Positions 1-63,737 of a stretch of DNA of 63,737 nucleotides are shown here, piece after piece. The DNA is from an uncultured Gammaproteobacteria bacterium (GTDB lineage Bacteria > Patescibacteriota > Patescibacteriia > SBBC01 > JACPUP01), in contig CAYWEH010000002.1 in NCBI GenBank assembly GCA_964457305.1, positions 1-63,737 on the forward strand, in the 5' to 3' direction. Below the pieces are notes generated by a model, which ran no database searches, had not been told where the DNA came from, and was given only the letters and a program-made list of their open reading frames with translations. Each line of letters starts with the position of its first letter. Within the stretch, counting starts at the first letter, position 1. The position numbers were made by a program, and so were the translations under genes.

Positions 1-550
1 AAATCCTGGTGAATTTCAAGTCCACGAACCCGCCAAATGTCCGTACCTAAAACACGTCTGTGTTGGGGAGTTGACGTCAAAAGTTTCCCAGGCGTTGAGC
101 GTCCGCTCCGGCCAGAGGGATAAAGGACTGATTTTGTGCTACAGTCGGGAATGCGAGCTATGACTGCTGCCAGTACCGCCCGTTTTTGAGATCGTCGAGG
201 GCCTTCGCATCGAGCGCTTCGCGGATCTTCCAATTTTCGGTTTGTCTCGCTTCGGCTATCAAGCGTCCGTAGCGTTCGGTTCGCCCTCACACATTGCCTC
301 GAGGTGAACCCGTTTCTCTTGTTCGGGGTCGCGCTCGCTTGTTTCGGAATGATCCATAATCAATCGCTTTGTTGTATGCCAAATATACCCAATCACCTAG
401 GAACAAACAAGGACTTTTTAGCGGGCCACCGGACTACATCGGACCGGTCCTTTCGGAACGACCGGGAAAGATTTATACTGCGCAGTGCGAATGCGGGCGG
501 CAGCGCTGGACGCGCGTCCTCGCCCAGCTCGCCGACCGATTAGCAAATCT

Positions 551-943
551 ATGCCCGCGACTCCAAGCCCCGAAGCCATCAAGCAAAAACTCACGCCTGA
601 ACAGTACAACGTTTGCTTTTTGAAAGGGACGGAACCGCCGGGCAGCGGCAAATACCTCCATACCAAAGAATCAGGGATGTACGTCTGTGTGGCCTGCGGA
701 CAAGAACTCTTCGCCTCTGATGTGAAATTCGACTCCGGCACGGGCTGGCCGAGCTTTTGGGATCCAGCCGAGAAAGCCAACGTCCGTCTTGAGCCGGACA
801 ATAGCCTGGGTATGCGCCGGACTGAGGTCCTGTGCTCGCGTTGCGACGCCCACCTCGGGCACGTCTTCAACGATGGCCCGAAACCAACCGGCCAGCGCTA
901 CTGCATCAATTCGATTGCCCTGGACTTCCGACCGAAAAAGTAG
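551..943 (+). CDS. msrB: Peptide-methionine (R)-S-oxide reductase MsrB
   Basis: Part of ORF 485..943. It has two CxxC zinc pairs (CVACGQ, CSRCDAH), GWPSF, and the catalytic RYCINS motif. I moved the start to the ATG at 551 (MPATPSPE...) because the upstream 22 aa are Arg/Ala-rich filler. Confidence 0.9.
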
Positions 944-1019
944 CCATTGATCATCCACCAAATACGGACTATACTGCGGACTGGCCTTTTCGTCGTGGAA
1001 AGGCATAAGCGAACCCGGT

Positions 1020-2303
1020 ATGATGGAGATTCTTCGAAACATGTGGCGACGGAAACTGCGGACTATTCTGACGATGGTCGGCATCGCCGTCGGCATTTTC
1101 GCGTTCACGGTCATGGGGTCGATGGCCTTACGGTTCAACCGAATGATCGATGGCGGCAAGCGCTACATCACCGGGCAGATCACCATCATGCCAAAGGGCG
1201 TGGACGTTTTTGGTCACGGCGGTGGCAGCATGCTGCCCGTCGACACCCTGACAGAAATTTCAAAGGTGGAGGGCGTCGAAGCCGTGGCGGCGGGCGTCGA
1301 GCTCTCACTCGAGGAGCTGGATCCGAACAACGCCAGTAGGTCATTCGGCCCGCCCCCGACCATCGAAGGGATGGAGCTGAGTTCCCGTTTTGAAAACCGC
1401 AACTGGAAAACCTTGAAAATGCTCGAGGGTGAAATGCTGAAGAACGGGGATCCGGATTCCGTCGTCGTCATCGGCATCAGCATCGCGACGGACAAAAAAC
1501 TCCATGCGGGCGACACGATGAAAATCCGTGGCCGCGACTTCAAGGTCAAGGGAGTCATCGACCGAACCATGACCGGCCCCGATACGTACGTGATGATGCC
1601 GATCACCCCGGCGCGTGAACTGCTCATCGAATCGAATCCCTTCCTCAAATCACTGAAAGAACAGGCGGACTCGGCGACGAAGTTGTCTGAAACGGAACTC
1701 GCGAGTCTGCCCGAGGCGACACGGAATCAACTGCGCTCGGCCAAAACCTTCAAGACAGAGGACATGAACACCGCCGCTTCCATCTCGTGGAAAGACGGGC
1801 AGGATCCGGAAGAAATCGTCAAGCGCGTCAAGGACAAATTCGGCGACAAAGTCACGGTCCTTTCCCCGAAAGCCATGGGTGAGCTCATCGACAAGGGGAC
1901 GGTCGTCTTTAATGCCGTCATCCTTGGGAGTGCGTTGATCGCCCTCATCGTCGGCGGCTTCTCCATCATCAACACCATGGTCATGTCCATCTCCGAGCGG
2001 ACCAAGGAAATCGGCATTAAAAAAGCCCTGGGAGCGGCCCGTCGCACCATCGCCACCGAGTACACGCTCGAGGCAGGCGTCATTGGCATCCTCGGCGGGG
2101 TCATCGGGCTTGGTTTCGGCATTCTCCTAGCCTGGAGCCTAAATAAACAAATGGCGGCTAAAGGGGCGGAGATCTTCCTGCTTGATCCCTGGTACCTGGC
2201 TGGCGTGGCGGTCTTCTCGTTCATCCTCGGCATCGTGTCCGGCCTCATTCCGGCTGTCCGCGCCGCCCGCCTCAAGGCGGTGGATGCGATTCGCGAACTC
2301 TAA
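1020..2303 (+). CDS. ABC transporter permease, MacB/FtsX type
   Basis: 427 aa. An N-terminal TM (LRTILTMVGIAVGIFAFTVMG) is followed by a large periplasmic domain and a C-terminal FtsX-like 3-TM bundle (ERTKEIGIKKALGA...). Its stop overlaps the start of the cognate ATPase. Confidence 0.85.
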   Translation: MMEILRNMWRRKLRTILTMVGIAVGIFAFTVMGSMALRFNRMIDGGKRYITGQITIMPKGVDVFGHGGGSMLPVDTLTEISKVEGVEAVAAGVELSLEELDPNNASRSFGPPPTIEGMELSSRFENRNWKTLKMLEGEMLKNGDPDSVVVIGISIATDKKLHAGDTMKIRGRDFKVKGVIDRTMTGPDTYVMMPITPARELLIESNPFLKSLKEQADSATKLSETELASLPEATRNQLRSAKTFKTEDMNTAASISWKDGQDPEEIVKRVKDKFGDKVTVLSPKAMGELIDKGTVVFNAVILGSALIALIVGGFSIINTMVMSISERTKEIGIKKALGAARRTIATEYTLEAGVIGILGGVIGLGFGILLAWSLNKQMAAKGAEIFLLDPWYLAGVAVFSFILGIVSGLIPAVRAARLKAVDAIREL

Positions 2304-2992
2304 TGTCCACCCCTATGGCAGACGTCATTATCAGCGTCAAGAACTTGACCAAGTCCTATCAAATGTCCAAGACGAACACCGTGCACGCGCTGCAGGGCGT
2401 GAACCTCGAAGTGCAGCGCGGCGACTTCACGGCCATCATCGGTCCCTCGGGCTGCGGCAAATCAACCCTCCTCCACGTGCTCGGCCTCCTCGATGCGCCC
2501 GATAGTGGGACGCTAGCCATCGATGGTCAGGAAGTCCACCAACTCTCGGAAACCGAGGCAACGAAACTCCGCGCCAAGAAAATCGGTTTTGTTTTCCAGG
2601 GGTTCAATTTGATCCCGTCGCTCACCGCATTGGAGAATGTGGCACTGGCGGGTAAGTACGGCGGCGTTCCACGCAACGAACGGAAAGGTCGGGCCACCAA
2701 ACTCCTGACCGACCTCGGGTTGGGCGATCGTATCAACCACCGGCCGAACGAACTTTCCGGCGGTCAGCAGCAACGGGTGGCCCTCGCTCGTGCGTTGATG
2801 AACAACCCATCGCTGATCCTGGCGGACGAGCCGACCGGCGAACTCGACACGACCACCAGCCTGGAAATCATCGAGCTACTGAAGAAACTCAACCGCGAGG
2901 AGGGCCGGACGTTCGTCATTGTCACCCACAATTCGGAAGTGGCTGCCGCCTGCCAAAGGACAATTCATCTGCGCGACGGCCGCAACGCCTAA
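2303..2992 (+). CDS. ABC transporter ATP-binding protein (MacB/LolD-like)
   Basis: Walker [11 protein letters not shown]-loop, signature [15 protein letters not shown], Walker [13 protein letters not shown], and H-loop VTHN. Confidence 0.92.
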
Positions 2993-3086
2993 AAACCCCG
3001 ACGCGGAAGCGACTGGCGCAGCCGGTCTTTTACGGCTATACTGATTTTTCCTATCCATAACGTCCCTTTCCAGGACAGGAGGCACC

Positions 3087-3461
3087 ATGCTCAAACAAAC
3101 AACGGTCTACCCGACGATTCCGGTCACCAACCTCGACCGCGCGAAAATATTCTATCGGGATACGCTGGGCCTCGGGGTCATGATGGAGGACGCCGCCGGC
3201 GTCATGCTGGAAGCCGGTAATGGAACCGGCGTCTACCTCTACCAACGCGGCCCGTCGAAGGCTGACCACACCCTGGCGGGCTTCAAAGTCAACGACCTGG
3301 CCAGCGAGATGGCCGTCCTTAAGGAAAAGGGGATCGCGTTCGAAGAGTACGACTTGCCGGGACTCAAGACGATCAACGGGATCGCGACCATCGGCGGCCA
3401 AAAGGCAGCCTGGTTCAAAGACCCTGATGGCAACATCCTTAGCCTCACCCAGCTGAACTAA
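3087..3461 (+). CDS. VOC/glyoxalase-bleomycin resistance family protein
   Basis: 124 aa with the typical VOC N-terminus (VYPTIPVTNLDRAKIFYRDTLGL) and C-terminus (AWFKDPDGNILSL). AGGAGG sits 6 nt upstream of the ATG. Confidence 0.75.
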   Translation: MLKQTTVYPTIPVTNLDRAKIFYRDTLGLGVMMEDAAGVMLEAGNGTGVYLYQRGPSKADHTLAGFKVNDLASEMAVLKEKGIAFEEYDLPGLKTINGIATIGGQKAAWFKDPDGNILSLTQLN

Positions 3462-3473
3462 GCGGCAAACCAC

Positions 3474-3506
3474 AAAAAACGGTGTCCCCGCCGGCACCGT
3501 TTTTTG
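3474..3506. terminator. Rho-independent terminator (A-tract / GC stem / T-tract, potentially bidirectional)
   Basis: The sequence aaaaaacggtg-tccccgccgg-caccgttttttgg lies immediately after the VOC stop codon. Confidence 0.6.
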
Positions 3507-3542
3507 GTATACTGCCAGGGTCCGTTCATTCATCCTCGTTCA

Positions 3543-3854
3543 ATGGCACCGCCACGAAAAAAAACGTCCAAACAGCACCCACGGGCCGGATCGCACTACA
3601 TTTCTGGGCACGCCGGAACCGTTATTTTGCCTTTCATCATCGTGGTGCTGGCGTTGCTCGGTTTCGTCTCGGTCACCCTGTTCGCCTTTTCCGGATCACT
3701 CATCCCGAGGTCGCGGCCAGCGCAGACCGCTGGACCGGTGGCCAGCAACCTCAACCGCAATGACGGCGGCCTGACCGAAGAGAACGGAAAATTTTGTTTC
3801 AACTACCGTCGCGGTGGGAACATAATCAAATACTGTCCTTCGCCCAACCCATGA
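3543..3854 (+). CDS. Small single-pass membrane protein, unknown function
   Basis: Part of ORF 3504..3854, started at MAPPRKKTSK. It has one clear TM (ILPFIIVVLALLGFVSVTLFAF). Its stop overlaps the next gene's ATG (ATGA). No family was recognised. Confidence 0.4.
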   Translation: MAPPRKKTSKQHPRAGSHYISGHAGTVILPFIIVVLALLGFVSVTLFAFSGSLIPRSRPAQTAGPVASNLNRNDGGLTEENGKFCFNYRRGGNIIKYCPSPNP

Positions 3855-4570
3855 CCAGTGACGCCATCGTAGTCCTTGCCGGCGGCGTGGCGGCTGACGG
3901 CTCGCTGCCTCTCTGGGTCCGCTTTCGGGTCGAGCGCGGCGTAACGCTCTGGCGCAACGGCATCGCCCGAACGATCATCCTGTCCGGTCGCTGGGGTTTC
4001 GCTGAACCGATACCCCCACCCACCACCGAAGCGCAAGCGATGAAACGTCTGGCGATTCATCTTGGCGTACCGGCGAAACACATCCTCACCGAGGAGCAGT
4101 CGCAGGACACCATCGGCAACGCCTACTTTACCCAGACGACGCTGCTCGTTCGGCGTGGCTGGACACGACTCGTCATCGTCACCTCGGACTACCACCTGGC
4201 CCGAGCCCGATATATCTTTGAAAAAATTCTCGGACCAAAATACGTCTGTCGTTTCGTCGCCGCGCCGAGCGGCTTGTCGCCCCGTGCCAGACGAGAACAT
4301 GGTGTCGTCGAACGGGCACTCCTCGCGCTCACCAAGCATTGGTTGGACCGGATCCCTGACGGCACCACCGCCTACTTCGCCGCCTTCCTCGCCTGCCAGC
4401 ATCCGGGGTATAGCCAACTGCCAACGACCGCCCATCGAACACTGGCGCGCTTCCTCCACCGAACGCCTCGACACCGCACGGCCCTCGCTTGGCACCTCCG
4501 CTTTCTCGCCCGCCGAATGACCAGCACGCCATTCCGCCCTGCGGCCAAAGACTCGACACCATTCCATTAG
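3851..4570 (+). CDS. DUF218 (YdcF/ElyC/SanA-like) domain protein
   Basis: AIVVLAGGV...IILSGRWG...EAQAMKRLAIHLGVPAKHILTEEQSQDTIGNAYF...LVIVTSDYHLARARYIF is the DUF218 signature pattern. The start was set to the ATG at 3851. Confidence 0.75.
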   Translation: MTSDAIVVLAGGVAADGSLPLWVRFRVERGVTLWRNGIARTIILSGRWGFAEPIPPPTTEAQAMKRLAIHLGVPAKHILTEEQSQDTIGNAYFTQTTLLVRRGWTRLVIVTSDYHLARARYIFEKILGPKYVCRFVAAPSGLSPRARREHGVVERALLALTKHWLDRIPDGTTAYFAAFLACQHPGYSQLPTTAHRTLARFLHRTPRHRTALAWHLRFLARRMTSTPFRPAAKDSTPFH

Positions 4571-5769
4571 CGAAAACCGGGCCGGGGCACGAACCACGTC
4601 GGCAGCCACTGACGGGTTTTTACCTGGTCGGGCGAGAGCGGGCGGGCGGTCCAGACCGGCCAGAACCACGCGCTAACGGTAAAAACAATTGCCAATACTA
4701 CCCCGCTGATGAGGAGACGGCGGCGCGAGTTTCCCAGCCACGTCCGCCATCCCACCAAAGCGAGCAGCCAGAGAAACGGAACGGCGAGCATCGCATGATA
4801 CGAGAAGAGCGGGCGCGTAATGGCCGCAAAGGGGACCAGCGCCGCAAGAACAAACAAGAGCAGTTGATGGACACGCCGGTCTTTCCGAAGGGCGATGACG
4901 GTGGTGACTGCCCCGACGACGCCACCCCACCACAAGACTGGATTGCCCAGATCGGCAATCAGCTGACGCGACCCATCGGCGGCGGTCGCGGTGGCATACA
5001 TGAACGGACGCCAAAGAACCAGCCACGACCACCACGGCGACTGGTAGGCATGCTGTTCGGCAATTCCGGTGTGATGGCGGAGCATCGCGTAGTGCGTCAG
5101 CCAGAACTGCTGCGGCATGCCCGTCAACGCAAAATGCAATTCGAACAACCCAATGTACACAATGAGTGCGGCGGCCGTAAACCCAAGTGCCGAACGGAGA
5201 ACAAAACGAGGATCCCGCTGCCAGGCGAGCATGGCGACCGGAAAGACCAATAAAAGCGCTGACCACTTCACGCCGATGGCAAGGCCGAACACGGCGCCAG
5301 CGACGGCCCAGCCCCCGGCGGTCTTCGCCCGCGCTGCCAACCACACGGCCAACAACGTCGCGAAGGCCAGGGTAATATTGAGCAGGCCGAGACGAGACTC
5401 AACCACAAACATGCCGTCAACGGCCACCAGTGCCGCGGCGACAATCCCAATAAGCGTCGAGCCAGTGAGCCGACGGCCAACGAAAAACATCAGCGGCACG
5501 AGCAGTGTCCCGAGGAGCGCCACCGGCCACCGCCAACCAACCGGCGTATCACCCGCGAGCGCAATTCCAAAAGCAATCACCAACTTCCCAAGTGGCGGGT
5601 GCACGTCGAGGAACGGTTCATGGCGCAGGTAGTGGCGCGCGTCATTCACGAAGTAGACCTCGTCGCTGGTGATCTCGGGGGGCGTTCCGATGCGCCAAAA
5701 CCGCGCCCCACCGCCAAGGAGCGTCAGCACGAGGAGACTCACCCCAATCCACCGTCGCCGGGATTCCAT
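4567..5769 (-). CDS. GT39 / PMT-like polyprenyl-phosphate-mannose protein mannosyltransferase (GT-C fold)
   Basis: Part of ORF 4567..6081, trimmed to MESRRRWIGVSLLVL... Loop 1 reads RIGTPPEITSDEVYFVNDARHYL...DVHPPLGK, with the PMT 'DE' motif, followed by about 10 TM segments. Confidence 0.8.
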   Translation of the reverse strand: MESRRRWIGVSLLVLTLLGGGARFWRIGTPPEITSDEVYFVNDARHYLRHEPFLDVHPPLGKLVIAFGIALAGDTPVGWRWPVALLGTLLVPLMFFVGRRLTGSTLIGIVAAALVAVDGMFVVESRLGLLNITLAFATLLAVWLAARAKTAGGWAVAGAVFGLAIGVKWSALLLVFPVAMLAWQRDPRFVLRSALGFTAAALIVYIGLFELHFALTGMPQQFWLTHYAMLRHHTGIAEQHAYQSPWWSWLVLWRPFMYATATAADGSRQLIADLGNPVLWWGGVVGAVTTVIALRKDRRVHQLLLFVLAALVPFAAITRPLFSYHAMLAVPFLWLLALVGWRTWLGNSRRRLLISGVVLAIVFTVSAWFWPVWTARPLSPDQVKTRQWLPTWFVPRPGFR

Positions 5770-5899
5770 ACCACCAAAGTATACTGCACCGCGAACGACC
5801 CACGCCACCAAACACCTCTCCGTTGTCAGGCGCATCGTTTTATGGTATATCCAAGGCAGTCCCGCGCCATTTTTTAGAAGCCCTCGGCCGAACGCAAAT

Positions 5900-6769
5900 A
5901 TGAAAAAAATCCGCAAAGCCGTTATTCCGGCCGCCGGCTGGGGCACCCGTTTCCTTCCGGCCACGAAAGCGCAGCCGAAGGAAATGTTGCCGATCGTCGA
6001 CAAGCCGATCATCCAGTACGTCGTCGAGGAAGCGGTCGCCTCGGGCATCGAGGACATCATCATTGTCACCGGCTGGCACAAGCGCTCGGTCGAGGACCAC
6101 TTTGATTATCCATTCGAGTTGGAAAAACGACTGCTGGAGGCGGGCAAAGAACAGCAGGCGAACGAGGTTCGGAAAATCGCCGAGATGGCGAATTTCATTT
6201 ACATCCGCCAGAAGGGAATGTACGGCAACGGGACGCCCGTCCTCAATGCCGAACCGCTGATCGGCGACGAACCGTTCGCCGTCCTCTGGGGCGATGAGTT
6301 TATCACGGCCACGCCGCCGCGGCTCCAACAACTCATTGACCTCCGCACCGAACTCGGGGGATCGGTCATCAGCGCGGTCCGCGTCCGACCCGAAGAAACG
6401 AACCGCTATGGCATCGCCCGGGTTACCCCCGTGCGCGAACGCGTCTCGCGCATTGAAGAGATCGTCGAGAAACCCGAACCCGGGCAAGCCCCCTCGTCGC
6501 TCGCCACCCACGGCGCCTACCTCTTGACGCCGGATATCTTCCCTGTCCTCCATGAGCAAAAACCCGGTCGGGGCGGGGAAATATGGCTGCCCGAAGCCGT
6601 CAATACGCTGGCCAAACGCCAGCCGGTCTACGCCCTCGAGCTCGCCAACGCGGTCTACTACGATTGCGGCTCAAAACTCGGCTGGCTGCGCGCCAACATC
6701 GCCTTTGGCCTCAAACACCCGGAAACCGGTCCCGGACTCAAAGACTACCTCGCCTCCCTTCCCCACTAA
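5900..6769 (+). CDS. galU: UTP--glucose-1-phosphate uridylyltransferase
   Basis: MKKIRKAVIPAAGWGTRFLPATKAQPKEMLPIVDKPIIQYVVEEA is the canonical GalU N-terminus. The ORF-track N-terminal extension (5669..) overlaps the GT39 gene and was rejected. Confidence 0.9.
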   Translation: MKKIRKAVIPAAGWGTRFLPATKAQPKEMLPIVDKPIIQYVVEEAVASGIEDIIIVTGWHKRSVEDHFDYPFELEKRLLEAGKEQQANEVRKIAEMANFIYIRQKGMYGNGTPVLNAEPLIGDEPFAVLWGDEFITATPPRLQQLIDLRTELGGSVISAVRVRPEETNRYGIARVTPVRERVSRIEEIVEKPEPGQAPSSLATHGAYLLTPDIFPVLHEQKPGRGGEIWLPEAVNTLAKRQPVYALELANAVYYDCGSKLGWLRANIAFGLKHPETGPGLKDYLASLPH

Positions 6770-6772
6770 CCC

Positions 6773-8209
6773 ATGTCGCGACGCACGATCATTCTCATTC
6801 TCATCGCCATCGCCGTCCTGGCGCCGTCGTTCCTGATCATCTCCGGCGTCATCTCGAAGAAGCAGATCGTCCCCGCCCCAGTCAGCCTGACTTGGTGGAC
6901 GATTGATGACTCGCCCGAATCCCTCGCGGACATCCTCCAGGCGTACCGACAACTCCATCCCTACATCAGCGTCACGGTCGTGCAAAAACCGGCCGACTCG
7001 TATGAAGCCGATTTGAAAAACGCCTGGGCCAAGGACCAGGGGCCGGACATCTTCTCGCTGCCGAACACCGCCGTCGCCTCGTTCAAAGACTTCATCCAAC
7101 CCCTGCCGAAGCAGACCCGGACCGCCTTCTTCAAGACGCGCAATCTCCTGGTTCGCGAGGAGCAGGAAATTACTTACCAAGTCGAAAGCAGCATCACACC
7201 AAACCAAATCCGCCAGGAATACATTGACGCCGTCGCGAAAGACGTCGTTATCCGCGATGCGCAGGGAACCGAACAAATCTATGGCTTGCCGCTGGCGGTG
7301 GATACGCTGATGCTCTTCTACAACCGCGACCTGTTGAGCAGCGCCGGCATCATTGACCCGCCAGCGACGTGGGAGGACTTCGTCGCCGCCATCCCCCGCT
7401 TGACGCTCCAAGATTCGGACGGGAACGTCGTCCGGCCCGGCGTCGGACTCGGCTTGGCCAAGAATGTCCCGTACGCCTTCGACATCCTCTCGCTCCTCAT
7501 GCTGCAGAACGGCGCGCTCATGGTCGACTCGAGCGGACAACAAATCCTCTTTCACCGACCGAACGAAGCGGGCGAAACTCCGGGGCTCGGCGCGCTGAAA
7601 TTCTACACTGACTTCGCCCAGACCAACCCGCCGAAAGAAGTCCTGACCTGGGGGACAAACTTCCCGAACGCCCTGACCCTTTTCGCCCAGGGAAAGCTGG
7701 CCATGGCGTTCGGGTACCAGCGCGACCGGCAGTGGATCTCGGCCGGCAGCGCGAATCTCAACTACGACGTCGCACCGGTCCCCCACATTCATGAAAATGA
7801 ACTCGACAACGACGCCACCGCCCCCGCCGGCGACCAGCTCCGGAAAATCACCTACGGCCGCTACGGGATCCAGGCCATCGCGCTTAAGGCTCGGCAGAAA
7901 GCGAATGAGGCGTGGAACCTCGTGCAGTTCGCTTCCCGCAGCGGCGTGGTGCGGAACTACCTCGGCCGGACCGAGCAACTGTCCGCCCTCCGCAAAGTGC
8001 TCCGTGAACAACAGGCAAACCCGGCCCTGGCGGTCGCGTCGCTGCAGGCACCGGCCATCCGCAGCTGGTATCACGGCCAGAATTTCACCGCCACCGAGCA
8101 GTACTTCACCACCATGATTGAAGAGGTCGCGCTCAAGGGCAACGATGCCTCGCAAGCCCTCAACCTGACGGCCGATCAAATCAACCTCACGCTCCCGAGA
8201 CCGCAATGA
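6773..8209 (+). CDS. Extracellular solute-binding protein (ABC SBP family 1-like), membrane-anchored
   Basis: 478 aa with an N-terminal anchor IILILIAIAVLAPSFLII, then LTWWTIDD...GPDIFSLP...IYGLPLAVDTLMLFYNRDLL...ATWEDF, which is typical of sugar SBPs. No cognate permease or ATPase is adjacent. Confidence 0.7.
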   Translation: MSRRTIILILIAIAVLAPSFLIISGVISKKQIVPAPVSLTWWTIDDSPESLADILQAYRQLHPYISVTVVQKPADSYEADLKNAWAKDQGPDIFSLPNTAVASFKDFIQPLPKQTRTAFFKTRNLLVREEQEITYQVESSITPNQIRQEYIDAVAKDVVIRDAQGTEQIYGLPLAVDTLMLFYNRDLLSSAGIIDPPATWEDFVAAIPRLTLQDSDGNVVRPGVGLGLAKNVPYAFDILSLLMLQNGALMVDSSGQQILFHRPNEAGETPGLGALKFYTDFAQTNPPKEVLTWGTNFPNALTLFAQGKLAMAFGYQRDRQWISAGSANLNYDVAPVPHIHENELDNDATAPAGDQLRKITYGRYGIQAIALKARQKANEAWNLVQFASRSGVVRNYLGRTEQLSALRKVLREQQANPALAVASLQAPAIRSWYHGQNFTATEQYFTTMIEEVALKGNDASQALNLTADQINLTLPRPQ

Positions 8210-9405
8210 AACGCCGTCTCATCCTGCTCGCCTGCCTCGTCACGAGTTGGCTGCTCATCGCGCCGACCGCCTCGGCCGCGTCACGTTTTCTCATTCGCCT
8301 GCCCACCTGCGAACAAACGGTTTATAAGATCGAAAACAAAGAGAAAGTATCGCAGACGATGTCGCCCGACGAATACGACGCGAAAGCAACTGCTGACCCC
8401 ACGTTCAAGGAAACCTGGACGGTGACCGAGGTCACGACCAGCGGCGATTGCGGCGTCGACGAGTTCTTTCAGCTCTTCGCCAGCCTGGCAACGTGGGGCT
8501 TGAGCATCCTCGGCGCCGTTGCCGTCTTCTTCTTCATGTGGGGCGGCTTTACACTCCTCATCGCTGGCGGACGAAGCGAGAAGGTCGAGGAGGGAAAGAA
8601 GATCCTCAACGGCACATTCATGGGGGTAATCGTCGTCCTGACCGCCTGGATTATCGTGAACGCGTACATCATCGGTTTTGCCGGCGGCAAATCCATCTTC
8701 CCCAATTCACCTTTCACGCGCAGCGGTCTAGGCTCCACCGGTAGTCAATGTCGGGCAAGCTATCTGACAAACTATTCGCAAACCGGTTGTACCGGGAATG
8801 ACCTCCACTTCGGCTGTGCGGACCCGACCACCGGCGACGGCGCCGTGACGAAACTCCAGACGCTCCTGGCGGCAAAATGCCCGTCGGTCGGCGCCGCCGA
8901 CGGTTGCTTCGGGAGGAACACGGCCTACGCGCTCTGGGGATTTTTGGCTTCGAACGGGTACCAACCGATTCCGGAAAATTATCGTGACGTCCGCGGAAAC
9001 GCCGCCACGCTCCAACGGCTGCTCACCGACCCGACGAGCAAAGAGTGCTCCGACGCGTTCGGACTCACGCCCGTGTCCGACCCCGCCGACCCGAGCGACC
9101 AACCGGCCTCATCGGGTTGCTGCGTTCCCGCGTCCGTCGATGCGCGCGGGAGCTGCATCGCAGCCGCAACCGCCGCCGACTGCCCGGTTGGCCGCGGTAC
9201 TGTTCCCGATTACAACTTCCAATCGTTTGCCTGCAACACCTTTCCGCTCTGCACGGCTGGCTGCTGTATCAAATACCAACCGAACGGGGCGAAGACCTGC
9301 GAATCCTGCACTCGGGAGCGCTGCACGACCGCCGGGGCCGTCTGGCAGCAGGGCGCATGCACCTTCTCCACTAATCAATGTCAATCCGCAACCCTATGTT
9401 CCTAA
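8206..9405 (+). CDS. Secreted fusion protein: VirB2/TrbC-like pilin hairpin + PG-binding-like domain + Cys-rich C-terminal module
   Basis: It has a signal peptide (LLIAPTASA). A two-helix hairpin, FFQLFASLATWGLSILGAVAVFFFMWGGFTLLIAGGRSEKVEEGKKILNGTFMGVIVVLTAWIIVNAYI, matches the paralogs at 9378, 10002 and 10408. GDGAVTKLQTLLAAKC...DGCFGRNTAYALWGF resembles PG_binding_1. The last ~100 aa contain 15 Cys. Its ATG overlaps the SBP stop (ATGA). Confidence 0.65.
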   Translation: MKRRLILLACLVTSWLLIAPTASAASRFLIRLPTCEQTVYKIENKEKVSQTMSPDEYDAKATADPTFKETWTVTEVTTSGDCGVDEFFQLFASLATWGLSILGAVAVFFFMWGGFTLLIAGGRSEKVEEGKKILNGTFMGVIVVLTAWIIVNAYIIGFAGGKSIFPNSPFTRSGLGSTGSQCRASYLTNYSQTGCTGNDLHFGCADPTTGDGAVTKLQTLLAAKCPSVGAADGCFGRNTAYALWGFLASNGYQPIPENYRDVRGNAATLQRLLTDPTSKECSDAFGLTPVSDPADPSDQPASSGCCVPASVDARGSCIAAATAADCPVGRGTVPDYNFQSFACNTFPLCTAGCCIKYQPNGAKTCESCTRERCTTAGAVWQQGACTFSTNQCQSATLCS

Positions 9406-9725
9406 CCATCCCCCTCATCGTTTCGTTCCTCGTCGCGCCGCTCGCCGCCTGGGCCGTGGTTGAAATCCCCAACCCAATTGCCTGCGGCGACCTGGTCTGC
9501 CTCTTTGTCGGCGTCATGCGTTTTTTCTTGGCCGCCATCGGCGTGTTCGCAACCTTCATCTTCATGTGGGGTGGTTTCCTCATGCTCACGTCGCAGGGTG
9601 AGGCGGAGCGGGTAAAAAAGGCTCGGGATACACTGTTTTGGGCGACCATGGGGATTATTACCGTTCTTGGCAGCTGGGTGTTCATCCGATTTATCCTCGA
9701 GACAACCTCGACCGTCACTCGATAA
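9378..9725 (+). CDS. VirB2/TrbC-like pilin-family small membrane protein
   Basis: 115 aa with a signal peptide (...LVAPLAAWA), helix 1 (FFLAAIGVFATFIFMWGGFLML), a charged loop (TSQGEAERVKKARDT) and helix 2 (LFWATMGIITVLGSWVFI). The C-terminal tail is Thr-rich (ETTSTVTR). An alternative start at 9396 is possible. Confidence 0.65.
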   Translation: MSIRNPMFLTIPLIVSFLVAPLAAWAVVEIPNPIACGDLVCLFVGVMRFFLAAIGVFATFIFMWGGFLMLTSQGEAERVKKARDTLFWATMGIITVLGSWVFIRFILETTSTVTR

Positions 9726-9726
9726 T

Positions 9727-9755
9727 TTGACATTTCCTGGCGGTTCTCTTATACT
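9727..9755 (+). promoter_or_regulatory. Near-consensus sigma70-type promoter (TTGACA-17 nt-TATACT)
   Basis: ttgaca (9727-9732), a 17-nt spacer, then tatact (9750-9755). It lies immediately after the stop of the 9378 gene and ~250 nt upstream of the next pilin-like ATG. Confidence 0.5.
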
Positions 9756-10001
9756 GGCGCTGACGTTCCCATACAAAACCGAATCCACTCGGCAAAAACA
9801 TCGTTTGCTCACTTTGAACGTCAAATATTCATTCTTCTTAGACAGCGCCGTACTTGGACATGGGGGTGCACGTTACGTGTATCACGAAAAGTTATACACA
9901 GGAGCATGCCTCCTTAAAAAAGACGCCACCAAGACCGGCTCTGCGGAAACACAAACAGGAAAAGCGAAGACGAGTTTCAACGCTAATTCCATAAAGAACC
10001 T

Positions 10002-10364
10002 ATGAAGAAGTTCACAAACCTCGCTGTCATCGCTGCCCTGCTCGGCGGGCTGGTCGTCCCAGCCGTCGCCGTCGCGCAGACGTCATTCAGCATCGAGAAC
10101 ATCGGCGGTTCCATCGGGCTCGGCACCTCCGACCTGAAGACGACCGTCATCAATATCATTAAGTGGGTCCTCGGCATCCTCGCCCTCGTGGCGGTCACCC
10201 TCGTCATCTACGGCGGCTTCACCTGGATGACCGCGGCCGGCAATGATGAGCGGATTGACAAGGGCAAGAAGATCATCTCGGCGGCCATCGTCGGTCTGAT
10301 CGTGGTGATTCTCGCCTGGGCCATCGTCATCTTCGTCGCTGGCACGACCCGCAACGTCACCTAG
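10002..10364 (+). CDS. VirB2/TrbC-like pilin-family protein, paralog A
   Basis: 120 aa with a signal peptide ending AVAVA/QTSF, IENIGGSIGLGTSDLK, hydrophobic helix 1, the loop AAGNDERIDKGKK, helix 2, and a C-terminal AGTTRNVT. Confidence 0.8.
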   Translation: MKKFTNLAVIAALLGGLVVPAVAVAQTSFSIENIGGSIGLGTSDLKTTVINIIKWVLGILALVAVTLVIYGGFTWMTAAGNDERIDKGKKIISAAIVGLIVVILAWAIVIFVAGTTRNVT

Positions 10365-10407
10365 CCAGTTCATCACACGGACACCACACGAGAGGGGGTG
10401 ATATCGC

Positions 10408-10767
10408 ATGAAAAAATTCGCAATCACAGCCTCGACCCTTTTTGCGCTCGCGCTGGTCGTCGCTCCGATCGCCGTCGCGCAGACGTCGTTCAGTATTGAG
10501 AACATCGGCGGTTCCGTCGGTTTGGGGACGTCCGACTTGAAACAGACCGTCGTGAACGTCATCCAGTGGGTTCTTGGCATCCTCGCCCTCGTGGCGGTTC
10601 TGATGATCATCGTCGGCGGCTTCCAGTGGATGACCGCGGCCGGCAATGATGAACGGATTGACAAAGCGAAGAAGATTATTTCGGCAGCGGTTATCGGTCT
10701 AATTATCGTGTTGCTCGCCTGGGCCATCGTCATCTTCGTCGCTGGCACGACCGCCAACGTCACTTAG
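10408..10767 (+). CDS. VirB2/TrbC-like pilin-family protein, paralog B (tandem duplicate)
   Basis: 119 aa, roughly 80% identical by eye to paralog A, with long identical nucleotide runs. GAGGGGG lies 8 nt upstream of the ATG. It ends AGTTANVT. Confidence 0.8.
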   Translation: MKKFAITASTLFALALVVAPIAVAQTSFSIENIGGSVGLGTSDLKQTVVNVIQWVLGILALVAVLMIIVGGFQWMTAAGNDERIDKAKKIISAAVIGLIIVLLAWAIVIFVAGTTANVT

Positions 10768-10786
10768 TCACTTGCAGGCATTCTCA

Positions 10787-10860
10787 CCCCGCACCTTTCT
10801 GCAGACGAGCCGGTCCCCGTGATCGACTCGCCCCCGGGAAGGTGCGGGGTTTGTTTTTTC
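10787..10860 (+). terminator. Putative intrinsic terminator after the pilin-like array
   Basis: An 11-bp inverted repeat, ccccgcacctt (10787-10797) / aaggtgcgggg (10839-10849), is followed by tttgttttttc. The 41-nt loop is unusually long. Confidence 0.55.
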
Positions 10861-10885
10861 GTTCATCGTTTGCCACAATGATTGT

Positions 10886-12835
10886 ATGACCACACCATCC
10901 GCGGCCCGACAGCGGCGCTGGCTCGTTACTGCCATGTCGCTGGCCTTCGTCACGCTACTCCTGACCATCACGGTCAAATGGCAACAGTTCGGCTACACCG
11001 GCCTCGACTTAGCCATCTACACGCAAGCCATGGACAACACGCGGCTCGGCCACCCGATGGCCGTGACCATCCATCCGCATTCGTACTTCGGCGACCACGT
11101 CGAACTCATCCTGATCGCCCTCCTGCCCTTCTACGCGCTCATTCCCTCGCCGCTCACCCTCCTCGTCCTCCAAGCGCTCGCCCTCGTGTCGGCGGCGGTA
11201 CCGGTCTGGCTCCTGGCCCGCCGACGCTTCCCCAATGGCCCAATTCCGCTGCTGGCCGCTCTCGCCTATCTTCTCCAGCCGTTCGTCCTCAATACCGCCC
11301 TGTTCGAATTCCATGCGCTCGCCTTGGCCATTCCGCTGATTTTTTGGACGCTGCTCGCGTATGAGGAAAAGCGCTGGCGATGGTTTCTCGTCGGACTCGT
11401 CGGCACCTTGCTCGTCCGAGAGGACACCGCCCTCATCAGTGTCGGTTTTGGGCTGTTGGCGCTGATTGACCGACGGTCACTGCGCTGGATCGTGACGCCG
11501 ATTGCGCTTGGGGCCATCTGGCTCAAATCAATGATGACCGTCACCGGCTACTTCAACCAAGAGGGCACGTACAAATTCGTAAAACTCTACGGCTGGTTGG
11601 GCGATTCGCTGCCGGCCATTTTAAACACGGTGGTGCTGCGGCCTTGGGTGTGGCTGCAACGGGTTTTCGGGCTGACCTCGCTGGTCTCGCTGCTTGGACT
11701 CCTCCTGCCTTTCGCCTACTTGCCGGTCCTCGCACCGCGCGTGCTCCTGACCGCCGCGCTCGCCTTTCTCCAACTCCTCCTGCTCGGACTCGGCGAAAAT
11801 GGGTTGCGCATCCACTACACGGCGCTGTTGCTTCCCTTCCTATTTGTTGCCTCACTCGATGCCCTGGCTCGCATTGCCCACGCGACTCACGGCCGCGTCC
11901 TTCCACTGTTACGGCGCGAATGGCAACTCGGAACTCTCGTCCTCGGTACTATCGTCATCGCCTCATCAATCGTTGTTGGGCCTTATGGCGCCGCCGCACT
12001 TGAACGGTGGCAAGGAGAGCGATCCGTTTCTGCCGAAGACCGGGTTGGATGGTCCCTCCTCGCGACGCTCGACCGGCCGGTCCGAGGCGTCTTTAGCTTC
12101 CGTCCCATCACGCCGCTCGCCCGGAGTCCCGATGTTTACTCGGCGCACTACATTTTCCTCGGCCATCGGCAGTACACCACGAAACCCTACCCGGTCAGCG
12201 ACCGCGTCACGCTCATGCTCCTTGATGACCGAGACCTCCTCACCTTCCAGCTCCTCTACAAAGGGGATGACGACGTTGGCTACGGACGGCTAGCCGCCTT
12301 CCTCAAAGAAAGGCGTTTCGCGCTCGCCCAACAAATTGGCCATCTTCTCCTCTACGATGCGAGCGGGACGGATCCGCGGCCTGTGATCAGCGAGTTGACC
12401 AACGTGCGCCTGAACGACGCGCTAACCCTCACCGCACTTGAACCGGTCGCCCTGACTCGTGAAACAATTGGAGCAGACGAATATTCGGTGGCAACATTCG
12501 GGCTTCGTTGGCGCGCAGAAAAAACCATGGAAGAAAACTTCCAGCTGCGGGTGACGCTCCAAGATGACCGCGGCGAAATACAACAAGAACTCTTCGCCCT
12601 CAACCCGCTGGAGCCAACCCGGACCTGGCAACCGGGGACTGATCACGCCTGGACCTACCGCCCGGTGCTGAACCGCACCCCCATCGGTTCGCTCCAGACA
12701 CGCGTCGAGGTTATTTCCGTCAAGGGTGTCGGCGGCCTCAACGGCCTCCGGAGTATTGTCCCGCGCTATCGTTCGATCCGGCCAATCGGGTCACCCATCG
12801 TCATCCCCACCGCCGCGGGACGTTTCACCCGGTAG
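10886..12835 (+). CDS. DUF2079-family polytopic membrane protein (putative GT-C-like glycosyltransferase)
   Basis: 649 aa. The N-terminus, FGYTGLDLAIYTQAMDNTRLGHPMAVTIHPHSYFGDHVELILIALLP, matches my memory of DUF2079. It has about 11 TM segments and a ~230-aa soluble C-terminal domain. Confidence 0.7.
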   Translation: MTTPSAARQRRWLVTAMSLAFVTLLLTITVKWQQFGYTGLDLAIYTQAMDNTRLGHPMAVTIHPHSYFGDHVELILIALLPFYALIPSPLTLLVLQALALVSAAVPVWLLARRRFPNGPIPLLAALAYLLQPFVLNTALFEFHALALAIPLIFWTLLAYEEKRWRWFLVGLVGTLLVREDTALISVGFGLLALIDRRSLRWIVTPIALGAIWLKSMMTVTGYFNQEGTYKFVKLYGWLGDSLPAILNTVVLRPWVWLQRVFGLTSLVSLLGLLLPFAYLPVLAPRVLLTAALAFLQLLLLGLGENGLRIHYTALLLPFLFVASLDALARIAHATHGRVLPLLRREWQLGTLVLGTIVIASSIVVGPYGAAALERWQGERSVSAEDRVGWSLLATLDRPVRGVFSFRPITPLARSPDVYSAHYIFLGHRQYTTKPYPVSDRVTLMLLDDRDLLTFQLLYKGDDDVGYGRLAAFLKERRFALAQQIGHLLLYDASGTDPRPVISELTNVRLNDALTLTALEPVALTRETIGADEYSVATFGLRWRAEKTMEENFQLRVTLQDDRGEIQQELFALNPLEPTRTWQPGTDHAWTYRPVLNRTPIGSLQTRVEVISVKGVGGLNGLRSIVPRYRSIRPIGSPIVIPTAAGRFTR

Positions 12836-14466
12836 AGAAAAATCGTCTGACCGACATACACCGGTTCAAGAAACGATTTGGTGTTGGGGTCAAACGAGCC
12901 GGTGGATCGTTCTAACGGCCCCCAAAAAACATAGGAAATCCGATTTTGATACAAGAAATTTGCTTGTTCCTCCGGGGATTCCTCGTCACGGAAAAACGCC
13001 TCGACCTGCTGCCGTTTCCGCTCGTAGTCTAAAGTCTCAACCGGATGGCCAACGTAGGTTCGCCGCCCGGTAAAACCAGGGATGACATTGCCGGTCCCCG
13101 CCCGAGCCAAGATGATCGCATCGCCCTCGGTCCGCTTCAGCACATTGAAGGCGTTGGCGTACTCATCCGGCAGATACATCACGAACGGCGCCGTGCGATT
13201 GGTAAGGACAAAATTGATGTCTTGTCCGAGAACGACCGCGTTGGAAAAACCAAACAGAACCAAAAAAGCGAAGGTGAGGGCAATTGGACTATTGGCGAAA
13301 AATGCCGCAAATGATTTTGGCCGTTGTCGCCACCGCGCAAAAACCTCCGCAATGAGATCCGCCGTCAATAACGCGAGCGGGATCGAGAGCCCTTGCGTCA
13401 ACCGCCGCTGAAAGAACAACGGAACGAAAATCAGTATCCCCTGGACGACAATCCAGAGCGCCAGCAGGGAACGCCGCTCATCTCGCCATGTCGAACGTCG
13501 AACAAACATCAACAATGCGGCTAATGCCAGGAAGCCATAACTCTCGAGTACAATATGGAAGGCCGGTGTCGGCAAGACGTTTTGCGCGGCTCGGACAACG
13601 CCGATGGGATTCGTCGTCGCGGCCACATACTGCCAGGCAAACGCAGGCGCGGCAATCACCGCGGCTACCATCATCTGGAGAAGGCACTGAAGCCAAGGGA
13701 CCCGGCGATGGAAACACTCCCATAGACCCCACACCACGATGATGGCCGCGAGTGACGGCGCATGGAACGGGTGGAACGCGAACAGCCACAGGGCGGCTAG
13801 CCCCGCCCCAATGCTATACCGATATCGGCCGGTCCGCCAGGCGAGAACGATACCGGCCAACACGAGCATGAAAAGTATGGTCCCAAAAGTGAAGTGCCCG
13901 GTTTGGTGGAATTGAAGAAAAGGAAACGCTTCCGTCACCCAAAGGTCCATCGGGTAGGTCATGGGGGAAACGCCTTTCGGAAACTGCCCCTCCAAAGGCA
14001 GGGCGAAGTACCCGCCGAGTCCGGAGGCAAAAGCCACGAAGATGAGGGCAATTTTCCGCCGCGAAGGCTCGCGGAAAATGAGCGCCGAGAGTACATACGC
14101 CACGACAATAAACAAAGGAACCATCGCCAGCCGAGCCAGGTGGAAGGCGGCCGGTGGCGACAAGGCAAGCAGTCGCGCGACCCAGCCAACTGGCAGCCAA
14201 AACACATTTAAGTTAAAGGGGGCATGCGGTTCGGAAGTGAACAGATCGGAAAAAACGACCATGCCTTTGGCCGCCTGATCGATGTACGAATAATAGACCG
14301 GATAGTCACCGGGTGAGAGCGTGTGCAGGCCGGTGGCGAAGTACCCGGGAGGTGTCAGAACAACAATGACCACGAGGGACAGCGCGGCCAACGCCACGGC
14401 CACCACCGCAATCTTCCCAACAAACGCCCACTCATTTCTGCCAATCGTTGCCAAGAATGAACGCAT
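12766..14466 (-). CDS. Large polytopic membrane protein, GT-C-like (family unassigned)
   Basis: 566 aa with about 12 TM segments followed by a ~150-aa soluble C-terminal domain. It is the last gene of the minus-strand operon 19747->12766. Its 3' end overlaps the convergent DUF2079 gene by 70 nt. The function is inferred from architecture and context only. Confidence 0.5.
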   Translation of the reverse strand: MRSFLATIGRNEWAFVGKIAVVAVALAALSLVVIVVLTPPGYFATGLHTLSPGDYPVYYSYIDQAAKGMVVFSDLFTSEPHAPFNLNVFWLPVGWVARLLALSPPAAFHLARLAMVPLFIVVAYVLSALIFREPSRRKIALIFVAFASGLGGYFALPLEGQFPKGVSPMTYPMDLWVTEAFPFLQFHQTGHFTFGTILFMLVLAGIVLAWRTGRYRYSIGAGLAALWLFAFHPFHAPSLAAIIVVWGLWECFHRRVPWLQCLLQMMVAAVIAAPAFAWQYVAATTNPIGVVRAAQNVLPTPAFHIVLESYGFLALAALLMFVRRSTWRDERRSLLALWIVVQGILIFVPLFFQRRLTQGLSIPLALLTADLIAEVFARWRQRPKSFAAFFANSPIALTFAFLVLFGFSNAVVLGQDINFVLTNRTAPFVMYLPDEYANAFNVLKRTEGDAIILARAGTGNVIPGFTGRRTYVGHPVETLDYERKRQQVEAFFRDEESPEEQANFLYQNRISYVFWGPLERSTGSFDPNTKSFLEPVYVGQTIFLYRVKRPAAVGMTMGDPIGRIER

Positions 14467-14468
14467 GG

Positions 14469-15149
14469 TTATCGAAAAAGAAGATCAAGAATCATTCGCA
14501 GGTACGCGGCAATGACCGCCGGACTAATTTTACTCTTCCCATACTGGCGGTCCTGAAATTGAAACCCGACCTCGTCGATCCGTTTCGGCTTTCCGCGTAC
14601 GAGCATTTCCAACAGAAGCTTATACCCGCGCGGGTGGAGTTGTAGATGTACCTGGTCGAAAAACGTCCGCTGGACGGCAAAATACCCGCTCATCGGATCG
14701 CGAACCGGAACGCGAAAAAGCAGTCGCGCTACCCCCGTCGCCACCCGGCTCATGAACTGTCGCCAGGCCGGCCACCCGACCATGCCGCCGCCCGGCGCAA
14801 ACCGGGAACCGACCGCCACCGTCGCGCCGGATCGGAGTCGTTCAACCAAGGCCGGAATGATCTCCGGATCATGTGAAAGGTCGGCATCCATGACGACGAG
14901 GAATTGCCCATGCGCGGCCGCAAACCCATCGACCATGGCTGATGCCAGGCCGGATTTCCCAAGACGATGGATGATGCGAAGCGGATACTGGCGGGCCAGA
15001 TCATCAGCCAAGGCACCGGTGCCATCGGGAGAGTTGTCATCCACGACAATCGCTTCCCACGACGCGAGTCGAAGACGAGCAATCGCCGCGAGAAGCTTGG
15101 GCAGGTTCTCCCGCTCGTTATAGGTGGGCAGAATAATGCTAATGTCCAT
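14469..15149 (-). CDS. Polyprenol-monophosphomannose (Dpm1/Ppm1-like) synthase, GT2
   Basis: MDISIILPTYNERENL...VVDDNSPDGTG...GKSGLASAMVDGF...VVMDADLSHDP is the canonical Dpm1-type GT2 pattern. The start was set to the ATG at 15149. Confidence 0.85.
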   Translation of the reverse strand: MDISIILPTYNERENLPKLLAAIARLRLASWEAIVVDDNSPDGTGALADDLARQYPLRIIHRLGKSGLASAMVDGFAAAHGQFLVVMDADLSHDPEIIPALVERLRSGATVAVGSRFAPGGGMVGWPAWRQFMSRVATGVARLLFRVPVRDPMSGYFAVQRTFFDQVHLQLHPRGYKLLLEMLVRGKPKRIDEVGFQFQDRQYGKSKISPAVIAAYLRMILDLLFR

Positions 15150-16422
15150 GGGCGCGGGAAGTGAGCCACCGAGGCGGCCCGGCAATGGCCAACGCGGCAA
15201 GAGTGAAAAAAGTTAAGTACGAAACGTAATTCCAGTTGAAAAAACGAGATAAAAACCAAAACGTAAACGAAAACACGGACGCAGAAATCACCAGCTGGGT
15301 AAGAGAGTTCCGCATTCGCTGTAGATAAAGTAACACGACGAGTAGAGGGCCAGCGATGGCGGCCTGAAGATAGATAATTGGGTAGTAGTCCCAAATACTC
15401 TTAATAATCCCGCTGCTGACCCTGAGATCAGAAATCCCGAACCCGGAAATCGGGTAGCTCGTCGTCAAACTGCCCGCAGGGTACCGATAGATGTCGTCAA
15501 TGAAATCCTTTGGATTCCACAAAAAAAATGGAAGGATGAAGAGCGCGGCTACTCCGGCCGCGATGAAAGTCGGTCGCCACCGACGCCAACCAACCACACC
15601 GCCGTGCCACACAGTGTACGCGACGAAGAACGGCGCGAACATCCAGGCCGACTGCTTCGATGCGCAGGCGAGTCCGAAAAGGATGGCCCCCCAGCTCCAG
15701 CGACCGCGCTGGAAGCACCAGAGCATCCCCGCCATGAAAGTAAAAACGAAAATATCATTATACCCCTGGACAAAGAACTTGATCCAGAAAGGATTCAACG
15801 CGAACAACAAACCGATAAGTAGCCGCCACTCACGACCTCGCGCGAGGCCGATAACGAAAAAAAACGAGACGATCTCCGCGAGCACGTAGACAACGCGCTG
15901 ATCGTACCAACCAGTCAGGTGATTGAGCACGTACGAGAACGGCAACGAAGCGAGAAAATGGAATGGCAAATACACATGGTGCCACCATGCCGGATTCGGA
16001 CGGATGCCGCGTGAAAACCCATCGAGGAACCCGCCAAACGGCATGGACCGGTAATCGGCACTGTACGGATTCTCCCCACGGAGAAAAAACGTGATTGCGT
16101 CTTCCGTCTGAACCGCACCATCGTGAATCCCGCGGGTCGGAACCGTCTTCGCTCGAATAGCCATTTGGTTTACTTCAAGAACGAGGAAGAACACCGAGGT
16201 AACTGCCACCATACACATCGCTCGGTAAAACCACGTTCGACCTGGTGATCCACCTTTCCAAACAAGAAGCAGCGGGACCAGGAGGATGGGACTAAATATG
16301 AACGCCCACCAGGCATGCAATAACACGAAACTCATAATAGCTAATACCGGAAAAAGGAGCGCGCTGGCCCAGGCGATTCGCCGTTCGGAAACATCGTGGG
16401 GGTTGGCGGGGTGTCCAATCAT
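15139..16422 (-). CDS. Polytopic membrane protein, GT-C-like (DUF2029/GT87-like mannosyltransferase candidate)
   Basis: 427 aa with about 10 TM segments. An early loop reads GENPYSADYRS...; NPFWIKFFVQGYNDIFVFTFMAG and LACASKQSAWMFAPFF resemble DUF2029-type enzymes. The assignment is tentative. Confidence 0.5.
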   Translation of the reverse strand: MIGHPANPHDVSERRIAWASALLFPVLAIMSFVLLHAWWAFIFSPILLVPLLLVWKGGSPGRTWFYRAMCMVAVTSVFFLVLEVNQMAIRAKTVPTRGIHDGAVQTEDAITFFLRGENPYSADYRSMPFGGFLDGFSRGIRPNPAWWHHVYLPFHFLASLPFSYVLNHLTGWYDQRVVYVLAEIVSFFFVIGLARGREWRLLIGLLFALNPFWIKFFVQGYNDIFVFTFMAGMLWCFQRGRWSWGAILFGLACASKQSAWMFAPFFVAYTVWHGGVVGWRRWRPTFIAAGVAALFILPFFLWNPKDFIDDIYRYPAGSLTTSYPISGFGISDLRVSSGIIKSIWDYYPIIYLQAAIAGPLLVVLLYLQRMRNSLTQLVISASVFSFTFWFLSRFFNWNYVSYLTFFTLAALAIAGPPRWLTSRAHGH

Positions 16423-16425
16423 GGT

Positions 16426-17067
16426 TTATCCACGCGCTGCACTGATGAGGTGGTACGTTTGCCCAAAATGCCGTTCATGGTGAAGAATGATAAATCCAGC
16501 AGTCATCAGTTCTTGCTGCAGCACCCGATCCGTAAATCCGGGCGTATGCAAATCCTGCCAGACCGCACCGCGCGAGCGCGTCCAAACCCACCACACCGCG
16601 TTGAAGATCCGCCCAGTCGGTATGGTTATCAGAAACACGCCGCCCGGCCGCAACACGCGTCGCACCTCACGCAGCAATGGGAAAACGTCAGAGAGGTGTT
16701 CGAGGACGTCGAAGGCGGTGACGAGATCGAAGTGACTCGATGGGAATGCCAACGGCTGGGTGATATCAGCGACCTCAAGGTGCAGCGTTGGACGATGCTG
16801 ACGCCCGTAGGCAATCGCGCTTTCGGAAAAATCGAGTCCAGTCACTTCCGCCCCGGTCCACGTCGCCAGGTACGACGTCAACCACCCGCTATGGCATCCG
16901 AGATCGAGAATGTGTGATGGTCTGCGGGGGAGGCGACGGAGCGCCCGCTGCAATAAACGCAACCGGCCGCGGTGCCAGAACCGTTGCCAGATGTTCGTCC
17001 GCATGCCGGTCTCATAATACTCGGCCGGCACGGCTTCATGCAGATGGTGTCGGTCCTGGCTATCCAT
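16426..17067 (-). CDS. Class I SAM-dependent methyltransferase
   Basis: Motif I ILDLGCHSGW, then GLDFSESAI...FDLVTAFDVLEHL...LRPGGVFLITIP. The start was trimmed to MDSQDRHH (17067). Confidence 0.8.
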   Translation of the reverse strand: MDSQDRHHLHEAVPAEYYETGMRTNIWQRFWHRGRLRLLQRALRRLPRRPSHILDLGCHSGWLTSYLATWTGAEVTGLDFSESAIAYGRQHRPTLHLEVADITQPLAFPSSHFDLVTAFDVLEHLSDVFPLLREVRRVLRPGGVFLITIPTGRIFNAVWWVWTRSRGAVWQDLHTPGFTDRVLQQELMTAGFIILHHERHFGQTYHLISAARG

Positions 17068-17075
17068 AGCAGAAC

Positions 17076-18677
17076 TCACAAAGCCGCGGGCACACGGTAG
17101 ACGGTTGCGTCCGCATCTCCATAGACCTGTTCTAACGCGGGTTCGTTCTTGACTAACCGTTCCATGGCGGTGTGGTCGCGATCGACGAACACGTACCCGG
17201 CGTCGAGTTCGCGCAGGCCAGCGAGCAGCGGCTTGGCGTACACGCCGGTCGTGATGTCCACCCACGTCCGGTAACGAGCCGGGTCGGCGGTGTAAAGGAA
17301 CGTTGCGTCGAGACCGGCCAGGTACCGTGACCGGTCGTTGTAGTAAAAAAGAACGGGAAACTCATCCCAATCGCTGTGCACGACGATGACGTCGGGCGGG
17401 GCGTGATCGCGCAGCCAGCGCATCGCTCCAGCGTACTGCGTCTGGCGGAACCCCTGGCGAAGATCGCCATGTTGCGTTACGAGGTCGCGGACAACGACGG
17501 TCGGCAGGAGGATGGCCAGGTAGACGACAAGGATCACCGACGGGATGAACGTCCGCCAACGGGCGACCACCGGCCGCACCCGCGTCCGAAATTCGCGATC
17601 GAGACGACGGCCTTTCCAGGCGTCGCTATACACCGACAAGACAAAGAACATGCCCATCGGCACGTAGTACTCGACGTAGCGCCGTGATTTCACGGTCACG
17701 GCAAAAAAAAGGAGCGTCAGAAGCAAAAGGACCAGCGATCGACGCGACTGCTTCGCGAACGTCAAGGCATACGTGAAAAAGGCGACCAGGAGCGGAATCG
17801 TTAAGACAATGGTGTTCGTCAGTAATTCGATCGGCTGGTACGGGTACCACTCGCCGCCAACGCCAATGACCTGCCGGTAGTTCACGACGCCGACCTGGAT
17901 GAATTGATGAAAGAAAAAGGCCAGATTGTCTGGAAAGAAGGGATTGATCACCACGCCGAGAACAAGACCAACCGTGGCGGCCAGCAGCAGGTTGAGCGCG
18001 TGCGGCAGGCTCGACCGGCGCCGGAGGTGCGTGGCCGGGAAGAGTCGGGTGAGAATGCCGTCCGCCTGCCGATGTCGCTCGATCGCATCACCCATGACGG
18101 ACGCTCCAACGAACAGCGCCGCGGCCACAAAGACCAACGGAAACCCGTTATGCGACCAGACATACAAAAAGCCCACGACGGCCAACAATTTCGGACGGTA
18201 AGCGAAGAGCGCGTAGCACGCGACCAGGAGTAGGATCAGGGCAAACGCATTACCCTTGGCCAACCCGAGCCGAAAGGTGAGCGGGGTGATAAACAGCAAC
18301 AACAGACTGCCAACGAAAGCGTGGGAGATGTGCAACCCCCGCATGACGTAGTAAAAAACCAACAGAAAACCGACGGCCAGGGCAACCGTCGCGATCTTCA
18401 GGCCCACGAGCGGATCGGGGTAACTGACAAAGGGAATAAGCAACACATGGTAGAGGAAGTGCTGATCCGCGTAATGACGGGCGAGCTCGGTATACGGCAG
18501 CCACGGGAAAGACTGGACCACCCCCCGATCACGGATGAGCTGCGCCATCTTCGCGTGGTAGAAACTGTCCGGATCGGCGAACATCGGGCTGGCCAGCTGA
18601 ACGACAAAGAGGGCGACCGTCAACACGACTAGGGTCAGCGGCTGCCCCCACTCGCCCCAAGCGCCAGTTCGTTTCAT
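17076..18677 (-). CDS. Large polytopic membrane protein, GT-C-like (family unassigned)
   Basis: 533 aa. The acidic motif FADPDSFYHAKMAQ follows directly after TM1, the position where PMT/ArnT/STT3-type GT-C enzymes carry catalytic acidic residues. It has about 11 TM segments and a ~130-aa soluble C-terminus. Confidence 0.5.
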   Translation of the reverse strand: MKRTGAWGEWGQPLTLVVLTVALFVVQLASPMFADPDSFYHAKMAQLIRDRGVVQSFPWLPYTELARHYADQHFLYHVLLIPFVSYPDPLVGLKIATVALAVGFLLVFYYVMRGLHISHAFVGSLLLLFITPLTFRLGLAKGNAFALILLLVACYALFAYRPKLLAVVGFLYVWSHNGFPLVFVAAALFVGASVMGDAIERHRQADGILTRLFPATHLRRRSSLPHALNLLLAATVGLVLGVVINPFFPDNLAFFFHQFIQVGVVNYRQVIGVGGEWYPYQPIELLTNTIVLTIPLLVAFFTYALTFAKQSRRSLVLLLLTLLFFAVTVKSRRYVEYYVPMGMFFVLSVYSDAWKGRRLDREFRTRVRPVVARWRTFIPSVILVVYLAILLPTVVVRDLVTQHGDLRQGFRQTQYAGAMRWLRDHAPPDVIVVHSDWDEFPVLFYYNDRSRYLAGLDATFLYTADPARYRTWVDITTGVYAKPLLAGLRELDAGYVFVDRDHTAMERLVKNEPALEQVYGDADATVYRVPAAL

Positions 18678-19747
18678 CCGCGCCCCCGCTCGAGCGCCCG
18701 CTTGAAGTAGACAACCCAGGGAATCGCCGCCGGCCTGACGCGGTGGAGGAGGGCCAGGTAATAAGACAGCAGGCTGGTTTCCGCGAGAAACCCAAAAGCA
18801 TTCGCCACCGGTGCGCGTCCGAACGTCGGCAGGTGGAACGTCGCCAACCCGCGGCGACGGAAAATCCGCTCGGTCAGCCGAAAACGGCGACGCAGTGGTT
18901 CATCACCCGCGGCGGAAAGGAACACGGCCGCCCCGCGCTTCACCGCCGTCGGAAATCCCAGGCCCTCCAGGAGATGATGATTAAGCTCGGGCAACGCAAA
19001 CGGGCTGGCAAAGGTCTTCGCGTTCTCGTTCAACTGATTGGCGAGGATGTGGGCGTTCCCGAAAAAACGGTCGCTGGCTACCGCCATGACGAAACGCTCC
19101 CGCAACGCCACGGCCAGCTGCTTCAGCGCGTTAGCTCGCGTCGGGACTTCGGGGTGACAGCGGCGCCAGACCGCGGCCGTCGCCGCTTGCGCCGCTCGCT
19201 GTTCCGCCCTCGGGAACCGACGCCACCCCAACGCCGAAAACAGAACGAGGAACGCCGCTGCCGTAAAACCGATCCCCAACCGAGGTTGTCCCGACGGATT
19301 CCGCCGCGTGTCAATGAGATACAACGGCACGCGCCAGCGCCGCGCCAGCGTGGCCAATGCCCCGCCGCCGGCCATGACGATCATCGGCACGCGCCGCTGC
19401 CGGGCCGCCTTGGCCGCCGCGAGCGTCTCGGCCGTTCCCCCGGAATAACTGACGGCCACGACCAAAGAACCAAGACGAACGGCCGCTGGCAGTTGCGGTT
19501 CTCGGACCGCAATGATTGGCGCGGGCAGCGTACTGGCGACCAGCCCGCGGACCAAATCTGCCCCCAACCCCGAACCGCCCATGCCCGCCACGTACACAGA
19601 ACGGCTGGCGCGCATGCGCGCGGTAACCCGGGGACGAAAAGACGCGACGGCATCACCGATCTGCTCCGGCAGCCGCTGCAGAGCCGCCGCAACAGAACCG
19701 TTGTCGAAGCGAGCGTACGGCGAGGCGAGATCAAGGAAAGAGGACAT
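18674..19747 (-). CDS. Bifunctional phosphoglucose/phosphomannose isomerase (SIS domain)
   Basis: VYVAGMGGSGLGADLV...VVAVSYSGGTAETLAAAKAA is a SIS pattern, and the C-terminal half resembles the bacterial PGI/PMI C-domain. The start is at MSSFLDL (19747) or 19780. Confidence 0.75.
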   Translation of the reverse strand: MSSFLDLASPYARFDNGSVAAALQRLPEQIGDAVASFRPRVTARMRASRSVYVAGMGGSGLGADLVRGLVASTLPAPIIAVREPQLPAAVRLGSLVVAVSYSGGTAETLAAAKAARQRRVPMIVMAGGGALATLARRWRVPLYLIDTRRNPSGQPRLGIGFTAAAFLVLFSALGWRRFPRAEQRAAQAATAAVWRRCHPEVPTRANALKQLAVALRERFVMAVASDRFFGNAHILANQLNENAKTFASPFALPELNHHLLEGLGFPTAVKRGAAVFLSAAGDEPLRRRFRLTERIFRRRGLATFHLPTFGRAPVANAFGFLAETSLLSYYLALLHRVRPAAIPWVVYFKRALERGRG

Positions 19748-19867
19748 AGCTGGTGCCGTCAGTGTACCAAATCCGGTCACTGCCTAACAGTCGCAGGCGT
19801 TGACCGAGGGCGGAGAAAATGGTATGTTCAACGCACCTCCGCTGCCTGAACCACTTGGGCTTTTTGT

Positions 19868-20629
19868 ATGTCCGGACACTCGAAATGGTCAACCATTAAA
19901 CGACACAAAGGCGTCGCGGATGCGCGGCGAAGCTCCCTCTTCACGAAGCTCGGCCACGCCATTACCATTGCCGCGCACGACGGCGCCGATCCGACGATGA
20001 ACTTCAAGCTGCGATTGGCCATTGACCGCGCCCGCGCCTTCAGCCTCCCTAAGGAGAACATCGAACGGGCCATTGCGCGAGGAAGCGGCGCCGAAGACGG
20101 AACGACGCTGGAGGAGGTGACCTACGAAGCGTACGGGCCGGGTGGCGTCGCCATCATCATTTCCGCGCTGACCGACAATAAGAACCGTACGACGGCAGAC
20201 GTTCGCAGCGCGCTGAATGCACACGGCGCCTCGCTCGCGTCCGCCGGCAGCGTCCGTTGGCTCTTCGCCCCCAAAGGCCGTGTCCGCATTGCCCGCGAAG
20301 CTTTGGCGGCCATCGGTGAGAACTTGGAGCTGTCCCTCATTGATGCCGGCGCGGAAGATATCACCACCACGGTAGAAGGAACGACGATTACGAGCCCACT
20401 CGGCGCACTCGAGCCGATCCGCCGAGTCCTGAAGACCAACGGCGTCAGTGTCGCCGACGCGGACAGCGAGCTGGTGCCGGCGAACGTGGTCTCACTGTCC
20501 CCAGACCAGGTCCGCGCGCTCGAACGTTTAGAGGAAGAACTCGATGACATCGGCGAAATCCAACGTATCGCAACGAACGCGGCTGACCCCGTTAGAGACC
20601 GGGTCTCTAATGGGGCTGACAGCGCCTAA
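19868..20629 (+). CDS. yebC: YebC/PmpR family DNA-binding transcriptional regulator
   Basis: MSGHSKWSTIKRHKGVADARRSSLFTKL... is the canonical YebC N-terminus. Confidence 0.9.
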   Translation: MSGHSKWSTIKRHKGVADARRSSLFTKLGHAITIAAHDGADPTMNFKLRLAIDRARAFSLPKENIERAIARGSGAEDGTTLEEVTYEAYGPGGVAIIISALTDNKNRTTADVRSALNAHGASLASAGSVRWLFAPKGRVRIAREALAAIGENLELSLIDAGAEDITTTVEGTTITSPLGALEPIRRVLKTNGVSVADADSELVPANVVSLSPDQVRALERLEEELDDIGEIQRIATNAADPVRDRVSNGADSA

Positions 20630-21110
20630 GGCGACGGTGCTCGGGCTCGACCCCGGTATCGCCCGCGTCGGCGTTGCCCTCCTCACCGGCACGCCGCGCC
20701 AGCCGCGGCTTTTGGCCTGCACCACGCTCACGACCCCCCCGAGCAACGACCCGGGTACGCGCCTCGCGGCCATCGCCACATCGGTCGAGAGACTCATCCG
20801 CCGCTACCGACCAACCGTCGCCGTCATGGAAAAACTCTTCTTCCAGAGGAACGTCAAAACCGCTTTGAGCGTCAGCGAGGCCCGCGGCGTGCTTCGCCTG
20901 ACCTGTGCCCGCGCCGGTCTCCGGCTCATCGAATTCACGCCGAACGAAGTGAAACAAGCAGTCACCGGCCATGGCCAGGCGGACAAACGTGCGATTCAGA
21001 AGATGGTCAGGCTGATCCTCGGTTTGCACACTCCCATCCGGAGCGATGACGCGGCCGACGCGGCGGCGATCGCCCTCACCGGCGCCCTCCATCTCCCCTA
21101 TGGACCGTAA
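20610..21110 (+). CDS. ruvC: Crossover junction endodeoxyribonuclease RuvC
   Basis: VLGLDPGIARVGVALL, AVMEKLFFQRNVKTALSVSEARG, EFTPNEVKQAVTGHGQADK and DDAADAAAIAL. The start at 20610 overlaps the yebC end by 20 nt. Confidence 0.9.
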   Translation: MGLTAPKATVLGLDPGIARVGVALLTGTPRQPRLLACTTLTTPPSNDPGTRLAAIATSVERLIRRYRPTVAVMEKLFFQRNVKTALSVSEARGVLRLTCARAGLRLIEFTPNEVKQAVTGHGQADKRAIQKMVRLILGLHTPIRSDDAADAAAIALTGALHLPYGP

Positions 21111-22185
21111 ACGTCGCATCCACGAGCTCGTTGCCACCTCGACTGACGTCCTGCGCGATGTCGCCCTCGAAAACGGCGCCATCGTCGCTGCCAACACGGA
21201 CAAACCGTACTACCCGCGCGAGGCGTCGGACTACCGCTACGTCTGGCCGCGCGACGCTTCGTTCATCTGCGTGGCAGCGGAACGGCTTCACCTGCCGATC
21301 CAAGAACCGTTCTTCCGCTGGCTCGACGAGAACGTTGAGGATTTCCGCAAAGACCGCCTGCTCTACGCGAACTACGCGACCAACGGCCGGATGGGAACGC
21401 TCGGCCACGCCTTTGAGCCCGACCAAATGGGCACGGTGCTCTGGGCCATCGCCGAGCATTTCGGGCACAACCAAGAACGGGCCCGGGCGTTCGAGCCGCT
21501 CATCCGACGTTTGGCGGACGGGCTGTGCGCGGTTTGGGACCACCGCTGCTTTATCCCCAACACGGTTGACCTCTGGGAAGACACCAGCCGCATGACCACT
21601 GCCCGCATGGAAAATAACTTTACCTACTCGCTCGCCGCCTGCGCCCGCGGTCTCTTGCTGGCGAACCACTATCTCCCAACGGCCATTTGGCGGGAAACGG
21701 CCACGGAAATGCTCCGCGAAATTGATGAGGCCTACCGTACGACAGACCGCCTGTTCCTGCGGAACTCCGGCAAACTCGCGGACCGAAACGTTGACGCCTC
21801 GCTCCTCGGACTCCTCTGGCCGTTTGCCGTCGTCGAACCGTCCGACCCGCGCTTTCGGAGCACGGTGGAACGCATCGAAACGACGCTCGTCAGCCAGGGG
21901 GGTGTGCGGCGTTTCCAGTTTGATTACTTCGACAGCGAGGGTGCGGCCTGGGAGGGCGGCGGCGCCTGGCCCCTGCTGAACTTCTGGCTGGCCATCGTCT
22001 GGCACCGTCTAGGCGATGACCACAAAGCCCGCGCCTACTATGACTGGGTGCTCGAGCGGGTAGATCAATTTATCCCCGAACAACTCTTTGACGACTTCCG
22101 CGTTGGCATCTACCCGCTGGCCTGGAGCCACGCCCTCTTTGTCCTGGCCACGGCCGAACTCGGCCTCCTGCCCCCGTCGCTATGA
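21100..22185 (+). CDS. Glycoside hydrolase family 15 (glucoamylase/glucodextranase-like catalytic domain)
   Basis: NGAIVAANTDKPYYPREASDYRYVWPRDASF, QMGTVLWAI, DLWEDT, and WPLLNFWLA (alpha/alpha-barrel). The protein has no signal peptide. Confidence 0.8.
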   Translation: MDRKRRIHELVATSTDVLRDVALENGAIVAANTDKPYYPREASDYRYVWPRDASFICVAAERLHLPIQEPFFRWLDENVEDFRKDRLLYANYATNGRMGTLGHAFEPDQMGTVLWAIAEHFGHNQERARAFEPLIRRLADGLCAVWDHRCFIPNTVDLWEDTSRMTTARMENNFTYSLAACARGLLLANHYLPTAIWRETATEMLREIDEAYRTTDRLFLRNSGKLADRNVDASLLGLLWPFAVVEPSDPRFRSTVERIETTLVSQGGVRRFQFDYFDSEGAAWEGGGAWPLLNFWLAIVWHRLGDDHKARAYYDWVLERVDQFIPEQLFDDFRVGIYPLAWSHALFVLATAELGLLPPSL

Positions 22186-23630
22186 AGAAACACCTGACCA
22201 TCGTCAGTTGCGCCCCTGAGCTCTCCCCGTTCGCCAAGAGCGGTGGCTTGGGTGATGTCGCCATTGCCCTACCGAAACACCTGCTCCAGCTTGGCCACGA
22301 GGTCATCGCCATTCTCCCAATGTACTCATTCCTGAAACGCCGCTCCGGCGAGTTCACCAAAGTCGGCGAGGACGTTATTCGCATCGGGTATAAAAAGTAC
22401 CCGGTGAAGTACTACACGACCACATTCGAAGGACTACCAGTCTACTTCGCGTGGAACGAGGAACTCTTCAGCAGCGCGAAGATGTACGGGTGCGACAACG
22501 ACAATCTCCGTTTCTACTTCTTCGATCTCGCCTGCCTGCAGCTCATCGAGAAACTTAACGTGAAACCCGACATCATCCACTGCCACGACTGGCACACCGG
22601 CCTCATCCCGAACCTCCTGGCGATCCACCACGCCCACGATGGGCGTTTCGCGAAAACCGCCACGGTGTTCACTATCCACAACCTTATTTTCCAAAGGCAG
22701 GGCAATTGGTGGGTCAGTAACGACGATCAGCAGGATAACGGGAAAACAGCACCCTCCACCTCCTTGCGAGAGATACGAAAAATGAACTTTACCGTCCGTG
22801 GGATTCGCTTCGCCACGGTCATCAACACCGTCTCGGAACGCTACGCCCAGGAAATCCTCACGCCAGCATTTGGCCAGGGCTTGGACGGGCTCTTGCGCAA
22901 GCGGGCCGACGATGTCTACGGCATCATCAATGGCATCGACTATTCAGTCTTCAACCCGGCATTTGACAATGCGATCGAATGCAATTACGACTGGCGTTCG
23001 CTCGACAACAAACGGCGGTGCAAAACCGCCCTCCAACACGAAGCTGGCCTCGAGCCCAAAGCCGACATCCCATTGCTTGGCATGGTTCACCGTCTCTCGG
23101 AACAGAAAGGCATCCACCTTATGATGGGGCTCATGCCAACGCTCCTGAAATTGCCCCTGCAAATCTGCGTGGTCGGTTCGGGCGAAAAGGACTACGTCAA
23201 ATTCTTCAAGTCCGTCTCGCACAAGCATCCAAAGAAAGTTGGCGTCATGACCCACTTTACCGACGCCTCGAAGGTGTATGCTGGTTCGGACATGTTCTTG
23301 ATGCCATCACGCTTTGAACCCTGTGGGATTTCCCAAATGATCTCGCTCCGGTACGGGTCGGTACCAGTCGTGCACGAAACCGGTGGCTTGTCTGATACCA
23401 TTACAAACTTCACACCGCGAGCGAAACGCGGTAACGGTTTCGTCTTCTCGACGTACACCCGCGAGGACTTCTTGGTCGCGATTGTTCGAGCGCTCGAGAC
23501 GTACCGGTACCCCGATGTCTGGAAACGCCTCACGGTCCAAGGAATGCGGCAATCGTACTCATGGGAAATCCCGACAAAGAAGTACGTCCAGCTCTACCGC
23601 CGGGCCCTGACGAAGAAAAACCGTCGCTGA
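22182..23630 (+). CDS. glgA: Glycogen/starch synthase (GT5), copy 1
   Basis: SCAPELSPFAKSGGLGDVAIALPKHL, IIHCHDWHTGLIP, and PSRFEPCGISQMISLRYGSVPVVHETGGLSDT. Confidence 0.88.
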   Translation: MKKHLTIVSCAPELSPFAKSGGLGDVAIALPKHLLQLGHEVIAILPMYSFLKRRSGEFTKVGEDVIRIGYKKYPVKYYTTTFEGLPVYFAWNEELFSSAKMYGCDNDNLRFYFFDLACLQLIEKLNVKPDIIHCHDWHTGLIPNLLAIHHAHDGRFAKTATVFTIHNLIFQRQGNWWVSNDDQQDNGKTAPSTSLREIRKMNFTVRGIRFATVINTVSERYAQEILTPAFGQGLDGLLRKRADDVYGIINGIDYSVFNPAFDNAIECNYDWRSLDNKRRCKTALQHEAGLEPKADIPLLGMVHRLSEQKGIHLMMGLMPTLLKLPLQICVVGSGEKDYVKFFKSVSHKHPKKVGVMTHFTDASKVYAGSDMFLMPSRFEPCGISQMISLRYGSVPVVHETGGLSDTITNFTPRAKRGNGFVFSTYTREDFLVAIVRALETYRYPDVWKRLTVQGMRQSYSWEIPTKKYVQLYRRALTKKNRR

Positions 23631-23631
23631 T

Positions 23632-24846
23632 ATGCGCTGGGTCAACATTCTCCATGCGTACCAACCCCCAGACTGGGACCCGGCCATCATCCGCCGCGTC
23701 GCCCAGGAAAGCTACCGACCGCTCACCGAATTCCTCCTGGCGCATCCGGCCGTCCACATTACCTTCAATCTGGCCGGCAGCCTGACCGAACAGCTGGCCG
23801 CCCACGGACAGGGTCGCGTACTGCAAAACCTCAAAAGACTCGTTGGCCGCGGCCAGGTCGAGTGCATGATGATGCCCAAGTACCATCCGATAATCCCGTT
23901 CCTCACTGACGAGGAGCTGGCCGTCCAGGTGTCGGCGAACGAGGCCACGAATCGGAAGGCGTTCGGCGCCCGCTACCGACCGAGGGGGTTTTTCCCACCG
24001 GAACTGGCGTGCGACGACCGCACCGGAAGCCAGGCCGAGGCCGTTGGCGCCCACTGGGTCGTTCTCGATGAACTCGCCTACGCCGGACGCTTTGGCGCCG
24101 TGGGGCCCGAGCAGCACTTTCGCTGGGCCGGCACGGACGTCCGCGTGCTCTTTCGCGACCGCCGCGTGTCGGACTACCTTGCCTTTACCTTACAGCCGGG
24201 ATCCGTCGGCAGCTTCAGCGAACTTATGCATACGCTCCAGGTGCCCGGCGAAACCATCGTGACCGCGATGGATGCCGAGAATCTCGGACACCACCGGCCG
24301 GGAGCCGATCGCGCCTGGCAACAACTCATCACCCAGCCAGACGTCGAGACGCTCACCGTCAGCGCCCTGTTGGCCTTCCCCGGCAAAACGCAGGATATCA
24401 AACCAATCCCGTCCAGCTGGTCAACCGACAACCACGACCTGACAAAACATATCCCCTATCCGCTCTGGGATCACCCGGAGAATCCGGTCCACCGCGCGCT
24501 CCACCGTCTCTTCGCCGAAGCGCGCCAGACCGTGCTTGTTCACCGCCAGCACCCAGGGTACACTGAAGCGCGCCAGCGCCTCGATCGCGCGCAAGCCTCC
24601 GATGTCTTCTGGTGGGCCTCAATGCGCCCCTGGTGGGACGCCCCCATCATCCTCCGCGAGGCGGAAGAACTCTACCGCGCCAGCGAACCGCTCCAGCTGG
24701 TACCGAATCCGCTGACGGCCAGCTGGGAACACGTCCGTTCCGTCACGATCGAATGGGAAACCACTGGCTGGGCGGCCGCGGCCCGCGCCGACTATGTCGA
24801 ACGCCACAAACCCTCCCTCTTCTTCGCTGGGCAACACGTTTCCTAA
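23632..24846 (+). CDS. GH57-family protein (alpha-glucan-active), copy 1
   Basis: MRWVNILHAYQPPDW...ITFNLAGSLTEQL...GFFPPELA...AMDAENLGHH follows the GH57 pattern. Confidence 0.72.
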   Translation: MRWVNILHAYQPPDWDPAIIRRVAQESYRPLTEFLLAHPAVHITFNLAGSLTEQLAAHGQGRVLQNLKRLVGRGQVECMMMPKYHPIIPFLTDEELAVQVSANEATNRKAFGARYRPRGFFPPELACDDRTGSQAEAVGAHWVVLDELAYAGRFGAVGPEQHFRWAGTDVRVLFRDRRVSDYLAFTLQPGSVGSFSELMHTLQVPGETIVTAMDAENLGHHRPGADRAWQQLITQPDVETLTVSALLAFPGKTQDIKPIPSSWSTDNHDLTKHIPYPLWDHPENPVHRALHRLFAEARQTVLVHRQHPGYTEARQRLDRAQASDVFWWASMRPWWDAPIILREAEELYRASEPLQLVPNPLTASWEHVRSVTIEWETTGWAAAARADYVERHKPSLFFAGQHVS

Positions 24847-24849
24847 CCT

Positions 24850-26238
24850 ATGCACTGGGCGAATTTCCTCCACATCTACCAGCCGCCGACGCAAAAAGCT
24901 TCCTGGGTGAAAAAAATCGCGAACGAATGCTACCGCGTGCTCCTGGCGGGCTTGAAGCGGAACCCGAAAGCGAAGCTCACGCTGAACGTCAACGCCAGCT
25001 TGACCGAACTCTTCGAACGCCACGGCTGCCATGACGTCATCAACGACATCCGGCTCTTGGCGGAACGCGGCCAACTCGAACTCACGGGCAGCGCTAAATA
25101 CCACCCCTTCCTGCCGCTCATGCCGGAGGACGAAATCCGCCGACAAATCGAATTGAACACGGAGACCAACCGAGCGTTTTTCGGTTCGACCTATGCACCG
25201 AAAGGTTTCTTTCCGCCCGAGATGGGGTACCACCGCACCGTCGCCGACGTGGCCCGCTCCCTGGGGTTCCAATGGATCATCATTGACGAACTCGCCCACA
25301 CGGGGAGGATGCACGAGACGCGCTGGGACACCCTCTATACCCTCCAGGGGACGGACGACTTCACCATCTACTTCCGCGATCGTGATGCGAGCTTCCGTAT
25401 TCTCTCGGCCGAAGTGGGCATCAGCGTTTTCTCCGCCGGCATGCTCTTGAAAGTCCTGGGGAACCGGTTGGCGAAACGAGATGAGTTCCTTTTGACGGCC
25501 ATGGACGGCGAGACGTTTGGGCATCATCGGCCCGGGCTCGACACGCTGCTGTTTGAACTGTACGAGGTGCCGGAACTGCCGTCCGTGACCCTGTCAGAAC
25601 TGCGAGCGAAAATCGCCCGCCGCGAATCCGTCGAGCCGCTTCCCTCAAGTTGGGCGCTGATGAAAAAAGACCTCGAACAACACACGCCGTTTTCGCGCTG
25701 GAAGGACGAACACAACGAAATCCATCAACGGCAGTGGAAGCTGACTGACCTCGCCATCGCGACGACCCGCCGGCTCCCGCCCGCCGCCCCCGCCTACCCG
25801 ACCGTCCGGGCGGCGCTCGACCGGGCGGTGCATTCCGACCAATACTGGTGGGCGTCGGCGAGCCCGTGGTGGTCTATTGAAATGATCGAGGCCGGGGCCA
25901 AGGACCTTCGCGACGTCGTGTTGGGGAATCCGGCGGCAACCGAGGTGGAACGGCATCAGGCGATGACGCTCTACCAAAACATCGTCTTCACGGCCTTCGA
26001 GTGGCAACGGACTGACAAGATCGCTGAACTCATCAAAGCCTCGGACGAAGATGTGACGCAACGGATCACCAAAGAGGTCCCCTACATCCCCCTGGCCGAG
26101 TTTAATCGCATGGTCGCCAACCTGGAACGGCAAATGCACACGGCGGCCGACCACCAAGAGTATGAACGCGCCGCCCAGCTCCGCGACCGCGTGAAAGAGC
26201 TCCAACTAAAGAAAGACGAGATCACCCGGTCTGACTGA
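24850..26238 (+). CDS. GH57-family protein, copy 2, with C-terminal UVR motif
   Basis: MHWANFLHIYQPP...LTLNVNASLTELF...GFFPPEMG...AMDGETFGHH. The C-terminus, LERQMHTAADHQEYERAAQLRDRVKELQ, matches the UvrB/UvrC-type UVR motif. Confidence 0.72.
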   Translation: MHWANFLHIYQPPTQKASWVKKIANECYRVLLAGLKRNPKAKLTLNVNASLTELFERHGCHDVINDIRLLAERGQLELTGSAKYHPFLPLMPEDEIRRQIELNTETNRAFFGSTYAPKGFFPPEMGYHRTVADVARSLGFQWIIIDELAHTGRMHETRWDTLYTLQGTDDFTIYFRDRDASFRILSAEVGISVFSAGMLLKVLGNRLAKRDEFLLTAMDGETFGHHRPGLDTLLFELYEVPELPSVTLSELRAKIARRESVEPLPSSWALMKKDLEQHTPFSRWKDEHNEIHQRQWKLTDLAIATTRRLPPAAPAYPTVRAALDRAVHSDQYWWASASPWWSIEMIEAGAKDLRDVVLGNPAATEVERHQAMTLYQNIVFTAFEWQRTDKIAELIKASDEDVTQRITKEVPYIPLAEFNRMVANLERQMHTAADHQEYERAAQLRDRVKELQLKKDEITRSD

Positions 26239-26241
26239 TCT

Positions 26242-27258
26242 ATGGGTCCGCGCGCCTCAACCACTCGTGCTGCACCGGCTTGGCCCGCGGGCCCGCGCGG
26301 TCTCCGCGGTTTTCTCCGCCGCCCGGGCGCGCTGGAACAGTTCTTCCGCCAGCACTTCCGCCGCTTCGTCACTGACGCCCATGAGTTCGTTCGGGCCGAC
26401 GTCCGCTTTCCCGAAGCGTTCTCGCCCTCGAGCGTTCTTACCCACGTGGCCGTCACCGTGCGTTCAGCCCGCACCCAAACGACCGTCCGCCTGCGGGGGA
26501 ATCGCGTGTCGCCCGAGAGCATTCGCGTTCTCCGTACCCTCTGTCGAGCCGGCACCCTCCGCGTTCCGTGCCCGCGGTGGTACTACGCCCGGGCCGGGTA
26601 CTTCTTCTATGAAGAGCTCTCGGGGAACCGACTGCGCGACGTAAACTTCCGCCGTGCCCGCATCAAGCAGATCATGGCTGCCGTTGGTACCACCCTCGGC
26701 TCGCTGCATCGAGTACCGGCCGCCGGACTGCCGAGGCTCTCCTGGCACCAAGAACGGCTCGCCCTGGCCGCCCTGCGTCGCCATCTGGCGCAGGCCCGCT
26801 TCCAGCAAGGACCCGCGCTTCACTCCGCCCTCCGTCATCTGCACGCCTGGGAGCAGCGTTGGTGGCAGCGTTTGCCGCAGGTTGTTTGCCACAACGATTT
26901 CCAAGGCAGCAACATCCTCGTCGGACAAAACGGGAACATCTCACTCATTGATTTTTCGCGGAGCGGACGCGGCCCTTTGCCCATTGACGCCGGTCAGTTC
27001 ATCGGGCACCTGACGGTGATGCTGGCCCCGCGTGTCTCGTCTGCCGCCATTGGCCGCTTGCGGACCGTGTTCTTGGGCGCCTACCGCCGTCGCTTGCCAG
27101 CACCGTGGCGACGCATCTTCGACGCGTCGCTGCCCGGCTTCGAATTACGCATTGCCCTGGAAATCCTTGGCGTCTCTTCGCTGTTCCTGAAAGGGAAGCG
27201 GCGAGATCGCATCCTCGCGCCATTGCTCACGCACCTGCCACCACTCCCTCGCCTATGA
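26242..27258 (+). CDS. Aminoglycoside-phosphotransferase-fold (APH/ChoK-like) kinase, substrate unknown
   Basis: Catalytic loop VCHNDFQGSNILV and metal-binding LIDFS (HxDxxxxN ... IDF). The gene sits inside the glucan operon, and its stop overlaps the next ATG. Confidence 0.6.
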   Translation: MGPRASTTRAAPAWPAGPRGLRGFLRRPGALEQFFRQHFRRFVTDAHEFVRADVRFPEAFSPSSVLTHVAVTVRSARTQTTVRLRGNRVSPESIRVLRTLCRAGTLRVPCPRWYYARAGYFFYEELSGNRLRDVNFRRARIKQIMAAVGTTLGSLHRVPAAGLPRLSWHQERLALAALRRHLAQARFQQGPALHSALRHLHAWEQRWWQRLPQVVCHNDFQGSNILVGQNGNISLIDFSRSGRGPLPIDAGQFIGHLTVMLAPRVSSAAIGRLRTVFLGAYRRRLPAPWRRIFDASLPGFELRIALEILGVSSLFLKGKRRDRILAPLLTHLPPLPRL

Positions 27259-28709
27259 ACCAGCTCCGCGTCCTCTTCGCGGCCGCCGAAGTCACGCCGA
27301 TCGCCAAGGTCGGTGGGTTGGCGGACGTGGTCGGCGCGCTCCCCATCGCCCTCCGACGACTCGGTCTTGATGTCCGCATCGTCTTGCCTCGGTACGAACA
27401 GATCGATCCGGCTCGGCTTGGCTGCGTTGATCGCGGCGACGTGACCGTCACCGTCAGTGAAGGCCAGTTCAAGGTTAAGGTGTGGGCCGGGGTCTTGCCG
27501 CAGACCGATGTTCCCGTATTCTTTCTCGACAACGGTTCTTTTCTCTCCCAGGGGCCCATCTACTTCGAACAGAGCGCCGCCGATGGCTCGTTCGTGGAGT
27601 TCCGGCGCTTCCTGTTTTTCGATCTGGCGGTCGCCGCCTTCTTACAGACTTTCCCTTGGCAACCACATATCCTCCACTGCCACGACTGGCAAACCGGGCT
27701 GCTCCCCGCGCTGACCGCCGGGCAATACCCCTCAGTCTTTACCATCCACAACCTCGCCATGCAGGGGGGGTGGGCGGCGAAAGACATTCTGACGTTTGCG
27801 TTGCTGGACGACGCGCCGCACCCGGCCTTGTCGTTCCGTGACCGCAACGGCGACCTCAACCTCCTGGGGACGGCCATCATCAGCGCCGACCGCGTCAATA
27901 CTGTCTCCCCGTCGTATGCCGAGGAAATCCTCACCCCCGCGCTCGGCGTCGGCCTAGAGGGACTCCTCGCCCAGCACCGCCAGAAGCTTTCGGGAATCCT
28001 CAACGGCATCGACACTGATCGCTTCGACCCGGTGCACGACCCGGCCATCGTCCCCTACGACGCCCGGCATCTCGAGCGGAAGCGGGAAAACCGCGTTCGG
28101 CTATTGCAGCGCTTCAAATTGACGGGGGCCGGCCCAATCTTCGGCTTCGTCGGCCGCCTGACCGAACAAAAGGGGAGTGAACTCATCGTCGCCAATCGGG
28201 AATTCTTCGCCCGGAACGGCGCGAACCTCGTCCTGCTCGGCAAGGGTCTCAAAGCGTTCGAGGCCGAGGCCGAACAACTGACGAAACAGCTTGTCGGCCA
28301 AGCCGGGGTAGTCATCGGGTTCGACGCAACACTGGCTCAACAGATCTACGCGGGCAGCGACTTCTTCCTCATGCCTTCATACTTTGAGCCCTGCGGCCTG
28401 GGTCAACTCATTGCCCTGCGCTACGGCACCGTCCCGGTTGTCCGGGCGACCGGCGGCCTCCGCGACACAGTTCAGGATATTCAAGGAGACGACGGCACGG
28501 GCATCACATTTGCCGAATACACCCCGGCTGGACTCGCCGCCGGGCTGTATCGAGCACTGGCGCTCTACCAGGATACGAACGCTTTCCGGGCTGCCCAACA
28601 ACGGGCTATGGCGCAGGACTTCTCCTGGAATCAATCGGCCCAGCAGTATGCCAATCTCTACCACGAACTCTTGCCCTCCGCTGCCGGGCGTGGGACACTG
28701 ATCGCATGA
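27255..28709 (+). CDS. glgA: Glycogen/starch synthase (GT5), copy 2
   Basis: MNQLRVLFAAAEVTPIAKVGGLADVVGALP, ILHCHDWQTGLLP, and PSYFEPCGLGQLIALRYGTVPVVRATGGLRDT. The start was set at 27255 (ATGA overlap). Confidence 0.88.
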   Translation: MNQLRVLFAAAEVTPIAKVGGLADVVGALPIALRRLGLDVRIVLPRYEQIDPARLGCVDRGDVTVTVSEGQFKVKVWAGVLPQTDVPVFFLDNGSFLSQGPIYFEQSAADGSFVEFRRFLFFDLAVAAFLQTFPWQPHILHCHDWQTGLLPALTAGQYPSVFTIHNLAMQGGWAAKDILTFALLDDAPHPALSFRDRNGDLNLLGTAIISADRVNTVSPSYAEEILTPALGVGLEGLLAQHRQKLSGILNGIDTDRFDPVHDPAIVPYDARHLERKRENRVRLLQRFKLTGAGPIFGFVGRLTEQKGSELIVANREFFARNGANLVLLGKGLKAFEAEAEQLTKQLVGQAGVVIGFDATLAQQIYAGSDFFLMPSYFEPCGLGQLIALRYGTVPVVRATGGLRDTVQDIQGDDGTGITFAEYTPAGLAAGLYRALALYQDTNAFRAAQQRAMAQDFSWNQSAQQYANLYHELLPSAAGRGTLIA

Positions 28710-29629
28710 AGCCCCAGATTCGCATTGACGAAATCCATGATCGGGCGGTGATCATCGCCCCGTCCCGCAACAAACGCCCGCACGACTTCCTGACCGAGGC
28801 CTTGCCGCCCGGGCCCCCGTCAAGCGCCTGCATCTTTTGTCCGCACAACCTAAAACACGCACTCTCGCTCGACCGCATCGGCCCGCTGCGCGCCTGGCGA
28901 ATGAATGTCATTCGCAATATTTTTCCGGTTGTTGCCCCCCAGTTCCCCCAGGCCTACGGACGCCAAGAGGTCGTTATTGAAACGCCGCACCACAACGTTG
29001 AGCTAGCCGAGATGCCGGTCCAGCACATTGCCGAATTGCTCCTCCTCTATGGCCGACGGACACGCGCCATCGCCCGCGACAAGCGGATTGGCTACATTCT
29101 TGTTTTCAAGAATAACGGCGGGCGAGCGGGTGCCTCGATCACCCACGCCCACTCGCAAATTTTCGCCTCGGAATTCGTCGCCCCGCACATCAAGGGGAAA
29201 TTACTCCGCGCCCAAGCGTACCGTATCAGCCACGGCGAGTGTTACTACTGCTACCTGATCCGCACCGAACGAAAAGGGCCGCGCTGGATTGCTGACGCGA
29301 AATCCGTCGTCGCGCTCACTCCCTACGCATCAAGCTACAACTACGAGGCGTGGATCCTGCCGAAACGAGAGGTGGACAATATCGCCCAACTCACCCCCGA
29401 TGAACGGCTGGCCATGGCTCGTCTGTTGAAGCAGATCATCAGCCGGCTCCGGGCGCTCCATCTGCCCTACAATTTCTACCTCCACCAGAATATCAAAGAC
29501 CGCCAGGAACACCTCTACCTTCGGGTTTGCCCGCGCCGCGACGTCTGGGCGGGCATTGAGCTCGGCTCGCGGCTCATCATCAATACAGTAGCACCGGAAG
29601 CGGCGGCGCTATTTTATAGACGAAAGTAA
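28706..29629 (+). CDS. GalT-like nucleotidyltransferase (HIT superfamily branch III; Gal-1-P uridylyltransferase / NDP-hexose phosphorylase-like)
   Basis: N-terminal Zn motif CIFCPHN, active-site HxHxQ (THAHSQIF, 29144-29158), and a duplicated half-barrel architecture. Confidence 0.72.
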   Translation: MKPQIRIDEIHDRAVIIAPSRNKRPHDFLTEALPPGPPSSACIFCPHNLKHALSLDRIGPLRAWRMNVIRNIFPVVAPQFPQAYGRQEVVIETPHHNVELAEMPVQHIAELLLLYGRRTRAIARDKRIGYILVFKNNGGRAGASITHAHSQIFASEFVAPHIKGKLLRAQAYRISHGECYYCYLIRTERKGPRWIADAKSVVALTPYASSYNYEAWILPKREVDNIAQLTPDERLAMARLLKQIISRLRALHLPYNFYLHQNIKDRQEHLYLRVCPRRDVWAGIELGSRLIINTVAPEAAALFYRRK

Positions 29630-29646
29630 GTAATAAGTAGATGGTA

Positions 29647-29676
29647 GTGAGTAGAATTTCTCTACCAACTACTCAC
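29647..29676. terminator. AT-rich hairpin between convergent GalT-like and tyrS genes
   Basis: gtgagtag (29647-54) pairs with ctactcac (29669-76) across a 14-nt loop. A second ctactcac copy follows. Confidence 0.4.
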
Positions 29677-29682
29677 GAAAAA

Positions 29683-30882
29683 CTACTCACTGATCCGCAG
29701 CCGGTAGAACCGCCGTGGGCCGATTTGGAGTATGTCTTTATCCCGAATGTGGACGGATTCGTTCCAGTCGGTGATTTGCTGGTTGGCCAGGCGGATACCA
29801 CCTTGTTCCATTAAACGTCGTCCCTCGGATCGACTACCAACGAATTGCTGTGACACCAGCAGATCGAGGAGTTTGTGCTCCTGGCCACGAACCGTAATGT
29901 CTGGAATCTCCGTCGGCGTGCCCTTCTTCTGAAACACGGCCGTGAACTCTTCGCCAGCTGCCCGGGCGGCCGCGCCGCCATGGTAGAGGGTGACAATCGC
30001 CTCGGCCAGTTTCGCTTTGGCGTCGCGTGGGTTCAGCTCCTTCTTCCGCATCGCCCGCAGCATGTCCTTCACCTCCGTCTCGGGGACATCAGTACACAGC
30101 CGGAAGTATTCGCCAATCAACGTATCGGGAATGGACATGAGTTTTCCAAACATATCATGCGGGGTCGCGGCCAGGCTGATGGTATTCCCCAAACTCTGAC
30201 TCATCTTCCGCTTACCGTCCGTCCCGCGTAAGAGCGGCATGAGGACAAGGTCTTGTGGCTCTTGATTGAACGCCCGTTGCAGTTCGCGCGCTTGCAATTC
30301 ATTAAACTGCTGGTCGGAACCAATGACCGTCGCATCGGCTTTGAGCATGACGGAATCATACGCCTGGAGCACGGGGTAGACGGGTTCCTGCAACCGTATG
30401 TCCTTGCCCTTTTTCATACGTTCGACAAACATGTCCCGTTCGAGCATGCGCTGGGTGGTGAAGTGGCTCATGAGACGGAGGAGCTCTTCGGCGGGCATTG
30501 TTTCATACCACTCGCTGTTCCGCCGGACCTCGGTCTTTCGCCTATCAAGGACAACGCCAATCTGATCAAGATAGCTTTGGGCAGCCGCCTCGACTTCAGC
30601 TGCGCTGCGCATTTTCCTTGTTTCCAGCTTGTCGTTCGGATCGCCAAATCGGGCGGTGAAATCGCCGATGAGGAAAATAATCGTGTGCCCAGCGTCTTGA
30701 AATACCTTCAGCTTCCGGTAGATGACCGCGTACCCGAGGTGGAGATCGGTCGACGTTGGGTCGACGCCGTGCTTAATCCGCAACGGTCGGCCCGAACGCA
30801 ACTTCGCCTCCAGACTCTTGCGCTCGATGACGTCGGCGACCCCGCGCGTCAAAAGTTCCTCGATCGGTGAAACGGTGGCCAT
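29683..30882 (-). CDS. tyrS: Tyrosine--tRNA ligase
   Basis: GVDPTSTDLHLGYAV (HIGH-type), LIGDFTARFGDP, KMSQSLGN (KMSKS), and a C-terminal S4-like domain. The start was trimmed to MATVSPIEE (30882). Confidence 0.9.
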   Translation of the reverse strand: MATVSPIEELLTRGVADVIERKSLEAKLRSGRPLRIKHGVDPTSTDLHLGYAVIYRKLKVFQDAGHTIIFLIGDFTARFGDPNDKLETRKMRSAAEVEAAAQSYLDQIGVVLDRRKTEVRRNSEWYETMPAEELLRLMSHFTTQRMLERDMFVERMKKGKDIRLQEPVYPVLQAYDSVMLKADATVIGSDQQFNELQARELQRAFNQEPQDLVLMPLLRGTDGKRKMSQSLGNTISLAATPHDMFGKLMSIPDTLIGEYFRLCTDVPETEVKDMLRAMRKKELNPRDAKAKLAEAIVTLYHGGAAARAAGEEFTAVFQKKGTPTEIPDITVRGQEHKLLDLLVSQQFVGSRSEGRRLMEQGGIRLANQQITDWNESVHIRDKDILQIGPRRFYRLRISE

Positions 30883-30956
30883 GTTGAAAGAGTACCATGT
30901 TCCTGCTATAGTGAACAACGATTTTGCGGCCTTTTTCGTCGGCCGCTCTCTACGAC

Positions 30957-33791
30957 ATGCCAATCCCCCACCTGCGCTCACCCCGTTTCCGACCCCTGCC
31001 GCCCCGGGGGGCGGACCGTTCGCGTCGCCGGCCGCGTCGTTTTCCCTGGCGGCTCATGATTCGGTTGGCGGTCGGTGCATTCTTCGCGTTCGGAATTTTC
31101 CTCGCTGGAGCGTTTGCCTACTACGCCAAGGACCTTCCCAGCCCGGACCGGCTGCTCGACCGCAACGTCGCCCAGAGCACGCGCATCTACGCCCGCGACG
31201 GCAAAACGCTGCTCTACGAAATCCACGGGGACGAACGCCGCACGGTCACGAACATCAAAGACATCCCGGCCGCACTCAAAGAAGCGACCGTCGCCATTGA
31301 GGATAAAAACTTCTACCAACATCGCGGTTTTTCGATCACGGGGTTCCTCCGCGCGCTGTGGATCAACGTCATTTCCGGCGGCAAACGCCGCCCCGGCGGC
31401 TCCACCATCACCCAACAGTTCGTGAAGAACGCCATCCTCACAAACGAGAAGACCGTCACCCGAAAACTCAAGGAACTCGTTTTGTCTTTCGAACTCGAGC
31501 GGAAGTTCTCGAAAGACCAAATCCTCCAACTGTACCTGAACGAAATCGGCTACGGGTCAAACAACTACGGGGTGACCGCTGCAGCGCGGAGTTTTTTCGG
31601 GAAGAATGTGCAGGACCTCACCGTGGCGGAAAGCGCCGTTCTGGCCGCGCTGCCCCAAGCACCGACCTACTACTCGCCCTACGGCAACCACCAAGAGGCG
31701 CTCTCCGCCCGCCACCACCACATCCTCGATCTGATGGCCGAACGGGGGTACATCACCCCGGAGGAGGCGAAAACCGCCAAGGCCGAACAGATCGTGTTCC
31801 AAAAATCGCGTGAGGCGATCCTCGCCCCCCATTTCGTTTTCTTCGTCAAAGACCTCTTGAGCGACCGCTATCCGTTAAGCCAGATCGAGCGAGGCGGCTT
31901 GCGGGTCGTCACTACGCTCGACCCGGAGAAGCAAAAAATCGCTGAGGAGGAAATTGCCAAGGGGGTCGCCGCGAACGAGAAGCGATATCGGGCAACGAAC
32001 GCGGCGCTCGTCTCCGTCGACGTCGCGACCGGCCAGATCGTCGCCCTGGTTGGTTCGCGCGATTACTTCGACGAGGAACACGACGGCAACGTCAATGTCG
32101 CGATTGCCGAACGGAACCCGGGCTCGTCGTTCAAGCCGATCGTCTACGCGACCGCCTTTGCCAAGGGGTTCACGCCCGAAACGATTCTCTACGACGTCGA
32201 AACGAACTTCGGTCCCGACGGCAGCGGTAAAGACTACGTCCCGAGTGACTACGACGGGAAGGAACGCGGCCCGGTTTCCATGCGCCAGGCGCTGGCCGGT
32301 TCGCTGAACATTCCGGCGGTGCAAACCCTCTACTTGGCAACGATCCCCAAAGTCGTTGAACAAGCCAACGCCTTCGGCTACACGACGCTCAAGAAGCCGG
32401 ACGAGTACGGTTTGGCCCTCGCCCTGGGCGGTGCTGGCGTTCAGCTCCTTGAACACACCGCGGCCTTCGGGGTCATCGCTCGTGAAGGCGTTCGCCTACC
32501 CACGAGCGCCATTCTCCGCATCGAAGACGCCAACGGAAAAGTGCTTGAACAAACCAAGCCGCCGAAGGGCGATCCGATCCTCGAAAAAAACATCGCTCGT
32601 CTCATTACGAACATCATGTCGGACAACGGCGCCCGTTCGTTCATCTTCGGTTCCCGCAGCCCGCTCATTCTGCCCGATCGTCCGGTCGCGGCCAAGACCG
32701 GCACGACGAACGATTGGCGCGACGGATGGACGATAGGCTTCACCCCCTCACTGGTGACCGGCGTCTGGGCCGGGAATAACGACAACAGCCCGATGGCCAA
32801 GGGCGCGGACGGCGTCTTCGTGGCCGCGCCGATCTGGCGTGCCTTCATGCAACGGGCGCTCGCTGGAACGCCGGCCGAAAAATTCAAGGCCGCAAAACCG
32901 AACGAAGCGAAAAACCCGGCGCTCCGCGGCGATATGGGGGGTGAGGAAACCATCTCAATCGATCGAGTGACTCGCCGGCGGATCCCGAACGCCTGCTTGG
33001 CTACTTGGCCAGCCGCGTTTGTGGACACGGTCACGGTGAAATCCGTCCACTCCACCCTCCACTACGTGAACAAAGACGACCCGAACGGCCCGCCACCGGA
33101 CGATCCAGCGCAAGATACCATGTACGCCCGTTGGGAACGGGCGGTAGCGAAGTGGGCTGGGAAGAAGTACACCAACGCCACGCCCGCCCTCGAGTCCTGT
33201 GACCTCCACACCCCGAAGAACGCGCCGGTGGTCAGCCTGACTCAGCCGGCCGACGGCGCCACGGCCGACCCGGCCGGCATCGCTGCAGCGGTCACCCTCA
33301 CCGGCCCACGCAAAATCAGCCAGGTCGAATACCTGATCGACGGTATCGTCGTGGCCACGGTCACCGTGGCACCTTTCTCTGTCCACGTTCCACTCGCCGG
33401 GCAGGCGGCTGGTTTTCACACCCTGACCGCCCGAGCCACCGATGACGTCGGCAACACCGGAACTGACGCCGCCACCTTGAACCTCCTGTCAGGATCTTCC
33501 CAGACCATCTTTTTCCTCGACCCCTCGCCCGGCGCCCAGTTCGCCCCCGATACGGCCCTCACCATTCGGGGGGTCGCCAAAGACCCGGCTGGGGTTGCGG
33601 CGGTCGTCCTCCTCGAGCGCCAGGGGGAAACAATCAATGAAATCGGGCGGACCGACAGCCCGGCGTCTGCAGACGTCTCCTTCTCGCTCGGGGTCGTGAC
33701 GCCGGGGAGTCATTCCTATGCCCTGCGCGTCATTGGTGCCGGCGGCCAATCAACCACCACGGATTTTCTCACGATAACCGTCGGGCCGTGA
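30957..33791 (+). CDS. Class A penicillin-binding protein (PBP1A-type transglycosylase/transpeptidase) with C-terminal Ig-like extension
   Basis: GT51 motifs EDKNFYQHRGF and GGSTITQQFVKN. Transpeptidase motifs SSFKP, SLN and KTGTT. A ~200-aa C-terminal beta-rich extension follows. The start is uncertain (30924 TTG, 30957 ATG or 31056 ATG). Confidence 0.85.
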   Translation: MPIPHLRSPRFRPLPPRGADRSRRRPRRFPWRLMIRLAVGAFFAFGIFLAGAFAYYAKDLPSPDRLLDRNVAQSTRIYARDGKTLLYEIHGDERRTVTNIKDIPAALKEATVAIEDKNFYQHRGFSITGFLRALWINVISGGKRRPGGSTITQQFVKNAILTNEKTVTRKLKELVLSFELERKFSKDQILQLYLNEIGYGSNNYGVTAAARSFFGKNVQDLTVAESAVLAALPQAPTYYSPYGNHQEALSARHHHILDLMAERGYITPEEAKTAKAEQIVFQKSREAILAPHFVFFVKDLLSDRYPLSQIERGGLRVVTTLDPEKQKIAEEEIAKGVAANEKRYRATNAALVSVDVATGQIVALVGSRDYFDEEHDGNVNVAIAERNPGSSFKPIVYATAFAKGFTPETILYDVETNFGPDGSGKDYVPSDYDGKERGPVSMRQALAGSLNIPAVQTLYLATIPKVVEQANAFGYTTLKKPDEYGLALALGGAGVQLLEHTAAFGVIAREGVRLPTSAILRIEDANGKVLEQTKPPKGDPILEKNIARLITNIMSDNGARSFIFGSRSPLILPDRPVAAKTGTTNDWRDGWTIGFTPSLVTGVWAGNNDNSPMAKGADGVFVAAPIWRAFMQRALAGTPAEKFKAAKPNEAKNPALRGDMGGEETISIDRVTRRRIPNACLATWPAAFVDTVTVKSVHSTLHYVNKDDPNGPPPDDPAQDTMYARWERAVAKWAGKKYTNATPALESCDLHTPKNAPVVSLTQPADGATADPAGIAAAVTLTGPRKISQVEYLIDGIVVATVTVAPFSVHVPLAGQAAGFHTLTARATDDVGNTGTDAATLNLLSGSSQTIFFLDPSPGAQFAPDTALTIRGVAKDPAGVAAVVLLERQGETINEIGRTDSPASADVSFSLGVVTPGSHSYALRVIGAGGQSTTTDFLTITVGP

Positions 33792-34068
33792 CCGTCAGCC
33801 CGACAAAGTGACGTCCCGGGAAGTGGCGGCGCAGTTCGCCGAACAACCCTTCTTTTTGTTCGCTGACCAGGGCGGCGACTGCCGGGTGGTCAACGCCGAT
33901 AAAAACCCGTCCGCGAGCGTACCGATAGGCGTGGGCGGACTGGCCCAGGGCAAGCTCTTCGGCCAGATAGTTGTTCACGCTCTGGACCACCGCCTGTGCC
34001 TCCAGCTGTCGTTCCACGCCAAGCCGTCGGATGGCGCCTCCGACCAACGACGACAGGGGCGTGAACAT
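33769..34068 (-). CDS. DUF721 / DciA-like protein
   Basis: 99 aa, located directly downstream of dnaN. The size and the pattern (LGVERQLEAQAVVQSV...RGRVFIGVDHPAVAALV) fit DUF721. Confidence 0.6.
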   Translation of the reverse strand: MFTPLSSLVGGAIRRLGVERQLEAQAVVQSVNNYLAEELALGQSAHAYRYARGRVFIGVDHPAVAALVSEQKEGLFGELRRHFPGRHFVGLTVTARRLS

Positions 34069-34069
34069 A

Positions 34070-35161
34070 CTACTGCCGAATCGGCATGATGAGATACAGC
34101 GTCTGCTTGACCCCTTGCGGTCGGACGAGGCCGGGGTTCGCGGGGCCGCCGAATTCGAGGACCACCGATTCCGACGTCATGCTCCCCAGCCCGTCGAGGA
34201 GATACCGATAGTTGAACACGATGGACACTGGTTCGCCTGTTGTCTTGGTCGTGAGCACCTTCTCATGCTCACCCGCTTGCGTGTTGGCGGCCCGGACGGT
34301 CAACGATTTTTCGCCGTCGGACTCAAGCGTCACGTCGTAGATTCCCTGTTTGCAGAACAGGCTCGCCTGCTTGATGGCGTTCATCAGCTCCTCGCGACCG
34401 ATCTCAATCGTCGTCTGGTGTTCCTGGGGAATGATTTGCGTATAGTCAGGGTACTGCCCTTCGATCAACCGCGTCGTCATCTCGACATCGTCGTACGCGA
34501 AGAGCGCTTGGTTCTCGTCAATGGAAATCGCCACCGGTTCATCACCCAGGGTTCGGAGAACTTCCTGCAACGTCCGGCTGGGGAGAATGATGCGCGCGTC
34601 TTTCGCGGTCGTCGGGAGCCCCACCCGCTGTTCCGCCAGACGGTACGAGTCGGTGGCAGCCAGGGTCAGGGTCTTGTCGTGGACCACCAACAGCACCCCA
34701 CTAATCTCCGGCCGCGCTTCATCGGCCGCCGCAGCGAAGATCACCCGGGCGATGGCGCTTCGGAGGGCTGGGCCGGGAACGGTAAACGTGTTATCACGTT
34801 TGACTTGGGGAATGAGGGGAAATTCTTCCGCGGGGATGCCGCGGATGGTTGTTTTCGCGCCCGGGGCTGTTATCTTCAACGCTTTGTCGTCCAGAACAAC
34901 GTCAATGCGGTCTTTCGGCAACAAGCCGATATAATCGCTGAACAGTTTTCCGTTCACGGTGAAGCCGCCTTCGGATTCCACTTTCCCACGCAGTAAACAA
35001 CTTACGCCGATTTCCAGATTCGTCGCCGTCAGGCGGATGCTCCCACGCTCTGCGCGAATAAGAACATTGTTCAGGATGGGCAGTGAGATGTTTTTCGTCG
35101 CCAAGTGACTGACGGTTGTTAAGCCGCGATGAAGGTTTTCTTGTGTGCATGAGAATTGCAT
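34070..35161 (-). CDS. dnaN: DNA polymerase III beta sliding clamp
   Basis: MQFSCTQENLHRGLTTVSHLATKNISLPILNNVLIRAERGSIRLTATNLEIG. The length and three-domain pattern fit. It lies downstream of dnaA. Confidence 0.92.
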   Translation of the reverse strand: MQFSCTQENLHRGLTTVSHLATKNISLPILNNVLIRAERGSIRLTATNLEIGVSCLLRGKVESEGGFTVNGKLFSDYIGLLPKDRIDVVLDDKALKITAPGAKTTIRGIPAEEFPLIPQVKRDNTFTVPGPALRSAIARVIFAAAADEARPEISGVLLVVHDKTLTLAATDSYRLAEQRVGLPTTAKDARIILPSRTLQEVLRTLGDEPVAISIDENQALFAYDDVEMTTRLIEGQYPDYTQIIPQEHQTTIEIGREELMNAIKQASLFCKQGIYDVTLESDGEKSLTVRAANTQAGEHEKVLTTKTTGEPVSIVFNYRYLLDGLGSMTSESVVLEFGGPANPGLVRPQGVKQTLYLIMPIRQ

Positions 35162-35377
35162 AGCGTTCTTAATCAATACCACGTAGTACTAGTAGGGGGC
35201 TGTGGGTTTGGGGAGTGGCGTTAACCGCTCAATATTTATAAGCCCTTTTCGTATTGGGGGGTGTGGAAAAGGTGTGTGGACGAATGTTAAGGAAACGGGG
35301 AATGTTCTAAAAACCCCTTAAAATATGGGGAAAAACGGCTTGGGTGCCCCAGCGGCTGTCCACAAGGAATCCACACG
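35162..35377. promoter_or_regulatory. dnaA-dnaN intergenic region with DnaA-box-like 9-mers and AT-rich stretch (oriC candidate)
   Basis: tgtggaaaa (35262, 8/9 to TGTGGATAA), tgtggacga (35275, 7/9), ctgtccaca (35356, 7/9 to TTATCCACA) and gaatccaca (35367, 7/9). AT-rich segments aatatttataag and cttaaaatatgggg are also present. Confidence 0.5.
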
Positions 35378-36727
35378 CTAATGAACATACAGACGCTGCT
35401 TGATGAAGTGGATGTCTTGTTTCAGTTTCTCATCCTTTTCAACCTCGCCAGCGATTTTCGTGCAGGCGTGCATGGCGGTGGTGTGGTCGCGGCCACCAAG
35501 CTCTTGCCCAATGGCGGGGAAGGAACTGCGGAGCTCTTCACGGAGGAGGTACATGGCGATTTGTCTGGGCGTCACCAATCCCTTTTTCCGGCTGTTGCCC
35601 ACCAGATCCTCGATCGAGACGTCGTAGAAGCCCGCGACCGTTGAGACGAGTTGCTTCGGCGTGAGACCGCTCTTCTTCCCCTCGCCCGAGACGGACGAGA
35701 GGAGCGCCTTCACGTTGTCCAAAGAGAGCGGGGCCTGATTGAGTTGGTGGTACGCAATCAGCCGATTGAGCACCCCCTCCAACTCGCGAATATTGGAATG
35801 GCTGCTGGAGGCGATGTAGTGGATGATTTCACGGCCAAGCGGGAAGCCGCGTTCTTGACACTTCGCTTCAAGGATGGCGATGCGCGTTTCGAGGTCGGGC
35901 GCACCAATATCCGCGATCATCCCCCACTCAAAACGGGAAATCAGCCTCTCTTCCAAGGTGGGAATGGATTTGGGCGGGCGGTCTGAAGTTATGACAATCT
36001 GTTTTTTTGTGCCATGCAGGGCGTTGAAGGTATGGAAGAACTCCTCTTGGGTGCCCTCCTTCCCGGCGAGGAAGGCAATGTCGTCGACGAGGAGGAGGTC
36101 AACGGTGCGGTAGGTATTTTTGAATTCCGTCGACTTTCCCCCCTTTACCGACTGGATGAAATCGTTCGTGAATTGCTCGCAGCTGACGTATAAGACCCGT
36201 GCGTTCGGGCTTCGTTTCAGGAGGGAGTTTCCGACCGCTTGGAGAAGGTGGGTCTTCCCTAAACCAGAGGCGCCGTAGATGAAGAGCGGGTTGTAGACTT
36301 CACCTGGACGTTCGGCGACGGCAACGCAGGCAGCCCGGGCCAGTTCGTTGCCTTTCCCGACGACGAATGTTTCGAACAGGTAGCGCGGGTTGAGGCTAGA
36401 CGGCGAACCACTCGCCGCCTCGACGCGACGCGATGGACGTACCGAATCAATCGGCCGGCTCGTCGGCGGGGGGCGGGCAATCGACTCGACGCTGTAGATG
36501 ACCGTCGTGATTTCCTTCTTGGTGATATTCCCGAGCGCCTGGGTGATCGACTGGTGGTATTTTTTTTCCAGCCAAGCCCTGGTAAAGGCATTGGGAACGC
36601 CAACAATGACCTGCTGGCCCTCGCGGCTGGCGATGAACGTATTCCGGAACCACGTCGTAAAATTCGCTCTTGAGAGCGTTAGTTCAAGTTCACCGAGAAC
36701 CGCCTTCCAGAGTTCGTCGTTCGACAT
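35378..36727 (-). CDS. dnaA: Chromosomal replication initiator protein DnaA
   Basis: Walker A GASGLGKTHLL, LLVDDIAFLAGKEGTQEEFFHTFN, and domain IV GGRDHTTAMHA. The start was trimmed to MSNDELWKAVL (36727). Confidence 0.95.
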   Translation of the reverse strand: MSNDELWKAVLGELELTLSRANFTTWFRNTFIASREGQQVIVGVPNAFTRAWLEKKYHQSITQALGNITKKEITTVIYSVESIARPPPTSRPIDSVRPSRRVEAASGSPSSLNPRYLFETFVVGKGNELARAACVAVAERPGEVYNPLFIYGASGLGKTHLLQAVGNSLLKRSPNARVLYVSCEQFTNDFIQSVKGGKSTEFKNTYRTVDLLLVDDIAFLAGKEGTQEEFFHTFNALHGTKKQIVITSDRPPKSIPTLEERLISRFEWGMIADIGAPDLETRIAILEAKCQERGFPLGREIIHYIASSSHSNIRELEGVLNRLIAYHQLNQAPLSLDNVKALLSSVSGEGKKSGLTPKQLVSTVAGFYDVSIEDLVGNSRKKGLVTPRQIAMYLLREELRSSFPAIGQELGGRDHTTAMHACTKIAGEVEKDEKLKQDIHFIKQRLYVH

Positions 36728-36902
36728 AAAATCCCACGCGGAAGCACTATACCACAGGGTAAACTCCCATAAAAGGGAGAAAAGTGGACAGCGTGTGGAG
36801 AAGGTGTGGAGGGACTGGGCGTAAGGGGAGCCCTCATTGACCAGAGGGATATTCGTTGATAGCATAGGGTGGCTTTTCCGAGCTGTTTTTCGGAGATCGT
36901 GT
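36728..36902. promoter_or_regulatory. rpmH-dnaA divergent intergenic region with DnaA-box-like motifs (alternative oriC / dnaA autoregulation site)
   Basis: tgtggagaa (36794, 8/9), tgtggaggg (36806) and agtggacag (36783). The region must contain both divergent promoters. Confidence 0.4.
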
Positions 36903-37046
36903 ATGCCAAAACGAACCTACCAACCCAAGAAACGCCGCCGCAGCCGGGTCCATGGATTCCGGCGACGGATGCGGACGAGCAGCGGCCGCCGGGTGCTCCG
37001 GGCCCGCCGTCGGAAGGGCCGGAAGCGGCTAACGGTGCGGACGTAA
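36903..37046 (+). CDS. rpmH: 50S ribosomal protein L34
   Basis: [45 protein letters not shown] is canonical L34. Confidence 0.95.
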
Positions 37047-37051
37047 AACAC

Positions 37052-37390
37052 ATGCTTGCCCGGCGCCAGCGTCTCCGCCGCCACCGCGACATTACGGCGG
37101 TTGCCCGGAGAGGGAGAGCGTTTGCCGGGCGGTTGCTGGTTCTTCAGGCGCTCGCCTCGCCTGGCCAACCGACGCGATTCGTTGTAGTGGTCAGTAAACA
37201 GGTGGCCAAGCGGGCGGTGGTTCGCAACCGCGTGAAACGGCAGCTCCGGGCCAGCCTGGCCCGCCTGGCCCCAACCATCCCCCCCGGGGTATCCTTATTG
37301 GTGCGCGTGCGGGCGGCAGCGCTCGGTCAACCAACCATCACCCTTCACCAGGAAGTCCAACACCTGCTCAAACGCAGCCGCATCCTATGA
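37052..37390 (+). CDS. rnpA: Ribonuclease P protein component
   Basis: It follows rpmH. The sequence MLARRQRLRRHRDITAVARRG...VVVSKQVAKRAVVRNRVKRQLR contains the RNR-like motif. Confidence 0.85.
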   Translation: MLARRQRLRRHRDITAVARRGRAFAGRLLVLQALASPGQPTRFVVVVSKQVAKRAVVRNRVKRQLRASLARLAPTIPPGVSLLVRVRAAALGQPTITLHQEVQHLLKRSRIL

Positions 37391-37641
37391 ACGTCCTCCT
37401 CGCTTCCCTGATCAGCCTCTACCAACGGACACTGTCCCCGGACCATGGCTGGTTCCGCGCTCGATATCCGTCCGGCTTCTGCCGATTCTACCCGACGTGT
37501 TCGGAGTATGCGCGCCAGGCGTTCCTGACGCACGGTCTGTTCTTCGGGCTCTCGCTTGCTTTCCGTCGGGTCCTTCGCTGCCACCCCTGGTCGGCCGGCG
37601 GGGTTGACCCAGTCCCGCACCGGGGAAGCCCCCATGTTTGA
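37387..37641 (+). CDS. yidD: Membrane protein insertion efficiency factor YidD
   Basis: LISLYQRTLSP...CRFYPTCSEYARQAF...RRVLRCHPW. Confidence 0.88.
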   Translation: MNVLLASLISLYQRTLSPDHGWFRARYPSGFCRFYPTCSEYARQAFLTHGLFFGLSLAFRRVLRCHPWSAGGVDPVPHRGSPHV

Positions 37642-38425
37642 CACCCTACTCTACCAACCGTTCCTCAACACCCTGATCTACCTCTACGATCGGCTGGGGC
37701 ATAACCTCGGGGTCGCCATTATTGTTTTTACCGTCATCATCAAACTGATTCTCGCCTGGCCATCGGAGAGTTTCATCAAATCACAGCGGAAGATCCAAGC
37801 GCTCCAGCCGAAACTCAAGGTGCTCAAGGAACAGTTCAAGAACAACCGGGAGGCTCTGGCCAAGGCCACCATGGGTCTCTACAAGTCGAGTAAGGTGAAC
37901 CCTTTTTCCTCGTGTTTGCCAACGCTCATCCAAATCCCCATCCTGTACGCTCTCTACCGCGTTTTCCTCGACGGGATGCGGACCGACCCAACCAGCCACC
38001 TCCTCATGCCCAAGCAGCTTGCCTTCTTGTACCCGTCGCTCCAGGGGACGTACGCGCAGACCCCGATTGATACGATGTTCTTCCCCGGCTTTGACCTGGC
38101 CCGGACCGGCGTCTTCGTCGGGAGCGTGGTGGTGGCGTTGGTGGCCGCTGCCCTTCAGTACTGGCAGTCGAAGATGCTTCTCCCAGCCGAAACACCGAAG
38201 GTGGCCGGGGCACAGGACGAGCGTCTGGCGGCTCTGACCTCGAAGCAGATGACCTATCTCTTCCCGGTCATCACGGCAATTTTTATCATCGGTCTGCCGA
38301 TCGGCCTCGGGCTCTACTGGCTCGTCTCCATCGGCTTCACCGTGCTGCAGCAGTATCTTGTGCTGGCGCAGCTGAAGCGCCAGGAGGCGAAAGGGAATGA
38401 AGCTCACCATCAGCCAACTGCATAA
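37634..38425 (+). CDS. yidC: Membrane protein insertase YidC (short, Gram-positive/CPR type)
   Basis: GVAIIVFTVIIKLILAWPS...KIQALQPKLKVLKEQFKNNREALAKATMGLYKSSKVNPFSSCLPTLIQIPILYALY. The start is the ATG at 37634. Confidence 0.88.
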   Translation: MFDTLLYQPFLNTLIYLYDRLGHNLGVAIIVFTVIIKLILAWPSESFIKSQRKIQALQPKLKVLKEQFKNNREALAKATMGLYKSSKVNPFSSCLPTLIQIPILYALYRVFLDGMRTDPTSHLLMPKQLAFLYPSLQGTYAQTPIDTMFFPGFDLARTGVFVGSVVVALVAAALQYWQSKMLLPAETPKVAGAQDERLAALTSKQMTYLFPVITAIFIIGLPIGLGLYWLVSIGFTVLQQYLVLAQLKRQEAKGNEAHHQPTA

Positions 38426-38678
38426 TCTCCCGGTGGAGACCCAGAGCGGCCGGGCGCTGGGCCGGGTGGTTGACGTTGAAATTGAACCTGGTCAGCAGGA
38501 AATTCGGACGTACCACGTGCGTAGCCGCGCCTTCATCCCCGGGCTCTTCGAACAGAAACTGCTCATTGATCGTGGACAGGTCGTTCGCCTCACGCCGACC
38601 AAGCTGATCGTCGAGGATGGCGTCGCCGCCGGGACCCGGCTGCCGCAACCCGAACCCGACGCGCCGGCGTCCGTGTAA
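38397..38678 (+). CDS. PRC-barrel domain protein
   Basis: LPVETQSGRALGRVVDVEIEPGQQEIRTYHV fits the PRC-barrel pattern. It overlaps the yidC end by 29 nt. Confidence 0.5.
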   Translation: MKLTISQLHNLPVETQSGRALGRVVDVEIEPGQQEIRTYHVRSRAFIPGLFEQKLLIDRGQVVRLTPTKLIVEDGVAAGTRLPQPEPDAPASV

Positions 38679-39135
38679 GCCACCGCGCAACGGTCGGCGG
38701 CAGTCGGATAGCTCGGCGTCTGCGGCCGCGAATGGAACAGCGAAGAAGCTGGAGCCCTTTCGGCCTGGTCGCCAGCCGGTCGGCCCACTCAATGACGGAA
38801 ATGGTGTCGGGGCGGCCGATCTTCTCGGCCAACCCGGTTTCGTGGAGATCGGTTGCCGGCGGCAGGCGGTAGAGATCGGCGTGCATCACTCGGCGGACGC
38901 CCCCGCGGCGCACCGGCATTTCTTTGACCAACACAAACGTCGGGCTCGTCGTTCCGGCGATCCCAAACCAAGCCAGGAGCCCTTTGGTGAGCGTTGTTTT
39001 ACCACTGCCCAAGCTGCCGACCAGGCCGAACACCGCACCACCGGGGGCGGCGCGGCCCAGGGCGCGGCCCAGGGCAACGGTCTCCCGCGGACTGTGACAG
39101 ATGATTGTCCGAGTTCTTGACAGCGAAGACATCAT
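38590..39135 (-). CDS. tsaE: tRNA t6A37 biosynthesis ATPase TsaE, with Arg-rich C-terminal extension
   Basis: ETVALGRALG...GLVGSLGSGKTTLTKGL...SPTFVLV...HADLYRL...IEWADRL. The last ~45 aa (RGRRRRAIRLPP...RRRRHPRR) are an atypical extension that overlaps the convergent PRC-barrel gene. Confidence 0.78.
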   Translation of the reverse strand: MMSSLSRTRTIICHSPRETVALGRALGRAAPGGAVFGLVGSLGSGKTTLTKGLLAWFGIAGTTSPTFVLVKEMPVRRGGVRRVMHADLYRLPPATDLHETGLAEKIGRPDTISVIEWADRLATRPKGLQLLRCSIRGRRRRAIRLPPTVARWLTRTPARRVRVAAAGSRRRRHPRRSAWSA

Positions 39136-39193
39136 CCCGTATAGTGACCTGTTCTGGCGGCGTTTGCCAAGGGGGGGACGCCCTGTTGACCGT

Positions 39194-40321
39194 ATGGACA
39201 CCCCACCTCTTCTCCAAGCGATTACGCTCCTCCGCGAACGGAAGACACCGCTGATTTGTCTTCCCAAGGACGCCAGTTCCGACGCCATCGCCGGTGGGCT
39301 CGGGCTGTTTATCGCGCTCGAAAAGATGCGGAAACGCGTGAAGGTGGTGTCACCCGGTTTTGTCTTGCCGCCCGGCCACTCGTTTCTGCCGCGGAGCGAA
39401 GAGATCCTCACTGATGTGGCGGCGCTGCGAAAATTCATCATCACCGTGGACACGGGCCAAGCGCCGCTCGAAGAGCTGTCGTATGAGCTTGTCGGCAAGC
39501 ACGTGAATATTTACCTGACGCCGAAACGGGGGTTCTATGAGGCGGGGCAGATCACCACCAACGCCGGTGGGTTCGCCTTTGATCTCATCATCACCATCGA
39601 TGCGTCCAGCCTCGAGTCGCTCGGCCCCCTCTTCGAAGAGAACCGGGAGTTTTTCTACCACACGCCGGTCATCAACATCGACCATAACCCGGCCAACGAA
39701 CGGTTCGGTCACGTGGCTCTGGTTGATGTCACCTCCTCCTCCACCGCCGAAATCATTTTCGAGCTCCTCGAGGCTTCCAAAGAGAAAGTGCTCGACGAGT
39801 ATGTCGCCACGGCGCTGCTGACCGGTATGATCTCCAAGACGAAGAGCTTCCAGACGCCGAGCGTGACGCCGCGCTCGCTCGCCATCGCTTCCCACCTGGT
39901 GTCTTCGGGCGCGCGCCGCGACGACATCATCAGAAACCTCTACCAGACGAAGAGCTTGCCGGTGCTGAAATTGTGGGGGCGGGCGCTCATGCGGCTGCAG
40001 TCGTCTCATCGCCAGCGGTTCGTGTGGACCGAGCTCAATGGCGAGGATTTGAAACGGAGCGGCGCTTCCCTCCGCGACGTCCCCGGCGTCATCGATGAGC
40101 TCATCGCGAATACGGCGGGGGCGGAAATAATCCTCGTCTTGGCTGACGTTGACGGTCAGGTGTACGCGTTCGCTTCCACCGCCCGGACGATTGACGCTCA
40201 GCAGCTCTTTTCCGCCTACGACCCGCGCGGCACCCGGCAGTTTGTGAGTTTTCAGCTGCGGAAACCCTTATCCGCAGCGCACCGGGAACTCCACGAGATC
40301 ATCGAGCGCCGGTTCCGGTAA
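39194..40321 (+). CDS. DHH/DHHA1-family phosphoesterase (NrnA-like), with degenerate motifs
   Basis: The architecture and patterns fit: PKDASSDAIAGGLGLFIAL, IITIDASS, VINIDHNPANERFG (DHN in place of DHH), and the DHHA1 region ...AGAEIILVLAD. Confidence 0.7.
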   Translation: MDTPPLLQAITLLRERKTPLICLPKDASSDAIAGGLGLFIALEKMRKRVKVVSPGFVLPPGHSFLPRSEEILTDVAALRKFIITVDTGQAPLEELSYELVGKHVNIYLTPKRGFYEAGQITTNAGGFAFDLIITIDASSLESLGPLFEENREFFYHTPVINIDHNPANERFGHVALVDVTSSSTAEIIFELLEASKEKVLDEYVATALLTGMISKTKSFQTPSVTPRSLAIASHLVSSGARRDDIIRNLYQTKSLPVLKLWGRALMRLQSSHRQRFVWTELNGEDLKRSGASLRDVPGVIDELIANTAGAEIILVLADVDGQVYAFASTARTIDAQQLFSAYDPRGTRQFVSFQLRKPLSAAHRELHEIIERRFR

Positions 40322-40353
40322 GCCCAGCTGACGTCAGCGACCGTCCCCCAGGC

Positions 40354-42063
40354 ATGCTATACTGGAAAGGTATGGACGATCCGCTTTCAGCGGGAAAATA
40401 CGCGGTCGCGCCAAAGGATGTCGAGGAGCGATTCCGACAGAAAATGTCGGAAATTGACTTGCGCGAAAAGGAGCGCCAGACGAAAGAGCAGGCGTCGCTG
40501 CTTGGGTTGGGGTACATTGGACTCACCGGGTTCCCGATTGGCGCGGAGACGTTGACGCTTCTATCCGAAGAGGAGGCGCGGCGGCTCCGGGCCATCGCGT
40601 TTGTTCGGAACGGAAAGGAAATTCGCGTTGGGGTCGTGGATCCGGCCGCCGCCGGTCTAACGGAGGCCATAAACGAGGTCGCGCAGCGCGAGCAAGCGCA
40701 CGTGGCGATGTACCTCATCTCCGTTCACAGTTTCGAGCAGTCACTGAAGCTCTACGCCCACATCCCGAAGATTAAGAAGCCGGTCTCCGGGGTTGAGGTG
40801 ACGCAGTCTGATATCGAGCGGTACCGGGCGGAACTGGGCAATCTCTGGGACCTCGACTCGAAGCTTAAGCAGGCGTCTCTGACCGAGGTTTTTGCCATGG
40901 TCTTGGCCGGCGCCATCCAGGCCGGTGCGTCAGATATCCATATCGAGGCCGAGGAAGAGGATGTCAAGATTCGCTATCGCATTGACGGGGTGCTCCAGAC
41001 GGTCGCCGGGGTGTCGAGGCAGGCGTGGCCTCGAATCGTGAACCGCATCAAACTCCTGGCCGGACTAAAAATCAACGTGGCGAACGTCCCCCAGGACGGT
41101 CGCGTCACGTTGGTGATGCCGAAGGACAAGATTGATGTCCGCGTGTCGGCCCTACCGACCTCATACGGCGAAAGCATTGTCATGCGCCTGCTCATGGCGT
41201 CATCCCAGGGTCTCAAGTACGCCGACTTGGGGCTGCGTGGTCTGGCCAGCGAAATCATGGCCAAGCAGATCAAGCGGCCGAACGGTATGATTATCGTCAC
41301 CGGCCCGACTGGGTCAGGGAAGACCACCACGCTCTACGCTTTTATCAACGAGCTGAACCAACCGGACACGAAGATCATCACACTCGAGGATCCGATCGAG
41401 TACCGCTTAGCCGGCATCAACCAGAGCCAGGTGGACGTTTCCAAGGGATACACGTTTGCCAAGGGCTTGCGGGCGATCTTGCGGCAAGACCCGGACATCA
41501 TCCTCGTCGGGGAAATTCGTGACGGCGAGACCGGCGACATCGCGGTGCAGGCCGCGCTCACCGGCCACCTGGTATTCTCGACCATCCACACGAACGACGC
41601 CGCCGGCGCCATTCCCCGCTTCTTGGCCTTGGGGGTGAAACCGTTCCTGCTCGCCCCGGCCCTGAACATTGTTATTGGCCAGCGTCTGGTGCGGAAACTC
41701 TGCCCGCACTGTAAAGTAGAAACCGAGCTGTCGGCCGACGTGCTCGGTCGCGTGCAATCGCAGCTGGCGAGCATTCCGGTGAGCTCGGGTTTTGCCATCA
41801 AGCCGGATCGAAAGTTGACGTTTTGGAAATCAGTTGGTTGCGAACAGTGCAGCCGCATCGGTTACAAGGGTCGTATCGGTGTCTTCGAGGTGCTGGCAAT
41901 GAGCCCGACCATCGAGCGACTTATCCTGTCAGGTTCAGCCTCCGAGCTCGACATCCAAGCGGCGGCCGTGAAGGAGGGGATGATCACCATGGCGCAGGAC
42001 GGGTTGTTGAAAGCGCTTGACGGCATCACCTCCGTCGACGAGGTGTTCTCGGTGGCGGAATAG
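40354..42063 (+). CDS. pilB: Type II/IV secretion ATPase, PilB/GspE family
   Basis: Walker [14 protein letters not shown], Asp box TLEDPIEY, Walker B ILVGEIRD, His box FSTIHTNDA, and a tetracysteine motif (CPHC...CEQC). It also has an N-terminal GSPII_E_N-like domain. Confidence 0.9.
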
Positions 42064-42115
42064 AGTAAAGAGACCGCGATTTGTGCGTGAGGGTTTTTTT
42101 GTTTTGATAGTGAGA

Positions 42116-42143
42116 TGGGAGAGACCTCAACCGGTCTCTCCCA
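42116..42143. terminator. Perfect 11-bp hairpin between convergent pilB and RNase III-like genes
   Basis: tgggagagacc-tcaacc-ggtctctccca. It overlaps the last codons of the minus-strand gene. There is no clear U-tract. Confidence 0.35.
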
Positions 42144-42819
42144 TCGTCTGCTCCAGGTGCTTCACCGCGACGGTCGCGGCATTGAATTGAGCCTCCTTTT
42201 TCGAGCGACCGGTTGCGGTGCTGATGAGGGTGGCGCCAACCCACACTTCCGCCTCCCATTTTCCGCCACCACGCGGAACGGGCCGAAAGCGGAAGTGCGA
42301 CCCCTGCCCATGCGTTCGCGGAGCGAGATAATCCACCCGATAAATCGGGTTCCTCCCCCACGCTTCCTTGATGATGGCCGGAAAACGCCAGCCGAGATGT
42401 TGGTCGAGGAATGCCGTCGCCTGCACCTCACCTTGATCCTGGGATAACGCCTCGACCAGCGCCTCAAAGAGCGTACCCAGCGCGGTATCGTTGAGCGCTG
42501 CGTCCATCTCATCGAGCTCATCGTCCCGGCAGAGGTACCGCCCCAGGCCGAGGTGCCTGATAATGTCGGCGAACACCCTGTTGCTCACGATGTACGACTG
42601 ATAGAAGGCCAGGCAGGCGTATTGGTCCAGAAACATTTCGATGAGCCGGTGGCGAACATACCGTAGGATATGTGCGTCACCGAGCCAGGCCAGGAGCAGA
42701 TTTGCATCTGCTGGGTTTTTCTCCAGGCTCCGATGTCGGAACGCTTTTTGCAGAAGCGTTTTGTCGTGAAAGGTGCAGCCGAGAATCTGTTCAACCGCCC
42801 TGATCTCGTACGCGAGCAT
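42127..42819 (-). CDS. rnc: RNase III-family protein (catalytic signature degenerate) with C-terminal dsRBD
   Basis: The N-terminus reads ILGCTFHDKTLLQKAFRHRSL. The signature region is NLLLAWLGDA where the family has NERLEFLGDA, and the second acidic motif is LGTLFEAL. The C-terminal dsRBD reads NPIYRV...GKWEAEVWVG...GRSKKEAQFNAA. Confidence 0.7.
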   Translation of the reverse strand: MLAYEIRAVEQILGCTFHDKTLLQKAFRHRSLEKNPADANLLLAWLGDAHILRYVRHRLIEMFLDQYACLAFYQSYIVSNRVFADIIRHLGLGRYLCRDDELDEMDAALNDTALGTLFEALVEALSQDQGEVQATAFLDQHLGWRFPAIIKEAWGRNPIYRVDYLAPRTHGQGSHFRFRPVPRGGGKWEAEVWVGATLISTATGRSKKEAQFNAATVAVKHLEQTMGETG

Positions 42820-42977
42820 ACTCTCCCCCCGTGTTGGGTACGATGCAACAAACGGTCTAACGCAGGGTAGCAGCTCCGAGTATTGTCGTCAAACTTTCCA
42901 AGAAGGGAGGAATGCGCTCATTGATTGGCCGTATTCTCCCTGGTGATCTTGAAATCCTAATGCCTGCAGATTCTTAG

Positions 42978-45890
42978 CTAGATTTCTGTCAGTCGTTTTT
43001 CAGTATCCATAAGCCTTGCTTCGGCTTGCGCGCGGATCTGATTAGGCAGTCGGGTATTTTTGAGCTGCTCGCGGAGCCGCTTTGCATATCCCTCCAAGTT
43101 CGCCCGCTCTTTTTTCCGCCAGTCCTCGAAGGCCTGGACGCGTTCGGCTGGAAATTCTGCTTTCAGAGAACCCAGCGTGACGACGGCGCCCGCTTGCTTC
43201 CCTTGGAGTGAAACGCCGGAAAGTTTTTCCAGCATTGGCAGATTTGTCGCCGGACCTTTCGTACGAATGGCCCCACGATCTTCGGCGGTCAGGCCGCTGT
43301 ATTTCTTGAAGTTCCGCAGGGCGATGACCGTGCGTTGCACGTCTGCAAACGCGCGCTCGGCCGTTGCGTTCCGGGCCCCCGGCTTCGGCCATGACTGGAT
43401 GATGAGCATCCCCTCTCTTGCCGGCCGCTGCCAGAGCTGTTCGGTGACGAAGGGCGCAAACGGATGCAAAAGGCGGAGGAGTGTGTTGAACACCGACAGC
43501 AGCACCTGGTCGTTCTTCTCGACTTTATGGATTTCCAGATACCAATCCGCGAATTCGTGCCAGGCAAAATCTTCCAGCAGCTGTCCGGCTGCAGAAAAGT
43601 CGTAGTGCTCGATTGCGGCCGTCACGCCCTTCGTCACGGCTGCCAGCCGCGACAGAATCCATCTATCGGCCAGTGTTTTGGGGCGTAGGGCGTAGGGCGT
43701 AGGGGAGGAAAAACCTTTTTCACTAAGCCCTGTACCCTGTGCCCCGTACCCTGTGCCCTGGCGCACATACTGCCCGATGTGCCAGAGTTTGTTCACGAAG
43801 TTGCGCTGTCCGGCAATCTTCGCCTCGTACATGCGGAAGTCCTGACCGACGGATTGTCCGATGACGAGCGACAGACGAATGGCATCAGTGCCGTACTTTT
43901 CCGTCATGACCAGAGGGTCAATGCCCGTCCCCCTTGACTTCGACATCTTCTTCCCCTGTTCGTCGAGGATGAGGCCGCTCAAGTAGACGGTCCGGAAAGG
44001 AACTTCACCGGTGAGGTAGAGGGAGAGCGCGAGCATGCGAGACACCCAAAAGGTGAGGATGTCCCACCCCGTTTCCATCACTGACGTCGGGTGGAAGCGT
44101 TTGAGGTCGCCCCTTTTCACCTTCCCCCTTTGGTTGCGCGGCCAGCCGAGCGTCGAGAACGTCCAGAGGCCGGAAGAGAACCAGGTGTCGAGGACGTCTT
44201 CGTCCTGGACGAAGTTTTTTCCCCCGCAGACTGGGCAGCGGGGCGGCCGAGTACTCGAGACGACGATTTCACCACAGCCGGGGCGCCCACGGCGCTTGGC
44301 GCTCACGCGGTACCGGTAGATCCAGACCGGAGTGTCAGCCGAAACCTTCTGGTCGGGGGAGTGGCGCCGCAGCCGCTGGATGGCATGGGCCCGAGTCCAC
44401 CGCCCCGGGTGGTGGGTTCGGTCAACGAGCGGTAGGTTAGCGACAGTGCTCCGTTCGACGCTCGTGATTGTTGCGAGGCCAATAACCCGTTTTGATTTAC
44501 TCTGGACGAGCGTGACGACGTCACCGACGCGGAAGCCGTGGTCGCGCAGCCGCCAGGTGGTCGTTTTCCCTCGTTGCAGGCGCGGGGTGACGTCTGGGGC
44601 AAAGCCCATCCGCTTCACGTCGGATGAGCCGCAGTACCAGATCGGAATCCGGTGCCCCCACCATAACTGACGGGAGATGCACCAGTCCTGGATGTTCTCG
44701 GTCCAATGGAAGTACTGTTTCTTGAAGCGTTCGGGAAGAATTGCTACCCTGCCGGATTTCACCGCCGCCACCGCTTTCTGCGTCAGTGGTTTCATCTTCA
44801 CAAACCACTGTTTCGAGAGGAGCGGTTCGATGGTGGTGCCGCAGCGGTCGCAGATGGCCACGGCGTTGCGGTGGTCTTCGGCTTTCAGGAGGTTCCCGTC
44901 GCGGTTTAACGCTTCGATGACGAGCGTCCGTGCTTCGTGGATCGGCATCCCTTCGAAGTCCCGGCCGGCGTCCGCGGTCATAAGGCCGTCTGGGCCGATG
45001 ACCGTGATGGCGCGGAGGTTGTGTGTCTTGCCGATTTCCGCGTCGAGAAAGTCGTGCGCCGGGGTCACCTTCACCGCCCCCGTGCCGAAATCTTTCTCCA
45101 CGCGGTGATCAGCGATGATCGGCACTTCGCGGTTCACGAGTGGCACGATTGCTATTCGACCGATCAGGTCTTTGAAGCGCGCGTCTTTTGGGTTGACCGC
45201 AATGGCCGTGTCGCCGAGGAGCGTTTCCGGGCGGGTCGTGGCGACCGTGATCGAGTGCGGGGTTTTCTTGACTCGGTACTGGATGTACCAAAGCGACCCG
45301 GCGCGTTCCTCGTGCTTCACTTCGAGGTCGGAGAGCGCAGTCTGGTCGGTCGGGCACCAGCTGATGAGTCGTTCGGCGCGGTATAGGAGCCCGTCCTCGT
45401 AGAGCCGGACGAATGCCGCCTGGACTGCGGCGGTCAGGTCTTGGTCCATGGTGAAGTGCTCTCTCGACCAATCGCACGACGCGCCCATGCTCCGGATTTG
45501 TTTGGTGATGGTGTCGCCGTATTTCTTTTTCCACACCCAGACGTGCTGCAGGAATTGTTCACGACCGATCTCGTGTCGGGAAATGCCGTTCTCCGCGAGG
45601 CTCTGCTCGACTTTAATCTGCGTGGCGATGCCCGCGTGATCGGTCCCGGGAACCCAGAGCGCCGCGTCGCCAAGCATCCGGTGGTAGCGGATCATCAAGT
45701 CCTCGAGCGCAACGTGGAGCGCGTGGCCGATATGGAGGTCGCCGGTGACGTTCGGCGGCGGCATCGAGATGGTAAAAGACTTCCCTCGTTTCCTTGGGAG
45801 TTTGTCTGGATTGAAATACTGAGACGCTTCCCAGCGACGGTAGATGTCGGACTCGACGAGCTTTGGGTTGTAGGCGGCTGATTCGCTCAT
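42978..45890 (-). CDS. valS: Valine--tRNA ligase with two lineage-specific insertions
   Basis: PPPNVTGDLHIGHAL, TDHAGIATQ, WCISRQLWWGHRIP, QDEDVLDTWFSS, KMSKSRG, and a C-terminal coiled coil. At 970 aa it is about 90-100 aa longer than typical. Confidence 0.95.
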   Translation of the reverse strand: MSESAAYNPKLVESDIYRRWEASQYFNPDKLPRKRGKSFTISMPPPNVTGDLHIGHALHVALEDLMIRYHRMLGDAALWVPGTDHAGIATQIKVEQSLAENGISRHEIGREQFLQHVWVWKKKYGDTITKQIRSMGASCDWSREHFTMDQDLTAAVQAAFVRLYEDGLLYRAERLISWCPTDQTALSDLEVKHEERAGSLWYIQYRVKKTPHSITVATTRPETLLGDTAIAVNPKDARFKDLIGRIAIVPLVNREVPIIADHRVEKDFGTGAVKVTPAHDFLDAEIGKTHNLRAITVIGPDGLMTADAGRDFEGMPIHEARTLVIEALNRDGNLLKAEDHRNAVAICDRCGTTIEPLLSKQWFVKMKPLTQKAVAAVKSGRVAILPERFKKQYFHWTENIQDWCISRQLWWGHRIPIWYCGSSDVKRMGFAPDVTPRLQRGKTTTWRLRDHGFRVGDVVTLVQSKSKRVIGLATITSVERSTVANLPLVDRTHHPGRWTRAHAIQRLRRHSPDQKVSADTPVWIYRYRVSAKRRGRPGCGEIVVSSTRPPRCPVCGGKNFVQDEDVLDTWFSSGLWTFSTLGWPRNQRGKVKRGDLKRFHPTSVMETGWDILTFWVSRMLALSLYLTGEVPFRTVYLSGLILDEQGKKMSKSRGTGIDPLVMTEKYGTDAIRLSLVIGQSVGQDFRMYEAKIAGQRNFVNKLWHIGQYVRQGTGYGAQGTGLSEKGFSSPTPYALRPKTLADRWILSRLAAVTKGVTAAIEHYDFSAAGQLLEDFAWHEFADWYLEIHKVEKNDQVLLSVFNTLLRLLHPFAPFVTEQLWQRPAREGMLIIQSWPKPGARNATAERAFADVQRTVIALRNFKKYSGLTAEDRGAIRTKGPATNLPMLEKLSGVSLQGKQAGAVVTLGSLKAEFPAERVQAFEDWRKKERANLEGYAKRLREQLKNTRLPNQIRAQAEARLMDTEKRLTEI
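43680..43760. repeat. 81-bp in-frame heptad-repeat palindrome-like element inside valS (G-tract arm / A+T core / C-tract arm)
   Basis: GGGGCGTAGGGCGTAGGGCGTAGGGG (43680-43705), then aggaaaaacctttttcactaag, then CCCTGTACCCTGTGCCCCGTACCCTGTGCCC (43728-43758). It encodes QGTGYGAQGTGLSEKGFSSPTPYALRP. Confidence 0.85.
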
Positions 45891-46118
45891 ACGGAATACC
45901 CCCCTTTCCGTAAGGGCCCAAGTTTAGGGCGGTACCACCTTACTTCCCGCCTGCGCTGAAGCTTCGGCGGACACTTTGTCTGAGGGGTCTACTGATCCGG
46001 CTATGCCGGATGTTCTTCCCCAGGCTCACCGGTGACTAGTCGGGTCATCGCACCATGAGCGTAGGCAATAATTGGAAAATCTGCAACCCCGCACCATTTC
46101 GAACGCCCACCAGCAGGG

Positions 46119-48521
46119 TCAGCGCGTCTGCTGGTTTGAGCTGAGGATGGTTCGCGGAGAAACCCGTGGCGCAAGGGCGGGCCTTCGGCGCGCCACCAGC
46201 ACCGGCTTCCACACCCTGGCGCAGGCGCGCTTTACCCGGCGGATCGGGCGACCGGTCCGCTGGCTCTTCGAGGTGACCGTGACCTTGCGGCAGACGCGAA
46301 CGAGGCGGGTCTTGCGCGCCGAGGTAACCCTCTTGGTCGGCGCACTCGCCTGCGGTGTGTTGGGGGCCGGCGGGACCGCCCGGAGGTCGGTGACCGGCGC
46401 TGGGGACGTGCCATCGCATGGTTGGACCGTAATGGACTGCGGGGGCTGTTCGCCGCACTGATTGCGGTCGGTACAGGTGCGGCTCTGGAGGGTGCCGTTG
46501 CACTCGCCCCATGGCCCACACTGCCAGTCTGGGACGCAGCTGCACGCCTGGGATTCGGCTGGTCGGCCATCGTTCACCCCGCAGTTATTTTGGTCGGTGC
46601 AGGCGCGGGCTTGCGTTCCGTTTGTGCATTGGCCCCACTCCGTGCACTGCCACAGGGGCGTGCAGGGGTTTGTGCAGGATTGCGTGAGGGGCGGCCGCAG
46701 GGTCGTCGTGCCGCAGCTGTTCAAGTCCGTGCAGGCGCGGGACTGCTGGTCGTTCACGCAGGCGCTCCATGCACCGCAGGACCAGTTTTCCTGACAGACG
46801 CAGCTCTGGGACTCCGCGGGCCGGCCGTTGTTTGTTCCGCAGCTGTTTTGATCCGTGCAGGTGCGGGTTTGCGTGCCCCCGCTGCACTGGCCCCAGTCCG
46901 TGCAGCGCCAGTCCGGGGTGCAGGGCGGCGGTGTTGTGCCTTGGGCCAGGAACAGGAGGGCCTGGCCGTTGCGGAGCCTCGCCTCGGTCGTTGTGGTGGT
47001 ACCAGTGTTCCCGTCCACGTCGAGCGGGAAATACGATCCGGGCAAGGTCACCGTGACCTCAGTCGCCGCGTCGAACTCCTGATCCCAGTTCCCGCGTACC
47101 CGGGCGACGGACAGACCGCAGGCGAAGCGTCGGCTGTAGACGGTGTAGGCGTAGCCGCGACCGTCCGTGCCGGTCGTCAAAACCTGCGGGTCTTCGAGGG
47201 GCTGGCCGAGGTCCGTGTCGAACAGGCCGCGCATGTTGTTGTCCCAGGCTGCCTGGCTGACGATGTTGACGAAGCCCCAGGTCAGGACGTTCGGCCGGCG
47301 CGTCAGCCAATGGAGGCCGAGGTTGTTCATCATGGCCTCATCGGCCGTGAACGATCCTTGTCGGCCAAAGATAGAGGTGATGTTCAAGGGGAACTCCCAC
47401 ACATCAATGCCGACTGCCTGCGCCAAGCCGTTCTTATCAAAAATCGTTGCCGGGAGCGTTTGTCCGTACGCGCGCGTCGGATTATGAGCGAATTCATTGA
47501 GGAGAACGTCGCCCGGGTGAAAGTTTACGTACCCCTGCTCCCACTGCGAATCGGTAACTCTCGGGTAGTCGGCGATGTTGGGCACGATCCAGACCCGCCT
47601 GCCATCCGGGTGTTCGGGCGGGTTCGTTCGCAACTCCTGCTCGAACCGGCCGAAACCCTGGTTGTAGTACCAGTCGAGGAAGGTGTTGGTGCTGACGCTG
47701 GGAGTGCCCGGGGCTTCGGCGACCTGTCCGCCGCTCTGAACGTTCGTTTGGAGATACCGCAGTGAGGCGTTGTCGAACATGAATCCGTCCCAGTACTGGT
47801 TCCCACCGCCCCGGATGACTTGGGTGAGGAGGTAGACGTGATAGGCGCGTTGCAGGGCGCGGAGCTCGGTAGTATGAAACGCGGGGACACGGCGGGAAAG
47901 ATCCGAGTAGTAGACTGCCACGCGCGCCTGACTCCGTGACGTGGCGGTGGCCGGCGGTGTACAGTTTGGGGAACAGGAGGGATTCCAGCCTGGTATGGTG
48001 ACATTGATTCCGTCTAATCTGGACACCGTGTCCTGCGAGTAGTGCAGGTAGACGTCCTCCGGGTCAGTCACCCCATACGTCGTTGCGTTTGCCATCAGCC
48101 AGTTGTGTTCGTCGACAGCGCCACGCGAGATGTAGTTGTCCGTAATCGAGTTGTAGTTCACGAACCGGAAGTTCGGGTTGCGCTGGCGGATGGAGGCGGC
48201 TTCATCGCCAAAGGCCTCGGCGGCCAGCTCGAAATGGTCAGCAATATAGTTTAAGCGAGTGGTGTTCGCGGCTCGGGCATACATAGTCAAGGCTCGCCGC
48301 AGCGGATTGGGAAAGCCGGTGCAGGTAAAAGCCGCCTTGGCCGTTGGGGTCGCGCTCGACAACCTCTCGGGGCTGATGGCATGGAACATCATCCCTGCGA
48401 TAAGGGCCACACCAGCCACAGCAAAAGTGCCGAGGACTACTCGACGCTGCCAGCCCCCCCAACGAATTTGTGATCGATGGTCCTGGTCAGGGTTGATCAT
48501 TACGTCTCTATAATAACACAT
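46119..48521 (-). CDS. Signal-anchored secreted protein: ~480-aa unassigned (possibly glycoside-hydrolase-like) domain + 4 Cys-rich TSP1-like repeats + basic tail
   Basis: 800 aa with an N-terminal TM (VVLGTFAVAGVALIAGMMF). The central domain carries YWDGFMFDN and VWIVPNIADYP. There are four ~43-aa repeats of the form C-x2-W-x-C-x2-W-x2-C-x4-Q-x-R-x-C-TD-x-N-x-CG, and the last ~70 aa are Arg/Lys-rich. Confidence 0.7.
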   Translation of the reverse strand: MCYYRDVMINPDQDHRSQIRWGGWQRRVVLGTFAVAGVALIAGMMFHAISPERLSSATPTAKAAFTCTGFPNPLRRALTMYARAANTTRLNYIADHFELAAEAFGDEAASIRQRNPNFRFVNYNSITDNYISRGAVDEHNWLMANATTYGVTDPEDVYLHYSQDTVSRLDGINVTIPGWNPSCSPNCTPPATATSRSQARVAVYYSDLSRRVPAFHTTELRALQRAYHVYLLTQVIRGGGNQYWDGFMFDNASLRYLQTNVQSGGQVAEAPGTPSVSTNTFLDWYYNQGFGRFEQELRTNPPEHPDGRRVWIVPNIADYPRVTDSQWEQGYVNFHPGDVLLNEFAHNPTRAYGQTLPATIFDKNGLAQAVGIDVWEFPLNITSIFGRQGSFTADEAMMNNLGLHWLTRRPNVLTWGFVNIVSQAAWDNNMRGLFDTDLGQPLEDPQVLTTGTDGRGYAYTVYSRRFACGLSVARVRGNWDQEFDAATEVTVTLPGSYFPLDVDGNTGTTTTTEARLRNGQALLFLAQGTTPPPCTPDWRCTDWGQCSGGTQTRTCTDQNSCGTNNGRPAESQSCVCQENWSCGAWSACVNDQQSRACTDLNSCGTTTLRPPLTQSCTNPCTPLWQCTEWGQCTNGTQARACTDQNNCGVNDGRPAESQACSCVPDWQCGPWGECNGTLQSRTCTDRNQCGEQPPQSITVQPCDGTSPAPVTDLRAVPPAPNTPQASAPTKRVTSARKTRLVRVCRKVTVTSKSQRTGRPIRRVKRACARVWKPVLVARRRPALAPRVSPRTILSSNQQTR
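46410..46922 (-). repeat. Four tandem coding repeats (~126-132 nt each) of a 6-Cys, 2-Trp module
   Basis: CTPDWRCTDWGQCSGGTQTRTCTDQNSCG / CQENWSCGAWSACVNDQQSRACTDLNSCG / CTPLWQCTEWGQCTNGTQARACTDQNNCG / CVPDWQCGPWGECNGTLQSRTCTDRNQCG. Confidence 0.85.
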
Positions 48522-48588
48522 CGGGAGGAAAATTTCAATTGGTCTCGTCCACGACGAGCCCGATGCGTAGCCGGTTTACGTCCTCGGC

Positions 48589-48623
48589 ACGAGCTCCCAG
48601 TTCGGGTCGGCGCTGACGCAGCG
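48589..48623. repeat. Direct repeat copy A: relic of the tsaD 3' end (att-like)
   Basis: acgagCtcccagttcgggtcggcg... differs at one position over 24 nt from 49688-49711, and 30 of 35 nt match overall. On the minus strand it reads ...SADPNWELVPRT*, compared with tsaD ...HADPNWELV*. Confidence 0.8.
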
Positions 48624-48712
48624 TGAGTCCCCTATCTTCACTCGAGGCTAAGTCCCAGAAGATTGCACGATCAATAGCCGAAACGAGATGAATAGATGTA
48701 TAGTTATTATAT

Positions 48713-49663
48713 ATGAGTGAACGAGGTTCTTCGATCGAACGGGTCGTCGGTGGGATTGACGACGAGGACAAGCAAGACATCCAGCGACAGTACAATGAAC
48801 GTTTTCGCGAACAGGCGTTCGATGACCTCTATGGACTCGAGCGAGACAAGACGCCAGAGGAGCAAAAAATCATTCAGTTTGTTGACGATGCGACCGATAC
48901 TCTCCGAAAACAGTATGGGTTGGAAGCATTTCCGGTACCGGAAAAGAACGTGCACGTCATCCCCAGGGATCACTGGAAGCCAACGACAACGGATGCCTTC
49001 TTCCTCCCGCAGCGCCAGGCGGTATTCGTACGTGAGGCGGTCGCCCCCATTGTTTTCGCTAAGAAGATCTACCACGAGTTCGTTCACTTCAAGTCCTATG
49101 GTGCAGCGCAGGTTCGAAGGGATACCGATAAGGTTGATCTCTACCGACAGGGGCTGCGGGTTTACGCTCGAGGTCAGGAGGAGCTATTCTTCCGATTGCT
49201 CAACGAAGCGGTGACCGAGGAGTTGGCGAAACGATGGCTAGGGTCGAACCAAGATGCGCCGCTGCTCGAACAGGATTCGAAAGAGACGGCACGAGTGAAG
49301 GAGTCCATTCAAAGCAAACGCAAGCACCGTACCCCCACGGGGAAGCTCGATAATATCTACTACTTGTCAGAAAAGATCACGCAGGCCGGGTCGGGGGTTG
49401 AAGTAGCAATGTGCTCAGAAGAGTTCTCAAACACCGAGGAGCGGCGGGCGCTCGGTATCCTTATAGAAAAAATCGTTGAACGCAATCCTGATCGGTTTCA
49501 GAATCGGGAGCAAGCGTTCGCTATGTTCGCACAGGCGATGCTTGACGGGAATCTCCTATCGCTTGGGAAGACAATCGATCAAACGTTCGGCCAGGGTACG
49601 TTCAGGGCGATTGGTGAAGCGCGTGATGGGCAAACACTCAGCGAGTTAGCAGACAGACTATAA
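48713..49663 (+). CDS. Hypothetical cytosolic protein with gluzincin-like HExxH ... NEAxxE motifs
   Basis: 316 aa. It contains YHEFVHF, with LLNEAVTEEL 38 aa downstream. It has no signal peptide. The G+C content is visibly lower than in the flanking sequence. Confidence 0.6.
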   Translation: MSERGSSIERVVGGIDDEDKQDIQRQYNERFREQAFDDLYGLERDKTPEEQKIIQFVDDATDTLRKQYGLEAFPVPEKNVHVIPRDHWKPTTTDAFFLPQRQAVFVREAVAPIVFAKKIYHEFVHFKSYGAAQVRRDTDKVDLYRQGLRVYARGQEELFFRLLNEAVTEELAKRWLGSNQDAPLLEQDSKETARVKESIQSKRKHRTPTGKLDNIYYLSEKITQAGSGVEVAMCSEEFSNTEERRALGILIEKIVERNPDRFQNREQAFAMFAQAMLDGNLLSLGKTIDQTFGQGTFRAIGEARDGQTLSELADRL

Positions 49664-49683
49664 TTTTTATACGAACGGAGCGC

Positions 49684-50712
49684 TCAGACGAGTTCCCAGT
49701 TCGGGTCGGCGTGAACGCGGCGCCAGCTGTGCTTGGCCGGTATTTGGTGGAATGATGCGGCCGCCGCGATCATGGCCGCATTGTCCGTGCAGTATTGGAG
49801 GGCTGGCTCGAGGTAGCGTATGCCACCCAGTCTCTCGACAGCCGTGCGCAGTTGGCGCCGAAGTTCTCCATTGGCAGCAACGCCACCAGCGAGTAAGACT
49901 GATTTCGGCCGTAGGCGTTTTGCCGCTCGGACGGTTTTACCAACAAGCACATCAACGACCGCCTGCTGGAACGACGCGCACAGGTCGGGTAGTGCTCGTT
50001 TCGGCGGGCGACTGACCCAATGTTTCTTTTGCAGAAAGTAGAGCACGCTAGTTTTTAATCCGGCAAAGCTAAAATCAGAATCAGGCGAGGCGGCCATGGG
50101 TCGGGGGAATCGAAACCGTGCGGGACTTCCCCCCACCGCCTGTTGCGAAATCTCTGGCCCCCCCGGATAGCCAAGTCCAAAGATCTTGGCGACCTTATCG
50201 AAGGCCTCCCCAGCCGCATCGTCGCGCGTTCGACCGATGAGCTTCCAAGCACCGGGTCGGGAAGCGGAAACAAGCTCGGTGTGTCCACCCGAAACAACCA
50301 AGCCGAGCACCGGAAACCGGATTCTGCGCGCCGGACGGTCGAGCCAATTCGCTGCCAAGTGTCCCTCGATGTGGTTGATGCCTAACAGTGGCACGCCGGC
50401 TGTCCACGAGAGCGTCCGGGCTGTTTCTACTCCCACCGATAAGGCTGACAAGAGCCCTGGCCCGCGTGTGACCGCGATAAGGTCAATGTTCGCCAGCGAC
50501 GTCTTTGCTTCGCGAAGCGCTAGAGTAAGTAGTGGAAGAATTGCCGGCACGTGCTCGCGGGCCGCGACTTCCGGTACCACGCCACCGTATTTTTTATGTG
50601 TCGCTATTTGCGAAGTGATGACCGACGAGCGGACGTGGAGCCCAACACGCGTCTTTTCGACGACCGCAATACCCGTTTCGTCACAGGAAGTTTCTATCCC
50701 CAAAATACGCAT
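49684..50712 (-). CDS. tsaD: tRNA N6-adenosine threonylcarbamoyltransferase TsaD
   Basis: ILGIETSCDETGIAVV, HKKYGGVVPEVAAREH, NHIEGH and GGVAAN. The start is the ATG at 50712 (or the GTG at 50727). Confidence 0.92.
   Translation of the reverse strand: MRILGIETSCDETGIAVVEKTRVGLHVRSSVITSQIATHKKYGGVVPEVAAREHVPAILPLLTLALREAKTSLANIDLIAVTRGPGLLSALSVGVETARTLSWTAGVPLLGINHIEGHLAANWLDRPARRIRFPVLGLVVSGGHTELVSASRPGAWKLIGRTRDDAAGEAFDKVAKIFGLGYPGGPEISQQAVGGSPARFRFPRPMAASPDSDFSFAGLKTSVLYFLQKKHWVSRPPKRALPDLCASFQQAVVDVLVGKTVRAAKRLRPKSVLLAGGVAANGELRRQLRTAVERLGGIRYLEPALQYCTDNAAMIAAAASFHQIPAKHSWRRVHADPNWELV
49688..49722. repeat. Direct repeat copy B (functional tsaD 3' end)
   Basis: This is the partner of 48589-48623, 1099 bp away. 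Confidence 0.8.
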
Positions 50713-50778
50713 ACGGAGTTGACGCACAGCACACTCAGGCTGGCTGGCCCGGGTGTGTTTTGTCCTAAATCGGCACCG

Positions 50779-51612
50779 CTATTTGATGAGGGAGGCGACG
50801 AGGAAGAATATAGTCGAGCCAATCGAGATTACTGCACCAAGTGCGCCGATAATGGCGAACAGGTTAAACTTGGAAAAGAATCCGGTTGGTGCCACCAATG
50901 TTTGTCCCGCTTTGAGCTGGCGGACGTTGTCGAAGAGAAGATAGGAGAAGCAGACGCCGATAACACTGACCATAGCGGCGACGATGGTCGTGACCACCTG
51001 GGTAACAATGAAGCCGAGCGGTGAGAGGAGGAAGCCAAACAGGAAGGACACGACCATGGAAACAACCGCGAGAATGAGGCCAAAGAAGAAGCTTCGCCAG
51101 AAGACATCGCTCCAGTGACCTTCAATGAGGGCTTGGGCGCGGTGCATGGATTCGCGGACCGACAGTCCTTCGCTCAAGAAGAGGTAGGGGGCGAACATGA
51201 GGGTGACCCCAACGATGATACCGGGAATGATAAAGAGAACCGAGCCGCCGAACACAACAAGAACGACGAACGCGGTGAGCAGCAAAAAACGCCAGTAGTT
51301 TTTCCGAGTCGCTTGGTAGGCACCAGCGACTGTTAATGTTTCCGGCCCTTTCAGTAACGCATTAATCACTGATTGTTGTGCCCAGAGATCGACAAAGTAG
51401 AGGAGGACGATGAGGCCCCAGAGAACGATTTTGGTCGTCGAATTACCGCCAGCCGCCAACGCAGAGAGTAGGGCGATGGCGAGTACCGGCGGCAACGCGA
51501 TGCCGAGCAGACGCTTCCAGTGCTTCATGAAGAGCATCTGCGCATCGGTCAAGAGTCGGCCGAATGATTTCATCTGTAGCCTTTGCGTGGCTGTGGTAGC
51601 CGGTGTATCCAT
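50779..51612 (-). CDS. Polytopic membrane protein, unknown function
   Basis: About 277 aa from MDTPATTATQ, with 6-7 TM segments. No catalytic motif was recognised. Confidence 0.55.
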   Translation of the reverse strand: MDTPATTATQRLQMKSFGRLLTDAQMLFMKHWKRLLGIALPPVLAIALLSALAAGGNSTTKIVLWGLIVLLYFVDLWAQQSVINALLKGPETLTVAGAYQATRKNYWRFLLLTAFVVLVVFGGSVLFIIPGIIVGVTLMFAPYLFLSEGLSVRESMHRAQALIEGHWSDVFWRSFFFGLILAVVSMVVSFLFGFLLSPLGFIVTQVVTTIVAAMVSVIGVCFSYLLFDNVRQLKAGQTLVAPTGFFSKFNLFAIIGALGAVISIGSTIFFLVASLIK

Positions 51613-51806
51613 AGTATCGAGTTTAAGGACGTTACCTTTAAGAGTACGGTTTTTTCTATTAAAAGGCAATGCGAGAAGTCGCACTCTCGATGATACGATT
51701 TGTTTATTTGCCTCGTTTTTCTAAAGAAAGAAGGCCTAGGGACGTGCGCGTTGTCCCTAGGCCCTTCGTCCATTGCGGACGGAATATGTCGAAAGGATCG
51801 GGTTGT

Positions 51807-52523
51807 TCACTTGCCGGTGAGCTCGGCCCAGTGCTGCTTCGGGCGCAGTCGCTGGGAACCCACGGCACAGAGCGGGCAGTCCTCCGGCCCCCACGTCTGG
51901 ATGTCGTAGTGGACAAGGGGGATGACATCCGAGGATCCGATTCGGGTGACGTCCGACCGGTCGACGAAGACCGCGACGACCGGGGCGAAGGTGATGGGGT
52001 GGGTATGGGCTTCCTGAATTCCCCGCCGCACCGCCTCCGTCGTGCTCGCGGCCGTCATCAACTCCTCAACCTGGAGCACGACCTCGTTCGGCGCGATGGG
52101 GAATCGCCGCCAGGCCTGGGTCTTGTCCGGACCCTTCTCGCAGAAGTCGAACTCGGCCTCGAACGTGTGCGCCGTGGCGAACCCGAGGGTGGCCGCGGCG
52201 TGGTCCGAGGAAACGACCCAATCGACGTGGCCGGAGTAGCGGTTGCGGACCGCCAGGTAGAGCTGGCGTCCGAACAGGAGACAGAGGTCGGGGTACTTCA
52301 GTACCAGGCCGACGTTCACGAAGCCGTCCGAGCAGTCGCCCGCCGTGAGTTCCGCGTGCGGCCGCGACGGATCGCCCGAGTGCAGCCAGAGCGCGTCGAG
52401 TCGCTCGAGGATATGCCGGATCTCCGCGGGCGTCAGTTGGCGATCGCCGATGTCCCTGGGACCGAGCGTCAGGAGGTTCTCCCGGTCCATGGCCAGGACA
52501 TCTTCGGGTGACAGGAGCCGCAT
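51807..52523 (-). CDS. Phosphoribosyltransferase-family protein, PyrE-like
   Basis: The PRPP-binding loop reads VVLQVEELMTAASTTEAV. HAELTAGDCSDGFVNVG parallels the PyrE HF-L-SG-HS motif. It lies directly downstream of pyrF, with a 1-nt overlap. Confidence 0.65.
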   Translation of the reverse strand: MRLLSPEDVLAMDRENLLTLGPRDIGDRQLTPAEIRHILERLDALWLHSGDPSRPHAELTAGDCSDGFVNVGLVLKYPDLCLLFGRQLYLAVRNRYSGHVDWVVSSDHAAATLGFATAHTFEAEFDFCEKGPDKTQAWRRFPIAPNEVVLQVEELMTAASTTEAVRRGIQEAHTHPITFAPVVAVFVDRSDVTRIGSSDVIPLVHYDIQTWGPEDCPLCAVGSQRLRPKQHWAELTGK

Positions 52524-53368
52524 TACTTCCTCCTCGCAGTGAGTGCCTGTTCGATCTCGTCATTGATCGCTTGCAGCGCCGCGACCGGGTCGGGCGCCTC
52601 GATGACCGGACGGCCGATGACGAGGTAGTCCGCGCCGTTGCGGATCGCCTCGGCCGGGGTGGCCACGCGCTTCTGATCGGCGACGTCGGCACCGGCCGGA
52701 CGAACGCCCGGGGTGATGATGAGGAACGTCGGACCGCAGGCATCCCGGACCAGCGCGGCCTCCTGTGGGGAAGCAACGACGGCGTCGAGACCGGCACGCT
52801 GGGCAACGCGCGCCCGCTGGACCACCAGGTCCTGGACGATGCGGCGCTTGGTCGCGGCCATATCGTCAGCGTCGCTCGCGTGCAGACCGTTGACCACGCC
52901 GACTTCGGCCAGCGTGTCGTAGTCGAGCGAGGTCAGCACGGTGATGCCGATGACGAGCGGACGGAACCCTTGTCCCCCGCCATCGATGGCGTATGCTTGC
53001 TCGGTTGCCCGGACAGCCGCCTCCAGCATCGGGGTTCCGCCATCGACGTGGACGGTGAAGCCCCAGACGGCGAGGCGGGTCACCGCGCGGGCAGCGCCCG
53101 CGACCGTGTTCGGGATGTCCTTGAATTTGCCGTCGAGGAAGACCGTTGACATGCGGCTGGTGACGAAATTCGCCGCCACCGGTCCCCCCACTGCACTGAG
53201 AAGCTCCAAGCCGATTTTGAAGCTGGCGACGTGCGGTGCAAGCTTGTAAATTAACTTGCCCGCCTCGTCGAGCGATGGCACGTCGAGCGCCACGATGACG
53301 CGTTTTTCAGACACGGAAGTCTCACTTTCGTTGGTGGTAAGAGCACGCCTGGCGGGAAGTTCCCCCAA
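52523..53368 (-). CDS. pyrF: Orotidine 5'-phosphate decarboxylase
   Basis: VIVALDV, FKIGLEL, FLDGKFKDIPNTV, PGVRP and YLVIGRPV. Confidence 0.88.
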   Translation of the reverse strand: MGELPARRALTTNESETSVSEKRVIVALDVPSLDEAGKLIYKLAPHVASFKIGLELLSAVGGPVAANFVTSRMSTVFLDGKFKDIPNTVAGAARAVTRLAVWGFTVHVDGGTPMLEAAVRATEQAYAIDGGGQGFRPLVIGITVLTSLDYDTLAEVGVVNGLHASDADDMAATKRRIVQDLVVQRARVAQRAGLDAVVASPQEAALVRDACGPTFLIITPGVRPAGADVADQKRVATPAEAIRNGADYLVIGRPVIEAPDPVAALQAINDEIEQALTARRK

Positions 53369-53510
53369 ACGTCGGCCCTACCGTATCAAAAATTCTAGGG
53401 GAAGGCAAAGATTCAGCGTTTTTATTGATAGACCATAGTAAGTGGGGCATGATTGGTGAAGGAAAGAGGGGGCGGGCGAATCCCGGGAATTCGTTTTTAC
53501 CGTTGTCGCT

Positions 53511-53881
53511 ATGCAACGTACGCTCCACGCCGCACTCCTCGTCCTCGTCTGTTTCGCGTACCTTTTTGCACCAGCCGCGCAAGCAGTCACCAGCTTCACC
53601 ATCGAGAACATCGGTGGCTCCGTGGGTTAGGGACATCTGATTTGAAATTGTCGGTCGTCCATATCATTCAGTGGGCGCTCGGGGCTTTGGTGTTGGTCGC
53701 CGTGGCGATGGTCATTGTTGGTGGGCAAAGCTGGCTCGCTTCGGCCGGGAATGACGAGCAGGTTGATAAGGCAAAGAAGATTATCTCGGCTGCAGTGGTC
53801 GGCGTGGTCATCGTCATGGTCTCATGGGCGGTGGTGAGTTTTGTCACCGGTGCGGCCGCCAACGTTACCCGCGGCGCATAA
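53511..53881 (+). pseudogene. Fifth VirB2/TrbC-like pilin-family copy, interrupted by a 1-nt frameshift
   Basis: Frame 0 reads MQRTLHAALLVLVCFAYLFAPAAQAVTSFTIENIGGSVG, then TAG at 53628. The sequence continues in the +2 frame as GTSDLKLSVVHIIQWALGALVLVAVAMVIVGG...AGNDEQVDKAKKIISAAVVGVVIV...ANVTRGA. Compared with the paralog ggtttgggg, this copy has ggttaggg. Confidence 0.7.
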
Positions 53882-53893
53882 CAGTGAATAACA

Positions 53894-53922
53894 AATAAGG
53901 ACGGAGGTTCTCCGTCCTTATT
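53894..53922. terminator. 13-bp perfect hairpin between convergent genes
   Basis: aataaggacggag-gtt-ctccgtccttatt. Confidence 0.6.
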
Positions 53923-53935
53923 GTCTTCGAGCTAT

Positions 53936-55315
53936 TTAGCGGAGGCGCGGCGTGCGGATCGGGTTCCGGACGACCAACTTCAGCTTGAGCGAATTCTTAC
54001 TCACTTTCCGGAGTTTCATCGCCATCTTTTTGAGGAGGGAAGTTTTTTTTGGCGTCGCCCGGGCGGTGAACGTCTGCGCCGGGTTCTGCGATTGGGTGAT
54101 GTGCCGCGTTGGGGTCGTTCCCGTAATCGTCGGCACCACCGGCACCACGGTCGGCATGGCCGCCGGGCTGGAGACCGGCGTTGGCTGCGTCTGGGCAGGC
54201 TCAATCGGAGCCGTCAGCGGAACAGTGGGCTGGGGCTGGATGGTTTCGACGGGTGTAGGAGGAAGCGTTACCTCGACGATGTCCGTCGACACTTGTGCAA
54301 CAGGAACGTGCGGGCGGTTGCAGGTCAAGCCTGATTGTCCGAGGTACCCGCCGAGCACGGCACTGTCCTGGTTATTGACGATACCGTCACCGTTGAGGTC
54401 CGCCATGGCAGAATACTTGGCTGGTTCCAGCGCGGCGGCCAGCGCCGACACGTCGGAAGCGTCGGCGTACCCGTCCCCGGTCAGGTCCGGGCATGGCCCG
54501 TTCCACACCGGACGATTAAGATTTCCATCACAGATCATTCCGGTTTGGCCGCGATACCCATCCCACACCTGCGCATCCTGTTGTGAAATGAGTCCGTCGC
54601 CGTTCAGATCCGCGGCCCAGTTGTACGCCGCCGGCGGCAGCGCGGAGGCCAAGGCCGAGAGATCCGAGGCATCCACGTTCCCATCCCGGGTGATGTCCGG
54701 GCAGGCTGGACCGAGGCGGATGGACGACGGGGGCGGGACAATCTCGCTGGTCACCGGCAGGGTTGGCTCGTTCGAAGCATCGTTGCAGATGAATCCCGTG
54801 CGGCCAAGATAGCCTTCGAGAACCGACGTGTCCTGTTGGCTGATTGTTCCGTCACCGTTGAGGTCTGCATTCGCGTCATACGCAGCCGGTGGCATGGCTG
54901 CCGCTAACGCAGAAATGTCCGAGGCATCCACGTTCCCGTCCCGGGTAATGTCCGGGCAGGCGGCTTGGATGATCCACACAGCATCGCTGGAACAATCGAG
55001 ACCTGTCTGGCCGAAGAACCCGGCCAGGACTGCCGCATCCGGCCTCGTCACGTGTCCATCGGTATTCAAATCCGCGTTCGGGTCATAGGTGGCCGGTTCC
55101 AGAGCGGCCGCCAAAGCCGAGAGATCCGACATATCCACATTCCCGTCCCGGGTGATGTCCGGGCAGGTGTACGGAGCGATCCGTTGGGTGATGGCAAATG
55201 AGGCTGGGGCAGCGGAGAGCGCCACCAGGGAAACGACCGCGGCCACGAAAAAACCCTTAAAAAATGGATGTTTTGTGTTCGATTTCAGGTTTTGTGATGG
55301 TCGCAGTGTCGACAT
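53936..55315 (-). CDS. Secreted protein with four tandem dockerin-like (double EF-hand Ca-binding) modules and a Pro/Thr-rich tail
   Basis: It has a signal peptide (...LSAAPASFA). Four 58-aa modules read CPDITRDGNVDxSDxSALAAAL...ADLNGDGxIsqqDxxVLxGYxGxTGxxC. A PT-rich linker follows, and the C-terminus is basic. The start was set at MSTLRPS (55315). Confidence 0.75.
   Translation of the reverse strand: MSTLRPSQNLKSNTKHPFFKGFFVAAVVSLVALSAAPASFAITQRIAPYTCPDITRDGNVDMSDLSALAAALEPATYDPNADLNTDGHVTRPDAAVLAGFFGQTGLDCSSDAVWIIQAACPDITRDGNVDASDISALAAAMPPAAYDANADLNGDGTISQQDTSVLEGYLGRTGFICNDASNEPTLPVTSEIVPPPSSIRLGPACPDITRDGNVDASDLSALASALPPAAYNWAADLNGDGLISQQDAQVWDGYRGQTGMICDGNLNRPVWNGPCPDLTGDGYADASDVSALAAALEPAKYSAMADLNGDGIVNNQDSAVLGGYLGQSGLTCNRPHVPVAQVSTDIVEVTLPPTPVETIQPQPTVPLTAPIEPAQTQPTPVSSPAAMPTVVPVVPTITGTTPTRHITQSQNPAQTFTARATPKKTSLLKKMAMKLRKVSKNSLKLKLVVRNPIRTPRLR
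54320..55165 (-). repeat. Four coding repeats (dockerin-like modules)
   Basis: The D-x-[TN]-x-D-G-x-[VI]-x-x-x-D loop occurs twice per module. Each module is bracketed by Cys residues. Confidence 0.8.
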
Positions 55316-55472
55316 ACGGTGGCTCCTTAAACTAAATAGGAAATACGAGGTTGTTTGAGATGCCAAACCCCCCTTTTTCAGCCAGGGAACAGTACTGGAA
55401 GGCCGGGCGTCTGTCAAGGACTTATGGCAATTCCAAAAACGAGAAAGACGCGGCCAGATGCATCAGGGGCGA

Positions 55473-57248
55473 CTACAGTCGTTGTTGTTCCCACAGCTCG
55501 GAGAAACGGCCGCGTTGTGCTTGGAGTTCCGGAAAGCTTCCGGATTCAATAATGCGGCCGCCTTCAATGACCAGGATGCGGTCCATCTCTTTGATGGTCG
55601 TTAGGCGGTGGGCGATGACGATGGCGGTGACCGTTTGGAAGAAGCGATGGAGCGAGTCTTGGATTTTTTTCTCCGACTCGATGTCGAGATGCGACGTCGC
55701 CTCGTCAAGCAGCAGGATCTGCGGGTTTTTGTAGATGGCGCGGGCAATGCCGACCCGTTGCTTCTCGCCGCCGGAGAGCCGGAAGCCCTTTTCGCCAATG
55801 AGCGTGTTGAGCCCGAGTGGGAGTTTGCCGAGGAAGTCGTTGACGTGCGCGATTTCCAGCGACTGTTCCAGGTTTGCCCTGGGATCGCCCGGGTTGGCGA
55901 CGGTGATATTTTCTTGCAGGGTGAAGTTGAAGACTTCAGTTTCTTGCAACACGGCAGCCATAGACTGCAAGTACGATTTCTTCTCGATATCGCGCAGGGG
56001 AATACCGTCGAAGGTGATCGATCCTTGGTAGCCCTCGTGTTCTTTCATGAACAGTTTGAAGAGGGTCGATTTTCCCGCGCCGGAAAGTCCGACAATCCCG
56101 ATGCGTTCGCCGCGCCGGATGGTGAATGAGAGGTCGTGAAGCACGGCGTAGTGTCCATAGGAAAACGAGAGGCGTTCAACAGTGATCGTCTGCCAGTTTT
56201 TTGGGAACGGACGCTTCCCCCGCTCGTCATCAATGCGGACGGGTTCGCGAAGGATGCGCTCCATTCGTCCGACTGCGTACTTCGCCGAGACGACGTCCGG
56301 GGCGAGTTCGGAAAGTTCAGCGACCGATTCCCAGGTTCGGCCGAAGTAGAACTGGAAGAGGATGAGGAATCCCAGCGTGAAGTTGCCATAGTAGACACCC
56401 GTGGCCAGGTAGAAGAGGCTGCCGAAGCGAAACAGTTGTCCCCAGCCGCCAAGAATAGAGCTGCGCATCTGAAAGCGCAAAATGCGGCGCCGCATCCGGC
56501 GGAGAAATTCTTCCCCCTCGTTTTTCAGTCGGGCGCCGAGCGAGCGAGTCATGGCCAGCGCCTTGACCGTGCGAATGTTGTTGAGCGCCTCAAAAGAAAG
56601 CCCTTGAACATCTTCCTCTTTCTGGTCGACGAGGTTCTCCATGGCCGACGCTTGCTTGGTGAGGAAGTGCGACAGCACCAGGAAGGTCACGAGGAAGACG
56701 AGCAGACTGACGCCCAACCCCGGTGCGGTCCGGCTGATGATCCACGTGACGCCGACGAAGTTCACGGTGATTTCGATAACGCTGTTGATCCAGATACGGA
56801 GCGTACGGCTCACGGCGCCGGCGCCGCGGTCAATGCGTTTGAGCTTGTTCCCGGCGTTCTCCCGTTCGTGCCACTGCATATCGATGCGCAGGAGGTGTTG
56901 GGTGGTCATCAACCGCGCATCGAGCGCGGCCCGCTCCGCCACTTGGTAGCCAAGGTACTTTGAGTAAAATTGGCCGGTCATGCGCCAGAGGACGGCGACG
57001 GCGAGCGAAATTCCGACCGTCCAAAGTGTTCGCAAAACTTGCCCGGCGCTTGGAGTACTAAGAGTATTGATGATGACCGCGATCCCATAGGCGGGGTAGA
57101 GCCAGGCGATGTCACTGATGAGGCGAAAGAGTGAGGCGATCAGAAAACGACCGCGGTACGGGCGGAGTCGTTGCCAGACGAACTGGAGATAGTCACGGTA
57201 CGAGTGGGGCCAGGTGTGGTCAGGTTCTTCGAGTGGGAGGTGTTTCAT
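55473..57248 (-). CDS. ABC exporter, fused TMD-NBD (MsbA/type I exporter-like)
   Basis: A 6-TM N-terminal domain, Walker A GLSGAGKST, signature LSGGEKQRVGIARAI and Walker B ILLLDEATSHLD. Confidence 0.9.
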   Translation of the reverse strand: MKHLPLEEPDHTWPHSYRDYLQFVWQRLRPYRGRFLIASLFRLISDIAWLYPAYGIAVIINTLSTPSAGQVLRTLWTVGISLAVAVLWRMTGQFYSKYLGYQVAERAALDARLMTTQHLLRIDMQWHERENAGNKLKRIDRGAGAVSRTLRIWINSVIEITVNFVGVTWIISRTAPGLGVSLLVFLVTFLVLSHFLTKQASAMENLVDQKEEDVQGLSFEALNNIRTVKALAMTRSLGARLKNEGEEFLRRMRRRILRFQMRSSILGGWGQLFRFGSLFYLATGVYYGNFTLGFLILFQFYFGRTWESVAELSELAPDVVSAKYAVGRMERILREPVRIDDERGKRPFPKNWQTITVERLSFSYGHYAVLHDLSFTIRRGERIGIVGLSGAGKSTLFKLFMKEHEGYQGSITFDGIPLRDIEKKSYLQSMAAVLQETEVFNFTLQENITVANPGDPRANLEQSLEIAHVNDFLGKLPLGLNTLIGEKGFRLSGGEKQRVGIARAIYKNPQILLLDEATSHLDIESEKKIQDSLHRFFQTVTAIVIAHRLTTIKEMDRILVIEGGRIIESGSFPELQAQRGRFSELWEQQRL

Positions 57249-57309
57249 TCGAATAAAGCGTAACGCCGGGCCTGCACTCGCCGACGTTTATGAATTCCTC
57301 CATGTAGTA

Positions 57310-57384
57310 TAGCCCCGACGGGATTTGAACCCGTGTTACCGCATTGAAAGCGCGGTGTCCTAGACCAAACTAGACGACAGGGCC
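57310..57384 (-). tRNA. tRNA-Glu (anticodon UUC)
   Basis: The reverse complement is GGCCCTG TC GTCT AGTTTGGTCT AGGAC A CCGCG CTTTCAA TGCGG TAAC ACGGG TTCAAAT CCCGT CGGGGCT A. This gives a cloverleaf with the anticodon TTC. CCA is not encoded. G1-U72 and U6-G67 are wobble pairs. Confidence 0.85.
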
Positions 57385-57440
57385 GCAAATGCAAAAAGCA
57401 CGCGCAGACTAACAGAGAATGACGTATCAGTCAAAGGGTC

Positions 57441-57468
57441 TTGACGGCGTCAGCGGGATTGGTATTAT
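57441..57468 (+). promoter_or_regulatory. Sigma70-like promoter (TTGACG-16 nt-TATTAT)
   Basis: ttgacg (57441-46), a 16-nt spacer, then tattat (57463-68). It lies 30 nt upstream of the AAAGGAGGG RBS of the 57498 ORF. Confidence 0.45.
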
Positions 57469-57497
57469 CGGACATCGCGAGTCAGAAAGGAGGGACC

Positions 57498-57767
57498 ATG
57501 ACGAACGATGAGCTCATCGCTGAACTTCGGCGCATCGCGGACCAGCATAATCGCGACCGCATGCACCTCATGTGCGACTACAAAGATATGCGCCGGCGCG
57601 AGGTCCAGGTTGTCAAAGCGGTCGAGACAGCAACCTTCAACGAGGCCGAGGAACCAGATCTCCTCGACGCTCTGACGAAGTTCATCGGCGGCCGCTGGCA
57701 CGACAGCGAGGCCTACCGGCGACTGATCCCGTTGCGGGACCGGCTCGCCGCAAAGCACCGGCCCTAG
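57498..57767 (+). CDS. Hypothetical small protein (89 aa)
   Basis: A strong RBS (aaaggaggg) lies 6 nt upstream of the ATG. The predicted protein is helical and charged (MTNDELIAELRRIADQHNRDRMH...). A GC hairpin (ccggggg...cccccgg) plus a T-rich stretch follows the stop. Confidence 0.5.
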   Translation: MTNDELIAELRRIADQHNRDRMHLMCDYKDMRRREVQVVKAVETATFNEAEEPDLLDALTKFIGGRWHDSEAYRRLIPLRDRLAAKHRP

Positions 57768-57928
57768 GTGCATCCGAGTAGGGCTTTGTTCCGGGGGACG
57801 CACGTCGCGCCCCCCGGGATTTCTTCTTGACCTCTTTGATTTCTCGTGGTAGCGTGGGCTGCTTGTTGTTGAAGGACAACAGGTTTGCTCTGTCTATATG
57901 ATAAGCCCTATATCGCGGAGGTGCGGCC

Positions 57929-58369
57929 TTGAAAGCGCTCGAACCCAGATATGTGCGTGCTTTGCACATCGTCGCGAGGCGCGCAGTTGACCTGATTACC
58001 CAGGATCACCCTGGCCAGCCGGTCGGCGCGTATCTCTGCGTGACCGATCGGCGGGGGCTGGTGCTCCTGCACGTTCCGTTCGGCGAGATCCCTGATGAAA
58101 TAGCCCATCGCTGCTACCGTCTGGCACGCAACAACGCCGAGGTGGTCGCTGGTGGAGCCACCCACTGCCACGGTGGCGCGGTCGAGTGTTCCGACTTCGC
58201 ACTGTCGTTGTACGGCCTGCCGGATCGTCTGGATCGTGCGGTGGCACTGGCGGTCGCTGTCGAGGCGGATGTGCTGCCCCGGCCGGCAGCTGACGGACTC
58301 GCCCGCATCTACCGGATCCGGCGTTACGCGGATTTCCTGCATCGCTTGGAGATCCACATCGATCCGTGA
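57929..58369 (+). CDS. Hypothetical protein (146 aa, TTG start)
   Basis: GGAGG lies 7 nt upstream of the TTG. The composition is more protein-like than that of the antisense ORF 57908..58357. No family was recognised. Confidence 0.45.
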   Translation: MKALEPRYVRALHIVARRAVDLITQDHPGQPVGAYLCVTDRRGLVLLHVPFGEIPDEIAHRCYRLARNNAEVVAGGATHCHGGAVECSDFALSLYGLPDRLDRAVALAVAVEADVLPRPAADGLARIYRIRRYADFLHRLEIHIDP

Positions 58370-58437
58370 AAGGGGTTGTCTGGTCGGAGGGGACCCCTGC
58401 CTGGGTTCCCTCCACCACTATTCAGTTTGACAATACA

Positions 58438-58725
58438 ATGAGAAAGGTTCTTAATAGTTCACATCGACTGAAGGTTGTCCCTAGTCTTCACACACTGTCC
58501 CGGGAGGGAAATGTGAAGCTGAATCCGCACATCGAAGCGAGGTACGTACCGGTCGAAGAAGCCGCGCGCCTCTACGCCATGAAGCCTCGAAGGGTTCAAG
58601 CGCGGTTCGATGCGCACCCCGATCGGGGCACTTCGGAGCAGTGCACCATCCGAGTGTTCCCGGGGAACGTCGCCATGTGCCGCCGGGATCGTCTCGGCCA
58701 CGTCCTGGGGCGCTCGCCCCACTGA
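58438..58725 (+). CDS. Possible excisionase/MerR-like HTH small protein
   Basis: YVPVEEAARLYAMKPRRVQARF...IRVFPGNVAMCRRDRL resembles HTH_17/excisionase-type domains. The start is uncertain (58366/58438). Confidence 0.35.
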   Translation: MRKVLNSSHRLKVVPSLHTLSREGNVKLNPHIEARYVPVEEAARLYAMKPRRVQARFDAHPDRGTSEQCTIRVFPGNVAMCRRDRLGHVLGRSPH

Positions 58726-58798
58726 CAACCTGAACTCGTTGCACCTGTGTGTGGCGCTTCATGCCTTCCGGCCGGGAGCGCCACCACAACCTCTTCCA

Positions 58799-58827
58799 TT
58801 GCGCCAGGCGCGCAATTTTCGTATACT
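58799..58827 (+). promoter_or_regulatory. Promoter candidate upstream of hsp20 (TTGCGC-17 nt-TATACT) overlapping a 6-bp inverted repeat
   Basis: ttgcgc (58799-804), a 17-nt spacer, then tatact (58822-27). The inverted repeat ttgcgc-caggc-gcgcaa spans the -35 element. Confidence 0.45.
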
Positions 58828-58841
58828 GTAAGGCAGTTTCT

Positions 58842-59282
58842 ATGGCAACAACAAAGAGCAAAACGGAGGAAACGAAGAACATTCGAACCGGCGCCCAGGC
58901 CGTACAGGACGCGCCGGGCGAGTGGCTGGAGGAGGATTTTTCCGGGCAGCTCGCGGTTGATGTTTTCCAGACCGATCAGGACATCGTCATTGAATCCACC
59001 ATCGCCGGGGTGCGGCCCGAGGACCTCGACATCTCCGTGACGAACGACATGGTGACGATTAAGGGCGTCCGACGCCATCAGCAAACCGTTGACGATAATG
59101 CCTATTTGTTCCGCGAGTGCTACTGGGGCGGCTTTTCCCGCCGTATCATCTTGCCGGTCGAGGTGCGGACGGACAGAATCAACGCCGTGTTGAAAGACGG
59201 TATCTTAACGGTAACCTTGCCGAAACTTGAACGACCCAAAGCGAAAATCGTCCGCGTCCGCGAAGAGGACGGCACCGAGTAG
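58842..59282 (+). CDS. Hsp20/alpha-crystallin small heat-shock protein
   Basis: Alpha-crystallin domain pattern: VDVFQTDQDIVIESTIAGVRPEDLDISV...MVTIKG...GGFSRRIILPVEV...AVLKDGILTVTLPK. Confidence 0.9.
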   Translation: MATTKSKTEETKNIRTGAQAVQDAPGEWLEEDFSGQLAVDVFQTDQDIVIESTIAGVRPEDLDISVTNDMVTIKGVRRHQQTVDDNAYLFRECYWGGFSRRIILPVEVRTDRINAVLKDGILTVTLPKLERPKAKIVRVREEDGTE

Positions 59283-59313
59283 CGGCCGGTTGTCCCGGGA
59301 GGCGCCTGACCTC

Positions 59314-61227
59314 ATGGAACGCGCGCCGCAATCACCGCGGCGTTTTTTGGTTTGGCTGTTCGGTATCCTCATCGTGATTCTGGTGGTTGGGCTCGGGGCG
59401 GCGTATGGCGTTTCCTCGGTCTATGCCCGTCGCTTTCCCCCACGCATGAGCATTGGCACGGTGCCGGTCGGGGGCATGGATTATTTGCAGGCGTTGGCTG
59501 CGGTTCAAGCGCGGGCGGATGTCATCCTCGATCAAGGCCTGACGTTCACCGACGGCCAGCGACCGATTGCCCTGCCCTCGACTATCGCTTCTCCGGACGA
59601 GTTCTCCTACGACCTCTTCACCCTCGATGCGAAAGCCACGCTCGACCAGGCGTTTGCGGACGTGACCACCGGACCGCTGGTGCCGCGGATCCTCAAACAA
59701 CTCTCCAGTGTGCTGTTTGGCCGGATGGTTGGTGCGCACGGGACCGTCGACGCCGCCGCTCTGACCAAGGCATTGCAGGATGCCGTGGCGAAGGAGGTGA
59801 CGCCCGCGGTCAACGCCGGCGTGGCCGTTGATCCGAAGACGCTGGCCGTCACCGTCACATCGGAAAAGGCCGGAACGACCTATCGGTTCTCGGAGGCGGT
59901 CAGCCAAGCCTCAAAGCAGCTCGCTCGGCTCGACCTAACGCAGATCACGCTTGTCTTGGTCACCGATACCCCAACAGTTGCTGCGGCGGACGTTCTTTCT
60001 TTTGTGCCGCAAGTGCAATCCGCCTTACAGCGCGCGCCGTTTACGCTACTGTACCAGGATAAGACGTTTTCTCTCACCGCGGCTGACGTCGGACAAGCAC
60101 TGACCTTCGCCCGCCAGGGGAAAACCATCCGGCTGGCAGTTGATGCAGACAAACTCGCGTCGACATTTGATGCCATGGCCAAGGCGATTGAGGTGCCGGT
60201 CTCTGAAGGCCGATTCCGCATGGCAGGCGGGAAGGTCGTGGAGTTTTCCGAAAACCGCGCTGGCACTGCGATTGATCGGGCGGCCACGGCAGGACGCTTG
60301 GCTGCGGTGCTGACCGAGGGAGAACCAAAGGCGGAGATTGCCGTGCAGACGGTGGAGCCGAAATTTTCGAGCGACACCGCGGGGACACTCGGCATTACCG
60401 AACTCGTGGCCCAGGGAAAAACCAATTTTGCCGGCAGCCCGCCCAACCGTCGGTTCAACATTGGCGTCGGCGCGGCCAAGCTCAACGGCCTGCTCATCCG
60501 GCCGGGCGAGGCGTTCTCGCTCATCACGGCCGTTGGCCCGGTCGATGGAAAGAATGGGTATCGGCAGGAGCTGGTCATCAAGGGCGATCGGACGATCCCC
60601 GAGTACGGCGGCGGGCTCTGCCAAATCGGCACCACCATGTTCCGGCTGGTGCTGGATGCGGGGCTGCCGATCCTGGAACGGGTGAACCATTCCTACCGCG
60701 TCCGCTACTACGAACCGCCGGTTGGCATGGACGCGACCATTTACGAACCAAAGCCTGATTTCCGATTCACGAATGACTACGCTGCGCCGCTGCTGCTCCA
60801 GGCACGTATTGAGGGGGATACCCTGGTTTTTGAGTTCTATGGGACGAAAGATACCCGAATTGCAACGACCACCACCCCAAAAGTTTTCAACGTGGTGGCC
60901 GCGCCGCCAAAGAAAACGATCGAGTCGCCGGATTTGAAACCGGGCGAGGAGAAGTGCATTGAGAAAGCCCACCCGGGCTCTGACGCATCGTTTACGTACA
61001 CCGTCCAGTACCCGGATGGCCGCACTGACACCCGCACGTTCAAGAGCCACTACAAACCGTGGGGCGAGGTTTGCTTGGTGGGGCCGAAAAAAGAGAAGAA
61101 GCCGAAGCCGACCACCACGAATAAAAACACGAATGCCAGCGTGGGCGTCAATGTGAACACGAACGCCAACACCAACGCCTCGGCCGCAGTCAACGCGAAT
61201 GCAAACGTGAACACGAACGCGGACTAA
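59314..61227 (+). CDS. VanW-family protein with N-terminal anchor and Asn-rich C-terminal tail
   Basis: The TM segment is FLVWLFGILIVILVVGLGAAYG. The VanW core reads YGGGLCQIGTTMFRLVLDAGLPILERVNHSYRVRYYEPPVGMDATIY. The tail reads NKNTNASVGVNVNTNANTNASAAVNANANVNTNAD. Confidence 0.85.
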   Translation: MERAPQSPRRFLVWLFGILIVILVVGLGAAYGVSSVYARRFPPRMSIGTVPVGGMDYLQALAAVQARADVILDQGLTFTDGQRPIALPSTIASPDEFSYDLFTLDAKATLDQAFADVTTGPLVPRILKQLSSVLFGRMVGAHGTVDAAALTKALQDAVAKEVTPAVNAGVAVDPKTLAVTVTSEKAGTTYRFSEAVSQASKQLARLDLTQITLVLVTDTPTVAAADVLSFVPQVQSALQRAPFTLLYQDKTFSLTAADVGQALTFARQGKTIRLAVDADKLASTFDAMAKAIEVPVSEGRFRMAGGKVVEFSENRAGTAIDRAATAGRLAAVLTEGEPKAEIAVQTVEPKFSSDTAGTLGITELVAQGKTNFAGSPPNRRFNIGVGAAKLNGLLIRPGEAFSLITAVGPVDGKNGYRQELVIKGDRTIPEYGGGLCQIGTTMFRLVLDAGLPILERVNHSYRVRYYEPPVGMDATIYEPKPDFRFTNDYAAPLLLQARIEGDTLVFEFYGTKDTRIATTTTPKVFNVVAAPPKKTIESPDLKPGEEKCIEKAHPGSDASFTYTVQYPDGRTDTRTFKSHYKPWGEVCLVGPKKEKKPKPTTTNKNTNASVGVNVNTNANTNASAAVNANANVNTNAD

Positions 61228-61252
61228 GGTCCTTGTCCGGCAAGGTGAGTCG

Positions 61253-61693
61253 GTGTACGCTGTGAGCGATATGGAGCCATTGCCGAGTCCAAAAACGACG
61301 CCCGAGCAACCGAAGCTGCCGCGCTTCGGGCTGAAGTTCTTTCTCAGCCGTTTGGGAATACTCGTCGCCCTATTGGCCGTTGCCTATTTTGCCTTCGCTG
61401 GCTCCGCCCTTCTTAGTGTGAATCGGCTACCGGATGCACATGTACCTAATGCGTGTGGGGACACGCCATTCAATGTGATGGTCAGGACTAAACTCCAGCC
61501 TTTCGGTCACGCGGTGAGTCGGACACTGTTTGGGATGATACTATTTTCGGCTCTCTACGCATTCCTTTTCCGTCAGGATGAACGACGCAAGGCGCTCGCG
61601 GTCCGCTACCTCGTATTTGGGCTCATTGTCCTGCCCCCCGCGTGGGTGGCGTGGGTACTCTTCGCGAGTATATCCTCTTGTCATCCTATATAA
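61253..61693 (+). CDS. Hypothetical membrane protein
   Basis: 146 aa with 3-4 TM segments and lower G+C than the neighbouring genes. Its stop overlaps the ruvB ATG (TAATG). The start is uncertain (GTG 61253 / ATG 61271). Confidence 0.45.
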   Translation: MYAVSDMEPLPSPKTTPEQPKLPRFGLKFFLSRLGILVALLAVAYFAFAGSALLSVNRLPDAHVPNACGDTPFNVMVRTKLQPFGHAVSRTLFGMILFSALYAFLFRQDERRKALAVRYLVFGLIVLPPAWVAWVLFASISSCHPI

Positions 61694-62736
61694 TGGCGAA
61701 CGCCACGATGAAAAAACCTGCCCAAATCGTCACCCCGAAAGACCTGCCCGAGGATTCGACCCTCGACCGGACGCTCCGACCGAAATCATTGAAAGAATAC
61801 GTCGGTCAGGAGAAGGTCAAGCACGGTTTGCATATTGCGCTGACGGCCGCGAAGAAGCGGAAGGAAACGATCGAGCACGTGCTACTCCACGGCGCGCCGG
61901 GTATGGGCAAGACGACGCTCGCGCACATCATTGCCAAAGAGATCGGCAGCCCGCTGCGGGTCACAACCGGGCCGACGTTGCGTCGTGCCGGTGACTTGGC
62001 GGCTATCCTCACCAATCTCGAACCGGGCGAGGTCTTGTTCATCGATGAGATGCACCGGATGAACCACGCGGTCGAAGAGTTGCTCTATGCGGCCATGGAG
62101 GAGTTCGCGCTCGACCTCATCCTGGGGCAAGGGCCGGGCGCGCGGACGTTGCGTCTGGATCTCCCCCACTTCACGCTCGTTGGCGCAACCACGCGCGTCT
62201 CGCTGCTCACCGCGCCGCTGCGTGATCGGTTCGGCATGGCCTACCGACTCGACTCCTATACAGAAGATGACATCGAGGCTATCATTCGTCGGTCCGCAAA
62301 ATTGCTCCAGGTGACCCTGGAAGGGGACACCGCCAAACTCATCGCCTCGCGCAGCCGCCGCACGCCGCGGGTCGCCAATCGCTTGTTGAAACGCGTCCGC
62401 GACGTGGCGCAAGTGGCGAACGACGCGACCGTCACCCTGTCCCGCGCGGAAGAAGCCATGAAGATGCTTGACATTGACGCGTTCGGCCTCGACGAGACCG
62501 ACCGCAAAATCCTCACGGTTCTTATGGACCAGTTCCAAGGCGGGCCAGCCGGCTTGAACGCCATCGCCGCCTCGGTCGGCGAGGAACAGGAGACGCTCGA
62601 GGATGTCTACGAGCCGTATCTGATTCAGATCGGGTTCCTCTCCCGGACCCATCGCGGCCGGGTCGCCACCGAAGCGGCGTACAAGCACTTGGGTCGCAGC
62701 GTGCCGGCCAGCGCCCAGCAATCCGCGCTTCTCTAG
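61693..62736 (+). CDS. ruvB: Holliday junction branch migration helicase RuvB
   Basis: LRPKSLKEYVGQEKVK, Walker A GAPGMGKTTLA, Walker B LFIDEMHR, and sensor/Arg finger RDRFG. Confidence 0.95.
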   Translation: MANATMKKPAQIVTPKDLPEDSTLDRTLRPKSLKEYVGQEKVKHGLHIALTAAKKRKETIEHVLLHGAPGMGKTTLAHIIAKEIGSPLRVTTGPTLRRAGDLAAILTNLEPGEVLFIDEMHRMNHAVEELLYAAMEEFALDLILGQGPGARTLRLDLPHFTLVGATTRVSLLTAPLRDRFGMAYRLDSYTEDDIEAIIRRSAKLLQVTLEGDTAKLIASRSRRTPRVANRLLKRVRDVAQVANDATVTLSRAEEAMKMLDIDAFGLDETDRKILTVLMDQFQGGPAGLNAIAASVGEEQETLEDVYEPYLIQIGFLSRTHRGRVATEAAYKHLGRSVPASAQQSALL

Positions 62737-62764
62737 GCCGTGTCCGTCATGCTACGATAGGGCC

Positions 62765-63001
62765 GTGGAAATCTCCTCGGTCATCCTTCTGTACGCGTTC
62801 TACGTTCTGCTTGGGATTTTCTTGTTGTTCTCGCTCATCAATCTTTTCCATCTGTTCCGGTTCGGACTCATAGGGTTCGGTGCCTTGTTTATGGGGCTGG
62901 TCTACGTAGTCCTCGCAACCTTGATCGTTTTCCGTTCGCTCGACATTGCCCACGGCCATGAGTGGACCGAGAGCCTGATTCTTCCTTTTACTCGATCTTG
63001 A
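62765..63001 (+). CDS. Small two-TM membrane protein, unknown function
   Basis: 78 aa with a GTG start and two hydrophobic helices. It directly precedes the bPH gene. Confidence 0.4.
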   Translation: MEISSVILLYAFYVLLGIFLLFSLINLFHLFRFGLIGFGALFMGLVYVVLATLIVFRSLDIAHGHEWTESLILPFTRS

Positions 63002-63002
63002 T

Positions 63003-63575
63003 ATGGCGCTTTTCCCTGGACAAGAAGGCGACGAGCAGACCGTGCTTTTCCTTCGGCGGCACTGGCTCATTCCGTTTCGTCATAGTGTGCTCGTCGCCTT
63101 CCTCGCCGCGCTCCCCCTCGGCGCCCGATTTGCGCTGCAGCACTACGCCCCTGACCTGCTCGTGGACGATGGGTCGCTCGGCTTCACCGTGCTGCAGCTG
63201 GCGGCATACGCGTTCTGGATGTTCGTCGCCTGGTTCGGGTTCGCGACCTGGATCGATTACTACTTCGATTACTGGGTGGTGACTGACCGTCGGATCGTCA
63301 GCGTCGAGCAGAAGGGGCTGTTCTCACGAACCGTGGCGCAGGTTCACCTGTCGCGGGTGCAGGATGCCACGGCCGAGTCGCATGGGATTCTGGCGACCTT
63401 GTTGCAGTTCGGGAACATCTACGTGCAGTCGGCAGGTGAAGAGGGGCGGTTCGTTTTCGTCCAGGTCCCGAATCCCAACAAAGTCGTCACGACGGTGATG
63501 CGGTTGCACGAAAAAATCGTCCCGCTGCCGGACGATGGCGCGGGGCGGAAGCCGTCCACAACGTCGGCGACCTAG
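63003..63575 (+). CDS. Bacterial PH-domain (bPH_2/YdbT-like) membrane protein
   Basis: It has two TM segments, followed by WVVTDRRIVSVEQKGLFSRTVAQVHLSRVQDATAESHGILATLLQFGNIYVQSAG. Confidence 0.7.
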   Translation: MALFPGQEGDEQTVLFLRRHWLIPFRHSVLVAFLAALPLGARFALQHYAPDLLVDDGSLGFTVLQLAAYAFWMFVAWFGFATWIDYYFDYWVVTDRRIVSVEQKGLFSRTVAQVHLSRVQDATAESHGILATLLQFGNIYVQSAGEEGRFVFVQVPNPNKVVTTVMRLHEKIVPLPDDGAGRKPSTTSAT

Positions 63576-63737
63576 AACGCCCCGACCAATTCGCGATGGC
63601 CAGCCAGGAGGGCGGCAAAATTGCTGACGGCCCGTCGTTCAACGTCAGACAAATCCTCGTACGGACGTCCCAGGAGCATAATGGATAATTCCTTATGGCG
63701 TTCCCGGCGCTGGTCTTCATACATTCCGACACTCTCC
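63572..63737 (-). CDS. 3' end of an unidentified CDS running off the window
   Basis: The open minus-strand frame reads ...ESVGMYEDQRRERHKELSIMLLGRPYEDLSDVERRAVSNFAALLAGHRELVGAF*. The composition is protein-like. It is too short for the ORF track. Confidence 0.3.
   Translation of the reverse strand, partial: ESVGMYEDQRRERHKELSIMLLGRPYEDLSDVERRAVSNFAALLAGHRELVGAF

Follow-up and report, generated by a model that had tools for sequence, protein, structure and literature searches.

The sequence analysed here (the window) is the 63,737-nucleotide contig CAYWEH010000002.1, from an ultra-small bacterium of the Patescibacteria. Open reading frames, together with Pfam and NCBIfam searches, place in positions 4567-19780 genes for a PMT/GT39-like protein, GalU, a solute-binding protein (SBP), four T4SS_pilin (PF18895) proteins, a DUF2079 protein, the membrane proteins M566 and M533, a GT2 enzyme, a GT87-like protein, a methyltransferase and a phosphoglucose/phosphomannose isomerase (PGI/PMI; Table 1). 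The original prediction had listed these genes, and all of them are found where it put them; the clustering is more than coincidence, as it is seen again in many species. The four pilin-like genes do belong to PF18895, although "small" does not describe the 399-aa product of one (the others have 115, 120 and 119 aa). As had also been noted, none of the large ORFs of the window was found to contain a VirB4, VirB6 or VirD4 domain. The cluster likewise has no gene for a flippase, a phosphohexomutase or a GDP-mannose enzyme. In the public gene call the methyltransferase, whose position is kept in 17 loci, is missed and replaced by an opposite-strand ORF. DnaA and a GC-skew switch lie 16-20 kb from the locus.

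Table 1. Features of the locus, with positions in the window and supporting matches
Feature	Position	Strand	Evidence or remark
PMT/GT39-like GT-C, 400 aa, no MIR domain	4567..5769	-	PMT 2e-25 (90 bits), PMT_4TMC 3e-18 (67 bits), PMT_2 2e-13
GalU, UTP-glucose-1-phosphate uridylyltransferase	5900..6769	+	TIGR01099 323.8 bits (cut-off 326.8)
SBP_bac_1, membrane-anchored extracellular solute-binding protein, N-terminal TM	6773..8209	+	Pfam 4e-24
pil399, 399 aa: signal peptide, T4SS_pilin hairpin (residues 84-153), 245-aa Cys-rich extracellular C-terminal part	8206..9405	+	PF18895 44.6 bits
pil115, 115 aa, class B pilin	9378..9725	+	PF18895 26.0 bits (gathering score 26.6); class HMM 59 bits
Sigma-70-type promoter-like site, TTGACA-17-TATACT	9727..9755	+	11/12 of consensus; directly 3' of pil115 stop
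pil120, class-A VirB2-like pilin	10002..10364	+	PF18895 44 bits; NF045849 (pilin-like conjugal transfer protein) 29.9 bits
pil119, 119 aa, class-A VirB2-like pilin	10408..10767	+	PF18895 52.7 bits; NF045849 35.9 bits (cut-off 40)
Intrinsic-terminator-like hairpin (5 G-C pairs) + TTTGTTTTTT	10832..10859	+	directly 3' of pil119
DUF2079 polytopic membrane protein	10886..12835	+	Pfam DUF2079 172 bits
M566, unnamed GT-C-fold protein (modelled), 566 aa, TM module + C-terminal alpha/beta domain	12766..14466	-	no Pfam family
GT2, polyprenyl-phosphate-sugar synthase type (ArnC/GtrB/Dpm1/AglJ-like)	14469..15200	-	Pfam Glycos_transf_2 2e-31
GT87/MptA-B/ALG3-like GT-C, 427 aa	15139..16422	-	Pfam GT87 37.6 bits (gathering score 25), ALG3 28 bits
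Class I SAM-dependent methyltransferase	16426..17067	-	Methyltransf_11 4e-22
M533, unnamed GT-C-fold family (modelled), 533 aa, C-terminal alpha/beta domain	17076..18677	-	no Pfam family
PGI/PMI, bifunctional phosphoglucose/phosphomannose isomerase (SIS)	18674..19780	-	bact-PGI_C 6e-20; NF006425 2e-44, under its cut-off
Fifth class-A pilin paralogue, outside the cluster, tail …GAAANVTRGA	53511..53881 (about)	+	hmmsearch 99.8 bits

Putative membrane glycosyltransferases and sugar supply

AlphaFold models of M533 (pLDDT 91.3, pTM 0.90) and M566 (pLDDT 89.9, pTM 0.90) were compared with known structures, and the top 26 PDB matches of the two are all GT-C enzymes (STT3/AglB/PglB, DPY19, ALG9/12, AftA/AftD and ArnT; E 1e-10 to 1e-4). 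By Foldseek, M533 comes closest to STT3/AglB/PglB (E 1e-9, TMq 0.59-0.66), and M566 matches STT3/AglB/PglB, DPY19, AftA and ArnT (E 2e-10 to 1e-4). Judged by these models both have GT-C folds, and they are putative glycosyltransferases from two unnamed families. The original prediction had staked itself beforehand on GT-C folds in these proteins and in the 427-aa protein, and the latter scores above the GT87 threshold and has a precomputed MptA_B_family match. The C-terminal half of M566, for which a word-index search returned 31 homologues, is homologous to M533 (hhalign 95.9%), and the M533 family itself comprises 3436 representatives of 50%-identity clusters. The motif DPDSFYH, correctly spotted earlier right behind TM1, occupies residues 35-41 of M533, of which D35, P36, D37, Y40 and H41 are invariant across 51 homologues (DPDxxYH, acidic and placed in outside loop 1). 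A distant subfamily, M533b (hhalign 95.8%, E 7e-9; the DPD, EW and KSRR motifs coincide in the alignment), has members only 34-44% identical to each other.

One might suppose from the structural matches that M533 is a minimal oligosaccharyltransferase of the STT3/AglB/PglB kind, which N-glycosylates the N-V-T of the pilin tails en bloc from a lipid-linked oligosaccharide; we regard this as unlikely. Its C-terminal domain resembles that of AglB (rank 45, prob 0.99), it has a weak archaeo_STT3 sequence match (6.8e-5), and the DPD after TM1 recalls the DxD of oligosaccharyltransferase loop 1. However, M533 has no STT3 Pfam match and lacks WWDYG, the nearest candidate being HSDWDEFP, and M566 shares the same top matches, so the similarity may be generic to GT-C_A; genes for assembly of a lipid-pyrophosphate-linked oligosaccharide are likewise absent from the cluster.

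The PMT-like protein carries the loop-1 DE motif (…TSDEVYF…) downstream of TM1 and reaches 83.6 bits against a cut-off of 800 for the NCBIfam protein O-mannosyltransferase; it had been counted as part of the system, which is not supported, as it is missing from 79 of 80 scanned pilin-anchored related loci, many of these being short contigs. The DUF2079 protein has a C-terminal extracytoplasmic part of ~250 aa and invariant columns at D41, G69-D70-H71 and R178-E179-D180, and the 3' end of its gene overlaps the convergent M566 gene by 70 nt. Its link to M566 is weak (hhalign 75% in one run, 9.6% in another) and its PDB matches, to AftD, are all below threshold, so that its GT-C fold is putative. 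Both it and the GT87-like protein weakly match a "cell surface glycopolymer formation" family.

As for the sugar, GalU, which leads to UDP-glucose, is the sole nucleotide-sugar enzyme in the cluster. The GT2 gene, with a probable start at 15149, matches the NCBIfam AglJ, ArnC, PgfS, PpgS and Dol-P-hexose synthase/transferase models about equally and weakly, far under all cut-offs. Such family matches do not establish a sugar specificity, and the earlier reading as a Dpm1/Ppm1-type mannose enzyme is unproven.

Pilin genes, their transcription and their tails

The pilin family matches TrbC/VirB2 and a Mycoplasma ICE pilin-like family. The product of pil120 has a signal peptide, a mature N-terminus QTSF… and a C-terminal tail …FVAGTTRNVT, and the tail of pil119 is …FVAGTTANVT; that of pil115, whose position is kept in 29 loci, has no N-x-S/T. 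The 245-aa C-terminal part of pil399 matched no known domain or family, and in relatives the hairpin is fused to C-terminal Ig-like, TIG and NHL repeats. The stop codon of the SBP gene overlaps the pil399 start by 4 nt, and this position beside a pil399-type gene is kept in relatives; no ABC permease or ATPase gene adjoins the SBP gene. Three-frame translation of the fifth paralogue reveals a 1-nt shift near 53625-53630, so this is either a pseudogene or an assembly error.

The galU, sbp, pil399 and pil115 genes are tightly spaced or overlapping, with galU first and DUF2079 downstream on the same strand, and the pilins, galU and DUF2079 form an operon-like unit. Within it, sequence signals suggest a strong promoter and a terminator dedicated to pil120 and pil119, which is what an abundant major subunit would call for. 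A leader of ~240 nt follows the promoter-like site (fold z = -2.86) and has no Rfam match.

A quite different reading is that the PF18895 proteins are not pilus subunits at all and, with the SBP, form a membrane complex of small TM proteins (e.g., for uptake, sensing or adhesin anchoring), which the glycosylation genes serve unless they serve something unrelated. We think this quite improbable. It would account for the co-conserved SBP-pil399 overlap, for the often large, anchor-like Ig-like, NHL or Cys-rich extracellular extensions of the hairpin, for the failure to find a plasmid-borne homologue, and for the lack of a T4SS ATPase or channel gene both in the window and in 10 large unmatched ORFs sampled from related loci. 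It sits poorly with the TrbC/VirB2 and ICE matches and with the apparent promoter and terminator of pil120/pil119, which suit an abundant polymer subunit. Moreover, such pilin arrays are part of an essential T4SS cluster in Saccharibacteria (PMC10633639), and a survey of Patescibacteria assemblies with both virB4 and VirB2-like pilin genes found the two apart in ~40% (813/1,948) (PMC12102498). The earlier statement that these are probably not conjugative pili is not demonstrable from one contig.

A [N/x]-[V/A/I]-T motif stands at a constant place in the exposed C-terminal tail: of 98 pilins, 79 have T or S and 45 have N at the respective fixed positions. Across 355 class-A tails there are 82 N-x-S/T sequons against 57.9 ± 5.9 after shuffling (none of 2000 shuffles reaches 82), and tail position 6 holds 74 of 96 sequons. 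This enrichment at a fixed position would suit an oligosaccharyltransferase, but most tails have D, K, S, T, G or E instead of the Asn and still keep the Thr, which argues against one. It also counts against pilin glycosylation in general that only 26-46% of tails have the sequon Asn, and that the conserved Thr could be a structural or processing site. The tail is taken to face outward because the hairpin is fused to C-terminal extracellular-type repeats in relatives, and its Asn stands only ~6 residues beyond the TM helix, which speaks against glycosylation there, as a GT-C active site would have little room so near a membrane-embedded pilin.

Gene neighbourhoods in relatives

Two sets of loci were compared, one anchored on M533 (80 loci at species level, 34-47% identity) and one on the pilins (~37 metagenome loci of at least 8 kb). 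Pilins lie within 10 kb of M533 in 41 of the 80, and in a further 14 M566/DUF2079 stands where the retrieved sequence ends. Dozens of species repeat the order PGI-M533-...-M566-DUF2079-pilins-SBP-GalU, PGI/PMI adjoins M533 in 58 of 81 loci, and GalU-SBP-pilin order is found in ~18 of the 37 pilin-anchored loci; a first scan of these found a GT-C gene in 14, and 13 have an M533-superfamily gene. The synteny of pilins and transferases that had been predicted is thus present, yet GlgA and GH57 genes (44-52 of 80 loci) and RuvC/YebC (62-65 of 81) are equally conserved nearby, so synteny alone proves little. Nor is the association obligatory: pilins, M566 and DUF2079 are all missing from seven M533 loci whose flanks are complete, and ~11 of the 37 long pilin loci show no glycosyltransferase.

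Since the whole neighbourhood is macrosyntenic in this lineage, the adjacency seen for M533 proper (subfamily 1) could reflect common descent of the gene order and no link in function. A less likely reading is that the GT-C and GT2 genes act on an envelope polymer other than protein, building or decorating a lipoglycan, a teichoic-acid-like polymer, a wall polysaccharide or an S-layer glycan, much as in CsbB/YfhO lipoteichoic-acid glycosylation or mycobacterial mannan/arabinan synthesis, and that the pilins are mere neighbours in a gene order frozen near the replication origin. The reach of the macrosynteny to unrelated glycogen genes, RuvC, YebC and PGI, the nearness of DnaA and the GC-skew switch, and the pilin-less M533 loci would all fit, as would serial GT-C paralogues suited to stepwise polymer synthesis (GT87/MptA-B-like, and M566 in one to two copies) and the glycopolymer-family matches. 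More weight should be given to three other observations, which favour a link to the pilins. In 8 of 8 diverse contigs, which are outside the macrosynteny and have no RuvC/YebC context, M533b and a pilin array are direct neighbours in divergent orientation; the pilin genes run in the same direction as galU and DUF2079, with little space between them; and the tail motif is conserved. In addition, where the intervening genes have been lost (loci L016, L027, L034, L036 and L102), M533 directly abuts the pilins.

A candidate pathway and known systems

Overall, we favour, with moderate confidence, a Patescibacteria locus for surface glycosylation, joined to a chromosomal VirB2/TrbC-like pilin array in position and probably also in function. 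From the identity of their genes, PGI/PMI and GalU would supply activated hexose, which the ArnC/Dpm1-type GT2 would, by analogy with its family, load onto polyprenyl phosphate on the inner side of the membrane. Once the lipid-linked sugar had been flipped across the membrane, GT-C enzymes would transfer it to surface acceptors, a role consistent with the modelled folds of M533 and M566. M533 would be the conserved core enzyme, to which some lineages add M566, DUF2079 and the GT87-like protein, perhaps to lengthen the glycan; more speculatively, the methyltransferase may methylate the sugar. The pilin-like proteins are probably the acceptors, and are candidates because they carry a short tail outside the cell with position-fixed Thr/Ser, often N-V-T. 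In this scheme pil120/pil119 would be the abundant major subunit and pil399 and pil115 minor or anchoring subunits, and a filament, if formed, probably depends for its assembly on a T4SS whose genes are in another part of the genome. Of the glycosylated filament proposed originally, the GT-C folds and the synteny hold, and the mannose/Ppm1 reading, the membership of PMT and the non-conjugative claim are unproven.

M533 and M566 share with STT3/AglB/PglB (GT66), their best structural match, a TM module with a C-terminal alpha/beta domain and, in external loop 1, an acidic motif of the D-x-D type; they are shorter by 150-350 residues, and have neither an above-threshold STT3 match, nor WWDYG, nor lipid-linked-oligosaccharide assembly genes nearby. 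In Actinobacteria, Ppm1 and Pmt carry out protein O-mannosylation. The three-component CsbB/GtcA/YfhO systems combine a GT2 polyprenyl-phosphate-sugar synthase, a flippase and a GT-C enzyme for lipoteichoic acid (PMC5836110). The present locus resembles these in having an ArnC/Dpm1-type GT2 and GT-C enzymes, including a PMT-like one with the DE motif, in a monoderm envelope, but here a flippase is not recognised, conservation extends to M533, a GT-C of an unnamed family, and not to the PMT-like gene, and the putative acceptors are pilin arrays.

VirB2-like arrays of the Patescibacteria T4SS are described as 2-11 divergent tandem PF18895 paralogues, chromosomal and often near dnaA (PMC12102498; PMC10633639; PMC12857230), and these three papers do not mention glycosyltransferases or glycosylation. 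The array studied here shares the family, the divergent tandem paralogues, the chromosomal location and the nearness to dnaA. The described arrays are discussed relative to virB4, whereas this one is surrounded by genes for glycosyltransferases, GalU and an SBP, and 64 kb of sequence contain no T4SS gene.

The tfpW gene adjoins a pilin gene, and in both cases a GT-C-fold enzyme is encoded beside a pilin. TfpW, which arabinosylates the group IV pilin of Pseudomonas aeruginosa, modifies pilin Ser/Thr on the outer side of the membrane from a polyprenyl-phosphate-linked sugar (bioRxiv 10.1101/2020.04.19.049825). It has no detectable sequence relation to M533 and acts on a type IV pilin, whereas the putative acceptor here is a VirB2/TrbC-type pilin accompanied by five GT-C genes, GalU and an SBP. 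If the proposal is true, these would be sugar-coated VirB2-like pilins, a modification unreported for this pilin type.

Gene order and chromosomal setting

Every gene that the original prediction placed between 4567 and 19780 was found to be present by ORF, Pfam and NCBIfam checks. The array of four T4SS_pilin (PF18895) genes (pil399, pil115, pil120 and pil119) lies on one strand with galU, the DUF2079 gene and the gene for a membrane-anchored solute-binding protein (SBP), an orphan whose gene is linked to pil399 through a 4-nt overlap. The opposite strand carries the 533-aa and 566-aa membrane proteins, here called M533 and M566, together with a 427-aa GT87-like protein and GT2, an ArnC/Dpm1-type polyprenyl-phosphate-sugar synthase type gene. 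A leader of ~240 nt (window 9727-10001) separates the promoter-like site from pil120 and folds more stably than shuffles (z = -2.86), and neither the leader nor the rest of the cluster has an Rfam match; in several relatives, the gap between pil115 and the next pilin gene is only about 90-160 nt. At their 3′ ends (12766-12835), the DUF2079 and M566 genes converge and share 70 nt; in relatives such as the numbered loci L005 and L015, the shared stretch measures 15-30 nt. The methyltransferase (Methyltransf_11, 4e-22), whose position is conserved in 17 related loci, is omitted from the public gene call, which has a 210-aa + strand ORF there instead (16285-16917).

Features of the locus, its surroundings and related loci
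Feature	Position	Strand	Remark
PMT-like gene	4567-5769	-	divergent from galU
galU	5900-6769	+	first of the + strand series
sbp	6773-8209	+	starts 3 nt past galU
pil399	8206-9405	+	4-nt overlap with sbp
pil115	9378-9725	+	after pil399
promoter-like site, near-consensus	9727-9755	+	TTGACA-17-TATACT; between pil115 and pil120
pil120	10002-10364	+	class-A pilin
pil119	10408-10767	+	class-A pilin
terminator-like hairpin, strong	10832-10859	+	with T-run; 3′ of pil119
DUF2079 gene	10886-12835	+	last of the + strand series
PGI/PMI, M533, methyltransferase, GT87-like, GT2, M566, in that order	19780 down to 12766	-	convergent with the + unit
M533	17076-18677	-	533 aa
methyltransferase	16426-17067	-	
M566	12766-14466	-	566 aa
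glycogen/starch block	21046-29629		beside RuvC-YebC
ORF, 341 aa	33971-34996		no Pfam family at E<=0.01
dnaA	35378-36865		
PilB/GspE-type ATPase gene	40354-42063		about 4 kb from dnaA
ORF, 800 aa	46119-48521		no Pfam family at E<=0.01; faint GHL15 match only
ORF, 316 aa	48713-49663		no Pfam family at E<=0.01
fifth class-A pilin gene	53511-53881	+	far from the array
protein with four dockerin-type repeats	53936-55417	-	neighbour of the fifth pilin gene
giant hairpin-fusion proteins	L101:9857-19153, L151:9845-18307, L128, L140		T4SS_pilin hairpin at the N-terminal start
MAG records titled "uncultured Gammaproteobacteria bacterium"	L015, L027, L034, L035, L038-L041, L053, L054, L056, L058, L062, L068, L069, L076, L079		Patescibacteria-type locus and synteny

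The window is core chromosome, with YebC, RuvC, RuvB, glycogen genes, TyrRS, LeuRS, PBP1, YidC, TsaD/E, a PilB-type ATPase and DnaA, and the GC skew changes sign near 34 kb. The PilB/GspE-type ATPase (T2SSE, 418 bits) lies close to dnaA, and the organism therefore also has a type IV pilus or type II secretion machinery. The glycogen/starch block encodes a GH15-like protein, two GlgA-type synthases, two GH57 proteins (one with a UVR motif), an APH-type kinase and a GalT-like protein; since it is kept in 44-52 of 80 related loci, macrosynteny in this lineage is strong. M533 is encoded on one public contig (CAMTXR010000016.1, MAG GCA_947085775.1), and its nearest named relatives are from Candidatus Kerfeldbacteria and other Patescibacteria. 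Many public MAG records with a locus and synteny of this Patescibacteria type carry the title "uncultured Gammaproteobacteria bacterium", and these organism labels look wrong.

Folds and families of the membrane proteins

Neither M533 nor M566 has a Pfam family, and it had been proposed that both adopt GT-C folds. This is borne out in AlphaFold models, built from alignments of 51 (M533) and 28 (M566) homologues, which reached pLDDT values of 91.3 and 89.9, respectively, with a pTM of 0.90 for both. With either model, the PDB matches at E<=1e-3 number 26 and every one is a GT-C enzyme (TMq up to 0.66), the list being led by STT3/AglB/PglB (E 1e-9 to 1e-10, TMq 0.5-0.66) and followed by DPY19, ALG9/12, AftA/AftD and ArnT. 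In M533, the motif D35-P-D37-x-x-Y40-H41 directly after TM1 is invariant in 51 sequences, and in the M566 alignment E79, within …FTSEP…, is invariant; the secondary structure of the models places D35-P36-D37 and E79 in the predicted first extracytoplasmic loop of their respective proteins. The C-terminal halves are common to the two proteins (hhalign 95.9%), and the ArnC/Dpm1-type GT2 next door makes a polyprenyl-phosphate-linked sugar their putative donor.

An assignment of M533 and M566 to GT66 was considered and dropped because there is no STT3 family match, the WWDYG motif is lacking and the same oligosaccharyltransferase (OST) structures head the lists for both proteins, a shared result that may represent generic GT-C_A similarity. 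M533 has no Pfam match, STT3 included, at E<=0.01, and it scores weakly against TIGR04154 archaeo_STT3 (21.4 bits, E 6.8e-5; cut-off 450). The conserved stretch nearest to WWDYG in M533 is H434-S-D-W437-D438-E-F-P441, and sequence and profile searches of the PDB returned nothing useful for this protein. The M533 family is large and has no Pfam or NCBIfam name; its profile collects 3436 representatives of 50%-identity clusters (1373 with E<=1e-30).

The 427-aa protein (15139-16422, - strand), likewise proposed to be a GT-C enzyme, is one according to Pfam GT87 (37.6 bits against a gathering score of 25) and a precomputed MptA_B_family match. DUF2079, a candidate GT-C protein whose family belongs to the GT-C clan in Pfam, aligned with M566 at an hhalign probability of 75% or 9.6%, depending on which of two alignments was used, and with GT87 at 62%; a sequence search of the PDB found only AftD, at E of about 7. 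The PMT-like protein exceeds the thresholds of PMT (90.2 bits) and PMT_4TMC (66.6 bits) and has the loop-1 DE motif as SDEVYF after TM1, its score against the NCBIfam equivalog being 83.6 against a cut-off of 800. Of a three-component polyprenyl-P-sugar glycosylation system (GT2 synthase, flippase and GT-C transferase), GT2 and GT-C components are present in the cluster, among whose ORFs of >=105 aa no flippase (GtrA/GtcA-like) was recognised.

Pilins, their tails and their genomic link to M533

The proposal that the locus encodes four small proteins of the VirB2/TrbC fold holds as regards family, but not as regards size, since pil399 is a 399-aa fusion. PF18895 scores are above threshold for pil399 (44.6 bits), pil120 (44.0 bits) and pil119 (52.7 bits); pil115 reaches 26.0 bits against a threshold of 26.6 and is clearly a family member, with 59 bits to its class HMM. 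Signal peptides and two-helix hairpins can be read in the pilin sequences, and fused relatives give TrbC matches. A fifth class-A gene (the pil120/pil119 type), with the tail …GAAANVTRGA, has its signal-peptide and hairpin parts in different frames because of a shift of 1 nt near 53625-53630, within the conserved GGSVGLGTSDLK stretch; this reflects either pseudogene status or an error in the MAG assembly.

In line with the original prediction, VirB4, VirB6 and VirD4 domains were not found in the large ORFs scanned across the 64-kb window, and no VirB4/VirB6-type gene occurred among ten large unmatched ORFs sampled from related loci. The further step, that the pilins are probably not conjugative pili, does not follow, as one contig cannot support such an inference and they may be assembled by a T4SS encoded at another site in the genome. 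A tblastn search of 72,556 plasmids with pil119 gave no match, and the source genome is absent from the supplementary tables of a survey of T4SSs in Patescibacteria (PMC12102498).

Across 80 species-representative loci anchored on M533 (34-47% identity) and mapped with phmmer, the recurring order is RuvC-YebC-PGI-M533-[methyltransferase / GT87 in 0-2 copies / GT2]-M566 (1-2 copies)-DUF2079-pilins-pil399-SBP-GalU. Of these loci, 41 have pilins inside the 10-kb flank, 14 more have only M566/DUF2079 at the flank edge, 18 are truncated, and 7 have full flanks without pilins, M566 or DUF2079. Complete genomes with this locus include CP181398.1 and OZ246416.1. In a second set of 80 metagenome loci anchored on pilins, 37 of them long, the order GalU-SBP-pil399-pil115-pilin recurs in about 18 of the long ones; 14 of the long loci have a GT-C gene and 8 more have only a GT2 gene. 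The PMT-like gene is near the pilin module in 1 of these 80 loci, many of which are short contigs, and so falls outside the conserved set of module genes. The expected synteny does recur, but the unrelated glycogen and RuvC/YebC genes are equally conserved beside M533 (44-65 loci), so adjacency within the lineage is partly inherited gene order and alone is no evidence of function.

Evidence beyond macrosynteny is provided by a distant M533 subfamily, by gene-loss variants, and by the tail and topology of the pilins. The subfamily (M533b) was found among the large unmatched ORFs beside pilin arrays and consists of proteins of roughly 540 aa with YLDPDLGWHLK after TM1, mutually only 34-44% identical. 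Its profile matches that of M533 with 95.8% probability (E 7e-9, 463 columns), the DPD, EW and KSRR motifs being aligned, and the HMM matches are reciprocal. In 8/8 contigs M533b is the immediate divergent neighbour of the pilin array, without the RuvC/YebC context, and behind it there is usually a GT2 gene and sometimes a methyltransferase. In five loci (L016, L027, L034, L036, L102) the intervening GT genes are absent, so that M533 stands directly next to the pilins. In L041, L043, L051, L055, L059 and partly L060, M533 occurs in tandem copies together with 5-10 pilin genes, which suggests joint expansion of array and transferase. The layout in some of these lineages (L043, L051, L055, L059; also L041 and L060) is a tandem pair of M533 paralogues, with the pilin genes after it distributed over both strands.

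The class-A tail after the second helix reads F-V-x-x-T-T-x-N-V-T, with T or S in 79 and N in 45 of 98 pilins at the fixed columns. N-x-S/T occurs in 82 of 355 HMM-registered tails, as against 57.9 ± 5.9 in composition-preserving shuffles, none of 2000 reaching 82; the first tail-definition heuristic, which HMM registration replaced, gave a weak signal (36 observed versus 26.7 ± 3.7). The sequon starts at tail position 6 in 74/96 cases, T or S occupies position 8 in about 61%, and class-B (pil115-type) tails have no sequons. Conservation is higher for Thr/Ser than for Asn, which makes O-linkage no less likely than N-linkage. A correlation of the NVT tail with the presence of M566/DUF2079 was also considered and dropped: loci without these genes mostly lack NVT, yet related L-[N/D]-A-[S/G] tails occur among them (e.g., L027, L102), and tandem-M533 loci have N-x-T without M566. 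As to topology, proteins of 575 to 3098 aa in relatives continue from the pilin hairpin into Big_5, Big_7, TIG and NHL repeats on its C-terminal side, which places the pilin C-terminus outside, where GT-C active sites work; in the giant proteins, the pilin module seems to serve for the anchoring or display of large adhesin-like domains.

Possible pilin glycosylation and known systems

The most economical reading is a polyprenyl-phosphate-sugar/GT-C glycosylation locus with GT2 and M533 as its conserved core, to which extra, lineage-specific GT-C enzymes are added, and which is coupled to a VirB2-like pilin array whose subunits are the likely acceptors. The idea of a glycosylated surface filament stands in part: there is good support for the glycosylation machinery and for its being coupled to the pilins, and modification of the pilins by the locus is plausible. 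The Ppm1/mannose element of that idea is rejected as unsupported, GT2 not being specifically Ppm1-like; GalU points to glucose, and the isomerase is compatible with glucose or mannose. We entertain only tentatively, and as rather unlikely, the broader view that the M533 superfamily is a Patescibacteria-wide, pilin-dedicated GT-C group that acts with an ArnC/Dpm1-type GT2 to glycosylate VirB2-like pilins on their exposed C-terminal tail. If this broader view is true, no glycosylated pilus of the T4SS type would have been known before, and episymbiotic ultra-small bacteria would have in it a means of varying their surface or recognising hosts.

Published work describes arrays of VirB2-like genes in Patescibacteria, each with 2-11 members, often remote from virB4 and near dnaA (PMC12102498). 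One such array, inside a T4SS cluster, is essential in Southlakia epibionticum (PMC10633639), the arrays being essential in the one genetically tractable Patescibacterium and called "remarkable" for a monoderm (PMC10633639; PMC12857230). No mention of glycosylated pilins or of glycosyltransferase genes nearby is made in PMC12102498, PMC10633639 or a 2025 T4SS review; the searchable literature yielded no report of T4SS pilin glycosylation and nothing relevant on DUF2079 or on OST in Patescibacteria. The conserved genomic link to lipid-linked-sugar glycosyltransferases offers a testable idea on how these filaments mature or diversify, and a testable handle on an essential but enigmatic surface structure. 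Two large unnamed membrane-protein families, M533 and M566, also gain a predicted fold and a likely role. In function, the nearest analogue is the GT-C enzyme TfpW, by which type IV pilins are arabinosylated (bioRxiv 10.1101/2020.04.19.049825), and the present locus would be a variant of known pilin or surface glycosylation systems, with two unnamed GT-C families.

Follow-up and report, generated by a model that had tools for sequence, protein, structure and literature searches.

What is the over-long segment in the zinc-knuckle region of the valine–tRNA ligase (ValRS) encoded in the window (the whole stretch of 63,737 nucleotides analyzed here), and what could it do there? The gene, valS (42978–45890, minus strand), encodes a protein of 970 amino acids that was identified by NCBIfam, Pfam and motif matches. 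The open reading frame scored 982.7 bits against NCBIfam NF004349 (cut-off 704) and 923.1 bits against TIGR00422 (cut-off 612.1), with the NCBIfam match breaking at about residues 423 and 551, and Pfam assigned tRNA-synt_1 and Anticodon_1 domains. Membership of the valine–tRNA ligases is supported by the full-length match, the CP1 editing domain, and intact HIGH (residues 53–56; 45723–45734, minus strand) and KMSKS motifs (residues 648–652; 43935–43949, minus strand). This was the single ValRS match in the genome, and the source bacterium is of the tiny-genome, Patescibacteria type.

The distance from WGHRIP to DVLDTWF was 148 residues in the window's ValRS, in its family relative G001 and in P0002, compared to 23–43 residues in 27 aligned ValRS without a nested domain, drawn from the same order and class. 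A preliminary description had reported an extra segment here at 44280–44630, and the comparison bears this out. The segment maps to 44277–44630 (minus strand) and, delimited by spacing against relatives, comprises 118 amino acids (residues 421–538) between C420 and C539. The strings quoted in that description (RLQRGKTTTWRL, HPGRW and CPVCGGKNFVQDEDVLDTWFSS) were found where it had put them. Two other aligned ValRS (L024 and L030) contained a His_Phos_1 domain between WGHRIP and DVLDTWF, and P0019 carried both His_Phos_1 and an ASCH domain, the type identified below for the window's segment, at the CP3 site.

Among the subdomains of class Ia synthetases, CP3 is peripheral and variable, with a topology and zinc site that differ between species, and it is not known to contact tRNA. 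The host segment is the one known from T. thermophilus IleRS and ValRS, lying between the CP2-3 linker (..SRQ..WG) and the second Rossmann half and including a four-cysteine knuckle. In the window's protein, the first knuckle cysteine, C420 (44631–44633, minus strand), abuts the start of the insert, and its WYC context is kept in all cysteine-bearing relatives. The remainder of the knuckle, C539-x12-C552-x2-C555 (44226–44276, minus strand), has the canonical spacing of insert-free relatives. Seven full-length ValRS shared the pattern C420-[118 aa]-C539-x12-C552-x2-C555, whereas the knuckle of insert-free relatives reads C-x2-C-x12/13-C-x2-C. The ASCH domain stands where the first CxxC would have its two middle residues, and no described CP3 has a whole enzyme-type domain in such a position. 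The CP2-CP3 linker, IQDWCISRQLWWG (residues 400–412; 44655–44693, minus strand), ends eight residues before the insertion point; in yeast IleRS, the equivalent linker lines the binding pocket for the tRNA 3'-end (PMC7955072).

Insertion into an essential gene is the sole point in favor of an intein, a mobile element that arrived recently or a chimera created during assembly. Against these, the segment is in frame and occupies an identical position in assemblies made independently (G001, P0002 on a 441-kb contig, P0003 and others), its G+C equals that of the remaining gene, it is bracketed by no DNA repeats beyond short chance-level matches, and it has an ASCH fold. An intein was rejected specifically, as Pfam found no Hint/intein domain and the segment ends in ...GRPG-C, without His-Asn, and is shorter than mini-inteins. 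We regard an artefact or a selfish element as effectively refuted.

The identity of the segment was investigated through sequence profiles and a predicted structure. A direct Pfam scan (hmmscan) of the insert gave no PF04266 match at E ≤ 10 and a faint one to DUF3850 (E 0.24); Pfam and NCBIfam scans together returned no ASCH and only faint matches to DUF3850, End_beta_barrel and zinc-ribbon models. The End_beta_barrel matches recurred family-wide (E 0.0005–0.03); they were put down to a beta-hairpin of similar form and disregarded as noise. When an HMM was built exclusively from stand-alone ASCH relatives, it matched residues 426–529 with 46.2 bits (E 2.5e-10), the best of 2000 shuffles reaching 5.2 bits, and phmmer comparisons of the insert with these relatives gave E-values from 1e-7 to 1e-4. 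All seven of the stand-alone relatives scanned passed PF04266 (27–47 bits). The homology of the insert to ASCH is therefore transitive, since the direct PF04266 comparison fails while stand-alone PF04266 proteins match the insert. A word-indexed homology search with the insert found one relative, and the family was reached by an exhaustive HMMER search. With a profile of 25 family sequences, E. coli YqfB was matched from end to end (E 1.1e-5).

In the AlphaFold2 prediction, the nested segment is not a disordered chain but folds compactly into a beta-barrel accompanied by helices (pLDDT 88.5, pTM 0.79). Each of the best 22 PDB matches of this model in Foldseek had the ASCH fold, and YqfB came first (9kyf_B; E 4.8e-6, target-normalized TM 0.79, rmsd 2.3 Å). 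The model has the PUA-like beta-barrel of about 100 residues that characterizes the ASCH superfamily, and HMM, YqfB profile, AlphaFold2 and Foldseek agree on a core of beta-barrel plus two helices (residues 426–529; 44304–44615, minus strand). The nested segment is a complete YqfB-like ASCH domain within CP3 of the sole ValRS. The ASCH/PUA-like assignment made from the letters in the preliminary description was thus upheld on both profile and structural grounds, and the G-K-x-x-T-x-R ... GD pattern on which it drew is a genuine ASCH motif.

YqfB, an N4-acetylcytidine (ac4C) amidohydrolase of the ASCH 'GKTR' group (PDB 9KYF, 9KYH and 1TE7), was the best match by both profile and fold. The two share a length of about 100 amino acids, the same beta-barrel and an aligned Lys/Thr/Arg motif at 17–18% identity. 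The signature in the window, G441-K442-T-T-T445-W-R447 (44550–44570, minus strand), conforms to the octapeptide G-x-K-x-x-[T/E]-x-R except that its Gly stands one residue nearer the Lys. In the profile alignment, K442, T445 and R447 fall on YqfB K21, T24 and R26, and they were invariant in 25 of 25 aligned family members. Alanine mutants of Lys21, Thr24 and Arg26 are inactive in YqfB (PMC6972931), and the motif Lys and Thr/Glu are catalytically essential in all ASCH proteins assayed. The fourth invariant family residue, D490 (44421–44423, minus strand), stands opposite YqfB H70 in a gapped stretch of the alignment.

Of the other conserved YqfB residues, Glu74, Asp27 and Tyr89 are not kept. Where stand-alone relatives have G-H-E, the window's copy has H493-H494-P495 (44406–44414, minus strand), so that the Glu is replaced by Pro; in other type-A domains, the clade to which this copy belongs, it is K, A, R or T. 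No acidic residue was found at or beside the column of the general acid Glu74 in the window's copy (H493-H494-P495-G496), Tyr89 is replaced by S511 and Asp27 by L448, and histidines lie near the position of His70, where the alignment is gapped. In YqfB, the E74A mutation lowers kcat 100–1000-fold (PMC6972931). The two proteins also differ in that YqfB is stand-alone and acidic (net charge −7), while the ValRS-nested core is strongly basic (+13, pI 11.8; the stand-alone relatives have a median of −2). Positive charge alone is, however, no predictor of nucleic-acid binding in ASCH proteins (bioRxiv 10.64898/2026.02.27.708502). The composition of the window's ASCH copy was flagged as atypical for its family.

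The family tree places the window's domain in type A, one clade with 99% SH-aLRT support and a long stem. Its hosts are ValRS, in which it is nested, or proteins to which it is fused: L32e, L23, an S4-domain protein and an FtsY-like GTPase, as well as NUDIX and His-phosphatase proteins. Type A domains are nearly always joined to translation proteins. Among Patescibacteria, the direct relatives of the window's domain are ASCH proteins that stand alone (type B, PF04266) and share its length and the invariant K, T, R and D. In contrast to the derived type A, type B keeps G-H-E and Y-Y-P, has the median charge of −2 and occurs as free proteins of about 110–130 amino acids or in fusions with RNase H, HD or methyltransferase domains. 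Further ASCH copies are nested elsewhere in ValRS, at a second site, and in CP1 of a LeuRS.

The insert is kept within a ValRS lineage and recurs in further Patescibacteria ValRS, which answers the earlier question of its spread. A synthetase-nested ASCH domain was found in four of the 401 sampled genomes of the phylum, 374 of the 401 had no ASCH copy, and sister families have ValRS without the insert. The identity of the insert to its counterparts in two independent assemblies is 54–58%. Within the family, the insert is 56–58% identical and the ValRS backbone 68–69%, and the two identities co-vary (r = 0.72). The insertion is ancient and has diverged in step with ValRS. A single origin of insert-bearing ValRS was not supported by the ValRS tree (at least four changes, two of them forced), on which ancient gain with repeated loss and repeated gain or recombination are indistinguishable. 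The tree implies at least 2–4 events of loss or gain of the insert, and its retention is thus not forced.

These results bear on the idea that the domain is a catalytically dead appendage, kept because its precise excision from the zinc knuckle is hard and contributing little beyond bulk or generic charge. The missing counterparts of Glu74, Tyr89 and Asp27, the faster evolution of the insert than of the backbone, the atypical composition of the window's copy and the success of sister lineages without an insert would all fit such a relic. However, K442, T445, R447 and D490 are unchanged across ValRS backbones only 42–51% identical, the mean column identity of the family alignment is 48%, the fold is confidently predicted by AlphaFold2, insert and backbone co-vary, and a losable insert need not have been retained. 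We consider a relic quite improbable.

A somewhat unlikely alternative, though a better one than a relic, is that the domain acts in salvage, as an N4-acyl-cytidine (ac4C) amidohydrolase that converts free, host-derived nucleosides to cytidine independently of charging. ValRS would then merely be an essential, constantly expressed carrier with a permissive CP3 loop. Free ac4C is the best substrate of YqfB (PMC6972931), and the nested copy is the sole ASCH domain of the window's genome, as though a stand-alone gene had given way to it. The domain is distributed sporadically, as an accessory, the fusion partners of ASCH include NUDIX, His_Phos_1, HD and RNase H, and the CP3 site also houses His_Phos_1 (L024, L030) or both domains (P0019). 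The ac4C writers TmcA and TmcAL were absent from the window's genome and from 401 of 401 genomes of the phylum, while positive controls were detected. With no writer detected in the phylum, any ac4C would be exogenous, as salvage supposes; the same absence weakens the idea of an eraser of the cell's own tRNA ac4C. Salvage sits poorly, however, with the position of type A as a clade apart, on a long branch, and with its loss of the 'H-E' Glu that type B, stand-alone and enzyme-like, retains, given the cost of E74A to YqfB. Nor does it account for the missing Tyr89 counterpart, a charge so unlike that of YqfB and the stand-alone proteins, or the recurrent RNA-binding translation hosts.

We tentatively favor, as quite possibly correct, a reading in which the nested ASCH domain is a tRNA-directed module, binding or de-acylating cytidine, that is delivered by ValRS; its function is inferred from the constraint on K, T, R and D, the translation and RNA hosts of type A, the charge of +13, the proximity of the site to the CP2-CP3 linker and a precedent. 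In that precedent, small ASCH domains deacetylate tRNA but bind it strongly only with the help of an additional RNA-binding domain (bioRxiv 10.64898/2026.02.27.708502). The preliminary description had suggested that the insert could contribute to tRNA discrimination or editing. ValRS would serve as an RNA-binding platform that carries the small domain to its bound tRNA, where the K442/T445/R447 pocket may bind a cytidine of tRNA-Val or de-acylate an N4-acyl-cytidine, and the strongly basic surface would add tRNA affinity in this lineage. Binding or recognition is somewhat likelier than classical ac4C erasure because the domain lacks the general-acid Glu of YqfB and no writer of ac4C was detected in the phylum. 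By analogy, ValRS as a platform would parallel the archaeal proteins in which small ASCH enzymes owe their strong tRNA binding to a C-terminal AAAD_HTH domain (bioRxiv 10.64898/2026.02.27.708502). The logic of a small catalytic barrel plus a tRNA-binding module is the same, but in archaea a small HTH is fused end to end, whereas in ValRS an entire synthetase plays that part, with the ASCH domain enclosed in one of its loops.

Several observations argue against the tRNA-directed reading. CP3 is peripheral, and the domain is dispensable, as seen from the four of 401 genomes and the insert-free sister families. The counterparts of Glu74, Tyr89 and Asp27 are not conserved, and the absence of TmcA and TmcAL leaves tRNA ac4C without a known source. 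The nucleotide-hydrolase partners (NUDIX, His_Phos_1, HD and RNase H) fit free-nucleotide metabolism better, a histidine phosphatase occupies the same CP3 loop in other lineages, and charge alone, as stated, does not predict binding.

Our search of the literature for ASCH domains in synthetases, or in CPR or DPANN organisms, returned nothing relevant. The architecture, which the preliminary description had said would be new, is described in no searchable paper, although it is recurrent in the phylum and not unique to this ValRS. That the CP3 zinc knuckle tolerates an entire domain inside one CxxC is relevant to the evolution and engineering of synthetases. The role of ASCH proteins as erasers of tRNA ac4C is a very recent proposal. 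An ASCH domain inside a synthetase, with close kin in ribosomal proteins, FtsY and LeuRS, offers a testable link between charging and the de-acylation or recognition of cytidine. The phylum-wide lack of known writers sharpens the question of substrate, which could be exogenous nucleosides, a novel mark or, for a domain that only binds, none. A bolder and distinctly unlikely proposal is that class Ia synthetases of Patescibacteria hold a built-in N4-acyl-cytidine eraser, repair enzyme or reader that acts during charging. In a phylum without a known ac4C writer, its target would be an as yet undescribed N4-acyl mark or damage, for example a CCA-end cytidine inadvertently acylated by reactive aminoacyl-adenylate. 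Type A would then represent a specialized, translation-bound form of the domain, carried by ValRS in bacteria and by ribosomal proteins and FtsY in ultra-small archaea.

The open reading frame at 42978–45890 (minus strand, 970 aa) was unambiguously a valine–tRNA ligase (ValRS) and, as a host protein, an ordinary one. It matched NCBIfam NF004349 with 982.7 bits (cut-off 704) and TIGR00422 with 923 bits, and contained the Pfam domains tRNA-synt_1 and Anticodon_1. In every model, the profile matches were interrupted at about residue 423 and restarted at about residue 551. The genome (882 kb, 98% complete) contained one ValRS gene, so the enzyme must work with the insert in place. For a comparison of lengths, the stretch from WGHRIP to DVLDTWF was taken from the ValRS genes of 40 relatives. 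It spanned 148 residues in the window, in its sole family relative (G001, locus L002), and in the related protein P0002, versus 23–43 residues in the 27 further aligned ValRS from this order and class that lack a nested domain. The extra residues, 421–538 (44277–44630, minus strand), lie where the preliminary description had placed an ASCH/PUA-like insert. The valS gene has another extra in-frame segment, YVRQGTGYGAQGTGLSEKGFSSPTPYAL (43686–43769, ValRS residues about 708–735), which was mostly missing from the close homologue P0002 in a BLASTP alignment.

Insert-free relatives that retain the zinc knuckle read Y-C-x2-C-x12/13-C-x2-C (for example, YCIACDTPVASIKEPKTKCRRC), and the window reads Y-C420-(118 aa)-C539-x12-C552-x2-C555. 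The pattern C-(insert)-C-x12-C-x2-C was common to all seven full-length, cysteine-bearing ValRS with the same insert. The domain therefore takes the place of two residues inside the first CxxC. Judged from sequence position, the host segment corresponds to CP3, a subdomain of class Ia synthetases. CP3 is a connector at the periphery of the enzyme, and both its topology and its zinc site differ among species (PMC7191050). The CP2–CP3 linker IQDWCISRQLWWG (residues 400–412) ends eight residues ahead of the insertion point, and its counterpart in yeast IleRS lines the pocket that binds the tRNA 3′ end (PMC7955072). The insertion point is near this linker only in terms of the linear chain. Within the same order (L003–L019), family f2 retained all four CP3 cysteines and family f3 had lost all four (VWYRTVDGKQEVKVSTTKPGPTWTQDE type); CP3 zinc binding is therefore dispensable within one order.

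A Pfam scan run directly on the insert did not report ASCH. When phmmer was run exhaustively against 1.84 billion representative proteins, it recovered 28 relatives, including stand-alone proteins of 98–146 aa that pass the Pfam ASCH model PF04266 at 27–47 bits (cut-off 21.2) and another ValRS, P0018, whose insert passes it at 43 bits. As a non-circular control, an HMM was built from 29 stand-alone relatives only. It matched ValRS residues 426–529 with 46.2 bits (E 2.5e-10, million-sequence database), while the highest score among 2000 shuffled versions of the insert was 5.2 bits. A profile of the 25-sequence family matched E. coli YqfB over its full length (E 1.1e-5). AlphaFold2 modeled the insert confidently as a compact fold of six strands and two helices (mean pLDDT 88.5, pTM 0.79), and all 22 top Foldseek matches in the PDB were ASCH-fold proteins. 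YqfB (9KYF) ranked first (E 4.8e-6, target-normalised TM 0.79, rmsd 2.3 Å), followed by L. crispatus ASCH, ZmASCH, PF0455, EF3133, and PH0355. The insert was conserved in its ValRS lineage. Its fold, its motif, and transitive homology place it in the ASCH superfamily, as first proposed and in line with every test suggested there, and an artefact or intein is effectively excluded.

The closest known protein, YqfB, is an N4-acetylcytidine (ac4C) amidohydrolase in which activity is lost in K21A, T24A, and R26A and kcat falls 100–1000-fold in E74A; its clade also conserves D27, H70, and Y89 (PMC6972931). A 2026 preprint reports that 19 of 19 tested ASCH proteins remove ac4C from tRNA, with the motif Lys and Thr/Glu as crucial residues (bioRxiv 10.64898/2026.02.27.708502). 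Window residues K442, T445, and R447 align with YqfB K21, T24, and R26 and, with D490, were invariant in all 25 family members, although the canonical motif has one more residue between Gly and Lys. H493-H494-P495 stands where stand-alone relatives read G-H-E, and the Tyr89 and Asp27 columns hold S511 and L448. The core motif is therefore intact and the YqfB-specific helper residues are not, and the domain departs from the YqfB clade at Glu74, Tyr89, and Asp27. That it is a mostly inert relic appears quite improbable.

Alignment and a domain tree separated two ASCH types. Type A, to which the window belongs, has the consensus MGFHE..GKTKTYRLRDH..D-x2-H-[GYH]-x-T-Y, and type B has MKTLKF..GKTxTWRLDDK..GHExF..YY. 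Type A formed a single clade (99% SH-aLRT, stem length 0.51), and this long branch together with the lost Glu points to a functional shift. Type-A domains lay within the zinc knuckle of ValRS or were joined to other proteins, and free copies were rare. Fusion partners, all from short metagenome contigs, were ribosomal proteins L32e (P0009) and L23 (P0010), an SRP54-type (FtsY-like) GTPase (P0012, with a His_Phos-like stretch ahead, by eye), an S4-domain protein (P0015), NUDIX (P0004), and His_Phos_1 (P0007). Some of these proteins are probably archaeal; L32e is known only from archaea and eukaryotes, so its fusion points to archaea. Type-B fusions in the phylum joined RNase H-like domains in three genomes (L037, L052, L054), an HD phosphohydrolase (L045), and a SAM methyltransferase (L051). 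One genome carried three tandem ASCH genes in 1.4 kb (G068:C2:112833–114183, L046/L059), one with an in-frame TAG, and an ASCH copy of G289, with six in-frame TAA codons, is probably a pseudogene.

The nearest outgroups of type A included two further synthetase-nested copies. In the ValRS L025 (G040:C5), ASCH occupies a second site, flanked by STLGWP and FHPTS (residues 503–612), retains the G-H-E motif, and leaves the CP3 knuckle intact. In the LeuRS L042 (G380:C111; editing-domain HMM 197 bits), a type-B-like ASCH (PF04266, 43.4 bits, residues 256–355) sits where the CP1 editing domain begins, in the context NWIGKSEG..(ASCH)..VFTTRVDT. Counting the CP3 copies, at least three sites in class Ia synthetases have thus received an ASCH domain. 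P0018, a zinc-less ValRS of 1062 aa, carries two tandem ASCH domains in a 272-aa CP3 insert (21.2 bits, the Pfam threshold, then 43.4). The class-level relatives L024 (G035) and L030 (G028), which are not among the 27 ValRS without a nested domain, hold His_Phos_1 (103 and 143 bits) at the same WGHRIP/DTWF site, and the P0019 ValRS holds both ASCH and His_Phos_1. The site appears to be a hot spot for insertions.

Of 401 genomes sampled evenly across the phylum, 27 carried an ASCH domain. Four copies were synthetase-nested, each the sole ASCH copy of its genome, and the others occurred as free proteins or as fusions with RNase H, HD, or methyltransferase. With the insert masked, a ValRS tree of 37 sequences and 794 columns grouped the window, G001, and P0002 with 100% support. 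The sister of this clade was a family that lacks the insert but retains the zinc knuckle. Type-A bearers implied at least four gains or losses, at least two forced by strong branches. Insert and backbone identity co-varied (r = 0.72). The insert is an old, assimilated feature, lost or moved repeatedly. A recent mobile insertion was rejected, given an insert G+C equal to that of the gene and no flanking repeats in the window DNA. Our literature search found no description of a whole enzyme-type domain between the CP3 CxxC cysteines, from a clade otherwise on ribosomal proteins and FtsY. ASCH insertions into synthetases nevertheless recur in the phylum, and the window is one further instance, not a unique case.

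Both known tRNA ac4C writers seem absent from the phylum: TmcA (PF13718) and TmcAL (PF05636) were detected neither in the window's genome nor in the 401 phylum genomes, with positive controls. This favors the competing reading of a nucleoside-salvage enzyme carried by a loop that tolerates insertions, as do the histidine phosphatase at the same CP3 site in other lineages and the many nucleotide hydrolases among ASCH fusion partners, although we consider this role rather unlikely. The attachment of type A to RNA-binding translation proteins instead supports a tRNA-directed module, as does the shift in function suggested by its long branch and lost Glu. The ASCH core is strongly basic (net +13, pI 11.8; stand-alone median −2, YqfB −7), and the insert's 120 residues carry +17 versus +19 for the other 850 ValRS residues. 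There is precedent in archaeal ASCH proteins, which bind tRNA strongly only with an added HTH domain (bioRxiv 10.64898/2026.02.27.708502). We tentatively read the nested ASCH as such a tRNA-directed module, in which ValRS would supply tRNA binding and the small barrel would bind or de-acylate a cytidine of the tRNA being held.

Follow-up and report, generated by a model that had tools for sequence, protein, structure and literature searches.

The tsaD locus and its insert

The window, i.e. the whole stretch of 63,737 nt that was analysed, derives from an uncultured, ultra-small bacterium of the Patescibacteria type. The housekeeping gene tsaD (49684-50712, minus strand; Pfam PF00814, with a public call of 342 aa) encodes the t6A tRNA threonylcarbamoyltransferase subunit and carries an insert of ~1.1 kb in its tail. 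Its product matches PF00814 over profile positions 2-263 of 264, i.e. over the full length (E = 1.5e-88). A gene for a 793-aa Cys-repeat secreted protein (46119-48500, minus strand), which lies directly 3' of tsaD in relatives with an empty site, is found beyond the insert. RuvB, RuvC, a T2SSE-type ATPase and a pilin-like gene are also encoded in the window.

The insert is bounded by direct repeats. With up to three mismatches allowed, ACGAGYTCCCAGTTCGGGTCGGCG matched the window only at 48589-48612 and 49688-49711, both on the plus strand, and 0/100 dinucleotide shuffles gave a match. The cores agree at 23/24 positions, and the pair can be extended to 35 nt (48589-48623 and 49688-49722; 30/35 identical, 86%) with a copy-to-copy spacing of 1099 nt. 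A 180-nt alignment of the repeat surroundings revealed no similarity beyond these 35 nt on either side. The initial annotation, which had reported the 24-nt core at 48589 and 49688 and its extension to ~35 nt at 30/35 identity, is thus reproduced as a unique pair in the window, and its reservation that the repeat might prove to be a common intergenic motif is answered by the two matches and the shuffles.

Copy B (49688-49722, minus strand) carries the functional tsaD 3' end, ...RRVHADPNWELV and a stop, which was presumably supplied with the insert. Its translation, ...SWRRVHADPNWELV and a stop, closes the 342/347-aa TsaD ORF; ADPNWELV is the widely conserved C-terminus of TsaD. Translation and Pfam match bear out the earlier view of copy B as the real C-terminus. 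On the minus strand, copy A reads ...SRCVSADPNWELVPRT to a stop at 48576-48578, with an in-frame stop 23 codons upstream. It is part of a relic left by the 3' end that tsaD originally had (48576-48623, minus strand; ...RCVSADPNWELVPRT and the stop, copy A being 48589-48623), which has the same orientation as tsaD and matches the native ends of relatives, as had been supposed. A terminator-like hairpin, GGGCTCGTC-GTG-GACGAGACC (48541-48561, minus strand), once stood 3' of the original tsaD end. Hairpin and relic are homologous to the DNA that, in the insert-free relative L090, lies 3' of the native tsaD stop, and the relic resembles the native end of L090 (...RRVAADPNWELVSRT and a stop) plus ~35 nt 3' of the stop. 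These resemblances identify copy A as the original end of tsaD, displaced and now a non-functional relic. The insertion point lies ~12 codons before the tsaD end, and the last ~12 codons, the stop and the hairpin are now 1.1 kb away. In both the window and L081, a relative with the insert, the left join lies inside the 31-35-nt relic or at its edge (...GACGCGG followed by CG).

The 1,099-bp insert consists of a leader, one gene for an HExxH protein and the replacement tsaD 3' end. The leader, with a probable promoter, forms the left end of the insert (48624-48712, plus strand, 89 nt) and is conserved with L081. It is followed by the cargo gene (48713-49663, plus strand), which encodes 316 aa of an unannotated HExxH ... 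NEAVTEE family and is the sole gene between the copies. The 20-nt spacer between the convergent stops of the cargo gene and tsaD (49664-49683) contains no terminator, and no inverted repeats were found at the insert ends.

The composition of the insert deviates slightly from that of the window. G+C is 53.3% for the cargo gene and 52.1% for the segment 48624-49687, against a mean of 60.1% (sd 3.5) for 52 window genes (z = -1.9), and the GC3 of the cargo gene is 0.609 against 0.708 +/- 0.067 for the window, with tsaD itself at 0.603. Two further window genes are equally low in G+C. The initial annotation had placed a single gene of visibly lower G+C between the copies: the single gene stands, and the lower G+C is real but modest. 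The profile of G+C and codon usage that it had proposed does show a deviation, which amounts to only ~2 sd, with a GC3 close to that of tsaD. A strong compositional island was rejected, as a deviation of this size is common to other genes.

Empty and occupied sites in relatives

A scan of 185,579 species genomes yielded no TsaD above 53% identity and therefore no usable relatives. The informative loci were L086, L090 and L081. L086 shares its gene order with the window (OMP decarboxylase, 237-aa gene, UPF0259, tsaD, 782-aa gene, ValRS); it has no insert, and the gap between tsaD and the 782-aa gene is 46 nt. Likewise without an insert, L090 has tsaD (...ELVSRT and a stop), then the hairpin and then a homologue of the 793-aa gene. 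In both, the gene directly after tsaD is homologous to that at 46-48 kb in the window; they are empty sites, in the very arrangement that the initial annotation had predicted for one. L081 is occupied, with the same synteny, the same cassette and both repeat copies. Its copy A and left flank are identical to the native tsaD end of L086 (31/31), whereas its copy B differs from that end and runs on into a tract of foreign tsaD. Relic and insert meet at the identical base in both L081 and the window. The insert is a genuine insertion polymorphism, present or absent among close relatives, and with two empty sites and one occupied site the proposed insertion into the tsaD 3' end with supply of a replacement end is confirmed.

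A foreign tract in the tsaD of L081

L081 and L086 are sisters and the only near-isogenic pair of an occupied and an empty site. They share 96% identity in UPF0259 and 87% in the 800-aa N-terminal part, compared with 69-75% to the window. In the 3' tract of tsaD that abuts the insert, 120/447 positions differ between them (26.8%), as against a divergence of 5.6% in the 5' part of tsaD and 5.7% in UPF0259. The breakpoint of the tract was located at L081 position ~2641 (maximum chi-square 171), and TsaD identity falls from 95.5% in the N-terminal half to 76.5% in the C-terminal half. Inside the tract the distance from L081 to the window exceeds that from L086 to the window, which identifies L081 as the recombinant. 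The insert in L081 is thus contiguous with ~490 nt of foreign tsaD. No recombination tract was detectable in the tsaD of the window itself when compared with L086. As to the order of events, either the insert was gained in L081, or it was lost in L086 and the allele was replaced in L081.

The cargo gene and its family

The leader is 75-90% identical to that of L081, far above the adjoining non-coding DNA (48500-48590). Together with the first 30 codons it is more conserved than expected under neutrality, the synonymous identity being 18/25 against ~40% in the middle of the gene, and this stretch could, from its conservation, mark a cis-acting site. A structured RNA or riboswitch in the leader was rejected: Rfam gave nothing at E <= 5, the folding z was +0.95 and no compensatory pairs were seen with L081. 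The cargo gene is under purifying selection and is intact at every site at which it was found.

In the protein, the motif H121-E-F-V-H125 is followed by E165 and E169; across 26 sequences, H121, E122, H125, E165 and E169 show no variation. Gluzincin peptidases have HExxH and then NEAxxE as their signature, and ImmA/IrrE-type HExxH proteases are paired with XRE repressors on mobile elements. As in gluzincins and ImmA/IrrE, the cargo has an HExxH helix and, ~40 residues on, NEAxxE in the next long helix, where the downstream Glu ligand is expected. Unlike them, it has no significant sequence or fold match to a known peptidase family, nor was an HTH partner found for it in the window. Some family members do lie directly 3' of a gene for an XRE-type HTH protein as an operon-like pair, as ImmA/IrrE proteases do, and the best viral fold match is IrrE N-terminal-like but non-significant. 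No significant match was obtained in Pfam, NCBIfam, PHROGs or PADLOC, or among PDB sequences by profile search. The first four collections gave no nuclease, recombinase or DNA-binding domain, and a homing nuclease domain (LAGLIDADG, GIY-YIG, HNH, PD-(D/E)xK or others) was found neither there nor among the folds. An AlphaFold2 model (pLDDT 92.9) places helices at 112-127 and 161-178 and has no fold match in PDB (best E = 0.28, TM-score 0.12-0.18) or BFVD (best hit IrrE-like, E = 0.28). By its motifs, the cargo protein is probably a gluzincin-type zinc-dependent hydrolase.

The family comprises 2364 clusters at 50% identity, and flanking repeats were found at 10/51 of its genes (41/51 had none) compared with 0/59 neighbouring control genes. 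In at least six unrelated contexts, such repeats bracket the same single gene at a spacing of 1.05-1.4 kb. These brackets are duplicated ends of neighbouring genes, with repeat lengths of 22-67 nt and varying targets, and no conserved non-coding ends are common to cassettes from different contexts. At L099, a family member follows a tRNA-Ser gene and is accompanied by a 22-nt repeat that matches the tRNA 3' end perfectly, the only such repeat among 11 tRNA-adjacent family loci. In an unrelated case (L168/L206 compared with L212), the relic ...YFNN and stop equals the native end of the relative, and the working copy by the cassette reads ...YFN and stop; L168 was rejected as a clean empty-site case, as its relative has a different 224-aa gene in the slot. 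No tsaD was found near the family gene at 84 other loci, and a general association with tsaD was therefore rejected. A donor-like genome in which tsaD adjoins the HExxH gene without a relic was not found. Tandem family paralogues occur within a cell-wall gene cluster.

Mobility machinery

No integrase or transposase is encoded in the 63.7-kb window, in agreement with the statement in the initial annotation that no integrase remains. Around 68 non-redundant family loci, 145 ORFs were considered; neighbours of the family matched 123 different Pfam families, and the 25 recurrent families listed included no integrase or recombinase. No viral contig contained the repeat in the form of a tsaD end resembling an attP, and 31 viral matches to the repeat core were dismissed as unrelated internal A[DN]PNW[DE] peptides. 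A phage or plasmid origin was rejected, as no cargo homologue was present in 50,697 phages, 72,556 plasmids or IMG/VR. A transposon or insertion sequence with target-site duplication was likewise rejected: the copies differ, copy B is donor-derived in L081, and inverted repeats and a transposase are lacking. The fixed-length duplication expected of such an element is also contradicted by the repeat range of 22-67 nt across loci.

Origin and spread of the insert

We lean towards the explanation that the insert moves by ordinary host recombination, with neither a recombinase of its own nor an integrase-type att site. In a one-time origin, incoming DNA in which the HExxH gene lay beside foreign tsaD, either its end or the entire gene, would have recombined with the resident locus. 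The first join would have been made via tsaD homology and the second inside the resident tsaD, so that the resident distal end survived as the relic. From then on the unit would be flanked by tsaD homology on both sides, ~35 nt of relic on one and tsaD on the other, which would let host homologous recombination carry copies to any related genome. If copy A and copy B recombined, the unit could be deleted, by which the relic would again become a working gene end. A deletion mediated by repeats is directly visible at the start of tsaD in the window (described below) and counts in favour of this explanation. To our knowledge, such a relic acting as a portable second homology arm has not been described before.

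The proposed origin would resemble homology-facilitated illegitimate recombination (de Vries & Wackernagel 2002 and Prudhomme 2002, as cited in PMC6382021). It shares with our case one homologous gene as the anchor, a foreign tract in that gene contiguous with the insert, independence of a dedicated recombinase and perhaps a far join at short homology; PMC6382021 documents both the process and a minimal segment of 25-35 bp for recombination. It is known mainly from laboratory crosses of Acinetobacter, Streptococcus pneumoniae and Pseudomonas stutzeri, whereas the present case is deduced from genomes in nature, in a lineage that is uncultured. In L081, donor-derived sequence in the anchor gene was found to run straight into the insert, and foreign DNA reaching ~490 nt past the 35-nt repeat points to homologous recombination and not to an integrase crossover in the core. 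Several observations count against host recombination. The tract is 27% divergent, and RecA-driven transformation in Bacillus subtilis collapses above ~15% divergence (PMC6382021). The left homology arm of 31-35 nt is at the lower limit for efficient recombination. Duplicated 3' ends at several unrelated loci, including tRNA-Ser, are a classical integrase footprint.

This footprint speaks for a cassette mobilised in trans, in which the repeats are attL and attR and a tyrosine recombinase of a helper element targets the tsaD 3' end. Direct repeats of a target 3' end together with a replacement end are the product of integrases of this kind, the perfect 22-nt tRNA repeat at L099 and the shared junction base in two genomes agree with it, and the cassette ends are more conserved than the middle. 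It would also fit the definition of CIMEs, elements that retain attL and attR without integration and transfer genes (PMC5704250). Like these integrase-less island remnants, the insert is bounded by direct repeats of the target 3' end, keeps the gene intact through a replacement end, lacks integration and transfer genes and varies in presence among relatives. We nevertheless regard mobilisation in trans as unlikely. Unlike for CIMEs, no cognate integrase, ICE, IME or prophage was found, either in the window or among the recurrent neighbour families listed, and viral contigs offered no tsaD-end attP. The exchange in L081 reaches beyond the att core, which a core crossover cannot produce. The insert is a single gene that recurs at different targets, with repeat lengths that vary from locus to locus and without common non-coding ends for a single recombinase to recognise. 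The terms 'site-specific' and 'att-like' in the initial annotation are hence not upheld, and its 'decayed island' is improbable, since larger islands would have had to decay independently to one and the same gene in at least six places.

Free-standing homing endonuclease genes of phages spread by intron-less homing and leave a co-conversion tract in the adjoining conserved gene. The HExxH gene might similarly be selfish and mobilise itself, its product breaking DNA at conserved gene ends or being a new recombinase, and repair from the occupied allele would then copy the gene along with a co-conversion tract. The likeness lies in a single selfish-looking gene of varying presence beside a conserved gene, in a tract confined to the tsaD side in L081, in the recurrence of the one-gene unit with duplicated target ends above the level of control genes and in the purifying selection on a gene that is intact wherever found. 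In addition, with metal-binding residues that never vary and a fold that is predicted with confidence but has no known counterpart, the protein might act on nucleic acids. We consider self-mobilisation improbable all the same, as no domain of a nuclease or recombinase, nor one for DNA binding, was detected, the HExxH and NEAxxE motifs are those of gluzincin peptidases, and most family loci lack a flanking repeat. The pairing with XRE-type HTH genes at some loci fits a regulatory protease, and the tandem paralogues in a cell-wall gene cluster also argue against a selfish gene. Unlike homing endonuclease genes, moreover, the cargo is chromosomal, is absent from the phage and viral collections and comes with a duplicated gene end. 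A bolder version, to which we give little credence, is that the HExxH gene is the sole gene of a previously unrecognised mobile element of Patescibacteria, a ~1.1-1.4-kb unit that would insert itself at the 3' ends of conserved genes for proteins and tRNAs and restore these via a carried copy, its product being a metal-dependent enzyme with a new fold and DNA as the substrate. Finally, there may have been no insertion at all: the repeat could be a motif that occurs between genes by chance or commonly, or else the remnant of a local tandem duplication of tsaD. The wide conservation of ADPNWELV, through which similar DNA could recur, and the modest G+C deviation would suit such an account, but it is hardly credible: only two copies are present in the window and none is expected by chance, the relic runs on into the native downstream hairpin of L090, cargo homologues occur in wholly different contexts, and the two empty sites already refute it.

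On the host-recombination explanation that we prefer, a left-behind gene end can act as a portable homology arm, reusable once the insert has been deleted. The locus offers a clean natural example, combining empty sites, a relative that carries the insert and a recombination tract whose position has been mapped. It shows that a single gene can be gained or lost inside an essential gene, undamaged, in a streamlined bacterium without visible mobile-element machinery. The cargo family, with more than 2,000 clusters, has a conserved metal site and neither annotation nor a known fold, and its unusually frequent bracketing by the ends of neighbouring genes makes it a candidate either for an accessory function under strong selection or for a selfish gene of a new kind.

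A deletion at the start of tsaD

The opposite end of tsaD has also been remodelled. The gene begins with a chimeric start, MRILGIETS (50685-50712, minus strand), in which a 70-nt deletion with its junction at ~50697/50698 joined a decayed relic of a tsaD 5' end to the true start. Both 5' copies are kept, 69-84 nt apart, in the NCBI strain variant L171, in L081 and in L086, and the interval between them has been lost in the window. The tsaD start of the window is thus a repeat-mediated deletion seen directly.

Insertion polymorphism at the 3' end of tsaD

The initial annotation had described a 24-nt core that occurs twice around a single low-G+C gene, with similarity extending to about 35 nt. 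Within the window, the core was indeed present at two positions only, 48589 and 49688, on one strand (0/100 shuffles matched), and the pair measured 35 nt with 30/35 positions identical at a spacing of 1099 nt; the flanks had no similarity outside this pair. As proposed, copy B (49688-49722) comprises the final 12 codons of a gene matching Pfam TsaD (E = 1.5e-88), and copy A (48589-48623) is an intergenic relic, located in the 190-nt gap between the 793-aa gene (46119-48500, minus strand) and the 316-aa gene. In the tsaD frame, copy A ends in ...RCVSADPNWELVPRT before the stop, and a further stop codon lies 23 codons upstream. The 316-aa HExxH protein gene (48713-49663, plus strand) is the only gene between the copies. 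Its lower G+C was a real deviation but a weak one, as it had 53.3% compared to 60.1 ± 3.5% for 52 genes (z = -1.9; GC3 0.609 vs 0.708 ± 0.067), and two other genes were equally low. No terminal inverted repeats were found at the insert ends, and the conserved leader of the cassette revealed no known RNA and no detectable RNA structure.

As the species-level genome collection contained no TsaD above 53% identity, relatives were taken from metagenome assemblies, where the local clade comprised eight TsaD proteins (72-87% identity). Named relatives of the window's proteins are annotated as Patescibacteria. The comparison with related genomes, proposed in the initial annotation, favours insertion. 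Contig L086 (TsaD 87%) shares the window's gene order (OMP decarboxylase, 237-aa gene, UPF0259, tsaD, 782-aa gene, ValRS), lacks the HExxH gene, and has only 46 nt between tsaD and the 782-aa gene. Contig L090 (TsaD 72%) is likewise empty, with a tsaD ending in ...ELVSRT followed by a hairpin and a homologue of the 793-aa gene. Contig L081 is occupied (TsaD 83%, HExxH protein 58%); the order of the four genes is conserved, and the two copies of the repeat are both present at a spacing of 1088 nt. The insertion polymorphism at this locus is real.

In L081, copy A together with its left flank equalled the native tsaD end of L086 at 31/31 positions (...ADPNWEF), and to the right of ...GACGCGG the L086 sequence runs on like the tsaD body. 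The window relic, ending in ...ELVPRT, aligned together with 35 nt past its stop, including a hairpin at 48541-48561, with the native L090 end and its downstream hairpin, while copy B lost similarity at its stop. The relic/insert junction fell at the identical base, after ...GCG, with TGAGTCCCC following in the window and GGATTCCCC in L081. Judged from these alignments, copy A is the displaced original tsaD end. The empty sites and the match of the relics to native ends bear out the earlier structural reading of an insertion that supplied a replacement end.

Recombination tract in the occupied relative

L081 and L086 are considered sisters because their flanking genes are much closer to each other (UPF0259 96%, 800-aa N-terminal part 87% identical) than either is to the window (69-75%). 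The identity of their TsaD proteins is only 86.5%, with 95.5% in the N-terminal and 76.5% in the C-terminal half. In the tsaD 3' tract abutting the insert, 120 of 447 positions differed (26.8%), compared to 5.6% in the tsaD 5' part, 5.7% in UPF0259 and 7-8% in the left flank, and the maximum chi-square (171) fell at L081 position ~2641. Inside the tract, L081 was about 70% and L086 about 80% identical to the window; L081 is therefore the recombinant, with a donor from an unsampled lineage.

The HExxH family and its flanking repeats

The HExxH family has ~310-330 residues, invariant H121, E122, H125, E165 and E169, and the pattern HExxH ... LNEAVTEE, which we take to be that of gluzincin peptidases, though no significant match was obtained. 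It comprises 2364 clusters at 50% identity, of which 1007 reach E <= 1e-30, and has no members in collections of phages, plasmids or viruses. The family had no significant match in Pfam, NCBIfam, PHROGs or PADLOC and none among PDB sequences. The AlphaFold2 model was confident (pLDDT 92.9, pTM 0.92), and Foldseek gave no match to PDB or BFVD (best E = 0.28; top viral hit an IrrE-like protein).

None of 84 further family loci had tsaD adjoining the HExxH gene. Among family genes with full flanks, 10/51 lay between direct repeats scoring >= 15, compared to 0/59 similar-sized neighbouring genes. Clear cases were copies of a convergent gene's 3' end (L146, 48 nt), an upstream gene's 3' end (L168, 33 nt) and a tRNA-Ser(gct) 3' end (L099, perfect 22 nt), and a further one had 67 nt (L116); the spacing was always 1.05-1.4 kb, equal to one gene. 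In L212, a relative which has the synteny of L168, the slot holds a different 224-aa gene, and the native gene ends in ...YFNN like the L168 relic, not in ...YFN like the L168 working copy. This comparison repeats the tsaD result. The tsaD locus alone is of moderate interest, and this family-wide pattern and the uncharacterised fold exceed it.

In L206 (5921-6871), an HExxH gene occupies the slot that separates a beta-lactamase-like gene from lexA, and in L212/L213 (6007-6681) this slot holds the unrelated 224-aa gene on the minus strand; it looks like a variable hotspot. Some members directly follow a small XRE-type HTH gene (L107, 3775-3990; L095/L097). In L095, ~250 nt from the start of the HTH gene are duplicated on either side of the HExxH gene, and in L107 the N-terminal sequence of a nearby 524-aa ORF (1819-3393) resembles, as judged by eye, that of a large serine recombinase. 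On a 523-kb contig, two tandem paralogues (330 and 319 aa; L174, 6997-8960) are embedded in a cluster of cell-wall synthesis genes, with no flanking repeat. In 10/60 loci scanned, a tRNA gene precedes the HExxH gene by no more than ~320 nt, and in L154 by ~960 nt; 4 of these 11 (L094, L098, L099, L101, L122, L128, L132, L149, L152, L154, L158) were tRNA-Ser. As the CCA-adding enzyme and Sua5/TsaC also recur nearby, the family tends to occur close to tRNA-related genes.

Mode of spread

The reading of the repeats as att sites of an integrase was not supported, as 490 nt of the target gene were replaced in L081, beyond any exchange at a 35-nt core. We consider it more probable than not that the cassette spreads via host recombination, with the relic and tsaD serving as arms. 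A double crossover could replace such a stretch, with one arm in tsaD and the second in the relic or the conserved cassette 5' end. The relic length is close to the shortest segment needed for exchange by RecA (25-35 bp), and in transformable bacteria, events with homology on one side and a short join on the opposite side are documented; the main counter-argument is that recombination at 27% divergence is very inefficient (PMC6382021).

The initial annotation's statement that no integrase remains agreed with Pfam annotation of the entire window (no integrase, resolvase or transposase). An unseen integrase acting in trans appears unlikely. Cassettes of different contexts share no conserved non-coding ends and have the ORF alone in common, and repeat length and targets vary, so that a recombination by-product fits better than one dedicated recombinase. 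Neighbours of family loci matched 123 different Pfam families, and the 25 recurrent ones listed included no integrase or recombinase family. That the HExxH protein mobilises its own gene is less probable still, and the recurrence of repeats around one gene family leaves room for such a "selfish gene" reading.

Second relic and strain-level variation

In the NCBI strain variant as well as in L081 and L086, the first ~10 codons of tsaD recur as a decayed copy (MRILGLETS..., MHILGIETS... and VHILGIETS...), located 69-84 nt before the true start (MKILGIETS) with a hairpin in between. In the window, the 70 nt between relic and true start, kept in the strain variant (11986-12055), are deleted, and tsaD now starts at the relic ATG (MRILGIETS) in a chimeric region at 50685-50712 with the junction at about 50697/50698. 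Since the window lost this interval, a repeat-mediated deletion returning a relic to service is seen directly in the population. We hypothesize that an ancestor's resident tsaD was overwritten by an incoming foreign tsaD with the HExxH gene, so that relics remained at both ends, and that L086, whose unusual ...NWEF end equals the L081 relic, may then have lost the cassette when copies A and B recombined. Whether by gain in L081 or by loss in L086, the pattern requires at least two recombination events.

The window was 99.3-99.8% identical to this strain variant (GCA_947085775.1, contig CAMTXR010000016.1), with differences clustering at 47859-48291 and 50697-52688. Between these clusters lies a 2.4-kb block (48292-50697; relic, cassette and tsaD) with no difference among the window, the NCBI record and a Logan contig that covers precisely this block. 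An identical block between variable patches fits recent recombination around the locus, and assembly of mixed strains could also produce the pattern. Mismatch patches were located at 47859-48291, 50703-51166, 51661-52688 and 16378-16462, mostly at third codon positions.

Other features of the window

The 793-aa secreted protein gene downstream of the relic contains three repeats at ~130-nt spacing (46561-46872), which encode Cys-rich modules (C..W..CS/N..Q.R.CTD.N.CG). The genes dnaN, dnaA, rnpA and yidC lie together at 34070-38425, and the cumulative GC skew is lowest at about 33-35 kb, on the dnaN side of this cluster; the replication origin probably lies some 12 kb away from the cassette. 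At 38763-39096, the minus strand codes for a clear TsaE domain (PF02367, E = 8.7e-25), and the public gene call there is a 167-aa plus-strand ORF without a domain, so the strand was probably mis-called.
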